Part shown: piece by piece, positions 1-64,000 of the stretch | Numbering within the stretch: the first letter of the stretch is position 1 | Layout of the letters: every line of letters begins with the position of its first letter | Assembly (NCBI GenBank): GCA_963806535.1 | Contig: CAWDYC010000008.1 | Span: 128,001-192,000 of the forward strand | Source of the DNA: Candidatus Bathyarchaeota archaeon | Lineage (GTDB): Archaea > Thermoproteota > Bathyarchaeia > Bathyarchaeales > Bathycorpusculaceae | DNA length: 64,000 bases | Direction: 5' to 3' | Made by a program: the position numbers and the translations under genes | The notes under the pieces: generated by a model | Seen by the model: only the letters and a program-made list of their open reading frames with translations | The model's database searches: none | What the model was told of the DNA's origin: nothing

Positions 1-1548
1 TTTATTTTGTCTGAACTTCAAAAAAGCGGGGACATCGGTCAAACATCGGAGAAGCTTTTGGCTAAACGCAAACAATCCACCTTCTTTACAAAGAAGCTGA
101 CTGTTGAGCATGTTTATGAGACGCTGGATAAAATGGCTAAAACCTCTGGTTCCGGCGCTGTTGACACAAAAATGGCGTTGCTCTGCAGCTTGTTAACTGA
201 TGCTTCTCATCACGAGGCAAAATGGATAATGCGCACTGTAACAGCCAATCTGCGCCTCGGCATTGCTGATATGACGGTTCTGGATGCCTTAGCGATTGCG
301 TATGGCGGAGGAAAAGAAGCCCGCAAACTTGTTGAACGTGCTTACAGCATCTCTTCTGACCTTGGTCGAGTTGCTGACGTGGTTGTCGAAAAAGGTGTGG
401 ATGGAATAAAAAACTTCCAAGTTGCAGTTTTTGAACCAATAAGACCTATGCTGGCAGAGCGCTTGGCTTCGCCTGAAGAAATTTTGGAAAAATTCGGCGG
501 CAAATGCGTAGCCGAATACAAGTACGATGGAGAACGGGTTCAAGCGCACAAGAAAGACGGCAAAGTAATACTATTTTCCAGACGGTTAGAAAATATTTCT
601 AGCCAGTATCCTGATGCGGTGGAGTTGGTTAAGGAAAAGATTGATGCGAAAGAAGCCATTTTGGAAGCTGAATGTGTTGCTATGGATTTAGAAACTGGTG
701 ACATGCGTCCATTTCAAGAGTTAATGCATCGAAGACGTAAATACGGAGTTGAAGAAGCCATTGAGCAATATCCCATTTCACTTTTCCCCTTTGACCTGCT
801 TTATGTTGACGGTAAAGATTTAACCCTTGAACCGCTGCCCAAAAGACGAAAAGAACTTCAACGCATAATAAAGCAAACTGACCGCGTAACACCTGCCATT
901 CATAAACTCGTTAGTAGTCCTAAAGAGCTTGAGGATTTCTTTGAAGAAGCCATAGAGAAAGGCTGCGAAGGATTAATGTGCAAATCCGTCTCCAAAGACT
1001 CAGTTTACCAAGCAGGCAACCGCGGTTGGCTCTGGATAAAATATAAACGCGATTACAAAAGCGAAATGACCGACACCGTTGATCTTGTGGTTGTGGGAGC
1101 TTTCCATGGCAGAGGAAAACGTGTGGGAGCATATGGTGCATTGCTCTTAGCCACTTACAACGATGAAAAAGACACATTTGAAACAGTTACAAAATGCGGT
1201 ACAGGCTTCACAGATAAAGACTTGGCAACGCTACATGAAACTCTCCAGAAACATATAATTCCCAAAAAGAATTCGCGAGTGGTTTCAATGATGCAGGCAG
1301 ATGTTTGGTTTGAACCCAGTTTGGTTCTTGAAATTTTAGGCGCGGAAATCACCCTCAGCCCAATTCACCCATGCGCTATGGATTCAATACGAAAAGGAAG
1401 CGGTTTGGCAATTCGTTTTCCACGTTTTACAGGTAAATACCGAACAGACAAAAGCCCCGAAGACGCAACCACTTCAAAAGAAATTGTAGAGATGTATCAA
1501 GGGCAACTAAAAAAAATCAGCGAAACACAGACCCCAGAGAAAAGCTAA
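1..1548 (+). CDS. lig: ATP-dependent DNA ligase (5' end outside window)
   Basis: Motif I EYKYDGER, EGLMCK, WIKYKRDY and IRFPRF (OB domain); frame is open to the window edge. Confidence 0.97.
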   Translation, partial: FILSELQKSGDIGQTSEKLLAKRKQSTFFTKKLTVEHVYETLDKMAKTSGSGAVDTKMALLCSLLTDASHHEAKWIMRTVTANLRLGIADMTVLDALAIAYGGGKEARKLVERAYSISSDLGRVADVVVEKGVDGIKNFQVAVFEPIRPMLAERLASPEEILEKFGGKCVAEYKYDGERVQAHKKDGKVILFSRRLENISSQYPDAVELVKEKIDAKEAILEAECVAMDLETGDMRPFQELMHRRRKYGVEEAIEQYPISLFPFDLLYVDGKDLTLEPLPKRRKELQRIIKQTDRVTPAIHKLVSSPKELEDFFEEAIEKGCEGLMCKSVSKDSVYQAGNRGWLWIKYKRDYKSEMTDTVDLVVVGAFHGRGKRVGAYGALLLATYNDEKDTFETVTKCGTGFTDKDLATLHETLQKHIIPKKNSRVVSMMQADVWFEPSLVLEILGAEITLSPIHPCAMDSIRKGSGLAIRFPRFTGKYRTDKSPEDATTSKEIVEMYQGQLKKISETQTPEKS

Positions 1549-1595
1549 AACTGATAAGCATCAACAGCTAAAATAAGGAGCAGGCGTGAACTTCG

Positions 1596-2216
1596 TTGTC
1601 TCAAGATACAGAAAAAATGAAATCGCTAATAGCATTCAAAAAGCGAATGGAAGACCAACTGGAAAAATTAAACGCTGAAGCAAAAGAAGTTCAAGCTGCC
1701 TTGGACACGGTTAACGGAATGTTGCTTGATAAAGGCTTCAAGCGTGGAGAAATCAAAGAAGTTCCTGAGATGCCTGTGCCAAGGGACGTAGTTTTGCCGA
1801 AGCAAGAGCTTGAGCCGCCGACAGTTGTAGTACAACGCGGTGCACCTTTGCAAACGGAAAAGGAAAGTGTAATTCCCCTAAAAACCATGGCTGAAGAGCC
1901 TTTGGCATTAATGTATTTTGAAAAGCAAGCCATCCATGTTTTGCCAGATGAAAGCAAAAACTTCAGCGTTAACACGCCGCCTTTCACTAATTTTCTTGTT
2001 GAAAAAGTCTTCGCTAAAATGCAAGAAAAAGATACAGAACTTGTCAAAACGAAACAGTTAGCAGCGGACAAAATGTTCTCATTTAACATTGTCCGTGAAG
2101 GCGACCAAATTCGCGAAATAGTAATAAAAAACGTAGATGAAGAAAGACTGAAGGAACTAAAGTCGAGCATCCGCTGGACTTTTGAGAAAATGTATGAAAA
2201 AATGAAAAGTGCCTAA
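1596..2216 (+). CDS. hypothetical protein with N-terminal coiled coil
   Basis: 206-aa ORF directly after lig; heptad-rich N-terminus; no recognised family. Confidence 0.75.
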   Translation: MSQDTEKMKSLIAFKKRMEDQLEKLNAEAKEVQAALDTVNGMLLDKGFKRGEIKEVPEMPVPRDVVLPKQELEPPTVVVQRGAPLQTEKESVIPLKTMAEEPLALMYFEKQAIHVLPDESKNFSVNTPPFTNFLVEKVFAKMQEKDTELVKTKQLAADKMFSFNIVREGDQIREIVIKNVDEERLKELKSSIRWTFEKMYEKMKSA

Positions 2217-2217
2217 T

Positions 2218-2544
2218 TTACTGTGAATGCTTTTGCAATGTATCAACGATTTTGTTTTTAGGGCACAAACCAACAAGTCTTTCTGCTTCTTGACCATTTT
2301 TAAAAACAATCATCGTTGGTATGCTGAAAACCTGGAAGCGTTCAGCAGTAGATGGGTTCTCATCAACATCAAGTTTGCCAATTAAAATTTTGCCATTGTA
2401 TTCTTTGGCTAATTCCACAATGGTAGGAGCTAAAGCTCGGCATGGTCCACACCAATTGGCCCAAAAATCAACAAAAACCAAGTTGTTTTTCTTGATTGTT
2501 TCTTCGAAGTTTGCATCTGTTATATGAAAAGGTTCAGAACTCAT
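2218..2544 (-). CDS. trxA: thioredoxin
   Basis: WCGPC active site, SIPT cis-Pro motif. Confidence 0.97.
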   Translation of the reverse strand: MSSEPFHITDANFEETIKKNNLVFVDFWANWCGPCRALAPTIVELAKEYNGKILIGKLDVDENPSTAERFQVFSIPTMIVFKNGQEAERLVGLCPKNKIVDTLQKHSQ

Positions 2545-2638
2545 TTATTTTGACTCCTTAATATAATAGAATTTAAGATTTCTGTGATATAAACCGTTCG
2601 TGATGCCTGAAGCGGGTTTTCTGTGGGTTAGATAAGCT

Positions 2639-3847
2639 CTAGAAACTCACGAAGTTGAATTTAATTATTGATACGACTCCCCATAGATTGACGAGCAAGC
2701 TTAGAATTATGAGGGCTTTTTCTGGCCAGGCCAAGTTTTCTCTCGTGCCCTTGGCTGTTAACAAAATGAGAAAAGGGGTAAAATCAAGGCTGAAACGGTA
2801 GCCAAACTGAGTAAACCCTACAGTGCCATGAGTAATTAAGGGTGGAAGGATACATAATACGGCTAAAGCAGAGTATTTGCTTAGTTTGTTCCAAGGACCT
2901 TTGAAGATATAGATAAATGCTGGCGTAGTGAAAAACAAGCCTAAACCCATCCATGATGGCTTAAAGTACGGAAATGAATTAAGCAGAATTGGTCCCTGGA
3001 AAAATATTGCGTAAATGTGTCTAGGAATATAGGCAATGTTAAAGATTCCCTGTAGGAAAAATTGATCCTGTTGGATTCCAGGTATAAGACCATATCCGGC
3101 ATCCAAAATTGTTCCGTAACGAGCAAAATTGTAAAGAAGATATAAAGTAACTGGTATTGCTATGCCTATGAAAAAATATGCTGCTTGCTTAAGTCTTGGT
3201 TTCCAAGATTCATTCGTCTGATAGATAAGAAACAAAAAGAATGGGAATGCCAAAGCCACTGGAAGTCGCGACAAAGTAGCAAAACCTAACAATAACCCAA
3301 CGAAAAAATTGTTCTTCTTATAAAAAGCCAGCACTATTGCAGATGTGAGAAAAAGAACCGCCGCAACCTCTTCAATGTACCATGATGAACCGACTGCGGC
3401 GGTGAACCAAAAACAAGTTCCAAATCCGAAAAGTGCGGTTAACCATAAGACTTTGCTTCCTTGTACTCCTGTTTTTTTGAGCATAAGCCATATGAGGGAA
3501 ACGGATAAACTTGCAAGAATTATGGAAATTACGCTTTGATCAATCGAAGTGCCAAAAACTGCTACAACAGGCATCAAAATCACGGCGGGCATGGGAGGGT
3601 AAACCACATAAAAGTTGCCGTTGAGGGGAACAAGTTCCTGCAATGAAGTTCCGGCACCCGTAACTCCCAATCTGCCATGAAGGAAAGCATCAGCTAAATA
3701 AACAAAATGATCCTGCCCAGGCGGCGGACCTTTAGACAACACAAAAATAAAGAAAGATACCAGAGCAATTAGAATAAATTTCTGGACAGTTCCCAAAGAC
3801 TCCATTTTTGAGACTACTCGCCGAAATCCCTGGCTGATTTTGTCCAA
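2639..3847 (-). CDS. polytopic membrane protein, GT-C fold glycosyltransferase-like
   Basis: About 10 hydrophobic segments, YPPMPA loop, GYRFSLDF motif. Confidence 0.65.
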   Translation of the reverse strand: MDKISQGFRRVVSKMESLGTVQKFILIALVSFFIFVLSKGPPPGQDHFVYLADAFLHGRLGVTGAGTSLQELVPLNGNFYVVYPPMPAVILMPVVAVFGTSIDQSVISIILASLSVSLIWLMLKKTGVQGSKVLWLTALFGFGTCFWFTAAVGSSWYIEEVAAVLFLTSAIVLAFYKKNNFFVGLLLGFATLSRLPVALAFPFFLFLIYQTNESWKPRLKQAAYFFIGIAIPVTLYLLYNFARYGTILDAGYGLIPGIQQDQFFLQGIFNIAYIPRHIYAIFFQGPILLNSFPYFKPSWMGLGLFFTTPAFIYIFKGPWNKLSKYSALAVLCILPPLITHGTVGFTQFGYRFSLDFTPFLILLTAKGTRENLAWPEKALIILSLLVNLWGVVSIIKFNFVSF

Positions 3848-3940
3848 TTATACTACCTATTGAATTCTGAATTCGTTAGAAAAGAATTTAAACATTCGTT
3901 AAATTTTCTCAAAAAAATCAGGCAATTCCTTTTATCAATG

Positions 3941-4372
3941 CTATTTGCAGGCCTTCATTTTCTCCAATAAAGCCTTGAACACAGCGTAAGAATTCTTGGG
4001 GTCTGAAATCTCTGAGGCGGCCTTCTCGAAGGGGCATACCCCAGTTTTCTTTAAGTCCAAAACATTATCTACCAACGTTTCCCACTGGCAAATGACTTTG
4101 TTTTCTTGGAAAAGGGCTTGGGCTTTTTTGCTTAAAACTTCCGCATAAACTTCATGTATCCCAGCATAAACGCACAGGAGTGCTAATGCTTTGCCAGCAA
4201 CTCGATCTGCAACTGAAGCGCCATTCAATTCCTTGCCTAGGGTGTCAATTGCATGAATGAAACCTGAGATTCTATGTGAATCAGTTTGAAAAAGCACTTG
4301 ACTATTTTTTACTATGGAAAGCGTTAGCTGCTTACTATAGAGCTGTTCTTTAGCGATTTCGAGGTCTTGCAT
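3941..4372 (-). CDS. DUF1893 (TM1506-like) protein
   Basis: ADRVAGKALALL and CPFE motifs. Confidence 0.85.
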   Translation of the reverse strand: MQDLEIAKEQLYSKQLTLSIVKNSQVLFQTDSHRISGFIHAIDTLGKELNGASVADRVAGKALALLCVYAGIHEVYAEVLSKKAQALFQENKVICQWETLVDNVLDLKKTGVCPFEKAASEISDPKNSYAVFKALLEKMKACK

Positions 4373-4424
4373 TATTCTTCACCACTTTGGATGTCGGGTA
4401 GCATAAACGCAATTGTTTTTTGAA

Positions 4425-4856
4425 TTATTCAGCAGTAATTTTGAAAAGTTGATTCTCGGGCACTTCGGCAAGTTGCCAAGCATAAGCCTCTGTTAATTTA
4501 TCTTCTTTTTTCTTTTCCTCTATTGTCTCTCTAAATTTTTTGGCAAGTGTTATTTTCACTATTTTTCCAGTTTCTTCAACCATAAAAGTTGCTTGAATGG
4601 TTTTTGAGTTTTTAAATTGTAGACGTTGATTGCCAATTGTGCATGTTGTGGAAACTTGTATGCCGTCAAGCAAACAAGAAAACGGAGGGAATAACGGCAC
4701 AGCAACTTCTGCCCTCAGGTGCTCTATTTCAGTATTGGAAATGTTTAGTGTTTTTTTGGCTGCAGCACCCATCCTTAAGCCTATAACTAAGTAAGGTCCA
4801 ACGTGTCCATGAAGTTGGCGCGCGAATTCAATAATTGCTTGTTGTTCGGTTGGCAT
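4425..4856 (-). CDS. FmdE-family protein
   Basis: LHGHVGP, CLLDGIQVSTTCTIGN; likely start ATG at 4856 (MPTEQ). Confidence 0.88.
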   Translation of the reverse strand: MPTEQQAIIEFARQLHGHVGPYLVIGLRMGAAAKKTLNISNTEIEHLRAEVAVPLFPPFSCLLDGIQVSTTCTIGNQRLQFKNSKTIQATFMVEETGKIVKITLAKKFRETIEEKKKEDKLTEAYAWQLAEVPENQLFKITAE

Positions 4857-4870
4857 GGATGTTCGCTTTC

Positions 4871-5950
4871 TTAGTTGGTGTTTGTGTTTATTGAGGGTTG
4901 CTGTATGTTTTTGAATGGGTCGAGTTTGTCGTATTTTTTGTGGCGCCAGTACCCGAAGGAGAACAACCAAGAAACAACAAAGATACCTATTATACCAAAA
5001 CCCACCATCTCAAAATTAAGCGCGTGTAGCCAGCCCCAAAATATTCCACTCAGGTTTAGTTCATTTGATAGCACTTGCAAAAGTTCCAACGTGCCGATTA
5101 CCCATGCAACAAGTACCGAAATTACCGTGACGGTTAAGTTGTAATAAATCTTTCTAATTGGATTTAAGAATGCCCAGCCATAAGCCATACGCATTGCAAC
5201 ACCATCAGCGGTGTCCACAGTGACCATACCGCAAGTGAACAATAACGGCAGAATAAGAACGTAGTAAAGAGGAATACCTGTGGAAACGCCGATTCCAACG
5301 CTTATAGCGATAAGAGCAATTTCGCTAGCGGTATCAAACCCTAAGCCGAAGAGTACACCGACTGGGTAGATATGCCATGGTTTGCTTATGAGTTTGAACA
5401 GCGGCCGGAAGAAGCGGTTCATAAAACCGCGGTCTTGCAATAGATTTTCGAGCTCATCTGGATTCATTTTTCCCTGTTTTAGAGTTTGAAAAATCTTGTA
5501 TAAACCGATGACTATAACGGCGTTAATGAAGCCAATTATCCATAGGAAGCTTCCTGAGACCAAGGTTCCGATTACTGCGCCTGCATTTTGAAGCGCTGGA
5601 ATGTTGGCCGTAACAGTTCTTGTGGCAAAAATCAGACCGAGTATTAGAGCAACAACCACTGTTGAGTGACCAAGAGAGAACCACATTCCTACAGTGTAAG
5701 GGCGTTTTCCTTCTTGCATTAGTTTTCTTGTTGTGTTGTCGATGGCTGCTATGTGGTCCGCGTCTACTCCGTGTCGCAAGCCAAAGACGTAGGCTACGAT
5801 GCCTAAGCCGCCGAGGACAACGGCGATTTTTCCTATGACAAAAGCTGCAGAGAAACCGACTGCGGTGATTGTTAGGAGTGTGGTGAAGATTATGGCTATT
5901 TTGATTTTTTCGTTGCGCGAAAGCCCGAAGTTTGCAGATTTTGCCGTCAT
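4871..5950 (-). CDS. HoxN/HupN/NixA (NiCoT) nickel/cobalt permease
   Basis: GLRHGVDADHIAAIDN, FSLGHSTVV and GLGFDTASE signatures; likely start ATG at 5950. Confidence 0.95.
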   Translation of the reverse strand: MTAKSANFGLSRNEKIKIAIIFTTLLTITAVGFSAAFVIGKIAVVLGGLGIVAYVFGLRHGVDADHIAAIDNTTRKLMQEGKRPYTVGMWFSLGHSTVVVALILGLIFATRTVTANIPALQNAGAVIGTLVSGSFLWIIGFINAVIVIGLYKIFQTLKQGKMNPDELENLLQDRGFMNRFFRPLFKLISKPWHIYPVGVLFGLGFDTASEIALIAISVGIGVSTGIPLYYVLILPLLFTCGMVTVDTADGVAMRMAYGWAFLNPIRKIYYNLTVTVISVLVAWVIGTLELLQVLSNELNLSGIFWGWLHALNFEMVGFGIIGIFVVSWLFSFGYWRHKKYDKLDPFKNIQQPSINTNTN

Positions 5951-5952
5951 GG

Positions 5953-5980
5953 GTAACACTTTTTTGAGTTTTAGTGTTAC
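5953..5980. promoter_or_regulatory. candidate NikR operator GTAACA-N16-TGTTAC
   Basis: Perfect 8-bp inverted repeat GTAACACT...AGTGTTAC spanning 28 bp between the divergent NiCoT and nikR genes. Confidence 0.8.
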
Positions 5981-6031
5981 TGAGCATATAAAAGCTTTTA
6001 GGCACAACAAACACTTTTTACTTGACCATAA

Positions 6032-6439
6032 ATGTCAAAAGTCACCCGCGTAGGAGTAACGTTCCCGCCTGAACTTCTCAAAGACTTCGACGAAATCCTA
6101 AACAAAATGGGTTATGAAAGCCGCAGCAAAGCTATCCAAGACGCAGTTAGGTTGTATGTTTCTGATCGAAAATGGATAACAGAAGAAGAAACTGTCCAAA
6201 CAGGAGTGATACTTATGGTTTATGACCATGATGCGAAAGGACTGGAAAGCGAATTAACCGAAACGCAGCACGAACACTCCTCAATCATAACTTCAACCCT
6301 TCATATCCACATTAGCGAAAGAGACTGTTTAGAAGCCATAGCAGTAAAAGGCAAAGCGTCAGAAATACATCATTTAAGCGACGAATTAACAACCAGAAGA
6401 GGAGTAAAAATCCTCAAAACAACGATAGTAACCGTTTAG
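6032..6439 (+). CDS. nikR: nickel-responsive regulator NikR
   Basis: N-terminal RHH (RVGVTFP...SRSKAIQDA), ACT-like domain with QHEH, LHIH and CLE nickel ligands. Confidence 0.95.
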   Translation: MSKVTRVGVTFPPELLKDFDEILNKMGYESRSKAIQDAVRLYVSDRKWITEEETVQTGVILMVYDHDAKGLESELTETQHEHSSIITSTLHIHISERDCLEAIAVKGKASEIHHLSDELTTRRGVKILKTTIVTV

Positions 6440-6510
6440 AACTCTTTTAAAAAAAATAAAGTTGAGAATTTTGTTTTTGCGAAAGTTGCGACTTTCAGTT
6501 TACCACTAAG

Positions 6511-8103
6511 TTACGTCTTTCTTCTTTTTCTCATTATGAGCACAATTGCAGGAGTAATTCCCACAATCAACAATGTCAAAACAACCATTGATGGAAACTC
6601 TGGTGCTAAAGGTGTTTGTGCAGGTGAGACTGAGGGAGAATTGGTTGGTGTTGCTGTTGATGTGGCTGGTGGCGACGTTGGCGTGGAAGCAGGCGAATTT
6701 GTAGGTGTTGGGCTTGCGCTAGCTGTAGGCGTCGGCGATGAGTCAGAGGTGAATACTGCGAAGATGGTTGTTGCACCATTAACGTTTTGGATGGGGTAAG
6801 AACTCATGGCGCCAACAGAAGTTCCATTCACTAAAACATCCGCTATATGAAAGCCGGTATTGGCGGTTATTGTAAAAGTTTTGCCGCCGCCATAGTTAAG
6901 GCTGACAATTCCGCTTGGAGAAATAGAGCCGCCAGCGCCAACAGTCGAATTTACAAATGTTGGGGCTTGAGTATTTGGTGCTGTCAAGAAAGGAATAAAT
7001 GACGTATTTCCGTAGTTAAAATCGTTTTTAAAGTCATAAATTGTCTGATTTATTGCTTGAATATTGTTTGTTCCCCACCAATTATAAGACGCGTTAATGT
7101 CTGCGGAACCGAGCACATATAGGTTGTATTGGTTCCCGTAAATGTTGTTGTACAAAATTAATGGTTTTGAACTAACGGTGCCTATTCCATAAGGATTACT
7201 ATTAATTGTATTATTTTCTACGATGCTGACGTCATTAGAATCTAGAAAAATTCCAAAGCTCCATGTGCCGTTATTACTACAAATTACATTTCGAATGATA
7301 GTATTGTTGGTTTGATAGAAAAAGTCGTTAGCGGAAGAAATCCCCATTTCCCAACCATAGATTGAATTGTCTATAATTGTTGCATTTCCAATCGAGTAAA
7401 CCCCATACCCAAGAGTGTTAATTCCTGACATTGTATTATTAGAAATTGTTGGCGAAGTTTGCCGTTCTATGGGTATGGCTTTAACAGTAATCCCGTTGGT
7501 TACCCTACCGGAGCAGTTCATAGTTATAGTGTTGCTTGAAATGATGGGTGAGCCGCCACTTACAATAATTGCCTCCTCATAGGAATTCTGGCTTTGATTA
7601 AAAGTGATTATGTTATTGTCAATTTTTGGGGATGCTCCATCAATTTCTACAGGTATATAGTTTAAGTTTGCATTTTGAATTATCGAGCCAGTACCTGTCA
7701 GCTCGTTCCATCTGCTGCTCCTGGAAGTAAACAGAATTTGATAACCTGAACTACCAGTATTAACATACCCAGGATAGCCTGAATGAACGTTTGAATTGCC
7801 ATTTATCACAATTGGATTATTTGATTGACCTCTGGAATCGAGGGTTCCATTTACTTGTAAATAATTCGTTCCAATGTTTACGATAACACCAGGTTGAATT
7901 GTTAAGGTTACGCCAGCATTAATGGCAATAGGTCCAGTAAATGTGTAAGGACTATTTGCTTGTGTCCAAGTAGTGTCTGAAGTAATTACGCCACTAACAT
8001 TGGTACCTGAACTCTGCGCTTCTCCGAAATGAACAGTCGTGACTAAAACCAAAGAAACAACAATTATGACAATCAATAATAAACTGAACAGTGACTTTTT
8101 CAT
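6511..8103 (-). CDS. secreted surface protein: parallel beta-helix repeats, S/T/P linker, PEF-type C-terminal anchor
   Basis: Signal peptide, Asn-rich beta-helix repeats, NWWG, PT-rich linker, PEF + TM + basic tail. Confidence 0.85.
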   Translation of the reverse strand: MKKSLFSLLLIVIIVVSLVLVTTVHFGEAQSSGTNVSGVITSDTTWTQANSPYTFTGPIAINAGVTLTIQPGVIVNIGTNYLQVNGTLDSRGQSNNPIVINGNSNVHSGYPGYVNTGSSGYQILFTSRSSRWNELTGTGSIIQNANLNYIPVEIDGASPKIDNNIITFNQSQNSYEEAIIVSGGSPIISSNTITMNCSGRVTNGITVKAIPIERQTSPTISNNTMSGINTLGYGVYSIGNATIIDNSIYGWEMGISSANDFFYQTNNTIIRNVICSNNGTWSFGIFLDSNDVSIVENNTINSNPYGIGTVSSKPLILYNNIYGNQYNLYVLGSADINASYNWWGTNNIQAINQTIYDFKNDFNYGNTSFIPFLTAPNTQAPTFVNSTVGAGGSISPSGIVSLNYGGGKTFTITANTGFHIADVLVNGTSVGAMSSYPIQNVNGATTIFAVFTSDSSPTPTASASPTPTNSPASTPTSPPATSTATPTNSPSVSPAQTPLAPEFPSMVVLTLLIVGITPAIVLIMRKRRKT

Positions 8104-8274
8104 TCGCTCATCCGCGCATTGAGCTACGTATGAATGAGTTATATATTAACATTTACGACTTTGGAGTCAGTAACCGTTCCTAATTACAAAAAGAGGTTTT
8201 ATCCAAATTAGATAAATTAAGTAATTTTAAGAGAATAATTAATGAAATTAGGGTTTTAAAATAGTCGAAAAGAT

Positions 8275-9180
8275 TTAGACTTCAAACATGCGTTCCAATG
8301 AAGCTCTAGCCTTCTTCGCAACTGCGTCTGGAACTTTAACAACGTTCTTTTCTTCTTTTAGGGCAGCGTAGAGTCTGTCTAGCGTAGTGAGCTTCATGTT
8401 TGGGCAAACTGCTCCTTCATATGCTAAGTAGAAGTTTTTTTCTGGGTTCTCTTTCCTCAGGCGGTGTAGGAGACCTTCTTCTGTTCCAATTATGAAGTTT
8501 TCGGCATCGGATTCTTTTGCGAAACGACACATTTTGGATGTGCTACCAACATAGTCAGCGACTTTGCGCATTTCTGTACTGCATTCAGGATGAACCATAA
8601 CGGTTGCGTCGGGATGCTGCATTTTAAGTACGGTTATGTCTTCAGGCTGGAAGAGCAGGTGTGTCGGGCAGAACCCGTTTTCAGGAATAGGAATCAGCGT
8701 TTTTCCTGTTTTTTCTGAAACGTATTCGGCGAGGTTCTTGTCAGGGCCAAAAAGTATTGTGTCAGCATCAAGTGACTTTATAACTTCCACCGCGTTCGCG
8801 CTTGTACAGCAAACATCGCAGTGTGCTTTGCATGAAGCCAAAGTGTTAACATATAACACAACTGGAGCACCCGGATACTTGGCTTTAGCCCGTTTTATTT
8901 CGTCCACTGTTAACATCTGAGCCATCGGACATCTTGCGCCTAAACAGGGCAAAAGAACCTTCTTATCCGGATTCAAAATTGCAGCCGACTCAGCCATGAA
9001 ATCTACCGCTGAGAAAAGTATCATTTCAGCGTCTTTTTCCTGTGCTGCTTTGCGGCTTAACTCGATGCTATCGCCCACATAGTCGGCAATGTCCTGGATC
9101 TCTGACCGTTGGTAATTATGAGCCAAAATAACCGCTTTTTTTTCTTTCTTGAGCCTAAGGATTTTATCAACTAAAGCCAT
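8275..9180 (-). CDS. nadA: quinolinate synthase
   Basis: LAHNYQ, FMAE, CPMA, CTSANA, HPEC, CPNMK; likely start MALVDK at 9180. Confidence 0.97.
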   Translation of the reverse strand: MALVDKILRLKKEKKAVILAHNYQRSEIQDIADYVGDSIELSRKAAQEKDAEMILFSAVDFMAESAAILNPDKKVLLPCLGARCPMAQMLTVDEIKRAKAKYPGAPVVLYVNTLASCKAHCDVCCTSANAVEVIKSLDADTILFGPDKNLAEYVSEKTGKTLIPIPENGFCPTHLLFQPEDITVLKMQHPDATVMVHPECSTEMRKVADYVGSTSKMCRFAKESDAENFIIGTEEGLLHRLRKENPEKNFYLAYEGAVCPNMKLTTLDRLYAALKEEKNVVKVPDAVAKKARASLERMFEV

Positions 9181-9318
9181 ATTTTCGCCAAGTAGTGTTA
9201 AGTTGAAAATTAAAGAGGACAAATCAAGAGATATATGCTTTTACCTTTCTCTATAGAAGATTAAACCTAAAAAACAAAGAAAAACTCTCAATTTGCTTTG
9301 GCATATTATGTTTAGGAT

Positions 9319-10926
9319 TTATCCCGTAAAGTCAAAGACGAATATTCTTCTTGGGTCTGCACCAAAAGTGGCTTGATCTGATATTCCAGAAAAGTTGCCT
9401 GAATAATATATTTGCTCGTAGACTTGATGCAAGTCAAGTGTAGTGTTGAAATACGGCACGGTACTGCCGAACTCGTACATGAAAACGAATTTTACATTAT
9501 TCTGTTTGCATAAGCCAATAAACTCAGTTATATTGAAGTTTGGAGTATAGGTGTCAACTGGCAACGCTGGGTACTGATAGGTTTTGATTTGGGGTGCACC
9601 ATCTGCCCAGAGGTAGAAGCTTACCATATCTTGGCTAAAGTAATTGTAGGGGCATAGAAGGATGATGGACTGGTTTGTGGGATCATGGGCTACTACATAG
9701 TTTGTTGCTTGGCTAATTTCAATGTTAATGTCATTTTGTTTGACATTGTAGTAAATATCATTAATACTGTAAGCAATCGAAACAGACACTAAGACTATCA
9801 ATAAGGCAGCTGCCACTTTAGCGGCTTTTTTCCTGTTTATGCTTACACTTTGTATCCAAGTGTGGCGAAGTTTATCGTAAACAAACAACACAAGAACTGA
9901 AGCCGAGATTGCCAAAGCCGGAAACAATGTCAAAACGTAGCGCCATTCACGATTGGAAATCACAGTGAAAAACACGAAAACGCTGATGAACCAAACGAAA
10001 ACAAACTTGTCTTCCCTTTTCCTCCGCCAAACAAACAAGCCTAAACCAGTTAAACCTACAATATAGAGAAGCAGGGAAATCGGGTGTACATCACTGTAGG
10101 GCCAAACCATTTCTATCAGGTAAAATATTGGAATAGGAAAGCGAACGCTGTACAATGATCTTCCAGGATTTCCCATCTGCAAAGCGTACATCCATTGACT
10201 AAAAACGTATGATGCCATAACATGATAGACAATTATAAGCCAGGGAATAATCACAGCAAGCGCGGCGACGATAAGCAGCACAAATCTTGAAAACAACCGT
10301 TTAAGTTGGCCCCACCCCAATATCAGCATGCTAACAACCATTACCGCCAAAGCTGCAATGACCTGATACTTCGTTAAGAATCCAAAACCTAAAGCTAAAC
10401 CGCTCAAAACTAGCATCCAATTCTTTCTACTGGTTAACCAACGGAAAAAGAAAAACAAGGACAGCGTAAAAAAGAAGACAAGCATTATTTCCAGCAAAGC
10501 CAAACGTGAGAGCCAAAAGTAACCTGGCATGACGGCCAGGAGAATAGCTGAAATTAAGGCAGCTTTTCCGCCATACATGTTGTAGGCTAATTCAAAGACT
10601 ACCCAAAGTGAAAGAATACTGAAAACTGCAGATACAAGTCTGGCCGAGAAAAGGCTTGCTCCAAATAGGTAGAAGGATCCCGTAGTGAAAACTGAATAGA
10701 GCGGTGGGTAGAAAGAGTCGCGTACGAAATTGTTGTATAACCCATTTTTTAGTTCCATTGCGCCAGTTAATCGGGTGACTTCATCCCAATTCATAGGTTG
10801 GTTGGAGAGGATAAGTAGGAGCAGAATAAAGTATGCGAGTGCGAGAATTAGAAAGGCAATTCGCCACTTGTTTAAGGCTGCTTTCAGCTGAGTTAAGCGG
10901 GATCTTGAATTTGGTTTGTCAATCAT
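9319..10926 (-). CDS. ArnT/PMT-like (GT-C) membrane glycosyltransferase
   Basis: WDE motif after TM1, YPPLY, ARLVSA, EWRY; many TM helices. Confidence 0.85.
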   Translation of the reverse strand: MIDKPNSRSRLTQLKAALNKWRIAFLILALAYFILLLLILSNQPMNWDEVTRLTGAMELKNGLYNNFVRDSFYPPLYSVFTTGSFYLFGASLFSARLVSAVFSILSLWVVFELAYNMYGGKAALISAILLAVMPGYFWLSRLALLEIMLVFFFTLSLFFFFRWLTSRKNWMLVLSGLALGFGFLTKYQVIAALAVMVVSMLILGWGQLKRLFSRFVLLIVAALAVIIPWLIIVYHVMASYVFSQWMYALQMGNPGRSLYSVRFPIPIFYLIEMVWPYSDVHPISLLLYIVGLTGLGLFVWRRKREDKFVFVWFISVFVFFTVISNREWRYVLTLFPALAISASVLVLFVYDKLRHTWIQSVSINRKKAAKVAAALLIVLVSVSIAYSINDIYYNVKQNDINIEISQATNYVVAHDPTNQSIILLCPYNYFSQDMVSFYLWADGAPQIKTYQYPALPVDTYTPNFNITEFIGLCKQNNVKFVFMYEFGSTVPYFNTTLDLHQVYEQIYYSGNFSGISDQATFGADPRRIFVFDFTG

Positions 10927-11069
10927 TTTTCTCAGCGCTGCAAAGCCTGTTTTCTCAAACTATGAAAGGCATTCGATATAAAATCTTCCTAATTGAAGCA
11001 TTTTGCAGCTTTATTTACAAGTGAGAAAGGCTAAAATGTTTCAATGCAACAATTTGTCTGGGTTTAACT

Positions 11070-12110
11070 GTGCCTTATAATGAACTTAGAAAAGATTATT
11101 TGCTGAACCGTTGGGTTGTAATCGCGACAGAGCGAAGTCGAAGACCCACAGATTTTGTGAAGCAAAAGACTGAAAGTGTGCAAACGACGGTTTGTCCGAT
11201 GTGTGTAGGCAACGAGCACTTGACGCCTCCAGCCAGGATGCTTTATCTTAAAGAGAACGATGGAATAAATGTTGCTCAAGACCCGATGGTTGGCGAGCGC
11301 CCGAAAAACTGGCTTGTCCGCGTTATCCCAAACCTTTACCCAGCCTTCAGCCCACCCAAACAGCCTGAAGATACGGCACAAATTTTCAAGAATGAATGTT
11401 TGGGTGATGCAATTGGTGGTCATGAGGTTATTGTTGAATCGCCTAATCATGATGAGGATCCAGCTGACGCTGAATTGCCACAGCTTGAACTGGTCATACA
11501 CGCCTACATCGATAGGATCAGAGAGTTAAGCTCAAAGCCGTATGTAAAGTATGTCTCGATTTTTAGGAATTTTGGCAAAGAAGCAGGTGCCTCAATGTCT
11601 CATGCGCACAGCCAAGTAATTGCAACACCTATGGTTCCCCCGCTTATCCAAGAGGAAATGGGTGCAAGCAAAACATACTACAGAAAGTACAGGAAATGTG
11701 TTTTCTGCGAAATAATTGAGCGGGAAGCAAAGGGTCCAAGGCTTGTTTATGACAGCACTGACTTCTTGGTTTTTGCTCCTTACGCAAGCATTAATCCGAT
11801 GGAGTTTTGGATTGTTCCTAAAAAACACGCCGCCAACATCCTTGATATGACTGGTGCTGAAGTGGAGGGTCTGGCTAAAACACTCAAATTAAGCCTCAAA
11901 GCCCTAAAAGACCTGGTCAACGACCCGCCGTACAATTACGGTATACACTTAGCCATAAATGAAGAAGCAAAAGACTCCTATCACTGGCACTTGGAAGTTT
12001 ATCCTAAACTGTCAATTTGGGCAGGCTTCGAACTAAACACGGGAACATACATCAACACGGTTACGCCTGAAACAGCCGCTGAAAGCCTACGAAAAGCAAT
12101 AGCAACCTAA
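11070..12110 (+). CDS. galT: galactose-1-phosphate uridylyltransferase family
   Basis: ELRKD...WVVIATERSRRP, CPMC, AGASMSHAHSQ, HWHLE. Confidence 0.93.
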   Translation: MPYNELRKDYLLNRWVVIATERSRRPTDFVKQKTESVQTTVCPMCVGNEHLTPPARMLYLKENDGINVAQDPMVGERPKNWLVRVIPNLYPAFSPPKQPEDTAQIFKNECLGDAIGGHEVIVESPNHDEDPADAELPQLELVIHAYIDRIRELSSKPYVKYVSIFRNFGKEAGASMSHAHSQVIATPMVPPLIQEEMGASKTYYRKYRKCVFCEIIEREAKGPRLVYDSTDFLVFAPYASINPMEFWIVPKKHAANILDMTGAEVEGLAKTLKLSLKALKDLVNDPPYNYGIHLAINEEAKDSYHWHLEVYPKLSIWAGFELNTGTYINTVTPETAAESLRKAIAT

Positions 12111-12431
12111 TTTTCTGTTTTGTCAAGGTTTCTGGACATCTAAATTAGCCTATCACAGTACCCGATTTACGCCTTTACTCAAAGCAGAAGAAGTGTGTTT
12201 TTTCTTGTTTCTTCTTCTTTTAAATCTGGAAGAAGGAGACGCGGACTCTTAAAGGAACTTAACAAAGAGGTAGAAGTAGGATGCGGTGTTTTTTCTTCCG
12301 TTCCTACTTCTTCTACCAGAAAAACAACAACACAGTACCACCACCAACTGTTGTTACTCTACATGCTGTTGTTCTTCTTTGAATAATATTTCTCAAAAAG
12401 ATTATGGAGCGGAGGTGCATGGGAAGTTTGC

Positions 12432-14492
12432 CTAAGTAGCCACAAATTGAGGTTTTATCATCAGAACGTCTTCAATATAGGCTCTTAGGGGCTCGGCTAC
12501 GCTCCATGCTTGTGAGATACATCCTCTTGGAGCGTTTGGCGAGTCACAGTCGTAAATTTCATTTATGGTTCCTAACCCTCCTTGATGAATTCCGAGGGTA
12601 AACAGGGGCAAAATAAGATTGTTCAAAGCATAGTCACGCGATTTAGCAGAGTAACCATTAACTCTCAAGTATGCTGTGACATATGGTCCTAGTAACCAAG
12701 GCCAAATTGTGCCGTTGTGGTAAGCTGTATCTCGGCTTCGTCGGTTACCGAAGCATTTGCCTGCAAATTTGGGGTCATCTAATGAGAGAGTTCTTAAGCC
12801 GTATGGTGTCACAAGTTCACGGTTTACTACTTCAACAACTTTTGAGCTTTTTTCTGAGTCAAGCATTGTGTAATCCAGTGAAACGGCAAATATCTGGTTC
12901 GGACGATCCGACGCATCTTTAGATTTGATATCAAGAACGTCAAACAGGCAGCCTTCTGCGGGATTCCAGAATTTTTCGTTAAAACTTTCGCGGGTTTTGT
13001 TTGCCATAGCTGCGTATTTTTCAGCGAATGAGATCTCACCGAACTTGTTTGCTAATAGCTCCATGATTCTAAGAGCATTATACCATAATGCTTGAATTTC
13101 CACTGCTTTTCCAGCTCGGGGAGTAAATTCGTCGCCGTCCACCGCAGCATCCATCCATGTAAGCTGTGGACCATGAACAATTAAGCCGTCATCACCCAAA
13201 CGAATACCAAAAAACGTGCCTTTCTGGTGGTAGTCTATTATTGATTGTAGGCTTTCCCAGAGCTCTTCTTTAACAAAGACAAAATCTCTAGTGTACTTCA
13301 GATATTGGAGAACTGCATTAATGTACCAGAATGTTCCATCAACCGTGTTGTAAGCTGGCTCAGCGGTCTTGTCCGTGACAAAATTGGGAATCAAGCCACC
13401 TCTGCAATACTGGATGAAGTTTTTTAGTATGTTTTTTGCTTCGTTGAATCTTCCAGTTACCAGCAACAGACCAGGAAAGGAAACAAAAGTATCTCTGCCC
13501 CATGATTCAAACCAGTGGTATCCTGCGATGATTGATTTTTGGCCGGCTGTGTTTTGTACAATAAAGGAGTCTGCGGCTAAAAGAATCCAGTTTAGCCAAT
13601 CACTCATGGGTACCTTGGTGTATTGGCGATAAAAGTCATTCAAGAGTTCGCTCTTTTGGTTCAACTCTTGTGTAAAAACATCAGTGCTAACAAATGTGTT
13701 TCCGAGCGAATCTAAGAATTCTCTCGCTTTCTGATACTTCTCATCAACGGAGGCAGTTATCGCAAATTGTTTCTCAGTTAGAGATGGAACTTGCAGTTCA
13801 AAATATCCCGGCTGGAAACAATCATCAGTGCTGCTTTCTTCCCGTTCCGCTTCATCACGGTAGAATAAACGGTCTACCCAGTTAAAATTCTCCTTAAATT
13901 CTCCGTCAGATGATTGGCAAACAAAAGTGGCTTGAGGACGCTCAAAGTTTACCTCAAAATCTTTTTTGCCGCTTTTTTGCGTAAAATCCAGTGGGTTTTT
14001 ACGTCGGTCAACCACAGTGTGGAAATATCTGCACGTTAAAAGGGGATAAATCCTTACTTTAACGTTAGAATTGTTCTGGTTATTAACATTATAAATTGAT
14101 GATACTGCGTTCTTGTTTTTAGGCATAAAAATTGTTTTATCAACTTTGATGTTGCCTAAATCGTACGAGTATTTTGGGTAAGGTACAATTGAAAATTGGC
14201 TTATTAGCTTGTGACCTTGCGGGTAGATTAAATTGTGAAAGTCGTTCGAGCCTAACCTGATAACATCGTTGTCAATAATCACGTCTTCATCGAGTTTTGA
14301 CAAACAAACAGTGCGATCGCCAGGTGGATGCAACGCAGCAACTAACAAACCATGATATTTCCTCGTGTTTATCCCGAAAACCGTTGATGATGCGTAACCG
14401 CCCAAACCGTTTGTAACCAGCCACTCCCGCTCTATAACCTCGTCGAAACGTGAAAGCGCTTCTTGAGTAAAGGTTATGGCGGGTAGCTTCAT
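12432..14492 (-). CDS. glycogen debranching enzyme (amylo-alpha-1,6-glucosidase), archaeal type
   Basis: EWLVTNGLGGYAS, AGYHWFESWGRDT, LTWMDA, YHNGTIWPW, QAWSVAE. Confidence 0.95.
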   Translation of the reverse strand: MKLPAITFTQEALSRFDEVIEREWLVTNGLGGYASSTVFGINTRKYHGLLVAALHPPGDRTVCLSKLDEDVIIDNDVIRLGSNDFHNLIYPQGHKLISQFSIVPYPKYSYDLGNIKVDKTIFMPKNKNAVSSIYNVNNQNNSNVKVRIYPLLTCRYFHTVVDRRKNPLDFTQKSGKKDFEVNFERPQATFVCQSSDGEFKENFNWVDRLFYRDEAEREESSTDDCFQPGYFELQVPSLTEKQFAITASVDEKYQKAREFLDSLGNTFVSTDVFTQELNQKSELLNDFYRQYTKVPMSDWLNWILLAADSFIVQNTAGQKSIIAGYHWFESWGRDTFVSFPGLLLVTGRFNEAKNILKNFIQYCRGGLIPNFVTDKTAEPAYNTVDGTFWYINAVLQYLKYTRDFVFVKEELWESLQSIIDYHQKGTFFGIRLGDDGLIVHGPQLTWMDAAVDGDEFTPRAGKAVEIQALWYNALRIMELLANKFGEISFAEKYAAMANKTRESFNEKFWNPAEGCLFDVLDIKSKDASDRPNQIFAVSLDYTMLDSEKSSKVVEVVNRELVTPYGLRTLSLDDPKFAGKCFGNRRSRDTAYHNGTIWPWLLGPYVTAYLRVNGYSAKSRDYALNNLILPLFTLGIHQGGLGTINEIYDCDSPNAPRGCISQAWSVAEPLRAYIEDVLMIKPQFVAT

Positions 14493-15382
14493 TAGGGCAT
14501 CAGCTTAGCTACGTTTTTGTCCCGTGGAACACAAAAATAATTGGCGACTGGAACACATTTTGTCCTGAACAATAGCAAATGTGGTTTTGTTAGTTTGTAT
14601 TCGGTGAGGGTTTCAGCGTAGCCCATGCCTTTAGCAAAAACCAGTTCAGCCGAATCATATACTTTCAGGAATTCAGGTGAAACTTCTTTTTTTTGCAAGC
14701 CAACTGCGTCGGTTCCTGTTGTTATTACATCATCAGCCAATTTGTCCATGTTTGATAGAGGGACATCCTCCATTGTGGCGTCGTTAATTACAGGTCCGCC
14801 TTTAACAACATAAATGACTTTTAAACCCATATTTTTTAATTGTTCAACTAGCAAAGTGTCAAAAACGATTTCGCCGGCATTATCCGCTAAATAAAGAACA
14901 GTGTTTGCTTTCTTTGCTAATTCGTAAGCTTTGTCAATATCATCAATGACTAAATCTTTTGACGCTGCTCTAAAACAAGCAGCTAAATCATTTAGTGTGA
15001 ATTTGTGCCCTGGAATATCAAATTCCATAATATTGCCTACGATTGCGCATAGACATGCTTTTTTGAATCGTTCTTGTTGATTGTTACTTGCTTCTACCAG
15101 TTTTTTTGCATGTGGCAGTATTTTGAGGGCTTTCTCGTTAGCTAACCGTTTGCTACGCAGGTAAGGGTCTTCGTTGCAGCTCAGCTGTTTTATTATGCGA
15201 TCCCTTTTTGTTCCTAATTCTGCGGCGACTGACGTGGATTTGAATTCCCGATTCAATAATTTAACAATTTCAGCCAGACATCTAAATCGAAGAGCAGGGT
15301 TTGTTGTGGCTTGATACGTTGCCACTTGCCCCCGAGAAAGCAAACACGACTCACATTCAGCTTCAACTTTCAAGACATTCAC
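14492..15382 (-). CDS. DUF89/ARMT1-like damage-control phosphatase
   Basis: N-terminal CxxC, GN, DNAGEIVFD, NDAT, KGMGYAE. Confidence 0.92.
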   Translation of the reverse strand: MNVLKVEAECESCLLSRGQVATYQATTNPALRFRCLAEIVKLLNREFKSTSVAAELGTKRDRIIKQLSCNEDPYLRSKRLANEKALKILPHAKKLVEASNNQQERFKKACLCAIVGNIMEFDIPGHKFTLNDLAACFRAASKDLVIDDIDKAYELAKKANTVLYLADNAGEIVFDTLLVEQLKNMGLKVIYVVKGGPVINDATMEDVPLSNMDKLADDVITTGTDAVGLQKKEVSPEFLKVYDSAELVFAKGMGYAETLTEYKLTKPHLLLFRTKCVPVANYFCVPRDKNVAKLMP

Positions 15383-15387
15383 ACAAT

Positions 15388-16101
<714 letters not shown>

Positions 16102-16174
16102 TTACTAATATGATTTGCCTTAGAAAATACTATGAAGATAGGTTCTAACAAAAAATTAAGAAAGTTTATTTTAG

Positions 16175-17848
16175 TTATGATTTAACTTGTAGAGCGGCCT
16201 TCTTGGCAATATCTTCCGTTAACATTCCGATGAGATGGCCGTTTTTAACTATGGCTGCGCGTTTCATACCTTTCTCGATCATCAGTTTCATGGCTGAAAT
16301 CATGGATTGGTCTCCTTGCAGGATTATGAGCGGTGTGTAAGTGAGGTCTTTGGCAAGAGTTTTTTTAGGGTCTTTGTGTTCTTCAACTATATCTCTTAAG
16401 ATGTCCTTTTCGTTTATTATTCCTAGTGGCCGGTGATTCTCAGTTATTAAGATTGAGACAACTCCGTTTTGCAGCATTTTATTGACCAGTTGGGTTGCTG
16501 TTTCGGATGTTGAAACTTCAATTGAGGGTAGTTTAGTGCCGGCTTGTTCGCTGATTTCTGAAATATCTATGCCTCTCTTCCAAATATCGTCCAGCATTTC
16601 GCTTACTCTTTCAATTTGACTAGGGTCAGTGGAGTACATTGTGTCAACCAAGGAAAGGGCGGATTCGGTTTCAAAATCACTCAGAGGAGGCATTTTGAAC
16701 ATGAAGAGGTACTTGTCATCAACAAGCATCATTGTTAAGTAGCTAATCGGTACATGTTTGATTTCGTAACTTTTTGAAAGCTTTTGTGCTGGCTCAAGAT
16801 TGTCAAGGTCAATTGACGCCATTATTCTGACATCTAAGTCCTTATTTAGATATTTTACTATGGGGTCATTTTCAGCGAGACGGTTGATGCTTTGGGATGT
16901 AGTAATTAGAACAACTTCTTTTTTTGCGGATTCCAGAATCTTTGTGACTTTGTTCCATGCTTCGTCTGCGTCTTTAATGACAAGCGTTTCGCCAATTGGT
17001 ATTCCGGTCTTTATCTCGTCAATTCGTCTTGATGCGTCAACTCCGCTTTGCCACATTTGGCCGAAGAAAGCTTTCAGAACTGAAATGAACATTTTATCGT
17101 TAATCCATAGGCCTTCATCTTCTAAATTCAAAACGGAAGCTTCATTGCCAAAAGGTGCGTACAGCATGGCTTCTTCTTCATCTTTTATTAAAAATCTTGG
17201 GAAAAATTTGGAGTTCATTCCGACATGTCGGACCTTCATATTTAGTTTTTCCGCAGCAATATTTTTGTCGAGTCTTTCAGCAACTTTGAGGTTTTCATGG
17301 GAAATGTCAGTTATAATTTGAAATTGAACTTTTCGTTCTTGGGCAGAAACTTCAGCTGTATCAAATATTCCGGCTATGTCTTCTTGAATTAAACCTAAAG
17401 CGGTTGTTAAGACTGTCACTTGAGTTTTTGACTCTTCAATCATGGATAGCATTTTGGAGTGAATTTTCTTTTTTCCTGTAATAATGGAGAATTTGGCTAC
17501 TGGATATTCAGATTCAGGAGCACTTATTGATTGCCAAGCTGTTAAAAGGCTTGACTTTTGATCGTTTAGATTGGTAACTTCAGTCTTTTTAGCGTTGATG
17601 AATTGATCAACCAGTGCTTCAAAAGGAACAATCGTAAACCGGGTAGGCCGCTCCAAAGTTGCTTCTATGAAGCCTTTTTCCTGCAGTTTTTTGAAGGTTC
17701 GGTAAGCTTGGACTCGTTCCATTTTAAGTCTTTTAGCCACAAAGCTTGTTGATTGTACACCACTTTTGGCAAGAAACATGTAAACTTGGATTTCTCGTTT
17801 TGATAACCCGAGAATCTGGAGGAATTTGGTTACATCCTTTTCACTCAA
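16175..17848 (-). CDS. TrmB-family regulator with duplicated effector domains and C-terminal CBS pair
   Basis: TrmB wHTH (LGLSKRE...YRTFKKLQEKG), two PLD-like effector repeats, CBS pair (GIINEKDI, GMLTEDI). Confidence 0.88.
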   Translation of the reverse strand: MSEKDVTKFLQILGLSKREIQVYMFLAKSGVQSTSFVAKRLKMERVQAYRTFKKLQEKGFIEATLERPTRFTIVPFEALVDQFINAKKTEVTNLNDQKSSLLTAWQSISAPESEYPVAKFSIITGKKKIHSKMLSMIEESKTQVTVLTTALGLIQEDIAGIFDTAEVSAQERKVQFQIITDISHENLKVAERLDKNIAAEKLNMKVRHVGMNSKFFPRFLIKDEEEAMLYAPFGNEASVLNLEDEGLWINDKMFISVLKAFFGQMWQSGVDASRRIDEIKTGIPIGETLVIKDADEAWNKVTKILESAKKEVVLITTSQSINRLAENDPIVKYLNKDLDVRIMASIDLDNLEPAQKLSKSYEIKHVPISYLTMMLVDDKYLFMFKMPPLSDFETESALSLVDTMYSTDPSQIERVSEMLDDIWKRGIDISEISEQAGTKLPSIEVSTSETATQLVNKMLQNGVVSILITENHRPLGIINEKDILRDIVEEHKDPKKTLAKDLTYTPLIILQGDQSMISAMKLMIEKGMKRAAIVKNGHLIGMLTEDIAKKAALQVKS

Positions 17849-17980
17849 TCGAGCAACCGCCGTTTAAAACTTAATTAGTATTACTCGATGTCGTTCGACA
17901 TTTATATAACTAATGTTTTTTTGTAGACGTTTTGTCAAACGATTTGACTACAACTAGACGTTTTTGCGCTAACAAGGTGG

Positions 17981-18643
17981 CTAAACAAGCTTCTGCTGCA
18001 AAAAGGCCTTTTCGCTCTTAGCCCTCTTCGCAGGCTTCCATGACTTCCTAACAAAATCAGGATAATCATCATTTTTATCCAGCAGACCCTTAAGAAAAAT
18101 CATTGTTTTTTCATCCGTTAAGTATCCGCTGCCAAAGTCACCGTGTTCAAGCCTCAAGCTTGCGACTTCTCTATCGCGCTCAACCTTAGCAATAATCGAG
18201 GCTGCTGAAACGATCGGATAAATCCTGTCAGCCTTATGTTTAGAAATGATTCGAGTCTTAATTTTTAAGCATTCTTTAACATGGTTTCCAAAGCGATGTT
18301 CAACAGTGTCTGCCGCATCAACGTATGCTTCATCAGGTTCTAAAACTTCAATAATTTGAGCCATCGTCTGTGCCTCAAGCCTGTTTAATTTATGCAGTTT
18401 TCTGAGGTTTTCAACTGCTTTATCAATTTGGAAAGGCATGACTTTTATTGTGTGATACTTTTCAACTAATTGCAATATTACTGGATACAAAAGACTCCGC
18501 TTTTCTGGTGTTAGAAGTTTTGAGTCTCTGACGCCTAGGTCGGTCAGGATTGAAAGGTTTTCAGTTTTCATCATAACACCAGCGACAACTAAAGGACCGA
18601 TAACACATCCCCGTCCAGCTTCGTCAACACCAGCAACCAACAT
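17981..18643 (-). CDS. rnhB: ribonuclease HII
   Basis: GVDEAGRG, DSKLL, AASIIAKVERD, GSGY; PIP-like C-terminus. Confidence 0.97.
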   Translation of the reverse strand: MLVAGVDEAGRGCVIGPLVVAGVMMKTENLSILTDLGVRDSKLLTPEKRSLLYPVILQLVEKYHTIKVMPFQIDKAVENLRKLHKLNRLEAQTMAQIIEVLEPDEAYVDAADTVEHRFGNHVKECLKIKTRIISKHKADRIYPIVSAASIIAKVERDREVASLRLEHGDFGSGYLTDEKTMIFLKGLLDKNDDYPDFVRKSWKPAKRAKSEKAFLQQKLV

Positions 18644-18798
18644 TACAGCTTTTCAACCTTAAACTATCAATGCCTTCTGATCTAAGCTATATTGCTTTTC
18701 CAAAAAATATTGTTAATTAGAAAAATCGTTGCAAAGCAGAACATATTGAAATTTTGGTTCGAGAGGGAAGGAGCAAGTTTTGTAGGCACTCTTGCGTC

Positions 18799-19497
18799 TT
18801 AACTACGTTGGGCGATTATCATGGCGTGTGCCTTGTCAAAAGGTTCCAGATTCACAACTTCTTTGACTTCAAAACCTCTTTTGCGCAAAACATTAGCTTC
18901 CTGGCGATAAACATCGTCTGGATTCATGGTTACATCGATACTTTGTGATTTAACAGCGAGCATAACCCAGCCGCCCGGCTTTAGGAAAACATCTGCGTTG
19001 TCAGCCAAAAGTCTTGCTTGTTCAGGCTGCGCCACATCGCAGTAAATTGTATCTACTTTGCCTGAGATGAACATCGCATATCTTTCGGGCATCCGAGCAT
19101 CTTCCAACAAAGGGGAAATGTTTGGTCTAAAGGTTGCAACATTATTAACTAAATCTCGAATCGATCGCTGGGCAAATTCGACGCAGTAAACATATCCGTT
19201 TTCGCCCACGATATCCGAAACGTGGCTGGGGGTTGTTCCTGAAGCAGCACCTAAATAAAGAACTTTAAAGCCAGGCTCTATAGGCACATTTTGTAAACCT
19301 TTAAGGATTGCAGCGGCTAATTTGCTTCTGAAAGCATCCCAAACACGGTACTCAACGCCTTTAAATCTAATCAGTCGTTCGCTATAAACAATTAAGCCGG
19401 GAGTTAAATTGCGTGTACCTAATCGTTGTGCGCCGTCTTCAAGGGTAACTTGGTATATTTCTTTGAATTTTGGGTGCGGTCTAACCTTGACGGTCAA
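18799..19497 (-). CDS. flpA: fibrillarin-like rRNA/tRNA 2'-O-methyltransferase
   Basis: RSKLAAAI, VLYLGAASGTT, DVAQP. Confidence 0.97.
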   Translation of the reverse strand: MTVKVRPHPKFKEIYQVTLEDGAQRLGTRNLTPGLIVYSERLIRFKGVEYRVWDAFRSKLAAAILKGLQNVPIEPGFKVLYLGAASGTTPSHVSDIVGENGYVYCVEFAQRSIRDLVNNVATFRPNISPLLEDARMPERYAMFISGKVDTIYCDVAQPEQARLLADNADVFLKPGGWVMLAVKSQSIDVTMNPDDVYRQEANVLRKRGFEVKEVVNLEPFDKAHAMIIAQRS

Positions 19498-20810
19498 CGC
19501 CGTTCTCTTCTCCGATTCCTATCTCTACGCGGTCCACCGCCACCTCTAAAAGGTGGTCGCCCTCCGCCTTCCCGAGGCCTGAATGGCCGATCTCCACCTT
19601 CCCTGCGTTCCCCAAATTGCCCTCGTCCTTCCGGTCGTGGTTTAGCTTCTTTTGGTGGCGGCGGCTCCTTGTATTTTTCGCGAATTTCTTCTAACCGCTT
19701 GTTAATGTCTGCTTTCAATCGGTCTCCGATGTAGTGGCCTCCGAAAGCATCGGCTCTAGCTGCAATGGCAAGTTTTCCAGCGATTACTCTTGCAATTTTT
19801 CCTCTTTGCCATCTTTTTGCATCATGCAGAAGTGTGTGCTGGAAGATTAAGCCATGTTTTGGTGGTCTCGCACCTGTTTTTAATGAGCGGAAAAGAGCTT
19901 TTTCTGCACCCAAGACTTGTATTGTGCTTGCGGGTCTCATTGCTAACGTTTGTAAGCTGCCCGCGATGGCGATTAATCTTGCACCTAGAAGCGCACCCGC
20001 AACTGCTCGTACGTTGGGCGCCATCTCCTCCATAGTTCGGTCAACATAGTTATCCATGTTCTTGCGAAGTTCATAGAACGATAGCACGTTTCTGGCTAAT
20101 TCTTGTATCTGCAGTAAATCTCGTTCTGCTATGTCTGCGCCCATGGATGATTCAGCTGCTTTCGCAACCAATTGGGCTCGCTCTTTGGGAATGTTTTCCT
20201 TCTCTAAGCCCTCAATAGTGTAGTTTTCCCTATCTCCTAAACTCATGGCGAGTCTTGAGTAAGTTTCATGTTTCTCGATTAAACGGTCAAGCTCGGGGAA
20301 ATATACGCCATACCATTCTCTAAGTCTGCCCATGAATAAGTTGACTGTTCTGTCCAAATCATCTAGGGTTTGTATGCCTTGAGCTATGATTAGGTCTCTT
20401 TTTTCTGAAGCACCTTTAATTCGCAGTTTGGCAAGCTCCATGCTTACGTTGCGGTTCCACAGGCTAAGCTCCTTGTCATCGTTAACAAAGCCTGATTCAA
20501 CAGCGGCTTCATTCATGCGGGAACGGAGAACTTCTGCTTCAGCGGGTTTTGCAACTTCCACCGTAACATTCATTTTTCGCTGAATTGCTTCTGCTAAATT
20601 TGCTTTTTCAAAAACAAATGTGTCATATCCTGAGTTTTTAAGGATTGAAATTAATGAGAAAACTTCATCAGACATTTGTCCAGCTTCAGCTTTAAGTAAG
20701 CTTCTCGCTGCAGCCTGAGGTTTTTTTGGAAACAAAACCTTCTCTACTAAACTATTTTTGTCGTCGAAAGCTGCAATACCAAAGGGAAATTGAATTAGGA
20801 ATGCTTTCAT
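19494..20810 (-). CDS. nop5: C/D box sRNP core protein Nop5 (Nop56/58)
   Basis: REWYGVYFPEL, PASTIQVLGAEKALF, PKHGLIFQH; likely start MKAFL at 20810; overlaps flpA by 4 nt. Confidence 0.96.
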   Translation of the reverse strand: MKAFLIQFPFGIAAFDDKNSLVEKVLFPKKPQAAARSLLKAEAGQMSDEVFSLISILKNSGYDTFVFEKANLAEAIQRKMNVTVEVAKPAEAEVLRSRMNEAAVESGFVNDDKELSLWNRNVSMELAKLRIKGASEKRDLIIAQGIQTLDDLDRTVNLFMGRLREWYGVYFPELDRLIEKHETYSRLAMSLGDRENYTIEGLEKENIPKERAQLVAKAAESSMGADIAERDLLQIQELARNVLSFYELRKNMDNYVDRTMEEMAPNVRAVAGALLGARLIAIAGSLQTLAMRPASTIQVLGAEKALFRSLKTGARPPKHGLIFQHTLLHDAKRWQRGKIARVIAGKLAIAARADAFGGHYIGDRLKADINKRLEEIREKYKEPPPPKEAKPRPEGRGQFGERREGGDRPFRPREGGGRPPFRGGGGPRRDRNRRRERR

Positions 20811-21053
20811 ATTTTTGAGCCCCAATAAACTATGTATTGTCACTACTCTAACTTAATAAACCGTTATGTTGCCTTAAATTGAAAGAAACGTATTTTTCTT
20901 TGTTATTGAGGGCTCTTACTTTGTTTGTTTAAAAAAACCCATAGTGTTCAAACAACCAACTGAACAAAAAATTGTTTATGGTCTAAAAAAGAATCTAACG
21001 AGCGCAATAGGCTTAAGACCCGCTCCCTATAGCGGTTATTGATGGGTGTTTGT

Positions 21054-21200
21054 GCAAATTTTTTCTTTGTGTTTTAGATTGCTTTTTTGATTTAGGGCTT
21101 GCGATGTTTGCAGGTCACGTACAGAAAAGTGTGGAAACATACAGAAACGTATGGGAAAGTATGGAAAAGGTTAAAAACGTACAAAAAAGTATTAAAAAGT
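21054..21200 (+). repeat. dispersed leader + decamer-array element, copy A
   Basis: 67-bp leader 21054-21120 aligns ungapped with 43115-43181 (55/67 by hand); about 8 units of ~GTAYRGAAAA from 21119. Confidence 0.85.
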
Positions 21201-21544
21201 CCGCAGGAAAAAAATCGAATCTTCAGTCGTGATGGGAAAATGCTTTTATTAATGAAAACACAAAAACTATCGAGTTAAAGAAATAGATTAACTTAGACGC
21301 AGACAAAAAAATTCGGAAGAGAGAGGGGGAATCATTCACCTGCGTCTAAGTTATCCATTTTATTGCGCTTTTGGGCTCGTCCTTCTGCGCGTTATTATAA
21401 CAATGCTTCTTGGATGATAAATAATGATGTGATTGTACAATTACAGTAACAAGTTTAACAAGTTTAAAACAGCATTTGCGCTTGATTGCCCGCGTAAGAT
21501 ATTTAACTTCGGATTCTTTATGGGAAATATGAGGAATTAGAGTA

Positions 21545-23014
21545 CTATTTTTTTCCAAGAGGAAATTCAAGGGTGAACCTTGTTCCTTTTCCAACTTGGC
21601 TTTCAACACTTACCTTACCATTTAAGGCCTCAGTCAACTTTTTGACAACTGCCAAACCGAAACCTTGTCCTTTAGCTTTAGTTGTAAATAGAGGCTTGAA
21701 GAGTTTATCTTTTGATTCCTCTGGTATACCTACACCGGTATCTTGGACAGTTATCACCAACGTATGGTCGTTGTTTTCAGCTTCAAGGGTTAGTTTTCCA
21801 CCTTCTGGCATGGCTTGAACTGCATTTGAAGATAGATTTATTAGAATTCTCTTCATAGCGGCAGGATCGGTCAATAATTTATTAAGGCAAGGCTCTACAG
21901 AATAAAAGACATTTATGTTTTCAGGAATTTTCAAGTTTGAAAAAACATCATCAACAATTTTTGTAAAATCAGTTTCTTCAATTGAAGCAGCTATGGGTTT
22001 AGCATAGTCTTGAAGATCGGTGACAATCTTGTTTATATAAAATGTATTATCTTCAATTGATTGTACGCTTTCCTGCAGGTACTTTTTAGATTGGCTATCA
22101 GGCAAATCCTCTATTTCTTTTTTTGATAAGAACAGCTCGCCGATGATAGCTTGCAAGGGATTGCGGATGTCATGACCAACCATCCCCGCTGTAGCGCCAA
22201 TTGCAGCTAGACGTTCATTATCTTGAAGCTGTTTTTCTAAACTCATACGCTTACTAATATCATTAAATAATATGCCCACTTTCCAGGGTTTTCCTTCACC
22301 GACTGGGAATGCAAAAACATCGTAATAACGGTTCAATGCTCTTGCTTCATTAGTGAAACGAACGGGCTCTCCTGTCATGGCGACCTTACCGTAGATCTGA
22401 AACCAATGCTCTTCATGATTTGGAACAAGACTGCGCATTAATTTTCCCGCTGCGTCATGTAATCCCGTCTGTTTCTCAAATGAAGCGTTAATTTCCAGAA
22501 ACCGATAGTCCAGAGGCTTTGCATCTGCATCAAAAATCAACTCGACAATGCAGAAGCCCTCGTCAATCGAATCAAACAATGTTCGGTATCTTGCCTCACT
22601 TACCTTCAGCGAAAGCGTACGTTTTTCAACGGTTTCCTCTAATTTCTTACGTTCAATGGCATAACGTATCGCTCGAAATAGTAAAGTAGCGTCAAACTTT
22701 CCTTTGATAAGATAGTCTTGCGCACCTCTTCGGACTGCTTCTAAAGCTACTGAGTCATCGTTGAAACCAGTTAAGACAAGAATAGGTAATTGTTTCGCGG
22801 ATGCATGTATCTTTTCAAAAGTATTTAGACCCTGACTATCAGGCAGTCCAAGATCAAGCAAAATGGCATCTATGCCATTTGCTGCCAAACGATCTAATCC
22901 TTTTGAAAGCCGGTCGACGCGCTCTATTTTGCGTATACCCGTTTGTTCAGTTAGCATCTCTTCAATAAGCCGAGCGTCACCAGCGTTGTCTTCAATCAGC
23001 AAGATTCTAATTTT
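21545..23014 (-). CDS. hybrid sensor kinase REC-PAS-HisKA-HATPase
   Basis: KIRILLIEDN...LLDLGLPD receiver, PAS, H-box GHDIRNPL, N/G boxes; true start unclear (see findings). Confidence 0.92.
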   Translation of the reverse strand, partial: KIRILLIEDNAGDARLIEEMLTEQTGIRKIERVDRLSKGLDRLAANGIDAILLDLGLPDSQGLNTFEKIHASAKQLPILVLTGFNDDSVALEAVRRGAQDYLIKGKFDATLLFRAIRYAIERKKLEETVEKRTLSLKVSEARYRTLFDSIDEGFCIVELIFDADAKPLDYRFLEINASFEKQTGLHDAAGKLMRSLVPNHEEHWFQIYGKVAMTGEPVRFTNEARALNRYYDVFAFPVGEGKPWKVGILFNDISKRMSLEKQLQDNERLAAIGATAGMVGHDIRNPLQAIIGELFLSKKEIEDLPDSQSKKYLQESVQSIEDNTFYINKIVTDLQDYAKPIAASIEETDFTKIVDDVFSNLKIPENINVFYSVEPCLNKLLTDPAAMKRILINLSSNAVQAMPEGGKLTLEAENNDHTLVITVQDTGVGIPEESKDKLFKPLFTTKAKGQGFGLAVVKKLTEALNGKVSVESQVGKGTRFTLEFPLGKK

Positions 23015-23464
23015 CTATTGCTCCTTTGGAGGCAGTTTTACTATAGTGAACCAGAATTCTTCAAGTGCATGAATTATTTCAACGAATCGGTTTAAGTCAA
23101 CAGGTTTGGTGATGTAGGCGTTTGCATGCAGATTGTATGTTTTGATTATGTCTTCATCTGCTTTTGATGTTGTTAGGATAATCACGGGAATATGCTTAAG
23201 CTTGGGGTCTTTCTTGACTTCAGCTAATACTTCTCGACCATCTTTTCTAGGCAAATTCAAATCCAATAGTATCATATCGGGAATCGGGGCATCTACAAAT
23301 TGTCCTTGCCTATGCAAGAAGTCCATTGCTTCGACGCCATCTTTAGCGACGTAAATTTCGTTTAGTACTTTTGCATCTTTTAGGGCTTCTTTGGTTAACC
23401 GAACGTCTCCAGGATTGTCTTCCACTAGTAAAATATCCACCGCTTCTGCATTAACTTTCTTCAT
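23015..23464 (-). CDS. single-domain response regulator (Rcp1-like)
   Basis: LLVEDNPGD, LLDLNLP, ILTTS, YITKP, FW tail. Confidence 0.95.
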   Translation of the reverse strand: MKKVNAEAVDILLVEDNPGDVRLTKEALKDAKVLNEIYVAKDGVEAMDFLHRQGQFVDAPIPDMILLDLNLPRKDGREVLAEVKKDPKLKHIPVIILTTSKADEDIIKTYNLHANAYITKPVDLNRFVEIIHALEEFWFTIVKLPPKEQ

Positions 23465-23469
23465 TTCTT

Positions 23470-25347
23470 TTAATCACTCCTTTTTTGTTTGTTTAATGTG
23501 AAATAGATAGTTGAACCTTTTCCCACTTGTGACTTGATCCAGATTCGTCCGCCATGGCGTTCTACGATCCTTTTACAAACGGCAAGACCTATTCCGGAAC
23601 CAGGATATTCTTCTCTGGTATGAAGACGCTGGAAAATCTTGAAAAGCCTATCGAAATATTCTGGGGCAATACCTATGCCGTTATCACGCACTGAAAAAAC
23701 GTATTCATTTCCTCTATCTTGAGCTGACACGTGAACTCGTGAGGGCTCTTTTCCATGGAACTTTATTGCGTTGCCGATCAAATTTTGAAGCAGTTGAACA
23801 AGTTGCCCTCCATCAGCGTTAACTACTGGAAGCTTATCATGCGTCACCACTGCGTTGTTTTCCGTAATTGACGCCTTCAGATTCAGAAGCACTACTTCAA
23901 GGGTTGACTCAAGGTTCGTTGGTTCAAATGGCTTGCCAAGTCTGCTAACTCGAGAATAAGTCAAAAGGTCATCGATTAAGCCTCGCATACGGTTGGCTCC
24001 ATCAACAGCGTAGCCAATGAACTCGTCAGCGTCCTTGTCTAATTTTCCTTTGTATCTCCGCTCCAATAGCTGGACGTAACTTGCTACCATGCGCAGTGGC
24101 TCTTGAAGGTCATGCGATGCTACATAGGCAAATTGTTCCAATTCAGAATTTGACTGTTTGAGTTTTTCCATGGTTAGTTTTATTTCATTCTCCATTGCGT
24201 TGCGTTCGGTAACATCTCTTGCAGCTGCAAAAACACCTTGTATGTCGCCTTGTGGGTTTCTATAAATTGATGCGTTGTACAATACGTCGGTAATTTTGCC
24301 CGACTTATGACGAATTGCCAAGGGATAATCTTTGACAAAGCCTTCGGTGAAAACTTTCTGGTATCCTGCTCTTGCATCTCTGGGTTCAGTGAAATAATCG
24401 GAAAAATCGCTATCGACAAGTTCTTCTCGAGTGCATCCGGTAACGTCTTCAGTTGCCTTGTTAACATCGGTAATCTTTCCTTCCTTGCTAATAGTAACCA
24501 GCGGGTCTAAGCTTGCCTCGATTAAGCTTCTTGAATAAAGTGAGGCAGCAAACAATTTTTGTTCAGCTATTTTCCGTTCGGTTACATCACGCGCAGCTGC
24601 GAAAACTCCCTGAATTGTACCATCTTCATTTCTGTAAACTGTGGCATTGTATAATACATCAGTGATTTTGCCAGATTGGTGACGTATAGCAAGCGGGTAA
24701 TCTGTAACGTATCCCTCTGTAAACACTTTTTTGTAACCGATCCGAGCTTTTTCTGGTTCCGTAAAGTAATCTGAAAAATCGCTTCCGATCAATTGATCGC
24801 GTGTGTAGCCAGTGACTTCCTCAGTTGATTTGTTGACGTCCGTGATTTTACCTTCTGCGCTAATAGTAACTAAAGGATCAAGGCTTGCTTCGATTAAGCT
24901 ACGAGAATATAAAGAGACGCTTTTCAGCTTCTCTTCTGCTTGCCTACGCTCAGTGATGTCCCGAGCTGCAGCAAAGACACCTTGAATTTCTCCAGCCGCG
25001 TTCTTGTAAACGCTTGCATTGTACAATACATAGGTTACTTTGCCTGATTTATGACGAATAGCCAGAGGATAATCTCTTACATAGCCTTCCGTGAACACTT
25101 TTCTGTATCCAGCTCGAGCCTCCTGAGGTTTGGTGAAGTAGTCGGAAAAATCGCTTCCAATCAATAAGTCCCTTGAACATCCAGTGACTAGTTCTGTGGC
25201 TTTGTTGACGTCGGTTATTTTTCCTTCGGCACTGATTGTCACAAGAGGATCAAGGCTTGCTTCAATAAGACTTCGTGCATATAACGATGCAGAACGAGTC
25301 TCATCAGCCGTTTTTCCCTTAACCGGTAGCTTTTCGTTTTTCACCAA
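23470..25347 (-). CDS. sensor histidine kinase with three tandem PAS/PAC domains
   Basis: Three ~124-aa repeats starting SLIEASLDPLVTIS; H-box SHDLQEPLR; DNGIG, GSGIGLA. Confidence 0.95.
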   Translation of the reverse strand: MVKNEKLPVKGKTADETRSASLYARSLIEASLDPLVTISAEGKITDVNKATELVTGCSRDLLIGSDFSDYFTKPQEARAGYRKVFTEGYVRDYPLAIRHKSGKVTYVLYNASVYKNAAGEIQGVFAAARDITERRQAEEKLKSVSLYSRSLIEASLDPLVTISAEGKITDVNKSTEEVTGYTRDQLIGSDFSDYFTEPEKARIGYKKVFTEGYVTDYPLAIRHQSGKITDVLYNATVYRNEDGTIQGVFAAARDVTERKIAEQKLFAASLYSRSLIEASLDPLVTISKEGKITDVNKATEDVTGCTREELVDSDFSDYFTEPRDARAGYQKVFTEGFVKDYPLAIRHKSGKITDVLYNASIYRNPQGDIQGVFAAARDVTERNAMENEIKLTMEKLKQSNSELEQFAYVASHDLQEPLRMVASYVQLLERRYKGKLDKDADEFIGYAVDGANRMRGLIDDLLTYSRVSRLGKPFEPTNLESTLEVVLLNLKASITENNAVVTHDKLPVVNADGGQLVQLLQNLIGNAIKFHGKEPSRVHVSAQDRGNEYVFSVRDNGIGIAPEYFDRLFKIFQRLHTREEYPGSGIGLAVCKRIVERHGGRIWIKSQVGKGSTIYFTLNKQKRSD

Positions 25348-25597
25348 ATATAGGTTGCCTTCGTAATAATTTTCAATTAATTAGAGACTATTACAAAATA
25401 TTTGATGATAAAAGCTTTTTCATTTGGTGTAACAAAATTGGACGTACATTATAAAATCATAAGTTATCGCTCAAGTACAATACCTGTCGTGGGGGGTTCG
25501 ACATTTTTGGGGGCATAGTGAAGCATTAGTTAAGTTTAAAATCTTCTCTAAAGATATAGGTAGAGCACCAATCTGAGATCGTAGGGGAAAAGGGTTT

Positions 25598-27814
25598 ATG
25601 GTAAATCAGCCACCGCAACGCGCACGCGGCGTAAAAGTACTCAAAGCCGTCTCGTCACCTCTCAGACTGCAAATCTTAAACTTACTTTTCGACAAAAGCG
25701 CTCTCTCGTACACTGAATTAATGAACCAGTTGAAAATGAATCCCAGCCGAGATGCAGGTAGATTCGCTTATCACCTAAAATTTATGTTAAAAGCTGATTT
25801 GGTTGAGGCAGATGTTGAAGCAAAAAAATATTATCTGACTGACCTTGGCAAAATGGTTCTTGATGTTGCTGATCGTGTGGAAAAGAAAGCGTTTAAGCCG
25901 AAAGGAATGATTGTCCGCACATCCCATTTAACACTTGAAGAGTTTGACGCAAACAAAATAGCTAATTCTCTAATAAAAGAAGCAAAAGTGCCGGCTGAAC
26001 TTGCTCAAAAAGCAGCTAAAGAAACTGAAAAACGTTTAATCAAATCAAAAACAAAGTATTTGACTGCCGCTTTAATCAGGGAAGTCGTGAATGGTATTTT
26101 AATTGAGAAGGGCTATGAAGAATACCGCCATAAACTCACTAGAGTCGGCATGCCCGTGCATGAGGTAACAGTTTCAATTGAATCAAAAGACCAAACCACT
26201 GATTCAACTGCTTTACTTATTAGGGCAGGTCAAGCAGTTCTTAGCGAGTACACTTTACTCAACATTTTTCCAAGAGATATTGCTGACGCTCACCTTTCAG
26301 GTGCCATCCACATTGACAATTTAGGCACATGGATACTGAAACCAAACGAAGTCAGCCATGACATGCGTTTCTTCTTCCAAAACGGGGTCAAACTCGACAA
26401 TCCACTTCAAACATCAATGGAGCCACCGAGAGATTTTGAATCTGCTTTGTCAATTGCATTCAATATGCTTTTGCATGCAAGCAAAGAAACAAATCGGGTC
26501 CAGATATGTAATTACTTCAACATTTTTCTTGCACCCTTTGCTAAAGGTGCTGAAACGACAAGAATAAAGGAAAATTTACGTTTGTTTATTTTAAACGTAA
26601 ACCAACAAACCGAATCTACATTAGTTCTTGAACTTTCAATTCCAAAATCAACCGCTGAAAAAGAAGCAATGGGCCCACTTGGAAAAATCGCAGGAAAATA
26701 TGGCGATTATGCTCAAGAAAGCCAATTGCTGGCCTCAATTATTATTGATATATTCTTGGAAGAAAACGCCAAAAAACCCCTACTTAATCCTAAACTCATA
26801 ATTAGGATTAACCAGGACAGTTTAGCCGATGAAAACGCCAAGGAAATTCTATTTAAGGCACACCGATTATCTGCAGAGAGAGGAACACCCTATTTTGCCA
26901 ACATAACAAAAAAAGAAACCGAAAACACTGTTTTCTCACCTTCAGGAGCTAAACTTTCAGCGGACCTGACAGGAGATTGGGAAACCGACACACTTCGGAC
27001 AGGCTGTCTTGGTTGCGTAACAATAAATTTGCCCAGAATTGTTCAAGAAAGTGAGAAGGACAAAAACAAATTTTTCGAGCTTGTAAGGGAACGTTTTGAA
27101 GTTGCCGCTCGAACCATAGGAATCAAGAACAATGCATTAAAGCAATTTGGAAAAAACTCCTTGCCGTTCCTGCTAAAAAGCTCCAGTGGAGACACTTATT
27201 TCAGGCTTGAAAACTGCTCCAGAATTATCAACTTGGCTGGATTTAGAGAGGCAGTAGAAGCTTTTACCGAAAAAAACATTAACTCTGATGAGAGCCGCAA
27301 GTTTGCCGAAGAAATCATTCAGAATCTTCTGGCCTTCAAACAGAAAATCGGCAGAAAACATGGAAAGAGACTGTACCCCGTCATTCTTAGCAATCCTGAA
27401 GCGTCTGAGAGGCTCGCCCAATTAGACATTGAGAAGTATGGAGTCGCCAAGACAAAGTTTTCGGGAACCAGAGAAAAACCATATTACTCAACCGCTAGAC
27501 GATTCCAAGTGAAGGCTGCTGAAATTCTAACCATAGCACCCGAAATACTAGAAATGGCGCAAAAAATGAAGGGGCTAAGTGTCGGTGGAACCCTGGATAT
27601 TATAGAGTTAGATGGTGCTGAAGTAAAACCTGAAGCATTAATGGATTTAACAAAACGCATTATTGAAAACCAATCTTTGGAGTTTTTCACTTACAACCGC
27701 ATCATCAGTTACTGTGATAACTGCAAGAAAAGCTGGTTTGGAACAGTTCACAAATGTCCATCCTGCGGCTCAATGAGCGCATTGACGACGTTCGATCGCT
27801 TCACTTCTATATGA
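25598..27814 (+). CDS. ArsR-like wHTH + ATP-cone + NrdD-like (class III RNR) fusion, apparently catalytically inactive
   Basis: wHTH in aa ~10-95, ATP cone (IVRTS...EEFDANKIANSL), ADAHLSGAIHI, VTINLPRI, CDNC/CPSC Zn ribbon; no RxxGY glycyl loop. Confidence 0.85.
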   Translation: MVNQPPQRARGVKVLKAVSSPLRLQILNLLFDKSALSYTELMNQLKMNPSRDAGRFAYHLKFMLKADLVEADVEAKKYYLTDLGKMVLDVADRVEKKAFKPKGMIVRTSHLTLEEFDANKIANSLIKEAKVPAELAQKAAKETEKRLIKSKTKYLTAALIREVVNGILIEKGYEEYRHKLTRVGMPVHEVTVSIESKDQTTDSTALLIRAGQAVLSEYTLLNIFPRDIADAHLSGAIHIDNLGTWILKPNEVSHDMRFFFQNGVKLDNPLQTSMEPPRDFESALSIAFNMLLHASKETNRVQICNYFNIFLAPFAKGAETTRIKENLRLFILNVNQQTESTLVLELSIPKSTAEKEAMGPLGKIAGKYGDYAQESQLLASIIIDIFLEENAKKPLLNPKLIIRINQDSLADENAKEILFKAHRLSAERGTPYFANITKKETENTVFSPSGAKLSADLTGDWETDTLRTGCLGCVTINLPRIVQESEKDKNKFFELVRERFEVAARTIGIKNNALKQFGKNSLPFLLKSSSGDTYFRLENCSRIINLAGFREAVEAFTEKNINSDESRKFAEEIIQNLLAFKQKIGRKHGKRLYPVILSNPEASERLAQLDIEKYGVAKTKFSGTREKPYYSTARRFQVKAAEILTIAPEILEMAQKMKGLSVGGTLDIIELDGAEVKPEALMDLTKRIIENQSLEFFTYNRIISYCDNCKKSWFGTVHKCPSCGSMSALTTFDRFTSI

Positions 27815-27817
27815 AAG

Positions 27818-28771
<954 letters not shown>

Positions 28772-28922
28772 CTAAATAACACTTTGTATAGAACCAATAG
28801 TTTTTTTTCCGCCAAGTTAGTGCTTATATGCTTTTGTGGTTGTTCGGCGACTGCTACACAGTTTTAATAGCAACCGTTCGCCCATAGTATTTCCAATTAG
28901 AAATTTTAAAAGGTGTTTTAAA

Positions 28923-29120
28923 ATGGAAGCAATAATGGAAAAAATTTCTAAACGACAAAAAACAAAAGAATCTTTCAATTATAACGGATATATGCCCAGA
29001 ATATACGAAGTCAGATCTCCATGCCAATGGCTTGAAAATTGCCACGACGGCAAATGCCCAGCTTTCACCAAACTTAATGGTAACTTTTATTGCGCACGCG
29101 CAAACCAAATCCACCTCTAA
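28923..29120 (+). CDS. small Cys-rich hypothetical protein
   Basis: ATG at 28923, 65 aa with four Cys (CQWLENC...CPAF...FYC). Confidence 0.45.
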   Translation: MEAIMEKISKRQKTKESFNYNGYMPRIYEVRSPCQWLENCHDGKCPAFTKLNGNFYCARANQIHL

Positions 29121-29184
29121 ATTTTTCTATTTTTAATTGAAAAAGTTTATCATTAACTTTCTAAGAGTATTCATTAAAATCGCA

Positions 29185-30096
29185 TTAACTTTTCAAAGCA
29201 GCTATCGCTTCTTTAATGATAGCAACTGATTTTCCAAAACGCTCCTTCGTTTCATTTGACAGATCTAACTCAATTATTTTTTCAACTCCCTGTTTTCCAA
29301 CAACTACAGGTACACCGATAGAAACGTCTGAAAAACCGTATTCACCACTAAGACAAGTTGATACGCTCATAACCCGGTTTCTTCCCGTCAGAATAGCGTC
29401 CGCCATAATCGCAATAACGGTTCCGGGAGCGTACTCTGTTGAACCTTTAAGTTTTATCACGTCTGCCCCCGAAGATACCGTTAAATGTATTATTTTTTCA
29501 ATCTGCTCTTTATTTAGCAATTTTGTTACTGGAATACCCGAGACAGAAGCGTATTCAACAAGTGGAACCATGGAGTCGCCATGTTCACCAATCACTAAAG
29601 CACGTGTGTCCTCTCTCGAAACATTAAGTTCATTTGCAATGTACGTTCTAAAACGCATTGTATCCAAAATATTTCCCATGCCAAACAAGCAACATCTAGG
29701 AAAACCTGATTCTTGCGAAGCAACATAAGTCATGATATCAACCGGGTTGGTAACAATCATAAGCTTGCACTTAGGTGCATATTTAACAACTTCCTTAACG
29801 ATTGACCGCATGATTTGGGCATTGGTATTCAATAAATCGAAGCGTGTCATATCAGGTCTTCTGCCAAGCCCAGCCGTTACAATAACAAGTTCTGAGCCTT
29901 CCATTTGGCTGAAATCACTAGTCCCTTGGATTGTTCCATCAAACTCGATGGCGGGCGCTGCCTGCATCATATCAAGGGCTTCCCCTTTTGCCTGGTTTTC
30001 GTTGGCGTCAATTAGAACTACATCGCTTATTTTATAACGAAGAATATCGAAGGCAGCGGCACTTCCGACTTTGCCCGCTCCAATTACTGTTATCAT
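29185..30096 (-). CDS. mdh: malate dehydrogenase (LDH-like)
   Basis: GAGKVG, RRPDMTRFDL, TNPVD, GEHGDSM. Confidence 0.93.
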   Translation of the reverse strand: MITVIGAGKVGSAAAFDILRYKISDVVLIDANENQAKGEALDMMQAAPAIEFDGTIQGTSDFSQMEGSELVIVTAGLGRRPDMTRFDLLNTNAQIMRSIVKEVVKYAPKCKLMIVTNPVDIMTYVASQESGFPRCCLFGMGNILDTMRFRTYIANELNVSREDTRALVIGEHGDSMVPLVEYASVSGIPVTKLLNKEQIEKIIHLTVSSGADVIKLKGSTEYAPGTVIAIMADAILTGRNRVMSVSTCLSGEYGFSDVSIGVPVVVGKQGVEKIIELDLSNETKERFGKSVAIIKEAIAALKS

Positions 30097-30197
30097 ACAA
30101 TAAAATTAAGATTATATCCTTAGATATAATCTGCTCGCTAGGGACTACTAAACTAAAAAAAGATTTGTTAGAGTTCTGATTGCAAGAAAAATCTTAT

Positions 30198-30650
30198 TTA
30201 TCTCACTATAACCACTGGGCACGGCGCCAAATGAGCAACCTTCTCACTGATGCTCCCCAAAAAACGTTCCCTTACCATGCCCAAACCTTTATGTCCAATA
30301 ACAATCGCATCAAAACCGCTATCTTTAGCCACATTCACAATTTCAACAGCGGGATCTCCATCTCTCAGCATCGATGAAACTACCAAATCAGGCTTAACTG
30401 CCTTCGCATGGGAAACAGCTTTACTTAAGATCTCTTCATGAATCTTTCGTAAATCTTTACCAAGAATAGTCATATTATCGAAAGAATAAGTTGTCGATTC
30501 TTGAGGAACCACACCCATAGCCAGCACTTCAGAAACGTTCAACACCGTTACAGCTGAAGCGAATTTTTCTGCTAAATCTAGAGCAAAATCTAAGACCCGA
30601 TCTGAGTTTTCAGAGCCATCCACAGCTACCAAAATATTTTGAATCAACAT
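30198..30650 (-). CDS. universal stress protein
   Basis: ILVAVDGS, GDPA, LGSISEKVAHLAPCPV. Confidence 0.95.
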   Translation of the reverse strand: MLIQNILVAVDGSENSDRVLDFALDLAEKFASAVTVLNVSEVLAMGVVPQESTTYSFDNMTILGKDLRKIHEEILSKAVSHAKAVKPDLVVSSMLRDGDPAVEIVNVAKDSGFDAIVIGHKGLGMVRERFLGSISEKVAHLAPCPVVIVR

Positions 30651-30868
30651 AAGAGTGAAGCGCCTATGAAGTAATTAGTAAACGGAGATTAAGGTTTTTC
30701 TCAAAACCAACAGTTTGAACTATTCTTTCAGGCTATTTCCTTTTAGCTGTGTTCGATTGTTTTTTTAACGATTTTCTTTAAACAATATAAAGGTAAAGTG
30801 TTACTTAGTAACTAAAAGAGGCATGTGGGGGTTCATCAATCAATAAGCATATTCAGATCCTAACAGTC

Positions 30869-32485
30869 ATGCTTATTATTGCAACGATAATTTTGTCAGC
30901 ACCCAATTTCCCTGACATCAAAGCTCAAGATAATCAATCCCCATGGAATCTGCTGACACCTATGCCAACAGCTCGAAGCGCACTCGGAGTTGCAGTTGTC
31001 GATGGAAAAATCTATGCTATCGGAGGTTTGAGCGGTGATGTACAGCTTCGAAATAATGAACAGTACGACCCCGTTTTAAACACTTGGACTGTTGAAATGC
31101 CGATGCCTACCGCCAGAAGCGGTTTCGCAATTGCTGCTTACAATGGCAAAATATATGTTATAGGCGGAACAGTGGGCAATGGCTTTGTAGGAAACAACGA
31201 AGTATATGATCCGGCAACGAATACGTGGGAGACAAAAGCTTCAATGCCCACGCCCCGCTCAGACTTAAGTGCAAGTGTAGTAAATGATAAAATCTACTTA
31301 ATTGGCGGAAAAAAATATTCGAATACGAATCCCTATTTCACTGAAACAAACACAAATGAAGTTTATGATCCAGCTAATGATTCATGGACGACTAAAGCTG
31401 CTATCCCAACTGCTACCTACGGATATGGATCAGCAATCATAAACCAAAAAATCTACATTGCCGGTGGTTCACAAACCCCAATATCGCAACAGCAAAGTGG
31501 CGATTTCGTCCACGCAAATCAAGTTTATGACCCACAAACAGATAATTGGACTTCAGCGGCAAATTTGCCTTCCTCGGTTTCTTATGCCGCTACGGCTGCA
31601 ACTCAAGACTATTTAGCGCCTGCTCGAATATATCTTGCAGGTGGATATTTTCAAAATACCATAACAAGCATAACTCAAATCTATAATCCCTCTAATAACT
31701 CATGGACTATAGGCACACCATTATCTTCGCCGCGAGCAGACTTGGCTTTTGCAGTCGTAAACGATGTTTTATATGCAATCGGCGGATTTGACGGACAAAA
31801 TCCAGTTAATACGAATGAGCAGTTTAAACCTGCTGATTATGGAACAGTTCCGCCGATTCTTCGGATTACTTCTCCTGAAAACAAAACTTATTCTAAAGCA
31901 AGTTTGGCTTTTACCATTAACAGGGGCACGTCATGGATAGGATACAGTTTAGATAATCAAGTAAATGAAACAGTAAAGGAAGGAACTAACACTAGTCTAA
32001 TTGGTTTATTTCAAGGACCACACAGCATCATACTATACGCCAATGATAGCCAAGGACACATGGGTTATTCTAACACAGTTTACTTTTCCATTGATTCGAT
32101 TCCTCCAGTAATCAAGATAATAGTTCCACTAAACCAAACGTATGGCTCAACTGATACAGAATTGACCTTCACCCTTAATGAGAAAGCAAAAGAGTTATCT
32201 TACAGTTTAGATGGCCAAGTCAACATAACTATAATTGGAAATGTCACTTTACCAGCGTTAACCGATGGACCCCACCGTTTAACCATTTACGCAACAGATG
32301 AAGTTGGTAATGCCGGTTCAACCACTGTTTATTTTAGCATTTCTTCATTTCCATTCTTGACAGTTGTTGCAGTTGCAGTCATCATAATTATCGTAGCAGC
32401 CTCAGGATATCTGTTTTATAAACATAGAAAACCTGTCAAAAGCGAACAAAAAGAAACAAGAATTTTAGACAATATTGATGAATAA
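30869..32485 (+). CDS. membrane-anchored Kelch beta-propeller surface protein with Ig-like domains
   Basis: Six Kelch repeats (IYAIGG...YDP...W), two YSLDG/N Ig-like modules, C-terminal TM + basic tail. Confidence 0.9.
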   Translation: MLIIATIILSAPNFPDIKAQDNQSPWNLLTPMPTARSALGVAVVDGKIYAIGGLSGDVQLRNNEQYDPVLNTWTVEMPMPTARSGFAIAAYNGKIYVIGGTVGNGFVGNNEVYDPATNTWETKASMPTPRSDLSASVVNDKIYLIGGKKYSNTNPYFTETNTNEVYDPANDSWTTKAAIPTATYGYGSAIINQKIYIAGGSQTPISQQQSGDFVHANQVYDPQTDNWTSAANLPSSVSYAATAATQDYLAPARIYLAGGYFQNTITSITQIYNPSNNSWTIGTPLSSPRADLAFAVVNDVLYAIGGFDGQNPVNTNEQFKPADYGTVPPILRITSPENKTYSKASLAFTINRGTSWIGYSLDNQVNETVKEGTNTSLIGLFQGPHSIILYANDSQGHMGYSNTVYFSIDSIPPVIKIIVPLNQTYGSTDTELTFTLNEKAKELSYSLDGQVNITIIGNVTLPALTDGPHRLTIYATDEVGNAGSTTVYFSISSFPFLTVVAVAVIIIIVAASGYLFYKHRKPVKSEQKETRILDNIDE

Positions 32486-32713
32486 ATAAAAATCTTCAAA
32501 AGCCAAATCTATTCAACAGTGAATTTCGCAATTACGCCGATTCAAGCCCCTAAGAACTTCCTGTCCGCTCCTCAAAAAATCAAGAGATCCTAAAGCCCAA
32601 GAGATTACAATAATTCTAACTATTTTGTCGCTAATCGGAGCAAGCAACAAACGTTTTTGTAAAGAGAAAATTTAAGTAAATAAGATAGCAACACTTAATG
32701 GAGGTCTTGGGCA

Positions 32714-32965
32714 ATGGGCTATGAAGTCGATTATACTGCGGGCGAGCGGGCAGGCTGTTCTTCAGAATTGGTCATTGCAGACAGAATCTTCTACGTAAAA
32801 CACTTTTCCGGTAGCAGATCAAGATTTTTCTCAGGAGATCAAAAAGGAGTTATTCAAAAAGAAATTTCAAAAGCAGAATTTGACCTGTGGGTTAACATTT
32901 TAGCCGATAGTGAAGCCCAAGCGTTGGAAGTACAACAAAGACTTAGTCTAGGAAAAAAATACTAA
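32714..32965 (+). CDS. small hypothetical protein
   Basis: GGAGG RBS upstream, clean 83-aa ORF. Confidence 0.7.
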   Translation: MGYEVDYTAGERAGCSSELVIADRIFYVKHFSGSRSRFFSGDQKGVIQKEISKAEFDLWVNILADSEAQALEVQQRLSLGKKY

Positions 32966-32968
32966 GTT

Positions 32969-33712
32969 CTAAACGTCTTTCCATCGCGTCTTTTTTATGG
33001 CAATGAACAAAATGATTGCGGTGACTATTATCAAAACTGCCCAATCAAGAATTAACAAGCTGCTTGATATTTTGAGGTAGCCGGTTGCTGAATGCATAAT
33101 TTCTGCAGCATATGTTGTGGGGGAAAAATAAGCAAGATAGTTGAATGGTGCAGGAATATAAGTTATAGGATAATAAACTGGTGGTAGAGTGGCAAACAAT
33201 AGCGAAAGAAGTCGAGAAAAACCATAGCTTTGAACTACATCATTTGAAAAAGTGGATAACATGAACCCTAAAGCCACTGAGATAGCAAACATCAACAATA
33301 ATACGATGGATAGGATTGCTATTTGAAGAAGCGAAGGGTGCAGGTAGATTCCAGTTAGCACAATAAGGATAAAGATACCTGGAATTGAGTACACTATTTC
33401 CGCTAATGCCATTCCACCCATATACAAGCGGGAGCTTGTTGGCGAACTCACAATCATGTCTTGAAGCTTGAAATCATTTTTTAGGTGAGAAAGGTCTGAT
33501 TGCAGGGCAATGCCGCTTGAGAAAAAAATCATTATTAACCCACCTTCGATTGCTGTTCCAAAAAGGGCGCCGTTTGTTACGAAGGTAACGACTGCCAGAA
33601 GCGAAAGCGGCGAAATAACTGTACTGATCAGTACAATGGGGTAGTTTTTCATTTCATAGATGGCGTTTACAAGCACACCTGCTAGAATCTGACTGAGTCT
33701 GTTTCGCCTCAA
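32969..33712 (-). CDS. ABC-2 type permease
   Basis: Six TM helices, PVYYP...SPTTYAA; adjacent to ABC ATPase. Confidence 0.9.
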   Translation of the reverse strand: MRRNRLSQILAGVLVNAIYEMKNYPIVLISTVISPLSLLAVVTFVTNGALFGTAIEGGLIMIFFSSGIALQSDLSHLKNDFKLQDMIVSSPTSSRLYMGGMALAEIVYSIPGIFILIVLTGIYLHPSLLQIAILSIVLLLMFAISVALGFMLSTFSNDVVQSYGFSRLLSLLFATLPPVYYPITYIPAPFNYLAYFSPTTYAAEIMHSATGYLKISSSLLILDWAVLIIVTAIILFIAIKKTRWKDV

Positions 33713-34615
33713 TTATGTATCTCCTGCTTTTCGCCCCACAAGGCTAAAGAAAATATCGTCTAAAGTAACTGGTGTAATAGAGAATTTTACTCCTTGTTCT
33801 GCGAACTGTTTAGCCAATCGGAAAGCCTCCTCTTCATGAGTCATTACTTGGGTAATTCCCGTTTTGCTTGCGGTTACTTCGGCGTCTTTCAAAGTTGGAA
33901 GAGGTGTGTTGGGAGGCAGCTTAATGCTGTATTGATATTTTGAGCTATGTCTCAGTTCTGAAAGGGTACCTTCTGAAACTAATCTTCCATCATTAAGAAT
34001 ACCTATTTTGTCTGCGAGTTGCTCTGCTTCTTCAAGGTAGTGAGTGGTAAGAAAAATAAATCGGTCTCTTCCTAGAGCTCGAAGAATTTCCCAAAGTTCT
34101 CGTCTTGAGATTGGATCAAGACCGGTTGTGGGTTCGTCAAGAAAGATAATGTCTGCTTCTGAAGCAGTTACCGTGGCGATAAGAACTTTCCTTTTTGTTC
34201 CACCCGAGAGACGACTATTCAAAACGTTTGCGTACTGTTCTAAGCCTAGATTTGCAAGCGAAATGTCGGCAAGCTTTTTTGCATCATTGTAGTTGTATCC
34301 TCGCCAAAGAAGATAGGAAAAAACGGTTTGCTTAGGAGTCATCCATCTTATTGTTCTAGCTTCCTGAGGGACAATCGCAATTTTTTCTCTCAATTGATTT
34401 TCTTGTGTAAGTATGTTGAAACCGTTGATGCATGCGGTTCCAGCGGTGGGTTCAAGCTCGGTGGCGAGGATTCGGATAAGTGTGGTTTTTCCTGCGCCGT
34501 TTCTGCCGATTAAACCAAAAATACCTTTACTTTCAACAGATAAATTTACATCTTCAAGTGCTTTTCTTTGGTCCTCGTAAATCTTCGTTAATCCGTAACA
34601 CTCAAGCGTTCCCAT
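33713..34615 (-). CDS. ABC transporter ATP-binding protein
   Basis: GRNGAGKTT, LSGG, FLDEPTTGLD, TTHYLEEA. Confidence 0.96.
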   Translation of the reverse strand: MGTLECYGLTKIYEDQRKALEDVNLSVESKGIFGLIGRNGAGKTTLIRILATELEPTAGTACINGFNILTQENQLREKIAIVPQEARTIRWMTPKQTVFSYLLWRGYNYNDAKKLADISLANLGLEQYANVLNSRLSGGTKRKVLIATVTASEADIIFLDEPTTGLDPISRRELWEILRALGRDRFIFLTTHYLEEAEQLADKIGILNDGRLVSEGTLSELRHSSKYQYSIKLPPNTPLPTLKDAEVTASKTGITQVMTHEEEAFRLAKQFAEQGVKFSITPVTLDDIFFSLVGRKAGDT

Positions 34616-34735
34616 TCGGCATTACATCAGGAAAACATGAATTAAATCAGGTATATTTGGTTTGTAATTTTAGATTTTCAACGTTAGCTAGGTTTATATT
34701 AAAATTCTCAACTAGTCAACTAGGAAGAAATAATT

Positions 34736-35761
34736 ATGCTTGTACATTTACTCCCGTGGGACACAAAACTTAACCTCGTAGAGGAGGCAAATCGGCTTTA
34801 TGATGCTGCTGGAACTTTCGATAGCATACAAAAAGGTGATCTTGTAGCCGTTAAACTGCATGTAGGCGAATTAGGCAACCCATATTATGTACAACCAGTT
34901 TTCGTCCATGACATTATCCGCAGGGTTAAGGAAGTTGGGGGCAAACCATTCCTCACAGATTCCAACACATACTATCACGCCCAACGCAATAATGCCTACG
35001 ACCACATGAATAACGCATTAATGAACGGTTTCAACATGGCTCCATTTATCGTAGCAGACGGGTTAAAAAGCGAAAATTACCAAGTTGTGCCGACAAAAGG
35101 GATTCTTAAAGAGATTGAAGTCTCAGGCGCAATTGCAGAAGCCGACGCCATGATTGTTATATCGCATGACAAGGGTCATGAGCTCAGTGGGTTCGGCGGC
35201 GCCATAAAAAACCTTGGCATGGGTTGCACACCCAGAGCGGGCAAGCTTCGGCAACATAGAACTGTAGGTTTAGAAATAGACCAAACAAAATGCATAGGCT
35301 GCGGCAAATGTAAAGAGAACTGTGAAATGAATTTGCCGGAGATTATTGAGGGAAAAGCAAGAAATGCCTCAAATCTTTGCATGCGCTGTCCAATGTGCAA
35401 GCATGGTTGTCCAATGGAAGCCATAAGTTTCGTCAATCAGGAAAATATTTGTAAGGCACTTGCTTCAGCCGCTTTTGGGGTCCTCTCAACTTTTAAGGCA
35501 AACAAAGTTTCATTTGTCAGTTTCGCCAAAGACATTACTCCAAACTGCGATTGCTTGCCCAGTCCAGGTGAAGTCATGATGAAGGATGTGGGCATTTTTG
35601 CATCAGATTCGCCAGTCTCCATTGATGCTTCATTTCTATCTATGATTGATTACAAAATATTTAATGACATATCTCATGTGGATTGTATGTTGCAAGTTCA
35701 TGAAGCAAGGGCATTAGGCATTAAAGGTGAAGTGAAACCAAAAATAACTACGTTAAACTAG
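34736..35761 (+). CDS. DUF362 Fe-S protein with 2[4Fe-4S] ferredoxin insert
   Basis: VKLHVGE, GGAIKNLGMGC, CIGCGKC/CMRCPMC, CDC. Confidence 0.9.
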   Translation: MLVHLLPWDTKLNLVEEANRLYDAAGTFDSIQKGDLVAVKLHVGELGNPYYVQPVFVHDIIRRVKEVGGKPFLTDSNTYYHAQRNNAYDHMNNALMNGFNMAPFIVADGLKSENYQVVPTKGILKEIEVSGAIAEADAMIVISHDKGHELSGFGGAIKNLGMGCTPRAGKLRQHRTVGLEIDQTKCIGCGKCKENCEMNLPEIIEGKARNASNLCMRCPMCKHGCPMEAISFVNQENICKALASAAFGVLSTFKANKVSFVSFAKDITPNCDCLPSPGEVMMKDVGIFASDSPVSIDASFLSMIDYKIFNDISHVDCMLQVHEARALGIKGEVKPKITTLN

Positions 35762-35764
35762 CAA

Positions 35765-36556
35765 CTACTGCTTCATCCAACTACGTTTTATTGCTTCTGC
35801 CCTAATTCTTTTTCTTCTAATTAATAGAATAACCAGCAAAACCAAGATGCCTACAACACTTGCTAAAATTAAGTATCGAGAAATGCCAGCAACCTCAGCC
35901 CAGTTTTTCCCCAAATAATACCCGACATAAATCAAGATCACATTCCAAACGATACATCCCGCTGTCGTAAAAACTATAAATTTCGGTAATTTCATCCTAA
36001 CTGCCCCAGCAGGAAACGAAACTATAGTTCTGAAGCCAGGTATGAGACGGCTGAAAAACACCATTGAGGCCCCATTCTTGTTAAACCATGATGCAGCAAT
36101 TTTAAGTTGAGTCTGAGATAAGATCACTCTACCTAAAATCTTGTGTTTAGCAAGAGATTGAACACCTTTTAATCCTATATAGTAATCAATAAGCGATCCT
36201 GTTATTCCCGCAGCAGTTGCAATTGGTACAGTGATCCACACGTTTAGGATGCCCTTTGAAATCAAGTAACCTGCAAAAGGTAGAACTACCTCGCTTGGAA
36301 TAGGCAGAGAACTCGATTCAAGCAACATCAAAACAAAGATACCGGTGTACCCCCAAGACTGAACTGTGTCTTTTACATTATGAGTAAAAGAAATTACGGC
36401 GCTAATCAATGGTCCACTTGTCATTGTAGCACCTTCGATAAAGACATCTTCCAAAATCTCAAACATCAAATAAACAAAGATGGCTATGGCTATACCTGCA
36501 ACAATCAATTGCGGCGCTTTTTTGCGCAGTTTCCCAAGACGTTGTTTGGAGACCAA
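35765..36556 (-). CDS. DedA family membrane protein
   Basis: LESSSLPIPSEVVLPFAG, SRLIPGFRT. Confidence 0.93.
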   Translation of the reverse strand: MVSKQRLGKLRKKAPQLIVAGIAIAIFVYLMFEILEDVFIEGATMTSGPLISAVISFTHNVKDTVQSWGYTGIFVLMLLESSSLPIPSEVVLPFAGYLISKGILNVWITVPIATAAGITGSLIDYYIGLKGVQSLAKHKILGRVILSQTQLKIAASWFNKNGASMVFFSRLIPGFRTIVSFPAGAVRMKLPKFIVFTTAGCIVWNVILIYVGYYLGKNWAEVAGISRYLILASVVGILVLLVILLIRRKRIRAEAIKRSWMKQ

Positions 36557-36711
36557 TAGACATCGCTTTTAACCTAATTGCTGACTTTGAATTATTTTAG
36601 TCTATGGCAAAATGTAGCTCTGCCCCAACACCGCGTGAGGTTCGTTTTTGTTATTGTTCCAAAATAGAGAGTTTTTGATAATTGCAACTTTGAAAGAAAA
36701 AATGGGTTTGT

Positions 36712-37594
36712 TTAGTTGAATTCTTTTCTTTCGAACAACAGTAACCCCAAAATTGCAGTAATGATGAAGTAGAGTCCTATGATTGCGAGTCCTTCTGGGA
36801 TAGTTGCGTTAAATTGCGTAACGGTCAAAACACGGCGACCTATGTCTTGGGAAATTACGACGCTGTGGGCGGGGTAAGTTGAACTTAATACGTTTCCTAT
36901 TATTCCTGCGCCGTAAGTTAGAACAAACCATGGTTCAATTCCGACAAGGTCTGAGACGAGCGTTTGAATTAAGCGTGAATCCAAACAATAAGAGAATAAC
37001 TGTTGTAAGAATTGATATGGAACTACTCTTAAACAGCGAACTGAAAAAGAACGTGAACCCCATAACTGCCGCAAGATAAATCCATGCGAAAAGCAAAGAT
37101 TCAAGGAATTGGTACGGCACACCTGCTGAGCCAAAATAGTAAACTCCATTAGCGATTGTAATCACGGTGAATACGACGAGTATTGCTGTAGCAGCTAAGA
37201 AAGCCGACAGCCATTTTCCAATGTATATTGAAGATCTTCTAATTGGGTTAGGAATTCCGAAGTAACCTGTCTTATTTTGGAATTCCCCTGAAATAGCGTC
37301 TCCGCCGAAGAAAATTCCAGAAAGTATAATTACAAAAGTAACGATACTGAAGCTACTTGCGCCTCCCCACCAACTGGAATAGAACCCTAAGTTTGTAGTT
37401 AGAAAGCTGTCAGGTCGTCGCCAAGCTACTACTATAGTTAGAGCTGCGGCTATCAACAGGGTAATAATCAGCAGTATAAGGAATCTGCGTGACCTGAAGT
37501 ATTCGAGAAATGTGTACTTCATTGTGATACCAATTTGCGCCATACTGCTTGGCACTTTATTTGCATTTGTTTCTGTTTCGACCATGTTTATCAC
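36712..37594 (-). CDS. ABC permease, split by a 1-nt frameshift near 36970
   Basis: GDAISGEFQNKTG...GKW in one frame; ...FTL/IQTLVSDL continues in the next frame to FERKEFN. Confidence 0.85.
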
Positions 37595-38532
37595 ACCGTT
37601 TCCTTGATAAGATTAAGATAGACATCTTCAAGTTCTGAGGACGCTACTCTGTAACTAATAATGCCAATATTCAGTTTTACCAAATCTGAAAGAAGCCTTT
37701 CTTGCACATCTAAGCCTCCGCTGAATTTAATTCGCAAGTTTTTACCATCTGGTTGTTCCGCTGAGACTACATCCGGAAGTTTGGCGATCTTTTGTGTTAT
37801 CAATTGGGCATCAATGGGACGCTGAAGCCCAACTTCAACCATGTTTGAGCCTCCAGAAAATTTGGCAGTGACATTTGAAATTGTGTCATATACGAGCAGT
37901 TTTCCATGGTCAATCATGGCTACTTCATCGCATACTTCTGAAACTTCATTAAGAATGTGAGAGCTCATGAAAATTAGTCTATTCTTGCTCTTCAAAGATT
38001 TGACAATATCTCTGACTTCACTCATCCCTCTTGGATCAAGTCCAGTGGTTGGTTCGTCTAGAAGAAGGATACATGGGTTACTGAGAAGTGTAGAAGCAAT
38101 GCAAATTCTCTGTTTCATTCCCTTGGAAAATCTGCCGACTCTCTTATCGATCCACTCGCTCATGTGCACTTCAGAGACAGCGTCTTCTATTCTCTTCTTA
38201 ATCTCTGTTGCCGGCACTCCCCGTATTTCAGCAATCATCGACAACGCTTCACGTGGGGTTAATGAAGAATAGATTTCCGGAGTCTCAATTAATGTAGCAA
38301 CAGATGCCAACGCTTTTTTCTTCTCAGTGTGCACGTTAATACCGTTTATTAGTGCTTCACCAGAAGTAGGACGAATTAAATCTGTGAACATTTTGAGCGT
38401 GGTTGTTTTTCCTGCGCCGTTTGGACCCAGAAAACCTACGCATTTAGCCCCTTCAAGCTTCAGGTTTAAAGCTGAGAGAGCTGTGAATGAGCCGTATTGT
38501 TTAGTTAAATTAACCGCTTCTATTGATGGCAT
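37591..38532 (-). CDS. ABC transporter ATP-binding protein
   Basis: GPNGAGKTT, FSKGMKQR, LLDEPTTGLD; likely start MPSIEA. Confidence 0.95.
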   Translation of the reverse strand: MPSIEAVNLTKQYGSFTALSALNLKLEGAKCVGFLGPNGAGKTTTLKMFTDLIRPTSGEALINGINVHTEKKKALASVATLIETPEIYSSLTPREALSMIAEIRGVPATEIKKRIEDAVSEVHMSEWIDKRVGRFSKGMKQRICIASTLLSNPCILLLDEPTTGLDPRGMSEVRDIVKSLKSKNRLIFMSSHILNEVSEVCDEVAMIDHGKLLVYDTISNVTAKFSGGSNMVEVGLQRPIDAQLITQKIAKLPDVVSAEQPDGKNLRIKFSGGLDVQERLLSDLVKLNIGIISYRVASSELEDVYLNLIKETV

Positions 38533-38602
38533 CGATATCCCAAAGCCGTAACGAGATTCATGCTTAAAAGGAGTACTCATTCGGAGGGAGTTTTCAATAA
38601 GA

Positions 38603-38899
38603 TTAAGTTCGCAAACGTAGCCTTGGAAACTTAAGTTGTCCTACATACTTCATTATCCACTGCACCAACTCGTCGTATGCCTCTGAGCCTGCCTTCGTCA
38701 AAACAACCGCCCCTTCATTATCAACCTCGACAAAGTCTTTCTCAGACATCCAAACCAAGTATTTTACCAACTTATCGTAGGCTAACCCTGTGGAAGTTGC
38801 TAGGGCGGTCTTGTTCATCTTGTTTTTCTCTTTCAACGCCTTGATTATTCGGGCGATGACGTAGAGGTCAGGTTTGGAACTCGGCTCTCCTGATTTCAA
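38603..38899 (-). CDS. winged-helix DNA-binding protein
   Basis: KTALATSTGLAYDKLVKYL...LTKAG archaeal wHTH pattern. Confidence 0.85.
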   Translation of the reverse strand: MKSGEPSSKPDLYVIARIIKALKEKNKMNKTALATSTGLAYDKLVKYLVWMSEKDFVEVDNEGAVVLTKAGSEAYDELVQWIMKYVGQLKFPRLRLRT

Positions 38900-39578
38900 G
38901 GCTAAACCACCTGAGCTCCAAAAGAAGCATATCTAAAGCATGAATTTCTTTGTAACGCCTCAAAAGATCGCGACCCAGCAGCAAAAGAACAAGAATTAAT
39001 GCAAACGTAACGGATACGAATGTACTGAGAAAAATGGGTCTGTGCAGGAAGTAAAATGTCAAAGCACTACCAACTAGTTGCAGACCAAAAAACATAACCA
39101 GCCAATAAGCCGCTGCCTTCAGCCATCCGTATACAGTGTAGCTAAGTTTTCCCATTGAGATTTCGTCAAGAGTGGTATCCCAATCAAGCTCTATCAATAT
39201 TTCCAATGCAAACGGAAATCCGCCTGAAAGCTTCTCTTTCCATTCCCCAGTCTTGACTGAATTTATCCGTCTTTTAACGTAAAATACTCCTGCTGTTAAG
39301 CCTATTAACGGAATAAGAAGCAGTATGAAACCAAAGATGAAACTTTGAGCGCTTCTTGATGCAGGATCAAACCCTAGAATTGTGAATAAAACGCCGGTCA
39401 CAAGAGAAATGGCGATTGAACCGATAACTATGAGGGAGAATTTCTTGAGTGAACGAGATAGGGCGTTATAGCGTTTTATGTGATCGAGGGTTTCCATCAG
39501 CTCTGAAACTTTAGAAACGACCCTGTTTTCGCTTAGCACTGAATCTTTCATTTCGCCTTTGACTCTGTTTTGTGACAT
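38868..39578 (-). CDS. membrane protein (4 TM)
   Basis: Hydrophobic segments; overlaps the wHTH gene; co-oriented with the ABC genes. Confidence 0.75.
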   Translation of the reverse strand: MSQNRVKGEMKDSVLSENRVVSKVSELMETLDHIKRYNALSRSLKKFSLIVIGSIAISLVTGVLFTILGFDPASRSAQSFIFGFILLLIPLIGLTAGVFYVKRRINSVKTGEWKEKLSGGFPFALEILIELDWDTTLDEISMGKLSYTVYGWLKAAAYWLVMFFGLQLVGSALTFYFLHRPIFLSTFVSVTFALILVLLLLGRDLLRRYKEIHALDMLLLELRWFSLEIRRAEFQT

Positions 39579-39707
39579 CGAAATCCTTGTTTCCGTTTCA
39601 TTGAAGGGGCAAAGACTGAAGGGAAATATAAAGTGAACTCCCTCCCAATGAGCAAGAAATACCTTCAGGTTTCACTCATCTTGAATTGATATAGGAGAGT
39701 TGGTTTT

Positions 39708-40040
39708 TTGGAATCAGGCTACGTTAGAATTGCTGACAAATCGGAAGTACTAATTGGGAAAATGAAAAAAGTATCAGTTCAAGGAAAAGAGATTTTGGTA
39801 GCAAACGTAAACGGGAGTTTCTATGCGATAGGCAATGTATGTACTCATGAACGTGGAGATCTTTCACAAGGAACACTTGAAGACAACTTTGTCACTTGTC
39901 CAAGGCATAAATCAAAATTCGACGTCACTACAGGCAAAGTGGTTTCGCCTCCGAAAATGGTTCTGTTTCACCCGAAAATAGCGGATGAACCATCCTTCAG
40001 TGTTAAAACAGAAAATAACGACATATTAATTAAAATATGA
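39708..40040 (+). CDS. Rieske [2Fe-2S] ferredoxin
   Basis: CTH...CPRH motifs. Confidence 0.95.
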   Translation: MESGYVRIADKSEVLIGKMKKVSVQGKEILVANVNGSFYAIGNVCTHERGDLSQGTLEDNFVTCPRHKSKFDVTTGKVVSPPKMVLFHPKIADEPSFSVKTENNDILIKI

Positions 40041-40182
40041 TTTCTAATTTATGCCGTTTTGCCCCTTCGTTCTTCATTTGGGTAAAGTATTTTAGCTCAT
40101 CACCTTTTGTATCTGGAAACATTGGATCGTATTTAGGGTTGAAGTGGCATGAAGATTAGGTACCGCTCAAAGTGCAGGTAGG

Positions 40183-40737
40183 TTGTTTGGTGTGACCATC
40201 CAGAATGCAATAGAGTATGTTGTGGGGCGGTTTATCCGCTTGTTTACTAAGTTGCCTTTGAGGGGAATTATTCATTTGGTTTCGCAGAAAGGTACATTTA
40301 TGGATTATTTTAAGGGCTTCGAGAAAAATATTGCTGTTCGAAGAATATTTGGGGAAGAAACTGAAAAAATTCTCAAGAACCTTAAGGTAGAGTTCATCTG
40401 GTTCGGTTACATGGGAGTCGAAGATAACGATGGACACCTGATTGTGAACAAGCGTTACTTGACCACTGGAAGCCGAATAGACATTTATCTGGACGTCATT
40501 CACGAACTCTGCCACGTTAAGCAGCATATGGAAAAAAGAGACCTTTTTGACCCACGCTACGATTACGTAGATAGACCAACCGAAATCGAAGCATACCGTT
40601 ACGCTGTGCAGGAAGCAAAACGCATTGGGCTAAGTGCAACAAAAATTCGTCAGTACCTTAAAACTGAAATGATGAGCGTTGAAGTTTTAGACAGGCTAAT
40701 TAGGAACATGAAAGTGAACCTTGAAGAAAAACCATGA
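40183..40737 (+). CDS. zincin-like HExxH protein (start may be MDYFKG near 40300)
   Basis: IHELCHVKQ...EIEAY. Confidence 0.75.
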   Translation: MFGVTIQNAIEYVVGRFIRLFTKLPLRGIIHLVSQKGTFMDYFKGFEKNIAVRRIFGEETEKILKNLKVEFIWFGYMGVEDNDGHLIVNKRYLTTGSRIDIYLDVIHELCHVKQHMEKRDLFDPRYDYVDRPTEIEAYRYAVQEAKRIGLSATKIRQYLKTEMMSVEVLDRLIRNMKVNLEEKP

Positions 40738-40818
40738 GCTCTCTCAAATTAAAATCAGATTCAACATCTGTTTATCACTTTAAGTACGTTAAATAAGTCA
40801 TATCTCAAAAAAGAGCTG

Positions 40819-40990
40819 TGGTGGGGCCGGCCGGATTTGAACCGACGACCTTTACCCAAGAACCGCGCAAGGCAGTTCTTTACGGGTTTCTCTAGACACG
40901 CTCCAGAACTTCGTCATTCCTCTGAGCGAGGTCAGCAAACCCGTTGCTTCTTCTGGAGCCCGTCGTCATACCTGTCTAGACTACGACCCC
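40819..40990 (-). tRNA. tRNA-Trp(CCA) with two introns (40888-40952 at position 37/38; 40852-40881 at 43/44)
   Basis: Acceptor GGGGTCG/CGGCCCC-A-CCA, anticodon arm ACGGG-CTCCAGA-CCCGT, T arm GTCGG-TTCAAAT-CCGGC; both inserts form BHB motifs; 77 nt after splicing. Confidence 0.92.
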
Positions 40991-41035
40991 ACCTAGGCAC
41001 GGCAATTAAGTGAATTTAGAGTAATAAAAGTTTAT

Positions 41036-41658
41036 TCATTGATTAGATGGCTGAGGTTGCGTTTCGTGTAGAATTTTGTAGCCAACGGTAATTATCCAGA
41101 CTGCTCCGGCGAGACCCGAGATGATTTCTGGAATAGCTACGTTCGAGGCATAATGAATTATGAAAATAGAGAACCCATGGAGTGGCAGCGGCTATAGCAA
41201 CAAGTATCGTGAACATTGCCATCTTTGTTTGATGTTTAACTGCAAAAGCGCCTGTAAAAATCAGTAGAGAAATTGGCAGAAACACAAAGAAAGCAACAGA
41301 AACCAAGTAATGCGTCGGAGAAAAATTTTCATTAAATATTCCTATACAGATTAACGCTATTGTAGCTATTGCAAAGACGCCTGCGCCAATTTTACCAAGC
41401 AAATTTCCCTTAAAATATGAATACATGCCAAATATTGCAAAGTTAAAGGCAAGAAGCCCACAAGCGACCAATCCGAAATTGAAAATTATCCCTGTAACAC
41501 CTGGTATGACTCCTAAGTCGCTTAGGGCATTATTTGTCCAGCTGAAACTGGGAATAGGTTGCGATGGCTATTATGATGCAGATGAATGCGAAGATGGGTG
41601 CTACTACTCCGCTTGCCGCTCCAATTCTTTGCAAACTGTTGGCTCCAGAGTCAGACAA
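41036..41658 (-). CDS. DUF998 membrane protein, interrupted by two 1-nt frameshifts (~41553, ~41165)
   Basis: FSWTNNALSDLG motif, GIFNE...HYLVS and AIPEII recovered by joining frames. Confidence 0.8.
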
Positions 41659-41697
41659 ACCTTGATTCCTCAACAATCTTTATGGGTTTAACTTGTT

Positions 41698-42835
41698 TTA
41701 AGAGTTTGCATCCTCTGGAACAAACCGTCTCAGATTCTGAAGCGAATGCAGTTTCTCTTTCTCGCCGATTTTCGCTTGCTGCACTGATTCTTTGAGGATT
41801 TGGATTGATTCATCCATTGCTTTGCGGTCAACTGGATATGGAACCCCGTCTTTGCCGCCGAATGCAAAACTGAATTTCACTGGGTCTTCCCAACTTGGCT
41901 TTTCACCATAAACCAACTCTGCTACAAGAGCTAAACCTCGAACTGTGGCTGGTCCAACTCCTTTCACGCTTAAGAGTTCCTCGTAGTTGCTGGGTTGAAA
42001 CTCGTAGACTCGGCTCAGCGTATCCCAATTGATGTTTCTGGGCATGTTTAGCGTATTGAGGGTTTGCTGCCATGGGTCATCTGTTTTTGGTAGCCAATTT
42101 TGCAGCGAGGCTTGGTTGAGTGGTTTTGCTGTGGATTGAATGAGATTCATGAGTTTGCGTGTGGGTTCCTTGGCAAGGTCAACGGACGCTTTTCTTGCGG
42201 CTTCGCTGTCTTTTGCCACCATGTTTAGGGCTGTTTCACGTTTTGTGTCTCCGACTATAGCGTTGTGGGGTTCAACAACAAAATCAGCTACGTTATCTGA
42301 TAGCCAATGGTAACGTCTTGCCGAGCGGTCTTGCTCGCTCATGCCCTGCTGAATAACCGCCCACTCCTCATCTCTTAGTTACTAAGAAGGCGTGATGATA
42401 CAGTTGGTATCCCGCTTGAATTGCAGCGTTGTCAACTTTTGCAGCCATCTTGCTGTTGTAAGTTAGGGTTTGGATTGTTTCTTCTGAGAAACCAAACTTT
42501 TCACCTGCCAATGCGATGTCGCTTGGTGTTTTCTTTGAGGTTTTGCCTTTTCCTCCGCAGACAGCGATGCCGTGCTCTTCCGGCGATATAGCGCCTTTGA
42601 GGATGCCTGTGACTACGGTGGTTACTCCGCTGCTGTGCCAGTCGTAGGCTAAAACGCAGCCGAAAGCTTGAAACCAAAACGGATCCGACAAACGTTGAAT
42701 AAAAGCGGCTGCACCATACTCCTCAATCATAATGTCCGCTATTTCTTTGGCCAGTTTACGCATGCGCACAGTAAGCCATGAAGGTGCTTTTCCGCCGTGA
42801 AGAGGTAGGTTTGCAACGCCAGTTCTAAACATCAT
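41698..42835 (-). CDS. DUF763 protein, split by a 1-nt frameshift near 42373
   Basis: LPLHGGKAP, WHSSGVTT, YHHAF / WAVIQQGM, ARRYHW, FAFGGKDGVPYPV. Confidence 0.88.
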
Positions 42836-42920
42836 ATATTCACTTGTGATGGACAGCTTCTGATATATTGATTTTTCTTATTGGCACAGTAGCTATTTAG
42901 GTATTTTTGCTTCGGACAGC

Positions 42921-43060
42921 GCAATTTTGTTGTTTGTGTTTTGGGTTGCTTTCTTGGTTTAGGGTTTGTTTTGTTTGCAGGTTGCGTCTTTAAATGTAGG
43001 AAAATGTAGAAATCTGTGAGAATCTGAGAAATGTAGAAAAATGTAAGAAAAAGGAAGAAG
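42921..43060 (+). repeat. dispersed leader + decamer-array element, copy B
   Basis: Leader 42921-42987 (59/67 vs copy C by hand), then ~GTAGRAAAAT units. Confidence 0.85.
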
Positions 43061-43114
43061 TTGGCGTAAACTTTCAAGAAGTGAAGCTTAGGCATCTCTA
43101 CTGCATTTTCTTAC

Positions 43115-43260
43115 GCAAATTTGTTCTTTGTGTTTTGGATTGTTTTCTTGGTTTGGGGTTTGTGGTGTTTGCAGGATGCGTCACTATAAGTCACTAGAAG
43201 TCATAGGAAGTCACCAAAAGTCACTACGCGTCATAAAAAGTCACAGAAAGTCACAAAAAG
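43115..43260 (+). repeat. dispersed leader + decamer-array element, copy C
   Basis: Leader 43115-43181, then 8 units of GTCAY-N3-AA type (43180-43259). Confidence 0.9.
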
Positions 43261-43310
43261 ACCCTGCCCAGCTCTTAAATCTTGAAAACCTCCACAGCAC
43301 CTAACAAAAA

Positions 43311-43450
43311 TTATTTTGAATCCCAATCAGATTCGCCCCAATACAAATCCTGCAGTTCAACAGCGCTAAGCTGCTTACCCGCGCCCACCTTAAGTTCCGT
43401 ACCACAGTCAGGACACTGAATAGTTTCGCCAGGCAACGGAAACGGAAACA
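43311..43450 (-). pseudogene. LysW-like carrier protein C-terminal fragment
   Basis: PGETIQCPDCGTELKV...DLYWGE; first CxxC missing. Confidence 0.5.
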
Positions 43451-43806
43451 CAACGCTGCTGAAGGAATTGGAAGAACTCAAAAAAGACCGATTTAAACAG
43501 CAAGAGTTGACCAAGATACTTGATAAGCTGCAGACTGAGGATGAAAAGAGAAAAATGATTCAAGAAGTCATGGAAAACTTAGGGTTAAAACAATCACAGC
43601 TATAAAACATGAAGATTCAAAAATTGATCTAAATGATGCTGTTGATAAGTTAGCTCAAGTTTATGAGAAGAAAGATTTAGAACGGGTTTTGAAGGAGAAC
43701 AGAAACGGAGATTCTTAATTCTCCATTATTTTCCTTAATTATGACTAACAATAAGTTCAATTTTTAATAAACCTTAAATCCGCATTGCGAAGAAATAGCA
43801 ATAAAC

Positions 43807-44223
43807 ATGGCGGAAAAAAAGGCTCCAGAATCATCAAATCCGAATTACGAAACGATTGGCTATGCAAAACCTATTTTGGTTGTTCTCGCAGTTTTTGTAA
43901 CGCTATCTTTGTTGGCTCTCTATCTTGTGGAGACCGATAGTATTAGCCAAAATGCATTTTATATTTGCTTTGTTGCTTTGTTGATGGGTCTTTCCATAAT
44001 GCATGAGATGATCAACATATTTGTTAGAGTAGCCCGCAAGATTGCAATTTTGTTTATTTCGACAATTCTTATGGTTGCTTTTCTATCTGTGATCTACCTC
44101 ACGTTAGTTTCCTTTTTAGGATTTTGGCAGTACTTTGGATTCGCAGTGTGCTTTGGGATTGCTCCTTACTTTGCGAGGATTTCACTGGCATATTTTGAAT
44201 GGAAAATTAAAAAGCAAAGATAG
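43807..44223 (+). CDS. hypothetical 4-TM membrane protein
   Basis: Hydrophobic 138-aa ORF. Confidence 0.7.
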   Translation: MAEKKAPESSNPNYETIGYAKPILVVLAVFVTLSLLALYLVETDSISQNAFYICFVALLMGLSIMHEMINIFVRVARKIAILFISTILMVAFLSVIYLTLVSFLGFWQYFGFAVCFGIAPYFARISLAYFEWKIKKQR

Positions 44224-44631
44224 TTTCATTATTTCGCTTTATCACTATTAGCACGTGCTGTCCTCCCCCCTTTTATCTATTATCAACTTCGAGTTCTTTC
44301 GAGGAATTGGCTTTTTAATATCTTGAATAAACAACCTGTTACCTGAGGGTTACTGGATATTTAACCCATTAAGACATTTCACCATACTAAACAACATAAC
44401 AAAGAGATTGCTCATGCATGATCAATACCCCTTTCAAGCATCAACCCGTTAACCCCTGAACAACCCCAAACAACCAAACAAAACCCAAAACAAACCCCTT
44501 CGCCCCGATAGGTCAAAATCCGCGCCAACAACACAAAAATCATACCCCATTTTAGATGGTCATAGTGTAAGTATGTTTTCTAAGGAGAACAAAAACTAAA
44601 AGCGATTTGAAATAATACTGTTGACGAGAGC

Positions 44632-45039
44632 ATGAACTTAAAGAAAATCTTTGGGAATCATGACTGGAAACCGAGAGAAGGTTTAGTTTACAAAAGCTGG
44701 ACTAAAGGCGATTCCCATTTCGGAAAAAGTGCAACGGTAAAAATATTTTATGAAGTTGATAACTTCTATAGAGGATACTTGAAACAAAACAACAATTGGT
44801 ATCAAGGAACATTCAGAGTGAAAAATGGACAATGTGAAATAAGATTGAAAAATGACCAAAAGACCTTCAAATTGACCACTTCAATAGATAATGTATCCTT
44901 TAAGAAAAAAATTGAGCACATTAACACTATCGCAAAGTATGGTCAGAACGGTTACGCTGGCACCGAGATTCAATACACCGCCAAAATTATTAATCCACAG
45001 ATTACACAAGTTGAGCAAGTGACCGATGGCAAAAATTAA
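44632..45039 (+). CDS. hypothetical protein
   Basis: 135-aa ORF with ATG start in an accessory region. Confidence 0.65.
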   Translation: MNLKKIFGNHDWKPREGLVYKSWTKGDSHFGKSATVKIFYEVDNFYRGYLKQNNNWYQGTFRVKNGQCEIRLKNDQKTFKLTTSIDNVSFKKKIEHINTIAKYGQNGYAGTEIQYTAKIINPQITQVEQVTDGKN

Positions 45040-45073
45040 ATGCAAAATGCCTTAATCTAAATAAGGCGGTAAA

Positions 45074-45661
45074 GTGGAAAAGCAAGAGACTGGTATATGT
45101 TACGAATGCTCCACCAAGAATATGGATTCATCCAAGAAGCCCGTTTTCCACTGTGTTATATGCCGAAAATGGTTCTGTGAACAGCATTTAAAGCCAAAGT
45201 TCCCATACTTTGTTGATTGGGAAACCCAATTTGATGTGCAAGGAAACCCAGCAGTTAAGGCAATGTTTTACTCGGAATATGGAAGACAAGATGGACACAC
45301 AGACTTTGTTTATTTACGGTGGAAAATTGAAAAGATGGAAGTTGAAAACAAGTTACAGGACAAAATAATTCAGGAAAAAATTGATAATATGGTTGAGTTT
45401 GGCTCAAATAGAAGTTCTTTAGAAATTCTAATTTCAAGCAAGAAAAAGAAGAACTACAAAAACGCGTGGGGAAATAAGTTCTCTGTGCCAAAAGAGGTTT
45501 ATTCAAACAAAATTTATCGGGAAAAATTAGATGGTGCCAATTCTTCAAGTCAAGTAAATGAGATTCTGTATGATTACTATTTTCAAGACAAATCGTTACT
45601 CTTAACCGAAAAGAAGCTGAAGCAAGCTGAAGAAAAACAAAAGAAACATTGGTGGCAATAG
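45074..45661 (+). CDS. AN1-like zinc-finger protein
   Basis: CYEC...CVICRKWFCEQH. Confidence 0.7.
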   Translation: MEKQETGICYECSTKNMDSSKKPVFHCVICRKWFCEQHLKPKFPYFVDWETQFDVQGNPAVKAMFYSEYGRQDGHTDFVYLRWKIEKMEVENKLQDKIIQEKIDNMVEFGSNRSSLEILISSKKKKNYKNAWGNKFSVPKEVYSNKIYREKLDGANSSSQVNEILYDYYFQDKSLLLTEKKLKQAEEKQKKHWWQ

Positions 45662-46357
45662 TCAAGTATTATGGGTTCGTTAAGCAAAGAAGAAAAGTAA
45701 TCAAAAGACACTTCTAACTTGACAATGCAAAAAAGACGTTATAAGTTTCTCAAAAGCCTTAAAAGTAAATGGCATAAAATAGCGTTAACATGGCACTTCT
45801 AACAATTGACTTGAATGCCTTTTTCTAGGAGCAGTTTTGAATTGTGTAGTCGATAGCTTTATTTTTGCAACATTGAAGATAAAAAAATTCACATTAATGC
45901 TTACGATAATCTTCACTTTCGCAATTCCTACATTTTCGATAATCTTTTATGTTCAATCAAATCCTGACTTTAATCAGACAATCCCAGCTTTCACTAACTA
46001 CGTGTTTGCCTATTTATACAATTTAGTAGCTTCGTTATTTCTTTTCCGTTTTCATATATAATTAGTGCGATCTTTTACTTGGCAAGTGGTGGACGCACCG
46101 AAACGCCAGAGTTTTGAACCAAAAGCGAATGATGCAAAAACTTAAAAATAAACATCCACTAAATAATGCTTGGTGTAGTTTGTGCCAGAAAGAAGAAAGA
46201 GAACATACACCTTTAGGAAAGACCAATTGGTTCCTTATGAATCTGGAAGCTTTATGCATGAAGAAGTAAAGTCTCAAAGGCAAGCTGTAAGAAATTTTGA
46301 AGAATTTAGTCAACCGAGAAAGCGTAGAAGACAATCGCTTTTCTAAGTGATAAAAGT

Positions 46358-46699
46358 TTGGCAAGACGCAAAAGTTCAAGCAATAATGATCCGTTTGGTT
46401 TTGTTAGCTTTGACTTTGGTTTAGATAGTTTCTCTAAGCGTCAAACTTTGGCAAATAACCGCATGAAAGGAAGAATGGCAGAAGACAGCTTCCATTTAGA
46501 ACAGAATTTACGAGGAAATGATTGCCGAAAGATTCACAAAGGCGGAGATTTTGTGGTTCAAAAAAGAGATATCTTTGGCAACAATGTAGGTAAGCCCACC
46601 GTTCATGAAATAAAAACAGGAAACGCTAAGCTTTCAGAAGCCCAAAGAAGAAACAAAGCAAAATTAGGAAACAGAGGCTACAAAGTCGAAAGATACTGA
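46358..46699 (+). CDS. small PD-(D/E)XK-fold nuclease-like protein
   Basis: GRMAE...GDFVV...HEIKTG..LSEAQ. Confidence 0.7.
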   Translation: MARRKSSSNNDPFGFVSFDFGLDSFSKRQTLANNRMKGRMAEDSFHLEQNLRGNDCRKIHKGGDFVVQKRDIFGNNVGKPTVHEIKTGNAKLSEAQRRNKAKLGNRGYKVERY

Positions 46700-46782
46700 G
46701 ACATCAGTACACTCTTGTTTATTGACTTTGAATAATCGAGAGTTTGAAGTTTTGTTTCACTTTGAGAGAGCACAATGAGAGT

Positions 46783-47211
46783 CTAAAGGTCTTTCTTTTC
46801 ATGCAAATCTAATCCGCGTTCTAAAAGACTGAAGAAACCTGCGACTGCAAAGTTTGTTTGAATGGCTGAGAATGAGATGTCTCCAATGTAGATGTCAATA
46901 TTTGAAACTTTGATTGTATGAGAACCTAAACCATATTGTGCGAGGTCTGCGAAAGCTAAAATGAAAGAAATTAAGCTGATACCGAAGAAAAGAAGACGCG
47001 CCTTATGAGTTGTTTTCTTAATAGTTTCTTCACTAAACCACAAAAACAGTGGAATAATTATCAAGCAAGTAGTACAAAATCCCCCAGTAACCACTTTAAG
47101 AGAAGGGGTAATTGTTGAATAAAGGATAAAAAGATATGCGCTTGGAAATGATCCTGCTATCGCACCAGCTAATATCAATCTCGCACGACTACCTAACTTC
47201 AGCTTTTTCAT
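46783..47211 (-). CDS. hypothetical membrane protein
   Basis: 3-4 hydrophobic segments. Confidence 0.6.
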   Translation of the reverse strand: MKKLKLGSRARLILAGAIAGSFPSAYLFILYSTITPSLKVVTGGFCTTCLIIIPLFLWFSEETIKKTTHKARLLFFGISLISFILAFADLAQYGLGSHTIKVSNIDIYIGDISFSAIQTNFAVAGFFSLLERGLDLHEKKDL

Positions 47212-47473
47212 CTCAGTACTATTGATTCTTCAGAGAATTTCAATTTTTCTTAACCAAATTTGCTTTCTTTTGTATCTGTGTTTCTTTGAACATTACTCGC
47301 TGCCCCAATTAGCAACCGATTTTACTGTCTGAATTGAGCATCCACCTGCAAACTGATTACGACTGCATTCATACGGACAATTTATATTACACCACTCTTC
47401 GAGGTTTCAAAAGTTGAGAAAATCCTATTTTGTTTTCCTTCAGATTCCATTTATAATCGACCATAACAATTGT

Positions 47474-47603
47474 GCCGAATTTTTTTTAAAATTGTTTTGG
47501 GCTTCTTTTTTAATTTAGGGCGTGATTCGTTTGTAAGCTGCGTATACTGAAGTACACCAAAGTACAAGGAAGTACACCGAAGAACCAGCATCGTACAATG
47601 AAG
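47474..47603 (+). repeat. dispersed leader + decamer-array element, copy D (more diverged)
   Basis: TGTTTTGGGC..TTTAGGG..GTTTGTAAGCTGCGT leader, then GTATACTGAA GTACACCAAA GTACAAGGAA GTACACCGAA. Confidence 0.75.
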
Positions 47604-47761
47604 GAAAAAGGATTGTATGATCTGACATCCTCGGGCCTCTCAATTGAAGACATCACCTATCAAATAATTCCTATCTCCGAAACTATTGCCATTAGCAGTT
47701 TTGCATTTTCAAGATACATCAAAAATGCGTCATCGTTACCCAAAGTTTAAGCTGCTTTTTG

Positions 47762-48082
47762 TTACCAACCGTGATGGATTGTTGAAGCTGTAGTTGGATG
47801 CTTGTTTGTCTTAACCTTCTTTTGGGGCTTGAACCTGTTGATTTTGACCACGTTATTCTTCACATTAACCCAATGCGTGCCGTTTAGATTCTTACGATAA
47901 ACAAATTTGGTCACCATTCGAGCCAATGCATAAGTCGAAACATCATCCATATTCAGTGCCAAGCCTCCATGGATCTTTGACGAGTTTAATTTGAATTGGC
48001 TATTCAAGAAACGTGCAAGATTTTCTATTTCATCGTCTAAATCGCCTATATCAACTTTTACATCGATCGGCAAGTCTTTCAC
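47762..48082 (-). CDS. hypothetical protein, possibly eL22-like
   Basis: LARFL...STYALARMVTKFVYRKNL resembles the eL22 pattern SKRYLKYLTKKYLKK; by-eye similarity only. Confidence 0.5.
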   Translation of the reverse strand: MKDLPIDVKVDIGDLDDEIENLARFLNSQFKLNSSKIHGGLALNMDDVSTYALARMVTKFVYRKNLNGTHWVNVKNNVVKINRFKPQKKVKTNKHPTTASTIHHGW

Positions 48083-48162
48083 TCTATATGCAGGATAGGT
48101 ATTGTTCTTTCTTTTAAAACCTACTTAACTTAACGCCAAATGTCGGCCCACGCAATGCTAAG

Positions 48163-49134
48163 TTATGGTAACTCTACGGTTCCTGCAATCCTAAGTTTTG
48201 CGCCTTCTAAATACATAAGCACCGCTTTATCGTTGGGTCGATAGATTAGCGGTTTATCCAACGTCAACGTTAGCGCCGGCTTTTTCAGATCGCCGCCTTC
48301 AACAACAGCCTCAACTTTAGCTGTTACGAATTGTGTCCAATGGCCAACGTGCATTACCATACCCATTTTGATCGGCATCTGCCAATACTTTACAAGAGCA
48401 GCGTGCGTTTCCAACTTAGATGAAGCCTTCATTGAGGAATCATTTGTTAAAACCGTGCCACGATCCAAATCTTCAACTTCAATGTTTTTTAGTGCAAGCC
48501 CAACGCGGTCGCCTTCACTTGCAACGTCAAATTCATCATCATGCTTTTGGATCGAACGAACTTGTGCTGTCTTTGATCCAGGAAGAACATTAAGTGTTGA
48601 ATGTTTTTGAACAAATCCACTTGTTACCACGCCCAATACAACTACACCTACACCTTTTACATTAAAAGCATGGTCCACTGGAACTGTTCCAATTGCCTGT
48701 TGCCCAGGTGGTATTTCGGCTGGTTTTTGTTTTGCTGCTTCCGCTAAAAGTTTTTCTCTTAAAACCGTTGCGTCATCTGATAGGAATTCGAAATTTTCTA
48801 GGCTTGTGCCTTTGAGTAGAGGCTGGATTTTTTCTTTAGGAATATAATTTCTTAAAACGAAGTAGCCTTTTTTTACGTCGGCGCATTGGAGCATTACGAG
48901 GCATTCGCCAAAAGTTGCATCGATTTGATCTACTATAACTATAGCCGTTTTTGATAGGGAAACAGCGTAGAAAAGCGGCGCTAATCGTTCGGGGTATCGT
49001 TCTGGTTCAATTAGAGTTACCGTATCTTCGCCTTTTTTGATGTTGTAGAATGTTATGTCGGTTGAGGTGCCTTTTTTTCCAAGACTTGCGCTGTAACCTA
49101 AAGCGCCTAAAACAGCGACTGTGATGTTTCCCAT
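48163..49134 (-). CDS. archaeal SelB-like/EF-Tu-like protein with degenerate G domain
   Basis: GKKGTSTDIT, VDHAFNVKGVG, VRSIQKHD, GDRVGLALK; no canonical P-loop. Confidence 0.85.
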   Translation of the reverse strand: MGNITVAVLGALGYSASLGKKGTSTDITFYNIKKGEDTVTLIEPERYPERLAPLFYAVSLSKTAIVIVDQIDATFGECLVMLQCADVKKGYFVLRNYIPKEKIQPLLKGTSLENFEFLSDDATVLREKLLAEAAKQKPAEIPPGQQAIGTVPVDHAFNVKGVGVVVLGVVTSGFVQKHSTLNVLPGSKTAQVRSIQKHDDEFDVASEGDRVGLALKNIEVEDLDRGTVLTNDSSMKASSKLETHAALVKYWQMPIKMGMVMHVGHWTQFVTAKVEAVVEGGDLKKPALTLTLDKPLIYRPNDKAVLMYLEGAKLRIAGTVELP

Positions 49135-49386
49135 ATTATCAACCTTTGAATTACCGCATTTTCTTACCTCGCCTTAAAGATAAGCATTATGAAAACGTTG
49201 CCGAGTTTTCCGATAGAAACATTGTGGTGATTAACTGCATGTACGAAAGGTTCTTAAGGTATTGGGTATTTCTCCTAACGGAAATAGCAGTTAAAATTCA
49301 CAGTAAAACACAAGATAGCAACCACTTGTTGGAGCTATCTGTGTGAACTGAAAAGTTAAAATAGTCGGATGAAGAGGTGAAAAAGT

Positions 49387-49707
49387 ATGGAAAACATTTA
49401 CGCAGCGATGCTCCTTCACAAGGCAGGTAAAGAAATAAACGAAGATTCAGTAACAAAAGTTCTCACAGCAGCAGGTCTCACCGTTGACCCTATACAAGTA
49501 AAAGCACTCGTAGCATCCCTCAGCGAAGTAAACATTGATGAAGCAATCAAAGCAGCACCAACAATGATGGCAGCCGCTCCAGTAGCAGCACCAGCAGGCG
49601 CAGCAGCACCAACCGCAGCTCCTCCAGAAGACAAGAAGAAGAAAGCTGAAGAAGAAAAAGCCAAGGAAGAAGCAGCACTAGAAGGATTAGGCGCCCTATT
49701 CGGGTAA
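49387..49707 (+). CDS. rpl12p: 50S ribosomal stalk protein aP1 (L12p)
   Basis: IYAAMLLH, Ala/Pro hinge, C-terminal GLGALFG. Confidence 0.97.
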
Positions 49708-49853
49708 ATAAGCCTCAATTTATTTTTAACCAATTTTTCCCAAAATATTTTATTTATTTAGTTTTATATTCGACGTTGCGATTTTATGAAAATAAGCCTA
49801 AAAATCATTCATTATGAAGATTGAAACCCAAAGTCAAAAACAAATAAACTCGA

Positions 49854-52136
49854 TTATTCATACCTTAAATCAGAGTTAGCCTTTTTCCAAGCAAGCCCTA
49901 ACGAAGGAAGCGTCCCAAATAAAGCGCAACCAATTTCCAATAGAACAGTAATTATCACTACTTGAATACCAGGAGCAAACCAAGCAGTAAAGGGAACAGA
50001 CATAACCGATTGTTCAGCTTGAAGACTGATATTGGCCAAAAGAAAACCTAAAGGAATACCTAAAATTGCAAAAGGTACAGTTACAAGCAGGATTTCAAGA
50101 ATAATGCTTCCAATAACACCTCGAGGAGTTACACCTACAACCTTAAGAATCGAGTATTCTCTTCTTCTTTCCAGTAAACCAATTGCAATCATCGTAAATA
50201 CGCTAAGCGATGAAAGAATAATCATAAGAAAAATAATCGAATAATTCAATATATCCAATGGCAAAACATACTGGCTCGTTTCACGACCAAGCTCAGAACT
50301 TGCGCTCACAACAAATCCGTTCAAATGTTCTTGGGTAAATGAGCCTATCACATTGTTAATTGCACTATTACCTTTTACTTTCACAGCATAATCTGTAGAA
50401 TATTGAGAATTCAAGCCTAAAACAGAACCTTGAACGAAAGAAAAACTTGCATAAACTTCAGGCACAGGAAAATAAACAACACCAACAATCCTAAGAGAAG
50501 ATGTTTTAACGTTTACCTCATCTACACTAAATGTTAAATTATCTCCAACACCCTTTTGAATTTTTGACGCTAAGAAACTTGAAATTACAACTTCATCATC
50601 CGATTGTATTACACGCCCAGCTTTTAACAAACTGGACATATTTTGAACTTTAGACTCTAAAGTGATGCCTTGAATTCCAGCGACTAACCCTTCGTTAAGG
50701 AAGATCGTGCCAGTTGCCAAAGGTTCGGCTGCTTGGACGTTTTTATTATTTTCCAACGAACTAACTTCGGCGGTAACATTTGCTGGAGAATAATAATGTA
50801 TATATAAATCAGGTAATCCGTTTCCGAATTTGTCTAAGGCGCTTTGAGTCCCAGACAAAGTGCTGACCATTGCAAACGCAGAGCTGGTGCTGAGGAGAAT
50901 TATTAATCCTACTGCCAGATACCTTGATTTAGCTCTTTGCAGGTTTCTACGGATAAACCTTGCCATGAAACTATTATTTTTACTTAGGCGAGACGATATT
51001 TTGCTACCATATCTTTTCTGCAGAGTTGACTGTGGCGAAGATGTTATCGCAGAGTATGAAGATGAAAAGACTGCTAGCACTGTTAGGGCTATGGTTAAGC
51101 CGCTTAGTTCCAATATTGTAAGTGGGTCTAAAGTTGTCGTCGCAAATGCACCTACATGCGCTGCATTTGAAACAAAGAAAATTAGCAAGCTTAAGAAAAA
51201 GTAGCCAATTACTAATCCTAAAATTACCGCACAAATAGACAGCAAAAAGCCATCTGAGATGAACATAATCAGCAGGTCTTTTTTTGTGGCTCCAATGGCT
51301 TTGAAAACGCCAATCTCATAGGTTTCTCGTTCAACTTTCAGCTTAGAAGTAGCGTAGACTATTATTGCTCCTAACACAAGTCCAACAATGCCTATTATGA
51401 AAATGTATTGAGTAAAAAATGCTTGGAAGCTTTCCCAAAAATATGAACGCTGAGTAAAGCGGATGTTAACGTTGTTAATGTTGCTAGAATTGAATAATTG
51501 ATTAATTGTATTGGCTGTTTGAACAGCTTGGGCAGGATTGTCTAGGCGTACGAGGAGTATGCTTGTTATGTTTTGGCTGGGGAATAAGCTTAGAATCGTT
51601 TGTGTTGGCATAATGAGGGAGTTAGGTTGCTCTAAATCTGGAGATGACCCAGTTCCTATTACATGTACAAGGACTGAGGAATTGACGGTGAACAGAGTGA
51701 AACTATTCAGTTGACCAGCCCAACTAGTCGATTGTATAGCATTAAGCTCGTCTTCAGATGAAAAGTAAGTGCCGCTCTGAAGGGAAACTGGGTCAACCAA
51801 AGGTTGTTGAGGACTTGGCAAACCTAGAATAGTAACAAGTTGAGATTGCGAGCCAACTTTGATACTTGCGGTAACCATGGTTTGTAACTCGGCAATATCT
51901 ACATTATTCACAGCAGAAATATTACTGACCAAGTTGCTTGGGATTGTTCCACTTGTTATTGCCTGAATATCAGAGTATGTTGTTAGGGCACGTTGATTGT
52001 TCAAGGTTGTCTGCATGCTTCTATCGAGCATTGTAGAGCTAAGAAGTAATGCGAACGCTATGCCTATTGTAATAATGGCAAGAAAATTTCGGGCGGGGCG
52101 TCGATGTAACTCACGAAGAGAGCGTCTTAAAGGCAA
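49854..52136 (-). CDS. FtsX/MacB-type ABC permease (duplicated halves)
   Basis: Two EIGVFKAIG / EYSILKVVG motifs; ends LRYE. Confidence 0.92.
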   Translation of the reverse strand: MPLRRSLRELHRRPARNFLAIITIGIAFALLLSSTMLDRSMQTTLNNQRALTTYSDIQAITSGTIPSNLVSNISAVNNVDIAELQTMVTASIKVGSQSQLVTILGLPSPQQPLVDPVSLQSGTYFSSEDELNAIQSTSWAGQLNSFTLFTVNSSVLVHVIGTGSSPDLEQPNSLIMPTQTILSLFPSQNITSILLVRLDNPAQAVQTANTINQLFNSSNINNVNIRFTQRSYFWESFQAFFTQYIFIIGIVGLVLGAIIVYATSKLKVERETYEIGVFKAIGATKKDLLIMFISDGFLLSICAVILGLVIGYFFLSLLIFFVSNAAHVGAFATTTLDPLTILELSGLTIALTVLAVFSSSYSAITSSPQSTLQKRYGSKISSRLSKNNSFMARFIRRNLQRAKSRYLAVGLIILLSTSSAFAMVSTLSGTQSALDKFGNGLPDLYIHYYSPANVTAEVSSLENNKNVQAAEPLATGTIFLNEGLVAGIQGITLESKVQNMSSLLKAGRVIQSDDEVVISSFLASKIQKGVGDNLTFSVDEVNVKTSSLRIVGVVYFPVPEVYASFSFVQGSVLGLNSQYSTDYAVKVKGNSAINNVIGSFTQEHLNGFVVSASSELGRETSQYVLPLDILNYSIIFLMIILSSLSVFTMIAIGLLERRREYSILKVVGVTPRGVIGSIILEILLVTVPFAILGIPLGFLLANISLQAEQSVMSVPFTAWFAPGIQVVIITVLLEIGCALFGTLPSLGLAWKKANSDLRYE

Positions 52137-52169
52137 CAGATTTACCGTTTAGTATTTCTCTCCTTGCTA

Positions 52170-52871
52170 TTATGTTGCAATTCGACCATCGATGATTTGT
52201 ATTATCCGATTGGCTCTTTTAGCTACTTCAAGGCTGTGTGTGACTATTATTAGCGTAGTTCCCTGGCTCTTGTTAATGTCAACTAGAATATCCATGACGT
52301 TTTTGCCTGTAATTTGGTCGAGATTTCCAGTTGGCTCGTCAGCAAGAATTAATCGGGGGTTATTTGCTAATGCTCTTGCGATTGCAACTCTTTGTTGTTC
52401 TCCTACTGATAATTGAGAGGGCAAATGGTTTTCTCTTCCTTTTAATCCGACTTGATCCAGCAATTTTTTGGCATGAGCTTGAGCACTAGATAAACTTAGT
52501 TTGTTTAATTCTAGTGGTAATGCAACATTCTCGGCGGCGGTGAATGTTGGAAGAAGGTTAAAGATTTGAAAGATGAAACCAATGGTTTTTCGCCTAAATA
52601 GTGCAAGTTCTCGTTCGTTTAATTGAGACAATTCTTGCCCTGCTACCACAACATCTCCTGAGCTTGCATAATCTATTCCTCCGATTATATTAAGCAGGGT
52701 GGATTTTCCTGATCCACTAGGTCCAAGGATTGCTAGGTGTTCGCCCTGGGAAATGTCTAAGTCTATTCCTTTTAATGCGTCAACTTCAAGTTGCCCCGAC
52801 TCGTATTTTTTTTCAACACTTCTCAGCGAAACTATATTTGAGTTGTAAGACGCGTTATCTGTGTCTGACAT
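52170..52871 (-). CDS. LolD/MacB-type ABC ATPase
   Basis: GPSGSGKSTLL, QLSVGEQQRVAIARA, LADEPTGNLD. Confidence 0.96.
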   Translation of the reverse strand: MSDTDNASYNSNIVSLRSVEKKYESGQLEVDALKGIDLDISQGEHLAILGPSGSGKSTLLNIIGGIDYASSGDVVVAGQELSQLNERELALFRRKTIGFIFQIFNLLPTFTAAENVALPLELNKLSLSSAQAHAKKLLDQVGLKGRENHLPSQLSVGEQQRVAIARALANNPRLILADEPTGNLDQITGKNVMDILVDINKSQGTTLIIVTHSLEVAKRANRIIQIIDGRIAT

Positions 52872-53233
52872 ACTTCCTCATTCTGTATCGATTTATTCTC
52901 TTCTTAAGCTTTTACCCAATTGTGTAAGAAGGCGATTTCGGAGCAAAAAAAGTGATAGCAATCATGACTCCTAACAAGATGTGAAGATAATTACCAACCT
53001 TTTAAAGTATGATTCTTACCCTGTAAGAACCCAGTGATCTAAAAATGGGATCTGAAGAAGTAGAAAAATCGGAAAAAGATTCCGATGTTATATATAGGTA
53101 CTTCTAAGAAGAAGCCCTATACAAAGAAGAACCACACGCCATTCCCCATTTCTTGATGTTCTACAAATGAAAAAAGTCTAATGGCTACGAAAAAATAACC
53201 AAGGATTTAAAGAAACTCAACATGACTCTTTTT

Positions 53234-54385
53234 TTATTTTATCAGGTCATTACTTGGAGCTACTTCTGTGCTTGATTGCTGAGCGACTGGAGGCACAACG
53301 ATTTTATTTCTTTTATCTGACAGTAGTTTCCAAGCGATGATAGGTGCCCAACCGCTAATAATCATCACGGTTCCTGGGAAACCACCTATGTTTCGGCCAA
53401 CGATGGGTATAAGACCCTTTATAATATCGCCCAAAAAGAATTCCCAAATGCCGAAAGCAAGCGCCATAGCTACAGCGGCTGTAAAGGCTATTTTCTTACC
53501 GAACTTATTGAAAGTTTGAACAGCCAAGACACCTGCAAAGAAGAAGTCTCCTAAACCAAGACCTCTATACAGAATGCCTGCTGAAGAAGAAATAGTGGGA
53601 ATGTTTGGTAAATAAACCAGTACTGGCAAGCCAAGTCCAGTGAACGTGTGTGCGGCACCAAGCATTACCGGAGTAACAATCACCAAAATAATATCCATAA
53701 TTGTCAACAGCGCCGCAAAGATTCCCACTGTTTTCCAGCTAAACAACGAGCTAAGATACAGAATTATTAGAATCGCAAACGTGAATCCAAAGACATCCAT
53801 AAGATAAGGAGCCCACACCTGAAAGCTACCCATGTAAATGTTGAAGATTCCGCTAAAGAATATGAACAACATCACGAAGATTGCCGGAGGCTGAACTGCA
53901 ACATACCAACGCGCTTTAGAAATAGTCTTTTTCTGCTCAAAGATTATCGCTGCGAAGCAAAAGATTGCGAAACCAAAAAATGCAGCTGCTCTAATCACGG
54001 TTATACTATCTTGAAGTGGACCTAAAAAGCTGGCACCTCCAGCAATCAAACCTGCAACACCAAAACCAAGAGAAAGCAATTGAGCTCTTATTCTTGCAAG
54101 ATTAGAGAAAACGTATGAAAACGTAAACATCAGCATAGTATAAGATGAAAGGAAAATTACAAGCAGAATTGTCGGGAAAACATCTCCGGGGCTAACCAAT
54201 GACGTATACCCTATAGCAGAGATAATAATCGCCATAAACACTATAAGAAGAATTATGTCTCTTGGCTGGAATTCTTTTTCCTCAACCGTAGCCATCAATT
54301 TTCCTTGAACACGCTTATTCAAAAGCAATGCAACAGCAACGACAATGAATAATGCAATAGGCATGGCTACGTCAAGGGAAGGCAT
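53234..54385 (-). CDS. GxGD intramembrane aspartyl protease (presenilin/SPP-like)
   Basis: TM Asp in IMDII, GLGLGD, PAL-equivalent PGT; likely start MPSLDV. Confidence 0.8.
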   Translation of the reverse strand: MPSLDVAMPIALFIVVAVALLLNKRVQGKLMATVEEKEFQPRDIILLIVFMAIIISAIGYTSLVSPGDVFPTILLVIFLSSYTMLMFTFSYVFSNLARIRAQLLSLGFGVAGLIAGGASFLGPLQDSITVIRAAAFFGFAIFCFAAIIFEQKKTISKARWYVAVQPPAIFVMLFIFFSGIFNIYMGSFQVWAPYLMDVFGFTFAILIILYLSSLFSWKTVGIFAALLTIMDIILVIVTPVMLGAAHTFTGLGLPVLVYLPNIPTISSSAGILYRGLGLGDFFFAGVLAVQTFNKFGKKIAFTAAVAMALAFGIWEFFLGDIIKGLIPIVGRNIGGFPGTVMIISGWAPIIAWKLLSDKRNKIVVPPVAQQSSTEVAPSNDLIK

Positions 54386-54560
54386 AGAAAGCAAAGTGAT
54401 CACAGATGCATTTATTTGTTTAGCTGAAAACCAAAGAAACGTCATGAAGCAGCTAAATGATCAGATTGGGCGGTTAGCCGCTTTTTAGAAGGGAAAATAG
54501 GTTAAAAAAAGGGCACTTGCAGAAAAGGACGCGATAACAAATCGAAAAATTATGAAAAGA

Positions 54561-55415
54561 TTAGTGATTAAACTGAACGTTCAAAATGGCTAATGTTGCC
54601 AAAAGCGCTTCTTCAGTTCTAACGGTTGCTGTTCCCTGCTCAGGAATTGTATTAACAACAAAATCAACTACGCGTTCAAGCTTTGCTCCTTCTTCTTTAG
54701 CAATTTCGTGCAAACCTCTGGATGGAGCACCAAACGCGATTAAGATATGATTGCTGTGGGTCCATCTTTTGGCTATTTCACTACCGACAGCCATGAATTG
54801 AATGCCTAACTTGGCAGTAGCTATTGTTAAGTCAAATTCCGGGTCTTTTGCGAATTGAACAAAGGGCCTTTTTTCAATACGAATCTTAAAACCCCAATAG
54901 ACAGGTATGTCATCTCGATTTGCAGCTTGCACTTCAACTCGCGATCCAACATTGATAACTTGCAATGTTAAGCGTTCTCCAATAGCATACTGAGTTTCTC
55001 TTAAAACACCAGGCTGCTCTACTCCTATGTCCACAAGCAAGCCTTCTTTAGCTTGAGACAAAACCAAGCCTTCACGGTACTCGCCTACCTTCAAATCGCG
55101 AAGTTTACCGCTTACGGGATGATGAGGCGTACGTAGGGGAGGCAAAATACCTGCAAACTGTAGGTCAGGTTCGATTTTGAAAAGTCTTTTACGTAGATAC
55201 TGAGGGGTCTCTAAATAATTTAGTAAAAGTGCAATGAAATCAAGTTCTCTTGCTTGATTAGCTTTAGGATTGTCTTGGTAAACTATGATTTCGTCTACCT
55301 TGAAAATTGCTGCTGCCCTTCCAATCAATCCGATTTTCGCAGTTTTTTCTCGCAAGTGCGGGGTATCAGAAATTATGGAAGTTGGTATAGCAATGGCTAG
55401 TACTTTTTTAACCAT
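54561..55415 (-). CDS. SPOUT RNA methyltransferase (COG2106-like)
   Basis: RAAAIFKVDEI, ETPQYLRK, PPLRTPHH, NTIPEQGTATVRTEEA. Confidence 0.93.
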   Translation of the reverse strand: MVKKVLAIAIPTSIISDTPHLREKTAKIGLIGRAAAIFKVDEIIVYQDNPKANQARELDFIALLLNYLETPQYLRKRLFKIEPDLQFAGILPPLRTPHHPVSGKLRDLKVGEYREGLVLSQAKEGLLVDIGVEQPGVLRETQYAIGERLTLQVINVGSRVEVQAANRDDIPVYWGFKIRIEKRPFVQFAKDPEFDLTIATAKLGIQFMAVGSEIAKRWTHSNHILIAFGAPSRGLHEIAKEEGAKLERVVDFVVNTIPEQGTATVRTEEALLATLAILNVQFNH

Positions 55416-55592
55416 TTTTTACCTGACTATATATGCTTATTATTCGACGCTTGCTTAAAGTTGTGGCTAATATAAAAACAGAGACCATTCGGGTTGAATA
55501 CATATCAGAGTCACTGTTTACAGGATACGTACGAAAAAACATTTATGCTATTCAGCTCTATCTACAGTAAATCAGGCATCAGGAGTTACCCA

Positions 55593-56573
55593 ATGACAAA
55601 TTCTTTGCAGCAAGAGACCGTTCAGAAGTTAAGAAAGAACAATTACAGATTAACGCTTTATCTCGCAATTGCAATCAGTTTATTGCTCATAGCAATCTCT
55701 TTAGCATTGCCGGACCAAGGCTTATACTCCCTTCTCAATACCGGTTTGAAAGACATTGGAATGTCAATATTTATTGCAAGTACAGTAACCACGGGTTTTT
55801 CAGAATATTACCGCTCAAATCGAGAGGACCAATCCGCAAAGGAATTAAAAATTTATGCTAACCATGTGGAAGAACTTTTTAAAAAACAAAAGGAAGCGTT
55901 AGAATTACCTATTTACAAAAATCTTGCTGAAGCAGGAATTTTTGAATTTTATCCTAGTCGCAAGGGCAAGGCAACAGATGACCTAAGAATAAAACTTAGA
56001 AGTATAGATAATGGAACTATACGACTGATGGGCGCCACCCTTAGAGTTTTTTTTCATCCAGGATCTGATTTTACAAGTACAATAGACTACATAATACGAA
56101 ACAAACCTCAAGTTAAGCTTGAAGTATTATTGCTAAATCCAAACTCACCCGAAGCACTCCGCCGTTCTGAAGCGGAAACGGGAATTGAATTTAATAGTGA
56201 AGCCATGTACCACCAAAAAAGTATGCAATACAACGATCTTGTAACAACCACTAATCAAATAGCATTTTTTAATAGTCTCGTCACTGGTCACCAGCCTATA
56301 GAGGTTAGATTCTATGATGCGCCTTATTGTTTTTTGGTCATTTTTGAAGACCAATGTTTCGTGTCCCAATACATTTACGGTGATGTTCCAACACAAATAC
56401 ACACTCTTGAACTACCATTGATTGGATACAAAGAAGGATCAACATCGTTTAATAGATTAAAGTGGCATTTCAACCATGTTTTCATTAAGCAATCAATTTC
56501 AGAACAGGAAATGTTGAAAGTAAAAATCCGTTTCCCGACGACATCGACCAAGGCAAACGACAAAAATAATTAA
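55593..56573 (+). CDS. 2-TM protein with C-terminal DUF5919/PLD-like domain
   Basis: Two N-terminal TM helices; IRLMG, VLLLNPNS..ALRR, IEVRFYD, FVSQY; likely start MTNSL. Confidence 0.7.
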   Translation: MTNSLQQETVQKLRKNNYRLTLYLAIAISLLLIAISLALPDQGLYSLLNTGLKDIGMSIFIASTVTTGFSEYYRSNREDQSAKELKIYANHVEELFKKQKEALELPIYKNLAEAGIFEFYPSRKGKATDDLRIKLRSIDNGTIRLMGATLRVFFHPGSDFTSTIDYIIRNKPQVKLEVLLLNPNSPEALRRSEAETGIEFNSEAMYHQKSMQYNDLVTTTNQIAFFNSLVTGHQPIEVRFYDAPYCFLVIFEDQCFVSQYIYGDVPTQIHTLELPLIGYKEGSTSFNRLKWHFNHVFIKQSISEQEMLKVKIRFPTTSTKANDKNN

Positions 56574-56632
56574 GGAAATGGCTCAACCAAAACAAATTTA
56601 AAATAAAGTTACTCCTAAATGTGTGATAGAAC

Positions 56633-57703
56633 ATGGAAAAAATAGATGACTTAGAGTATATTCAAAGCATCGACAAATCAAATATGATTAGTCTAATTCA
56701 AGATTATCCTAAACAATTATTACAAGGCATAGCTATTGCAAAAAAACTAGAAATTCCCTCAACTTATAAGAAATTTAAGAATATTGTGGCTACAGGAATG
56801 GGTGGGTCGGGAATTCCTGGAGATTATTTGAGGGTACTTCTAAAAGATGAGTTGGATATCCCGTTCGTGGGAAACAAGCAATATGACCTTCCACGCTTTG
56901 TTGATAAGGATACTCTTGTGCTTGCGATAAGCTATTCGGGGACAACTGAAGAAACAATCGCAGCGTTTCATAATGCGAGAAGAGTTGGCGCAAAAATAAT
57001 AGGCTTGACCAGCGGAGCAACATTAGGTGCATTATGCAAAGAGTATAATATACCCTGTATGCTGGTTCCTGCTGGAAGGCAAACGAGGACATCTTTTGGT
57101 TTTCTAATTTCCGCAGCATTGATGGTTCTTCAACAATTAAAAATAACTTCAAACAAGCAAGCACAATTAGAAAAATCCAGTGAAACATTAGAACAAATGA
57201 AAGAAGACCTGAAACCTGAAGTTCCAGTCAATAAAAACACTGCAAAGTCAATCGCTCTTGAACTCCTCGAAAGAATCCCGATAGTTTATGGCGTACGTGA
57301 TTTCACGGATGCAGTAGCTTTGCGTTGGAAACAAGAATTCAATGAGAACAGCAAGCTTTTCGCAGGATATGATTCTTTCCCAGAGTTGAATCATAATGAA
57401 TTAGTCGCTTTTGATTCAGCTCTCGTTAAACAAGGACTATATAAGACGATTTTGCTTCGACATGAAGGAGAGACACCCAAAATAGCTAAACGGATGGAAC
57501 TAAGCAAAAAAATCTTGACCCAAAGGAAACTGGATTTCATAGAAGTCTTTAGCAGAGGTCAGTCAACTACGGAAAAACTTCTCTCGTTAACCTATATCGG
57601 CGATATTATAAGCGTTTACTTGGCTGCAGCGAGAGGAGTGGATCCGACTCCTGTAGGAACAATAAGTTCGATGAGGGAAATAATGTCAAAAGAACCCGCA
57701 TAA
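56633..57703 (+). CDS. bifunctional phosphoglucose/phosphomannose isomerase (SIS)
   Basis: GMGGSG, SYSGTTEET, RWKQEFNENSK, PELNHNE, GVDP. Confidence 0.93.
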   Translation: MEKIDDLEYIQSIDKSNMISLIQDYPKQLLQGIAIAKKLEIPSTYKKFKNIVATGMGGSGIPGDYLRVLLKDELDIPFVGNKQYDLPRFVDKDTLVLAISYSGTTEETIAAFHNARRVGAKIIGLTSGATLGALCKEYNIPCMLVPAGRQTRTSFGFLISAALMVLQQLKITSNKQAQLEKSSETLEQMKEDLKPEVPVNKNTAKSIALELLERIPIVYGVRDFTDAVALRWKQEFNENSKLFAGYDSFPELNHNELVAFDSALVKQGLYKTILLRHEGETPKIAKRMELSKKILTQRKLDFIEVFSRGQSTTEKLLSLTYIGDIISVYLAAARGVDPTPVGTISSMREIMSKEPA

Positions 57704-57792
57704 TCTCAACTCTTTTCTTTTATTCCGAGATTTTAGTTGCAAAACTAAAGACATTTAATCTTTAACAAAAATAGTACGTAAAGGGTTAGCGG

Positions 57793-59142
57793 TTGAGTAA
57801 CTGTCAAAGTAACAAAACATGTGTAAGATCATTTGATAGTTTCAGCGATTTTGAGAAACAAGAAAAACTCAATGAAATCTTGGGCACAGAAACGCCTAGG
57901 TATAAGGAACTATTTGTTGAAGGATATGAACCTGGAACGTTTACATTATATGATCGAAAGGTTAACCCAACTTTTCTTGCTGACTATGAAAGGAATTTTG
58001 ACTCATGGTTAAGAAACGTCATTGAAAATGAATTGAAAGCGTTGTATGTTGCAGGAATAATTAGTTACCCAGTCTCTGAATACGCAGTAAAGAACGTCTT
58101 TGTGCAAACAAGGAAAATTCTAGACTACAAACTAGAAAGCAACAGCAACAAAAGGGTTTCTGAATTAATATATAATCAAGAATACTGTGACATAATTCAC
58201 AGAATGGTTTTATGGCTTTTAACTGGTCAACCCGGTAAAGAAGTGCACTTATTCCAAGAATTTAATAAATTGGGTTTCAACATTGCTCAAGGCATACTGT
58301 GGGACATCCCTAATTTGGAGTTAATCGACCTAATGAAATGGTCCATCGCTAGCGGTTCTATAGGCTTAGACATGAAAGGAGAAGATGCCGCAGCCTCTAG
58401 GCTTTCAAGTTCAGGAATTAAACTTGCCGAAAACAGCGATCAAGAATTGATTACCCGAATTAAGATTTCAGAGTGCAAGCTGAAAGATATTGCGTCAAGA
58501 AAGTTTGCAATTGATTTTTGGCCCGAATTTGAAGATGAAGTGGTAAAGGCCAAAAAAAGCAAAAAGATTGTCTGGTTTACTGACGATTATATAGAAACAA
58601 TGTTTGACTTGAAATTTATTGAAAAAATGCTACTGCAAAATGATAATTTATCTGTTCGCATTGTTCCTCGTGCGGGCAGGTTTGTCAATGATGCTGCATT
58701 TGAAGACGTTGTAGCTTTCTTAGGTGATCCATTGTTTAGAGACCTTCAAAACTTCAAAGAAAAAGGCAGAATTCAAATAAGCAATGATGGACCTAAAGCC
58801 AGTTGTGTAAACGGAAAAAAGCTCTCAGTAGAAGTGTTGGAGTCCCTTAAAGTCAGCGATTTTAGTCTTTTCAAGGGCGCGAGAACTTATGAGATGATGC
58901 AGGGCTTTAAGAAAACAGCATATTTCTCATTTGTGGTTTGCAGGGAATTTAGTGAGGTAGTTACAGGTTTAGATGCTCGGCTGCTGCCTTTAGTGTTAAT
59001 AAGGCAGTCAGCTGGGGAATATTCTTTTCAAAACTTCAAGTTCAGGTCAAACCGAACTTACATGTTTCCTGACGGAAGAACAATAGGGTTATCTTCCAAA
59101 ACAGCTTTGGATTATGCAAGTGAAAAGCACAAGGCAAGTTGA
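57793..59142 (+). CDS. divergent DUF89/ARMT1-like protein
   Basis: WFTDDYIETMFD (cf. DNAGEIVFD), VPR...VNDA, FKGARTYE. Confidence 0.65.
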   Translation: MSNCQSNKTCVRSFDSFSDFEKQEKLNEILGTETPRYKELFVEGYEPGTFTLYDRKVNPTFLADYERNFDSWLRNVIENELKALYVAGIISYPVSEYAVKNVFVQTRKILDYKLESNSNKRVSELIYNQEYCDIIHRMVLWLLTGQPGKEVHLFQEFNKLGFNIAQGILWDIPNLELIDLMKWSIASGSIGLDMKGEDAAASRLSSSGIKLAENSDQELITRIKISECKLKDIASRKFAIDFWPEFEDEVVKAKKSKKIVWFTDDYIETMFDLKFIEKMLLQNDNLSVRIVPRAGRFVNDAAFEDVVAFLGDPLFRDLQNFKEKGRIQISNDGPKASCVNGKKLSVEVLESLKVSDFSLFKGARTYEMMQGFKKTAYFSFVVCREFSEVVTGLDARLLPLVLIRQSAGEYSFQNFKFRSNRTYMFPDGRTIGLSSKTALDYASEKHKAS

Positions 59143-59206
59143 CGTACAACTAAGGTATGCTGATAGAAATAATGTAAAAAAGAGATTAGTTGAAAGCGGG
59201 AAAAAC

Positions 59207-60267
59207 TTAGTTGGCAATTACAAATTTTGCGAAGTCTTTTTCTGCAGTTTCTAGCGGCACCATCTGGGGAGGACGCTTAAATCCGTAAGCACAAACGGGT
59301 TGAACTGCACCATTAAGCTTCCTGGTCAAAGCAACTTTCATAGCCCGAACAACATCAAAGAGTACAGAACCAGCATTTGGTGCGTCAACAGTTTGGAATT
59401 TTAGGTCAATTTTCATCGGTGCATTGCAGAAGTATACTCCGCTTATCCAGAAGTAGCTGTCACGTTTGTTCTGGAGAAAATCCACGTAATCGGTTGATCC
59501 AGCAACAACTTCGGCTTTGTAGGGTAAAGAAGCAGTTACAGACTCAGTTTTAATTGTTCGTTTTGCATCACGGCTTCGATCCATTGTGTCAACGGATTCT
59601 GTTCCTCCGCCAACATCAAGCTGGTAAGTCTCATCTATCTTTACGCCATTATCCGAAAGCAGCTTAAGCAACGTCTTGTGCAAAGCTGTTGAGCCTACCT
59701 GATCGACCAAGTCATCGCCGACAAGCGGAAGCTTGGCAGCCTCAAACTTTTTCGCCCATTCAGAGTCGCTAGCGATAAAGTTTGGCGTAGCATTCACGAA
59801 ACCACATCCCGCAGCCAATGCTTGTTCAGCGTACCACTTGGAAGCTTTAGTGGCTCCACTTGGCAATAAATTAACCATAACTTCAGCGTCCGCATCTTTT
59901 AGAACCTCAACAACGTTCGAATCAGGTGCATTGCTGACTTTTACAATAGCTTTACTTGATTCTCCCAAACCATCTAGCAAAGGTCCCTTGTTAACTTTAA
60001 CGCCCAATGCAGGCACATCAGCAAACTTTTGGGGCATTATTAGGCAGAGCAAAAATGGCTTCGGAAAGGTCTTTTCCAACCTTACGCTCATCTACATCAA
60101 AAGCAGCAACCACCTCAATGTCTTTTGGGCTTAAACCAGCCAAAACAGGGTTTCGGAGTCCAACAAAATCTTGAGATTTCTGGAATTTTGAGTAATACTT
60201 GAATGCCTTGGATGAAGGCTGAAGCGCAGTTTCCAACGCCGATTAATGCAACTTTTACGTTAGGCAA
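59207..60267 (-). CDS. ino1: myo-inositol-1-phosphate synthase, with two 1-nt frameshifts (~60199, ~60028)
   Basis: [53 protein letters not shown] across three frames. Confidence 0.9.
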
Positions 60268-60432
60268 ATGTAGCACCTTGATTGGCTTCTTTATTTGTGA
60301 ATGGATTATAAAAAGTTATTTTGTTATGTTCCTTCAACAAAAATCAATCAAGCACTTTCGTGCCTTTGTATACAAGTTCATAAGAAACGCTTATTAAATG
60401 ACGCGGATTAAACCTTAGAAGCCAGATAGTTT

Positions 60433-60510
60433 GGGCGAGTAGATCAGTCTGGCATGATCGCCACGTTGGCATCGTGGAGGTCCCGGGTTCAAATCCCGGC
60501 TCGTCCACCA
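60433..60510 (+). tRNA. tRNA-Ala(GGC)
   Basis: Full cloverleaf, loop TTGGCAT, G3:U70 pair, encoded CCA. Confidence 0.97.
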
Positions 60511-60515
60511 AACAC

Positions 60516-60659
60516 TTATTCACGTTTACGCCTTGAAGGCGACTTAATTGCCAATTTAAGGGCGTTTTCACAGATTTTTGACGCGTTTAAACCCATTTCA
60601 TAGGCTAAATTGGCTAATTCAGGATTTAACTCGATTGTTGAACTGACTTGCGTTATCAA
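60516..60659 (-). CDS. small RHH/CcdA-like protein (47 aa, below ORF-track cutoff)
   Basis: MITQVSSTIELNPELANLAYEMGLNASKICENALKLAIK...; TTG start preceded by GGAGGT. Confidence 0.6.
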   Translation of the reverse strand: MITQVSSTIELNPELANLAYEMGLNASKICENALKLAIKSPSRRKRE

Positions 60660-60872
60660 TTTGCTGACCTCCACGTTTTGTACGTGTCCGTTGTCCGGAT
60701 GCGCCTTTATAGGAATAACGGATTGAACTGATGAAACACTAAAATCTTCGAAAAGTTCTGCGCTTCATTGAAAGCATAGAAACGCAAAAAAAACACGCAA
60801 CTTTCTACCAAACTTCTTTTCCTTTTTTGTTGATTCTAAAATCTTTTAAGCAAAGTTAACTATACAACAATC

Positions 60873-61094
60873 ATGGACAAAGAAAAACATTTTATGTTTC
60901 ACACCACAAAAACAAGAGTAACTTTAGTTATCATGGGATTAATGTTTTTCTCATTCTTAACATATCTCTTTCTAATTAAAATTATAGATAATACCGCTTG
61001 GTCTGGGTTAATAGCTCTTGACCTCTTTCTTGTTATATTAACAACTGCAATAATAGATCGAAGGAAAAGCAGAACCTGTCTTGAAAAGTTCTAA
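60873..61094 (+). CDS. small 2-TM protein
   Basis: 73-aa hydrophobic ORF. Confidence 0.55.
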   Translation: MDKEKHFMFHTTKTRVTLVIMGLMFFSFLTYLFLIKIIDNTAWSGLIALDLFLVILTTAIIDRRKSRTCLEKF

Positions 61095-61100
61095 AATCTG

Positions 61101-62438
61101 TTAAATAAGGTTAAAACAGATAACAGACAAAGTGATAATATTCATCCAGCGTTTGTGTTTGTGTTTCTTGAAGTAAACTAACAAGCCAACAACCACAATC
61201 ACCAATGCAACAGCGAGAAAAATCCAAACAGCTTCAACTTGAATTAATTGAGCAGTCGATAACTCGCCTATTGCGTAGAAAGTGCCGTTGTAACTGAAAT
61301 ATTCTATGCCGTTTGCGATTGCAGGTGAACAGCGCATGTCACTTCTGGTGGTAACGACACTCCACATGTTGCTTCCTGTTGAAGCATTAAGAGCGTCAGA
61401 GTTTATGTAAACAATTCCGTTAGAGACTGCAGCCGAAGAATAAACAATGAAGAAGTCTTGAATATTCCAAATCTGGGTGCCGGTGGAAGCGTTAAGTGCG
61501 TATAACCCGCCACCTTCTGAACCTATGTATACGACTCCGTCAGCTACTGCCGGAGAGGCTTCGATGCCTTCATTTTTGGTAATTTTGAAGGCGGTAAAGC
61601 TCCAGATTTTTTCTCCTGTAGTTGCGTTTAGGGCATAAACGTTGCCCTCTCCTGAACCAATATAGAGTATGCCCTCACTAATGGCGGGAGACGAAGTAAA
61701 GGGAAATGCATTTTTGAAGTTCCATATTTTGGAGCCTGATGATGCGTTCAAAGCATATACGTTTGGTTCTTCGGAGCCGTAGGTGCCAATGTAAACTATT
61801 CCATTGGTTACGGCTGGAGATGAGTCAATAGGTCCCCCAGTTGTGTAATTCCATATTTCGGTGCCAGTTTTTGCGTTGAGAGCATAAACATTGTCATCTT
61901 CTGAACCAACGTAAACTATGTCGTTGACAACAGCAGGCGAAGAAGCTATTCTGCCGCCAGTTGCAAAGCTCCATACCTTAGCACCTGATAAAGCATTTAA
62001 ACAATAAATCTCATTTTCTACTCCGATGAAAACCCTATTTCCAGAAACAGCAGGAGATGAGTATACAGGGCCTTGAGTTGGAAAGTTCCATATTTTTGCA
62101 CCTGTATAAGCATTGAAAGCGAATACGTTGGCTCCAATACTCCCTACTTTGTTATTCCAATTGGAACCAACATAAACTATGCCGTTAACTACAGTGGGTG
62201 AAGACTCAATGAAGAACTCCGTAGAACCGCCCTCCATATAGGTCCAAAGCTTATCTCCTTTCGTAGGTCCTGTTGTTGTTGCAACTCCCAAGTGTACAGA
62301 ATCATGACGAAACATAGGCCAATCATCATTTGAAGTAGTGGCTTGAGCATTTGCAAGTTTAACCATAATTATGCTCGAGAAGACTAAAATGAGAATAAGA
62401 AACATCGAAAAGCTCTTGCTCTTACAAGTCATAGTCAA
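61101..62438 (-). CDS. PQQ-like (BamB-type) beta-propeller surface protein
   Basis: Signal peptide, WPMF, repeated SSPAV..G.VY.GS..VYALNA.TG..IW, C-terminal TM LLVYFKKHK. Confidence 0.92.
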   Translation of the reverse strand: MTMTCKSKSFSMFLILILVFSSIIMVKLANAQATTSNDDWPMFRHDSVHLGVATTTGPTKGDKLWTYMEGGSTEFFIESSPTVVNGIVYVGSNWNNKVGSIGANVFAFNAYTGAKIWNFPTQGPVYSSPAVSGNRVFIGVENEIYCLNALSGAKVWSFATGGRIASSPAVVNDIVYVGSEDDNVYALNAKTGTEIWNYTTGGPIDSSPAVTNGIVYIGTYGSEEPNVYALNASSGSKIWNFKNAFPFTSSPAISEGILYIGSGEGNVYALNATTGEKIWSFTAFKITKNEGIEASPAVADGVVYIGSEGGGLYALNASTGTQIWNIQDFFIVYSSAAVSNGIVYINSDALNASTGSNMWSVVTTRSDMRCSPAIANGIEYFSYNGTFYAIGELSTAQLIQVEAVWIFLAVALVIVVVGLLVYFKKHKHKRWMNIITLSVICFNLI

Positions 62439-62510
62439 GTTAAAGCAAAGTTTGCGTTAAAAGGTTTCTCGTAAAGCTCTCTTGACTGGAGTTAGTCAAG
62501 GTTTTCTTGA

Positions 62511-62723
62511 CTATTGGCTCTTGTGTTTTTTGAAGTAAACCAACAAACCAGCCGCTACCAGCATGGTAAGCATTAAGGGAATTGTCAACACTTGAAACTC
62601 TGGAACGGTTAGAGTTGAAGTTGGGGACCCAGACACTGTTGTAAAAATGATAGTGTCAGACCAGCCAGATAGTACGGTTATCGGCTCTAATTGTGGATAG
62701 TTTATTGCACTTACCTTGTACAC
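62511..62723 (-). pseudogene. C-terminal remnant of a PEF-anchored surface protein
   Basis: SGWSDT...PTSTLTVPEF-TM-LLVYFKKHK with no ectodomain or signal peptide. Confidence 0.6.
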
Positions 62724-62835
62724 TGTAACATTTGCATAAGCTCGTATGCTGTGAATGGGCTCATTTTAGTCTTATTTTGATATTTGCTTTACGTTTTATC
62801 GTTGGATTAGTCCTGTTTACAACGCATGTTACATC

Positions 62836-62889
62836 GACCTCCACGATACCTACGCGGAGGTCCCGGGCTCAAATTCAGCTCTTCCACCA
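62836..62889 (+). repeat. att-like partial tRNA-Ala duplication with dyad symmetry
   Basis: GACCTCCACG-ATACCTA-CGCGGAGGTC followed by CCGGGCTCAAATTCAGCTCTTCCACCA. Confidence 0.75.
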
Positions 62890-62975
62890 GTTTATCTCCA
62901 ATTGAACCGCAAGCTTAAGTCATAACAAACCTTATGAATTAGCACAAGCAAAAAGAATCTGCGGGGACTCGATGT

Positions 62976-63506
62976 TTGTCAAGTTCTGAAAAGCAATTGG
63001 GAATCATTAGAGACATTATTTTACCGCTTGATATTAACACAAGGTATGATGTTTATTTTACAGACGAGCGTGTTGCAATAGTTTGTATGGGCAAGGCAAA
63101 CCGTTTCGAATCCGAGAAGTTAACGCAAGTTTCCTCAATTCCCTCGGCATTTGGAGTGCCTCCAGTCACATCATCGTACATAGAAAAAACAGAAAACATA
63201 CAGGATTTTGACCAAGAAATAAGAAACTTGTCCATAGACGACCTTTTAAAGCTCAGCAAGAAAAGCTGTTTTTACAGTTACGATGAAATTGAAGAGGTTA
63301 AATTGATTTTAGGACCAAAACCTAAGTTCATCATATTGAGCAAAGAATGTGAATCCAAGTTTTTTCCCGATGAGGAGCAGTTTAAGCAACTGAGCCAGAT
63401 ATTGCGTTCAATAGAAACACTAAGAAATAAATTCTCGATTGCTGGAAGCTGGAACATACTACAGGAAATATTCAAAGCTGCTTTCTCAGACAATATGGTA
63501 CCTTGA
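62976..63506 (+). CDS. hypothetical protein
   Basis: 176-aa ORF; YDVYFTDERVAIV suggests a PH-like fold. Confidence 0.7.
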   Translation: MSSSEKQLGIIRDIILPLDINTRYDVYFTDERVAIVCMGKANRFESEKLTQVSSIPSAFGVPPVTSSYIEKTENIQDFDQEIRNLSIDDLLKLSKKSCFYSYDEIEEVKLILGPKPKFIILSKECESKFFPDEEQFKQLSQILRSIETLRNKFSIAGSWNILQEIFKAAFSDNMVP

Positions 63507-63900
63507 CGCTTAAACAATAAGGCTACAGAATAGCGCTTGAAATAGAAGCACGACCATGACTGATTACTAAAAAAAGTCACAGGTAAAGAATATTTTAGGC
63601 TATTCTTCCCAATTTAGATGCTTTATGTTTTACTTACACAGTCTACTAGATGTGCTGTTCCATCTGGGCAATAGACTTTTTCACCCAAACTTACTTTGCG
63701 GTATCGTTGGATGCATGTCTTAATTTGTTCGCATCCATCGCAATCGCGTGAAATCATTTTTCTAAAATTCACCCCTCTTCCTTCGCGATCCTTCTATACA
63801 ACGTCATGACCGGATTTAAGTTATTTTACATCTTAGGGCTTGGTTGTGGCGTAAGTTTTAAGTTGTGCAAAACAGTTCTGCCTTGAGGAAAAGCAAAGAA

Positions 63901-64000
63901 ATGGATTCAATCGCTGTAGCTAATATTGTTTTGAGCGTTGCTAGCGTAGTAAATTTTACCGCATTGCTCCTGATGCTAAGAGCTGTGATTAAGAACAGAA
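63901..64000 (+). CDS. membrane protein, N-terminal part (runs off window)
   Basis: ATG at 63901, MDSIAVANIVLSVASVVNFTALLLML... Confidence 0.5.
   Translation, partial: MDSIAVANIVLSVASVVNFTALLLMLRAVIKNR

Follow-up and report, generated by a model that had tools for sequence, protein, structure and literature searches.

Arrays of short repeats read by small proteins are known from AbrB/MazE-type antitoxin operators and from tandem-repeat centromeres (parC-ParR, parH-ParG and the omega heptads), which are bound by small dimers. The closest solved layout to that of the element described here is the operator of bacterial MraZ: in the excerpted part of the cryo-EM study of M. genitalium MraZ (PMC12957436), four GTG(G/T) boxes are separated by 6-nt spacers and each box is contacted in the major groove by one subunit, the transcription start site (TSS) lies in box 1, and MraZ acts as a repressor. 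Among archaeal proteins, PhS018 of Pyrococcus horikoshii (PDB 2GLW) is presented in the quoted section of its source (PMC4333400) as an uncharacterised barrel related to AbrB/MazE and grouped with AbrB-like DNA binders, with no targets named for it there. Full-text searches turned up no paper on AbrB in Bathyarchaeia or on swapped-hairpin proteins with direct repeats in archaea, and broader searches returned nothing relevant as judged by titles and abstract openings.

A first-pass annotation, made from the sequence alone, had drawn attention to a dispersed element of a Bathyarchaeia genome in which a leader is followed by an array of 10-bp repeats, and had not recognised this architecture in any described element; it is shared by the MraZ operator, as far as the excerpt of PMC12957436 describes that operator. 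The explanation that we consider reasonably probable is that the arrays are operators, each specific for one paralogue of a family of 92-aa proteins, and that some 84 gene-less copies represent orphan promoter-operator modules, which multiplied inside a single genus.

Four copies of the element in the window

In the window, i.e., the whole 64-kb stretch of DNA analysed here, a leader model based on sequence alone, applied with filters disabled, gave exactly four full-length matches (E 7e-20 to 1.7e-13), the runner-up being a 24-nt fragment (E 0.012). These are the four + strand copies that had been placed at 21054, 42921, 43115 and 47474 and are called A to D below. Over 67 ungapped nucleotides, 54 are identical between A and B, 55 between A and C and 59 between B and C, the last two values reproducing exactly the hand counts of the annotation. 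Copy D is indeed more diverged, with 41-47 of 67 identical positions after a shift of +3 (start 47477) and 23-24 of 67 from the start originally assigned to it. All four copies are gene-less.

Copy A begins with a 5' edge module (21036..21053, + strand; GGTTATTGATGGGTGTTTGT), a variant of the GTTATTGACGG-T-run that occurs upstream of many copies of the element, and alignment with five congeners without the element places the beginning of the inserted DNA at this module. The T/G-rich, promoter-like leader (21054..21121, +; nhmmer E 2.5e-16; R1 66.5 bits) ends with GTA (21119-21121), the core of the first box of an array of eight 10-bp boxes of GTA/GTG type (21119..21198, +), the box type of a gene-linked copy at G000 C6:40173. 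The leader of copy B (42919..42988, +; nhmmer E 7.8e-14; R1 66.1 bits) is followed by about seven boxes, one of them irregular, of (GTA/GGA)-AGAAAAT type (42986..43059, +), the type of the gene-linked copy C11:177472, and then by a linker of 50 nt, also conserved in other B-C composites. Copy C consists of a leader (43113..43182, +; nhmmer E 6.3e-15; R1 63.7 bits) and eight boxes of GTCAC type (43180..43260, +; TRF period 10, 8.1 copies), and near-identical arrays are found at at least five further genomic loci. The diverged leader of copy D, in the shifted register (47475..47544, +; nhmmer E 2.1e-12; R1 46 bits), leads into 4-5 boxes of GTAC type (47542..47591, +), with a 50-codon ORF without family match (47598-47750) directly 3' of the array.

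A genome-wide family of leaders and boxes

Extending the leader search to the whole 2.95-Mb genome, as the annotation had proposed, revealed many further copies, 92 in total at E<1e-3 (nhmmer). The 10-nt period claimed for the arrays holds across this family, which supports their proposed helical phasing: within the range of lags 4-16, lag 10 is the best in 87/92 copies, in the 80 nt that follow the leader self-match averages 0.56 at lag 10 and 0.26-0.36 at lags other than multiples of 10, and array periodicity lies above 99% of 300 shuffles in 79/92 copies. The boxes, 4-13 per array, are direct repeats of a 3-4-nt G-containing core and an A/T-rich spacer. It is the core of the box that is conserved; it changes from locus to locus and stays the same along one array, so the unit is locus-specific, as originally described. 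The last three nucleotides of the leader co-vary with the box core (GTC, GAC, GTG, GGT, GTA, GTT) and, judging from the alignments, are simply box 1. Arrays of different loci are homologous and preserve the order of their units, and those of sister species differ in box number and type by whole-unit indels and replacement, so that ordinary slippage and recombination suffice as an explanation. Together with the identity of the terminal nucleotides and box 1, this argues against the leader-anchored repeat-adding mechanism that had been suggested. Orthologous leader copies of genomes G000 and G013 are 79% and 87% identical where the flanks are 32-60% identical, which suggests that the leader is under constraint. 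Its T/G-rich 5' half in particular is strongly conserved, of which the promoter-operator reading gives no account.

The element is non-coding, as had been claimed, since conservation in the aligned copies has no 3-nt periodicity and TGA interrupts the sole open frame in 17/92 copies. A CRISPR array, which would consist of identical 24-48 nt repeats and unique spacers, was ruled out both in the annotation and here, the 10-nt units being contiguous, with no spacers. A structured RNA was also rejected: RNAalifold predicted 0 pairs for 44 copies, fold z-scores of +1.2, -2.3 and +1.4 show the units to be no more structured than shuffles, and at the gathering threshold Rfam 15 matches nothing in the window except a tRNA, with no match at E<=1 in the region 42850-43350.

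A promoter motif and a linked family of small proteins

The upstream regions of 39 tRNA genes of the genome yield the BRE/TATA motif AAAGCTTAAAT / AAACCTTAAAT, and gene-linked copies carry an identical motif at positions 83-95 of the leader. In the ancestral form of the leader, the BRE/TATA box AAAGCTTAAAT lies ~17 nt before the leader end and transcription is therefore expected to start within the first one or two boxes. With such a motif, the "leader" is more plausibly a promoter region than a transcribed leader. Two of the eight gene-linked copies have no canonical TATA. At gene-linked loci, a Shine-Dalgarno-like GGTGA/GGAG was seen by eye downstream of the last box and ahead of the start codon.

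The inspection of neighbouring genes, also proposed in the annotation, singled out one consistently linked gene, which encodes a small regulator-like protein of 92 aa. There are nine loci of this family in the genome (tblastn), and at eight of them a leader (E<1e-3), followed by its array, ends 70-128 nt upstream of the gene on the same strand, the ninth having a weak leader match only (E 6.3). In other Bathyarchaeia MAGs, a leader-HMM match is present just upstream at 26/36 loci of the protein family, and those loci without a match that were inspected still carry ..AAAGCTTAAATC..CACGTC followed by 10-nt boxes. Leader copies are confined almost wholly to genomes with the protein: of 36 congeners, 20 have both, 13 have neither, three have leaders only (1-5 copies) and none has the protein only (Spearman rho 0.88, with kin not being independent). 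Across species, the box type follows the protein clade, being GT[CT]AAAAAAA in 4/4 members of the FKRP clade, GTG in 3/3 members of the GTG clade and G[TA]A in 3/3 members of the NRFQ[IV]P clade, a pattern that plain co-inheritance of neighbouring DNA would equally give. The annotation had imagined a cognate binding protein for each array; the linkage at 8/9 loci and the tracking of clades by box type make the 92-aa family the candidate. No paralogue in the 92%-complete assembly matches several of the orphan box types, namely GAC-T, GTC-C and GCA/GTA-C, to the last of which copy D belongs.

The AF2 model of the 92-aa protein (pLDDT 90.8; element order E-E-H-E / E-E-H-E) predicts two beta-beta-alpha-beta halves in one barrel of ~92 aa. 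Among known structures it comes closest to PhS018 (2GLW; Foldseek E 4.3e-4, TM 0.71; VIA Z 11.3, rmsd 2.3 A over 84 aligned residues), and a profile of 37 homologues compared with the PDB also reaches 2glw_A, at a weak E of 0.059. In Pfam, no family matched at E<=10 except a chance-level TMP_3, and neither an AbrB nor a MraZ domain was found; some JGI records label homologues as AbrB/PrlF- or MraZ-type. The VIA Z scores to MraZ and MraZ-DNA complexes, 4.2-4.8, fall inside the stated noise range of the tool. The family thus modelled probably represents small archaeal DNA-binding proteins with a single-chain AbrB-like beta-barrel of PhS018 type. The genes downstream of the eight gene-linked copies are, by ORF inspection, mutually unrelated and not division genes, and no toxin or partition ATPase partner was found beside the 92-aa gene at the gene-linked loci inspected.

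A proposed promoter-operator unit and its orphan copies

We propose that the unit is the promoter-operator region of the gene for a 92-aa PhS018-type protein. The 70-nt leader would supply the promoter, composed of the conserved T/G-rich upstream part and BRE/TATA. Since the boxes are one helical turn apart, one protein per box can line up on one DNA face, and such a row of molecules may close the promoter or adjust its output, in the manner of bacterial MraZ. With structural Z scores to MraZ so low and no AbrB or MraZ match in Pfam, this likeness to MraZ draws on the operator layout and on the published placement of PhS018. Paralogues would have diverged jointly with their boxes and given rise to separate protein-operator pairs, while the module of leader and array would have multiplied without the gene in one Bathyarchaeia genus.

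Gene-less copies make up ~84 of the 92 in the genome, i.e., ~10 per gene copy. They lie between genes in either orientation and form tandem clusters, and neighbouring clusters are coherent in orientation (14 switches in 52 pairs, P ~5e-4). A canonical TATA at the expected place is absent from 51 of the 84 orphans, weak in 26 and strong in seven. The gene that follows is co-directional for 29 of the 69 last-in-cluster copies and convergent for 39; with no orientation preference toward neighbouring genes, most orphans are unlikely to be promoters or operators of these neighbours. They would most likely serve as extra binding arrays for the box-matched paralogue, i.e., for titration, local silencing or as boundary sites, and would gain, lose or swap boxes through recombination; a minority may serve as promoters and some may be mere relics.

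The island in the window (42881..47745, 4.9 kb) is bracketed by copies in direct orientation: B and C lie ~40 nt in from the left boundary, D ~150 nt in from the right one. The genes flanking it (a DUF763 gene on one side, 106-aa / EF-Tu-domain genes on the other) are 81-756 bp apart in nine genomes (G019, G001, G010, G031, G003, G004, G026, G020 and G029), and Pfam matched none of its seven ORFs. The annotation had put the copies at the edges of accessory DNA, and this is correct for B, C and D at the island ends, whereas copy A is itself an insertion of ~175 bp relative to congeners, a clean leader and array. Insertion polymorphism was seen at all three loci examined in detail, and with the bracketed island it bears out the idea of a dispersed family linked to island edges. 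It is conceivable, though we think it improbable, that the gene-less units constitute a new archaeal dispersed promoter-operator cassette that has no inverted ends or target duplications, spreads and swaps arrays by leader-anchored recombination, arrives with or beside incoming DNA and wires islands to orthogonal MraZ-like repressors for boundary formation or silencing, with the box as an address code.

Alternative explanations

The gene-less copies may instead be functionless relics, i.e., duplicated promoters of a decaying gene family that remain similar through gene conversion and are not yet eroded. The orphans without TATA, their random orientation to neighbouring genes, the truncated leaders and tandem debris among the genomic copies and an N-terminal gene remnant at about three orphans (C4:545560, C11:7100 and C4:396670) would all fit. 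However, the N-terminal motif of the 92-aa gene lies within 260 nt of only 10/92 copies, copy A has no gene trace, the leader has stayed 79-87% identical beside diverged flanks, and the 10-nt phase and core are kept in 79-87 of 92 copies, and we consider this explanation unlikely.

Less probable is an element that works at the RNA level. TRAP and the CsrA sponges are models for repeated RNA motifs read by a multimeric protein, and the array could likewise be transcribed, as a 5' UTR where a gene is linked and as a short RNA at orphans, with its 10-nt motifs bound on RNA for translational autoregulation or titration. With the predicted promoter, the boxes would lie downstream of the TSS and upstream of the Shine-Dalgarno-like site and are thus expected in the mRNA, and the shuffle-like structure of the units is what single-stranded binding platforms would have. 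On the other hand, archaeal transcription terminates at oligo-T, and the T-runs of the leader would terminate + strand transcripts; most orphans lack TATA, no Rfam family matches, and the period is that of the B-DNA helix. In addition, the closest solved layout is a double-stranded DNA operator (PMC12957436) and the fold relatives cited in PMC4333400 bind double-stranded DNA, as far as the consulted sections of both sources go.

The reading of the annotation, iterons or centromere-like sites of a mobile-element family, appears slightly more doubtful still, also when it is widened to mobile-element ends, with boxes recognised by replication, partition or transposition machinery and the leader as recombination anchor or attachment site. 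The insertion polymorphism, the bracketed island, copies found at a synteny break, a copy number that varies patchily within one genus from 0 to at least 76 and the coherent orientation of neighbouring clusters all speak for it, and the copies resemble MITEs in being short, non-autonomous, multi-copy and polymorphic for presence. Against it, Pfam revealed no Rep, Par, integrase or RT genes among 77 ORFs from the 80 kb richest in copies and 13 window ORFs, and an iteron or centromere function thus finds no partner beside the copies examined; the same survey placed one DDE transposase 2 kb from one copy. Terminal inverted repeats are absent from the alignments of the 92 copies, leader/array complementarity is at chance (fold z +1.2, -2.3), and no target-site duplication was seen at two empty-site comparisons, the flanks there being diverged. 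Of 27 IMG/VR contigs that contain the exact 15-mer of the leader, none has the full leader, and the sole consistently linked gene encodes a small regulator-like protein.

It is very improbable that the arrays are sequence-unspecific structural DNA, bent or positioning archaeal histones with no dedicated partner protein, for although many of them consist of A4-6 tracts phased at 10 bp along 60-90 bp, the length wrapped by archaeal histone oligomers, the conserved part of the box is a G-containing 3-4-nt core that varies by locus and is constant within an array, several box types are T-rich or mixed (GAC-T, GTG-T, GTT), and the strict linkage to and co-occurrence with one gene family would be left unexplained.

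Comparison with known systems

If the promoter-operator reading holds, the PhS018-type archaeal barrels, described as uncharacterised in the quoted section of PMC4333400, gain a first testable candidate target and mode of action, and the MraZ-style operator, with one subunit per box and one box per helical turn, would by analogy extend to Archaea. In the paralogues, nature may have provided small regulators that each recognise a different 3-4-nt box core and could be employed as orthogonal repressor-operator pairs. With orphans in roughly ten-fold excess, restricted to one genus, positioned at insertion sites and furnished with exchangeable arrays, the element offers a tractable case, in an uncultured archaeal lineage, of regulatory DNA acting as a repeat family.

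Like BOX, REP/BIME and Correia elements and MITEs, the element is high-copy, intergenic, lineage-restricted and polymorphic for insertion, may contain promoters or protein-binding sites and has a variable number of internal modules; unlike them, it lacks terminal inverted repeats and palindromes, the empty-site comparisons showed no target duplication, it would derive from the promoter-operator of a regulator, and its array is exchangeable between box types. With AbrB/MazE operators and centromeres it has in common short direct-repeat arrays that lie upstream of the gene for the putative binder and would be read cooperatively by a small beta-sheet or beta-barrel protein, but its repeats are one helical turn apart and paralogue-specific, and neither a toxin nor a partition ATPase accompanies the gene.

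Compared with MraZ (UPF0040), the 92-aa protein has no oligomerisation helices and no Pfam MraZ/AbrB match, its structural Z being only 4.2-4.8; there are 4-13 boxes instead of the 3-4 of the MraZ operator, many paralogues per genome with a box of their own and about ten gene-less operator copies per gene, and no dcw (mraW-fts) cluster context. The likeness, as far as MraZ is covered by the excerpt, lies in direct-repeat boxes of a 3-4-nt G-rich core and a spacer that recur with a 10-bp period upstream of the regulator's own gene, in a start site at the first box, which for the Bathyarchaeia element is predicted only, and in two AbrB-like half-domains in one chain, with autoregulation expected. 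PhS018 differs from the 92-aa protein in sequence, with an identity of only 17-19%, but it is archaeal, is likewise 92 aa long and has the same fold.

Copies and anatomy of the element

The element, a T/G-rich promoter-like leader followed by an array of 10-nt boxes, occurs four times on the + strand of the window, with leaders at 21054 (copy A), 42919 (B), 43113 (C) and 47475 (D), all of them where the first-pass annotation had placed them. The leader identities that it had reported, 55/67 between A and C and 59/67 between B and C, were obtained again in ungapped comparison over 67 nt; A and B share 54/67, and copy D, which it had called more diverged, comes into register only with a +3 shift and then matches the others at 41-47 of 67 positions. 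A sequence-only covariance model of the leader built from 44 copies (R1) and run unfiltered on the window gives exactly four full-length matches (E 7e-20 to 1.7e-13), the next-best match being a 24-nt fragment with E 0.012. The genome-wide leader search proposed in that annotation, carried out on the 2.95-Mb assembly with an nhmmer profile built from the four window copies, yielded 92 copies at E<1e-3, spread over all 12 contigs of the source genome (G000); the window corresponds to C8:128001-192000 of this genome. The similarity of the leaders is therefore not due to chance, and the family is much larger than the four copies of the window could reveal.

The unit consists of three parts: a 5' module present in many copies (GTTATTGACGG followed by a T-run), the leader of ~67 nt (consensus AAATTTTGTTCTTTGTGTTTTAGGTTGCTTTTTTGATTTAGGGTTTGATTTGTTTGCAGGTTGCGTC), and contiguous 10-nt boxes, in which a core of 3-4 nt is combined with an A/T-rich remainder. 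The last three bases of the leader co-vary with the box core (GTC, GAC, GTG, GGT, GTA or GTT) and are the first box. Among the 92 copies, self-match averages 0.56 at lag 10 and 0.26-0.36 at lags other than multiples of 10, the best lag is 10 in 87, and the period exceeds 99% of shuffles in 79; counting units crudely, we obtain a median of 6 boxes per array (range 1-13). The most common arrays are of the GTCA.. type (23 copies) and of a ..AAGAAAAT group with cores GTA, GGA or GCA (~20 copies), followed by the GTCT.. type (8 copies) and by the GACT, GGTC, GTAC and GTGT types (2-4 copies each). Arrays of the same type keep the order of their units at separate loci, as the recurring position of the unit ACTACGCGTC illustrates, which implies that arrays were inherited and recombined and not grown anew at each locus. 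The idea of a leader-anchored repeat-adding mechanism is left without support.

The first-pass annotation had taken the arrays to be neither CRISPR nor coding, and we agree on both counts. The arrays have no spacers, and a 10-nt period cannot keep a reading frame. An open frame of the leader resembles a lipoprotein signal (..FAGC); a coding leader is rejected, since there is no codon periodicity (mean information 1.28, 1.20 and 1.24 bits per codon position) and the 'Cys' codon of this frame is TGA in 17 of the 92 copies. A structured non-coding RNA fares no better: RNAalifold gives 0 pairs from 44 copies, mutual information reflects neighbour correlations only, whole units of either strand do not outdo shuffled sequence in folding (z +1.24, -2.28, +1.44), and the segments of a would-be leader hairpin (61-67/80-86) vary in parallel, like direct repeats, and not in a compensatory manner. 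With Rfam models, a tRNA is the only match in the window, and copies B-C give no match at E<=1. The tRNA-Ala (GGC) gene at 60433-60510 is the sole Rfam or ARAGORN match in the window.

The linked 92-aa protein

Several arrays directly precede an ORF beginning MPLTQRVTFK. With one such ORF as a tblastn query, nine loci of this 92-aa family were found in G000, none of them in the window; at eight of the nine a leader ends 70-128 nt upstream on the same strand, and the ninth has a weak leader match only. The suggestion that the arrays have a cognate binding protein therefore stands, the 92-aa product being the candidate that would bind them.

A Pfam search with the 92-aa protein gave no match, and its 67 homologues are all metagenomic or from Bathyarchaeia, a few of them named AbrB/PrlF-type or MraZ by JGI. 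An AlphaFold model based on 37 homologues (pLDDT 90.8) predicts two beta-beta-alpha-beta halves, and the best structural match of this model is PhS018 of Pyrococcus horikoshii (2GLW), likewise of 92 aa (Foldseek E 4.3e-4, TM 0.71; VIA-align Z 11.3, rmsd 2.3 A, 84 aligned residues); a sequence profile matches 2GLW with E 0.059. MraZ-DNA complexes reach a Z of 4.2-4.8 only, which VIA-align itself rates as noise level. PMC4333400 counts PhS018 among the swapped-hairpin DNA binders of the AbrB/MazE type and terms it uncharacterised.

Relatives of the 92-aa protein occur at 36 loci in other Bathyarchaeia MAGs, with a leader-HMM match directly upstream at 26. The more distant of these loci that were inspected have ..AAAGCTTAAATC..CACGTC, then 10-nt boxes and, ahead of the start codon, GGTGA- or GGAG-like sites. 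Three tandem copies of the 92-aa gene with a spacing of 1,539 bp lie at C1:7626-10973 of a congener (G012) that has 2 leader matches only. On the - strand of G000, at C10:13058-13992, one copy of the element points at a pair of genes for a MazE-type antitoxin and a PIN_3 protein 222 nt downstream; an AbrB-type operator-like array here precedes a different AbrB-type gene.

Distribution in the genus

Of 36 further species in the genus, 23 carry the R1 leader, in counts from 1 to at least 76, whereas none of 24 genomes that represent other families in the order does. Of these 36 congeners, 20 have both leader and protein, 13 have neither, none has the protein only, and three have leaders only (1-5), one of the three being 58% complete. 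Leader and protein counts rise together (Spearman rho 0.88, a descriptive value only, related genomes not being independent). There is about 1 leader per 92-aa gene in G001, G010, G012 and G026 and at least 10 in G002, G013, G031 and G035, which implies that gene-less modules expanded in some lineages only.

Insertion and context of gene-less copies

About 84 of the 92 copies, A-D included, have no 92-aa gene behind them. Among them, a convincing N-terminal remnant of the gene is present in only ~3. According to a simple codon-usage caller (3467 calls, 80% coding), 89 of the 92 leaders are intergenic. A tandem copy comes next in 23 cases; in the other 69 the next gene is co-directional in 29 (16 within 250 nt) and convergent in 39, with a contig end in 1, and with 29 co-directional genes against 39 convergent ones the gene-less copies as a class are not promoters of their neighbours.

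Copy A lies between the Nop5/56 and hybrid kinase genes. Five of the genomes compared (G004, G031, G016, G019 and G061) lack ~175 bp at this site, equivalent to the 5' module, leader and array, and G064 has a larger gap; neither inverted ends nor a target duplication are visible in the comparison. The closest relative, G013, has this site occupied by an element whose leader is 79% identical and whose boxes are of the GTC-A and not the GTA type. At a second site common to G000 and G013 (C7:79040), leader identity is 87%, and the difference between the arrays is one of whole units (6 vs 8); flanks at the common sites are 32-60% identical. The C7 copy sits in a 460-bp insertion missing from G004, G016 and G019, where 12, 17 and 3 bp separate the flanks. 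At the copy at C9:108078, synteny with G004, G016 and G031 is broken, and the flanks of C6:184659 are too variable among genomes for an empty-site comparison. Near copy A, the hybrid kinase gene is followed at 21290-21350 of the window by an inverted repeat with a perfect stem (TTAACTTAGACGCAG...CTGCGTCTAAGTTA), which is kept in six congeners and is probably the terminator of that gene.

A 4.9-kb segment (window 42881-47745) that is absent in nine congeners between the DUF763 and EF-Tu-domain genes holds copies B, C and D, with B and C ~40 nt from its left boundary and D ~150 nt from its right boundary, which bears out the link to accessory DNA made in the first-pass annotation. None of the seven ORFs of this island has a Pfam match. 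The B-C pair, linker included, is found again at no fewer than five other loci. Two such composites, 90-91% identical to that of the window, lie inverted ~11 kb apart at C5:354108-354395 (-) and C5:365172-365687 (+); similar back-to-back pairs are found at C3:146-167 kb and C8:127.4-149.1 kb, the latter ending at copy A. Within the island, an intergenic C/A-rich tract at 44459-44500 (AACAACCCCA-like by TRF) has a period of ~10 nt; its reverse complement recalls the T/G-rich style of the leader, and it has no match to R1. Beside the island, at 41698-42835 (- strand), DUF763 is present as two adjacent ORFs, of 155 aa (profile positions 1-148) and 214 aa (159-319), which represent a gene that is split or frameshifted, or else a form that naturally comprises two genes.

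The copies are clustered in a few regions: the initial 76 kb of C10 hold 20, and most of C3 is devoid of them. This part of C10 encodes ordinary cellular proteins, toxin-antitoxin systems and a single DDE transposase; no integrase or Rep genes were found in it, and the proposed iteron or centromere-like role finds no support. Orientation tends to be the same from one cluster to the next (14 switches in 52 pairs, P ~5e-4), independently of GC skew and gene strand. A link to the replication strand was rejected, oriented GC skew, TA skew and gene-strand bias being near zero around 64 clusters. A viral link was likewise rejected: an exact 15-mer scan of IMG/VR returned 27 loci, all of which fit the model only over 18-23 nt at the seed. 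Behind the array at C4:414077 (+), ~60-130 nt past the end of the leader, comes a sequence resembling the reverse complement of the 3' half of a tRNA (..GGCAGGATTTGAACC..), and several other copies lie <1 kb from tRNA genes; these may be integration sites.

A probable promoter followed by an operator-like array

The reading that we favor, and hold to be reasonably probable, is that the element is a promoter with an MraZ-style, paralogue-specific operator of PhS018-like regulators, gene-less copies of which proliferated as a dispersed repeat family. The role of these orphan copies and the way in which they spread are inferred.

Upstream of 39 tRNA genes of G000, the local BRE/TATA motif is AAAGCTTAAAT, AAACCTTAAAT or CGCTTAAAT. 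The same tRNA-type motif is found at leader positions 83-95 in gene-linked copies of G000 and other MAGs, ~17 nt ahead of the first box, and the leader is thus a predicted promoter. With the spacing usual in archaeal promoters, transcription would be expected to start in the first one or two boxes. The BRE/TATA score is strong in 3, weak in 3 and nil in 2 of the eight gene-linked copies of G000; for the 84 gene-less copies the numbers are 7, 26 and 51.

Across species, the type of box follows the protein clade: the box consensus GT[CT]AAAAAAA accompanies the FKRP clade (4/4), the GTG clade has a matching consensus (3/3), and the NRFQ[IV]P clade has G[TA]A boxes (3/3). In G000, paralogues with differing boxes are encoded at C4:368188-368463 (GTG type), C11:63733-64002 (GTC-A type) and C6:39791-40063 (G[TA]A type). 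This fits co-evolution of box and protein; co-inheritance of adjacent DNA would give the same picture, so that taken alone the correspondence speaks only faintly for co-evolution.

The closest parallel is the operator of Mycoplasma genitalium MraZ. As described in PMC12957436, this protein binds four GTG(G/T) boxes with a six-nucleotide separation, each box being contacted by one subunit in the major groove, the transcription start lies in the first box, and MraZ represses its own operon. The element has the same box geometry, here ahead of the gene of a small AbrB-related barrel protein. By analogy with the MraZ operator, this shared geometry suggests that the arrays are operators with paralogue-specific box cores, at which the PhS018-like proteins would bind and regulate, with a sign that we infer, their own genes.

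Follow-up and report, generated by a model that had tools for sequence, protein, structure and literature searches.

A conserved ribonucleotide reductase pseudo-enzyme with a winged helix and an ATP-cone as a candidate transcription regulator in archaea

Enzyme-derived sensors in transcription factors include the phosphoribosyltransferase-like domain of B. subtilis PurR and the Nudix domain of NrtR. Among proteins dedicated to ribonucleotide reductase (RNR) genes, NrdR (TIGR00244) is a polypeptide of about 150 aa that binds DNA by a Zn ribbon, carries an ATP-cone and is encoded beside the RNR genes. According to the available part of PMC12051234, it controls most bacterial but few archaeal RNRs.

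The gene described here, called psiNrdD (25598..27814, + strand; TGA stop at 27812-27814), lies in a window of 64,000 nucleotides, the whole stretch of DNA analysed, from a Candidatus Bathyarchaeota archaeon. Its 738-aa product comprises a winged helix-turn-helix (wHTH), an ATP-cone and a dead NrdD. Like NrdR, psiNrdD combines a putative DNA-binding module with an ATP-cone and belongs to a family encoded beside RNR genes. Unlike NrdR, it has an ArsR-type wHTH, a dead NrdD body of 530 residues where NrdR has no RNR barrel, and a cone without the Lys-Arg pair. Compared with NrdD, the barrel fold, Zn ribbon, cone position and NLPR strand are kept, but the Gly, thiyl Cys, second Cys, HxHD motif and NxN flap are missing, the score falls below the TIGR02487 cut-off and a wHTH has been added.

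The likeness to the ArsR/SmtB repressors (SmtB, CzrA, CadC and HlyU) extends, in the predicted model, to the full five-helix, two-strand fold with both dimerisation helices, and the recognition helix likewise ends in Y-H-L-x-x-L. In contrast to these repressors, the sensor proposed for psiNrdD is a fused cone and dead enzyme, not a metal site. By analogy, psiNrdD may resemble PurR and NrtR in joining a DNA-binding domain to an inactive copy of an enzyme of the controlled pathway, but the body used here is that of a ribonucleotide reductase. No paper on this family, or on an RNR body in a transcription factor, was found in the literature searched, the supplements of which could list such sequences. 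The text of PMC9669993 and PMC9531940, in the portions available, contains no mention of HTH, winged or DNA-binding.

Domain organization and loss of catalytic residues

psiNrdD is a conserved RNR pseudo-enzyme carrying a wHTH and an ATP-cone. A previous, sequence-only reading of this DNA had recognised an ArsR-like wHTH, an ATP cone, an NrdD-like barrel and an intact Zn ribbon, and both the Pfam matches and the cysteine columns agree with that four-part architecture. The ArsR/SmtB-type wHTH (residues 6-98; 25613..25891, +) is covered by Pfam DUF7347 (residues 14-89, 31.3 bits) and HTH_5/ArsR (residues 20-70, 27.4 bits, cut-off 22); against the NCBIfam ArsR profile NF033788 the score was 31.6, below the cut-off of 55. 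It is followed by a divergent ATP-cone plus linker (residues 103-186; 25904..26155, +), in which ATP-cone (PF03477) matched residues 105-176 at 30.3 bits (gathering cut-off 25.8), and by a catalytically dead, NrdD-like alpha/beta barrel (residues 211-700; 26228..27697, +). The NRDD profile (PF13597) matched residues 211-734 with 238.7 bits over profile positions 17-538 of 562, the unmatched part being its glycyl-loop end, while the equivalog TIGR02487 gave 260.1 bits where its cut-off requires 326.35. The CxxC...CxxC Zn ribbon (27713..27766, +) is formed by Cys 706, 709, 720 and 723, which are invariant in 68 of the 68 members of the family alignment (A1). These members were selected for an N-terminal HTH, and 67 of them also carry an ATP-cone match.

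The protein ends in ...CPSCGSMSALTTFDRFTSI, followed by TGA. The RxxGY glycyl-radical loop, which the earlier reading had reported missing, is reduced to a vestige, RFTSI (residues 734-738; 27797..27811, +); its RFTS aligns with the RVVG of the genuine NrdD's RVVGY motif, so that Gly is replaced by Ser737 and the stop falls one residue on. No R..G[YF] motif was found in the usable frames downstream, and read-through of the TGA would give just 9 more residues, in line with the earlier statement that no alternative frame restores the loop. The finger loop, rightly described as free of Cys, persists as SPSGAKL (residues 447-453; 26936..26956, +) opposite SPMGCRS of T4 NrdD, with Ala451 at the position of the thiyl-radical Cys290. 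At the positions of the catalytic Gly and Cys, alignment with this genome's own NrdD and with T4 NrdD shows Ser737 and Ala451, respectively. In the family, the thiyl-Cys column holds Cys in at most two of the 68 members (L17 S10 V9 I9 T4 A3 and others). The idea that orthologues would lack the thiyl Cys is upheld for these HTH-bearing members. Across the 68-member alignment the Zn-ribbon cysteines are the only ones conserved.

The substrate site is similarly altered. Glu251 replaces the second active-site Cys (T4 Cys79, T. maritima (Tm) Cys125), and the triphosphate motif HxHD has become H238-I-D240-N241-L242 according to the profile alignment and family columns. Tm Arg116 corresponds to Leu242 and Tm Lys501 to Glu601, and the NxN flap is gone. 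The Tm substrate-site residues used for this comparison (Tyr112/His114/Asp115/Arg116 and Cys125) are those given in the available parts of PMC4493059 and PMC11226230. The Tm specificity-site Gln161 maps to Met, at a point where the profile alignment is rough. In the NLPR strand, N477, P479 and R480 are conserved in the family. Judged from these replacements, radical chemistry and substrate binding are lost from the NrdD barrel, and the degraded substrate site is therefore not a likely sensor.

Predicted structure and conservation of the family

The AF2 model of full-length psiNrdD (pLDDT 89.7, pTM 0.81) contains a confidently modelled barrel, and its closest PDB matches in Foldseek were the NrdDs of S. 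thermophilus, P. copri, T. maritima and T4 (E 7e-27 against 9d3x; TM (target) up to 0.75 against T4 and Tm NrdD), so that structure prediction also sustains the earlier barrel assignment. The wHTH is predicted to form five helices and a two-strand wing, in the order alpha1-alpha2-alpha3-alphaR-beta-beta-alpha5, the AF2 secondary structure agreeing with the Pfam matches. Foldseek returned nothing at E <= 0.001 for the N-terminal model (best E 1.4e-3), after which VIA-align was applied; residues 3-105 of the model then matched ArsR/SmtB and MarR repressors with Z about 12 (SmtB 8qkf_B, 12.5; CadC 1u2w_A, 12.3; CzrA, 11.8).

In the model, residues 103-186 adopt the four-helix cone with a beta-hairpin lid. 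By VIA-align, cone residues 102-185 superposed over 83 residues on L. blandensis NrdB (5olk_A; Z 11.3, rmsd 1.9 A), S. coelicolor NrdR (7p37_A; Z 11.2, rmsd 2.3 A) and S. thermophilus NrdD (9d3x_A; Z 10.8). The Lys-Arg pair of the cone hairpin holds the nucleotide phosphates. The psiNrdD cone begins V-R-T-S where canonical cones show the basic pair, and its Thr108-Ser109 stand opposite Lys-Lys in this genome's NrdR and Lys-Arg in its NrdD; Arg107, one position ahead, is invariant in the family. The same V-R-T-S cone occurs as the inner cone in the double-cone genuine NrdDs P0184 and P0186, and as the sole cone both in the genuine archaeal NrdDs beside the psiNrdDs of loci L091 and L092 and in P0209.

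The psiNrdD gene is under purifying selection and not decaying, because dN/dS was 0.04-0.07 in five pairs and 64 of 75 related loci preserve 725 aa or more of open frame; the frame is broken in 10 of the 75, by assembly error or real decay. A length of 738-739 aa is maintained across more than 100 clusters, the same four Pfam domains are found together in more than 120 clusters with identities of 76-89%, and both the start and the promoter are conserved among relatives. The invariant columns cluster in the wHTH, the cone-linker and the Zn ribbon rather than in the barrel, whose columns are far more variable than the N-terminal module. The winged helix and the cone plus linker are the most conserved stretches of the family, the latter with V106, R107, I121, L125, E128, R161, L168, R182, G184 and P186 invariant. 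Locus L077, whose frame is interrupted by stops, was left out of one of these comparisons.

The family is large and apparently undescribed. It was found in Bathyarchaeia, Nitrososphaerota-like genomes and Asgard archaea; of the genomes sampled, 301 from Thermoproteota included at least 133 carriers, and 121 from Asgard archaea included 31. A tree that kept the HTH columns was set aside in favour of one from which they had been removed; in the latter, all 71 HTH-bearing rows cluster in one group (parent branch support 99). This grouping points to one origin for the HTH-bearing psiNrdDs, which derive from an archaeal NrdD clade bearing the same V-R-T-S cone.

Gene neighbourhoods and upstream regions

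The gene downstream of psiNrdD is pyrB, encoding the aspartate carbamoyltransferase catalytic chain (27818..28756, - strand; TIGR00670 388.9 bits, cut-off 236.95). The two genes are convergent, as had been observed, with a gap of three bases between their stops (27815-27817; pyrB stop at 27818-27820) in place of the 4 nt given earlier, and owing to this orientation they share no promoter. This convergent arrangement with pyrB downstream is seen in 64 of 76 sources, and at four of 11 Asgard loci as well. In three Bathyarchaeia (L091, L092 and L095), psiNrdD is followed by a genuine NrdD (TIGR02487 520.5, cut-off 326.35) and then by the convergent pyrB. The psiNrdD-pyrB adjacency looks like a remnant, since a genuine NrdD intervenes in these other Bathyarchaeia.

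The Nitrososphaerota-like genomes (f12) show another arrangement. psiNrdD lies directly upstream of the class II nrdJ, on the same strand, in 19 of the 21 genomes with coordinates for both genes (NrdJ: TIGR02504 727.8, cut-off 399.95); in the remaining two, it is divergent and adjacent to nrdJ in one and 5.8 kb distant in the other. The psiNrdD-nrdJ spacers of the 19 genomes measure about 200 nt. The homologue also precedes nrdJ in a Nitrosopumilus-type strain, a carrier that can be cultivated. No other NRDD match was present in the five f12 genomes checked. The tie to RNR drawn in the sequence-only reading is strengthened, in that the homologues adjoin RNR genes of two different classes.

The genome under study carries a canonical nrdR-nrdD-nrdG operon on contig C11. 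Its real NrdD (TIGR02487 569.5, NF006126 1081.7) is the only one in the genome and is 24% identical to psiNrdD, which lies on a separate contig. The one NrdG (TIGR02495 184.5, cut-off 131.15) is encoded beside this nrdD, and a true NrdR (L001:3585-4028; TIGR00244 153.9 bits, cut-off 124.65) directly upstream of nrdD-nrdG. A separate active RNR, whose existence had been raised earlier, is consequently accounted for by this class III pair; the reported absence of nrdG applies to the surroundings of psiNrdD, where none adjoins it, and not to the genome. Since a bona fide NrdR precedes the real nrdD-nrdG, psiNrdD is not a stand-in for NrdR. Its description as an archaeal functional analogue of NrdR therefore keeps its value as a likely functional analogy for the family, and not as a replacement in this genome. 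The coexistence with NrdR, the pyrB adjacency as a likely remnant and the position upstream of class II nrdJ in 19 of 21 genomes are new here.

Upstream regions, 70 in all, were extracted from 75 loci plus the window. A promoter-like element, ATTAGTTAAGTTTAAAATCTT (25525..25545, +), is kept in the 70 regions; in its family consensus, TTAGTTAAGTTTAAACTCT, the 10-bp palindrome AGTTTAAACT overlies a TATA-like box. A second conserved block, TATAGGTAGAGCACC (25555..25569, +), is located about 24 nt past the TATA-like box and may span an operator or the site of transcription initiation. Distant homologues (L091-L095) resemble the window, in the DNA before the gene, by a TTTAAAC-type TATA box alone. 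When a 21-column promoter matrix was run over the 2.95-Mb genome, psiNrdD's own promoter alone exceeded 17 bits (23.7; next 16.6), and the 7-9-mers common to the psiNrdD, pyrB and nrdR upstream regions were just AT-rich words expected by chance. The only candidate DNA site to emerge is psiNrdD's own strongly conserved promoter.

A possible regulatory role and its alternatives

On balance, we lean towards psiNrdD being a regulator of transcription that arose from a duplicate of a class III RNR, with a nucleotide-sensing mechanism. The family usually adjoins working reductase or pyrimidine genes and therefore probably regulates DNA-precursor supply. The NrdD barrel would now probably serve as a dimeric scaffold, and the N-terminal ArsR/SmtB-type winged helix would bind DNA. 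The divergent ATP-cone and linker, under the tightest constraint, probably act as sensor or transducer: a small ligand, in all likelihood an adenine nucleotide or else another nucleotide, would bind the cone and alter the presentation of the dimer's two winged helices to DNA, and this change would switch the transcription of nucleotide-supply genes. The ancestral target was likely the adjoining reductase gene, nrdD in some Bathyarchaeia and class II nrdJ in the Nitrososphaerota-like genomes; in the present genome, the neighbouring nrdD may have been lost, leaving psiNrdD tail-to-tail with pyrB. More tentatively, and with some doubt on our part, the family could represent an ancient archaeal deoxynucleotide master switch derived from class III RNR and predating the Thermoproteota/Asgard split, which would control reductases of different classes (nrdD in Bathyarchaeia, class II nrdJ in Nitrososphaerota) and possibly pyrimidine synthesis, read nucleotide pools through its non-canonical cone and form, in this genome, two layers of control with the bacterial-type NrdR.

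Several other roles were weighed against that of a nucleotide-sensing regulator. psiNrdD might bind DNA with the cone as a mere structural linker that takes up no nucleotide, the protein responding to another effector or acting as a constitutive or abundance-controlled repressor. The replacement of the canonical basic pair by Thr-Ser, the occurrence of the same cone type in the inner position of NrdDs with two cones and the lost substrate site all fit such a linker. Inner cones can also be ligand-dead, that of P. aeruginosa NrdA being described as unable to bind ligands in the available text of PMC9669993. We nevertheless consider this unlikely, given that R107, K/R120, E128, R161, E162, R177 and R182 are invariant or nearly so in three archaeal lineages, which is unexpected for a linker, and that genuine archaeal NrdDs (the L091 and L092 neighbours and P0209) have this as their sole cone. 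Distinctly less probable is a role outside transcription, as a non-catalytic partner subunit of a working reductase in a heterodimer or regulatory complex, for which yeast Rnr4, a dead R2 paralogue, offers a parallel. The retained barrel and Zn ribbon would suit such a subunit, as would the fact that several Bathyarchaeia encode, immediately beside psiNrdD, a genuine NrdD from the neighbouring clade. But this genome's sole NrdD is 24% identical and lies on a different contig, the f12 genomes keep psiNrdD without any class III enzyme (five of five checked), and the most conserved parts include the wHTH, which has an ArsR-like recognition helix.

With no conserved Cys beyond the Zn ribbon, phosphate-binding residues swapped (some for acidic ones) and barrel columns much more variable than the N-terminal module, it is highly improbable that psiNrdD is still an enzyme performing some other, non-radical nucleotide chemistry, however intact and confidently modelled its barrel, and despite the conservation of N477, P479 and R480. 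That the gene is a pseudogene in decay, or an artefact of annotation or assembly, has hardly any likelihood: the truncated C-terminus and the frames broken in 10 of 75 related loci might suggest it, but the selection data (dN/dS 0.04-0.07) already contradict it, and the length of 738-739 aa held in more than 100 clusters and the conserved start and promoter also speak against it.

The regulation of RNR genes in most archaea is largely unknown, and a conserved regulator derived from a dead reductase would, if the preferred reading is true, fill this gap; psiNrdD would then also clearly exemplify the conversion of an enzyme into a sensor of the pathway to which it belongs. Most public copies of psiNrdD are named 'anaerobic ribonucleoside-triphosphate reductase', a widespread mis-annotation that falsely implies anaerobic dNTP synthesis, even in genomes with a class II enzyme only.

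Architecture and catalytic residues of psiNrdD

The open frame of psiNrdD (738 codons; window 25598-27814, forward strand) encodes a winged helix (DUF7347, residues 14-89; HTH_5/ArsR, residues 20-70), an ATP-cone (residues 105-176; Pfam 30.3 bits versus a cut-off of 25.8) and an NRDD domain (residues 211-734), which covers only positions 17-538 of the 562 in the Pfam profile. With TIGR02487, the NCBIfam NrdD equivalog, the protein scored 260.1 bits, under the cut-off of 326.35. The AlphaFold2 model, with 68 family members as input, was confident (pLDDT 89.7, pTM 0.81), and its closest PDB structures were the NrdDs of S. thermophilus, P. copri, T. maritima and phage T4. Residues 1-200, modelled separately (pLDDT 78.4), matched two folds. 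The predicted residues 3-105 resembled ArsR/SmtB and MarR repressors (SmtB, Z 12.5; CadC, Z 12.3). For the predicted residues 102-185, the matching ATP-cones were those in NrdB of L. blandensis (Z 11.3; rmsd 1.9 Å for 83 residues), NrdR of S. coelicolor (Z 11.2) and NrdD of S. thermophilus (Z 10.8). The winged helix, ATP cone and NrdD-like barrel proposed in the sequence-only reading are thus borne out by both Pfam and the fold matches. Our literature searches, supplementary files aside, uncovered neither a described HTH/ATP-cone/NrdD fusion nor a regulator consisting of a dead NrdD.

Judged from its sequence, psiNrdD is dead as a class III reductase. The HMMER alignment places Ala451 at the thiyl cysteine (SPSGAKL versus SPMGCRS in T4, Cys290), and the corresponding column of the family profile shows no preference for Cys (L17 S10 V9 I9 T4 A3 and others, n = 68). 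Glu251 is the counterpart of the second cysteine (T4 Cys79, T. maritima Cys125). The published triphosphate motif is HxHD in P. copri NrdD (PMC11226230) and HYHD, with Arg116 and Lys501, in T. maritima NrdD (PMC4493059). At this motif psiNrdD reads H238-I-D240-N241-L242, with Glu601 at the position of T. maritima Lys501, and the NxN flap segment is lost. PMC4493059 also cautions about a TmNrdD crystal form with Ile at the loop tip despite an SCCR motif in the sequence; no SCCR-type motif occurs anywhere in psiNrdD. The four cysteines of the Zn ribbon are the sole conserved cysteines among the 68 aligned HTH-bearing representatives, and none of the others in psiNrdD (304, 470, 473 and 540) is conserved in the family. 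The tail ends in RFTSI versus RVVGY in the real NrdD of this genome, with Ser737 at the Gly position followed by TGA. Read-through of the TGA adds nine residues, and the downstream frames hold no RxxGY motif because the DNA there is the end of pyrB. The missing glycyl loop and finger-loop Cys, and the lack of a restoring frame, were therefore correctly recognized at the outset.

Absence of both residues, a check suggested at the outset for the orthologues, does not extend to the whole family: a few members retain the Gly, e.g., P0172 (RRLGYL), and two retain the Cys (P0121 and P0131). Many members preserve a longer, Gly-less vestige of the glycyl domain, such as ...YSRSLAKYLP. The alignments indicate that decay of the radical domain has advanced to different extents among the HTH-bearing lineages. 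In the HTH-bearing P0172, P0135, P0142, P0158 and others, the Gly is kept and the finger-loop Cys is gone. A number of NrdD-like proteins lack the HTH as well as the Gly and Cys motifs (P0253, at 4176-6083 of locus L094; P0198, P0207, P0225, P0243, P0248, P0250, P0257 and P0262). Some of them carry two cones, one lies directly after an HTH-bearing copy, and by their motifs they may represent a second kind of dead NrdD.

Conservation and distribution of the family

psiNrdD is not a decaying gene. Its dN/dS versus five orthologues was 0.04-0.07, and 64 of 75 related loci retain an open frame of 725 aa or more, the remaining 11 comprising ten broken frames (assembly error or real decay) and one distant Asgard copy. 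In a word-index search, the clusters sharing 76-89% identity with psiNrdD numbered more than 120; almost all are 737-739 aa long and have the same four Pfam domains, and they are named “anaerobic ribonucleoside-triphosphate reductase” and, once, “ArsR family transcriptional regulator”. An exhaustive search yielded 1761 relatives (E ≤ 1e-3). The 68 aligned representatives contained DUF7347 in 68, the ATP-cone in 67 and NRDD in 67, counts that are not independent of the selection of this set for its HTH. Invariant columns fall in the winged helix (L30, H59, Y78, G84), in the cone and linker (V106, R107, I121, L125, E128, R161, L168, R182, G184, P186) and, as a third site, in the Zn ribbon; the barrel holds only N477 and G235. 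The segment YLTAPLIRE...EEYRHKLTRLGxPV is nearly identical across Bathyarchaeia, one Nitrososphaerota-like genome and Asgard loci.

In a quick FastTree of 95 rows, computed after removal of the HTH columns and with long branches flagged, all 71 HTH rows and P0178, possibly a truncated gene call, formed one group (support of the next branch outward, 99), and the genuine NrdDs fell outside it. A single origin of the HTH-bearing family is therefore not contradicted by this tree.

The family profile matched 264 of 301 genomes sampled from the phylum of the window (E ≤ 1e-10), real NrdDs included. Among the matches listed, at least 133 genomes had one starting at profile position 10 or earlier with more than 620 bits, a lower bound, as 385 further matches lie outside the listing. 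All 43 genomes of a Nitrososphaerota-like family (f12) were matched. The f12 protein of locus L093 clusters with P0199, and the NCBI entries in the cluster of P0199 are labelled “ArsR family transcriptional regulator” and assigned to a Thaumarchaeota or Nitrososphaerota archaeon. Of 121 genomes sampled from the phylum to which a Promethearchaeia locus belongs, 31 had an HTH-covering match. Eight genuine NrdDs (P0175, P0176, P0190, P0192, P0194, P0221, P0232 and P0233) are 1000-1700 aa long, double the normal length, and match the query in two to five separate stretches; from their length only, they probably carry inteins.

Gene neighbourhoods and upstream elements

Neighbourhoods of close relatives were compared in 75 loci and the window, 76 sources of the psiNrdD gene. 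A convergent pyrB (TIGR00670, 388.9 versus 236.95) is the downstream neighbour in 64 of the 76, with a gap of -6 to +6 nt in 57 of these 64; of 11 Asgard loci viewed with 1.5-kb flanks, four likewise have pyrB as the adjacent, convergent gene. The upstream neighbour is variable: agmatine deiminase and a C-N hydrolase in 34 sources, nop5 in eight, and a histidine kinase in four, including the window. There, a histidine kinase, a response regulator and a PAS-rich histidine kinase (21545-25347) separate nop5-fibrillarin from psiNrdD. This cluster was found in only 6-8 of 77 sources and therefore looks like a lineage-specific insertion. Further upstream (16175-17848), a TrmB-type regulator of 557 aa, which carries a CBS domain at its C terminus, is conserved in 20 related loci.

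In three loci of other Bathyarchaeia (L091, L092 and L095), psiNrdD is followed by a genuine NrdD and then pyrB, with pyrI on the far side of pyrB. The intervening NrdD has RITGY, scores 520.5 versus 326.35 with TIGR02487 and shares the V-R-T-S cone of psiNrdD; in L091 the next gene after this NrdD is small and thioredoxin-like. Such tandems occur in at least seven genomes among the matches listed. On the simplest reading, the tail-to-tail junction of psiNrdD and pyrB in the window is a remnant after loss of an intervening nrdD. In L092 (6434-6672) and L095 (3069-3236), the spacers that separate psiNrdD from this genuine nrdD have a conserved block in common (GTCAAACA..GTGTGTCAATTTT..ACTACA.GATTTTTATA), a candidate nrdD promoter or operator in those lineages.

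In f12, a class II reductase lies directly downstream of psiNrdD on the same strand in 19 of the 21 genomes with coordinates for both; the pair is divergent and adjacent in G020 and 5.8 kb apart in G257. In genome G001, the frames of psiNrdD and NrdJ (TIGR02504, 727.8 versus 399.95) are 197 nt apart. No NRDD match besides psiNrdD was present in the five genomes with the psiNrdD-nrdJ pair that were checked. A protein derived from class III is thus kept beside reductase genes of two classes, which is the strongest argument that its role is linked to RNR expression and not to NrdD chemistry.

The 70 upstream regions extracted from the 75 loci of close relatives and the window share two blocks: block 1, TTAGTTAAGTTTAAACTCT, in which the palindrome AGTTTAAACT overlies a TATA-like box (window 25525-25545), and, ~24 nt downstream, block 2, AATAGGTAGAGCACC (25555-25569). 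A genome scan with the block 1 matrix recovered the psiNrdD upstream site alone (23.7 bits; next best, 16.6), and block 1 is therefore neither a general promoter consensus nor a regulon motif. Autoregulation of psiNrdD is possible.

NrdR, the genuine reductase and the cone as a sensor

The role of archaeal stand-in for NrdR, as initially suggested for psiNrdD, does not fit here, since the genome (12 contigs totalling 2.95 Mb; completeness 91.75%) has a true nrdR (TIGR00244, 153.9 versus 124.65) on contig C11, beside nrdD (NF006126, 1081.7 versus 548; motifs SMCCR and RVVGY) and nrdG (TIGR02495, 184.5 versus 131.15), all in one direction. The separate, intact RNR that was to be looked for is therefore present, and psiNrdD is only 24% identical to it; PF02867 had no match in this assembly. 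Any regulation of RNR by psiNrdD in this organism would take place alongside NrdR. In this archaeon the C11 genes (L001, 766-4215) make up a canonical nrdR-nrdD-nrdG operon; nrdR is preceded by an inverted repeat, TGTAGTGT...ACACTACA, which resembles paired NrdR boxes.

By profile and predicted fold, the cone of psiNrdD is a true ATP-cone. It starts with V-R-T-S-H-L versus V-R-K-K-D-G in the NrdR and V-L-K-R-D-S in the NrdD of the genome, the basic pair being replaced. The same type is the sole cone of the neighbouring genuine archaeal NrdDs and the inner cone of the double-cone NrdDs P0184 and P0186; in P. aeruginosa NrdA, according to PMC9669993, the inner cone does not bind ligands. A purely structural cone is, however, opposed by the invariant charged residues R107, K/R120, E128, R161, E162, R177 and R182, and we regard nucleotide sensing by the cone as evenly balanced.

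In this genome pyrI is on C11, distant from pyrB, and adjoins (L110, 504-1758, for the two together) a 238-aa DUF7347/ArsR-type wHTH protein, which scores 49.9 bits with the family profile and has a hydrophobic, membrane-like C-terminal part.
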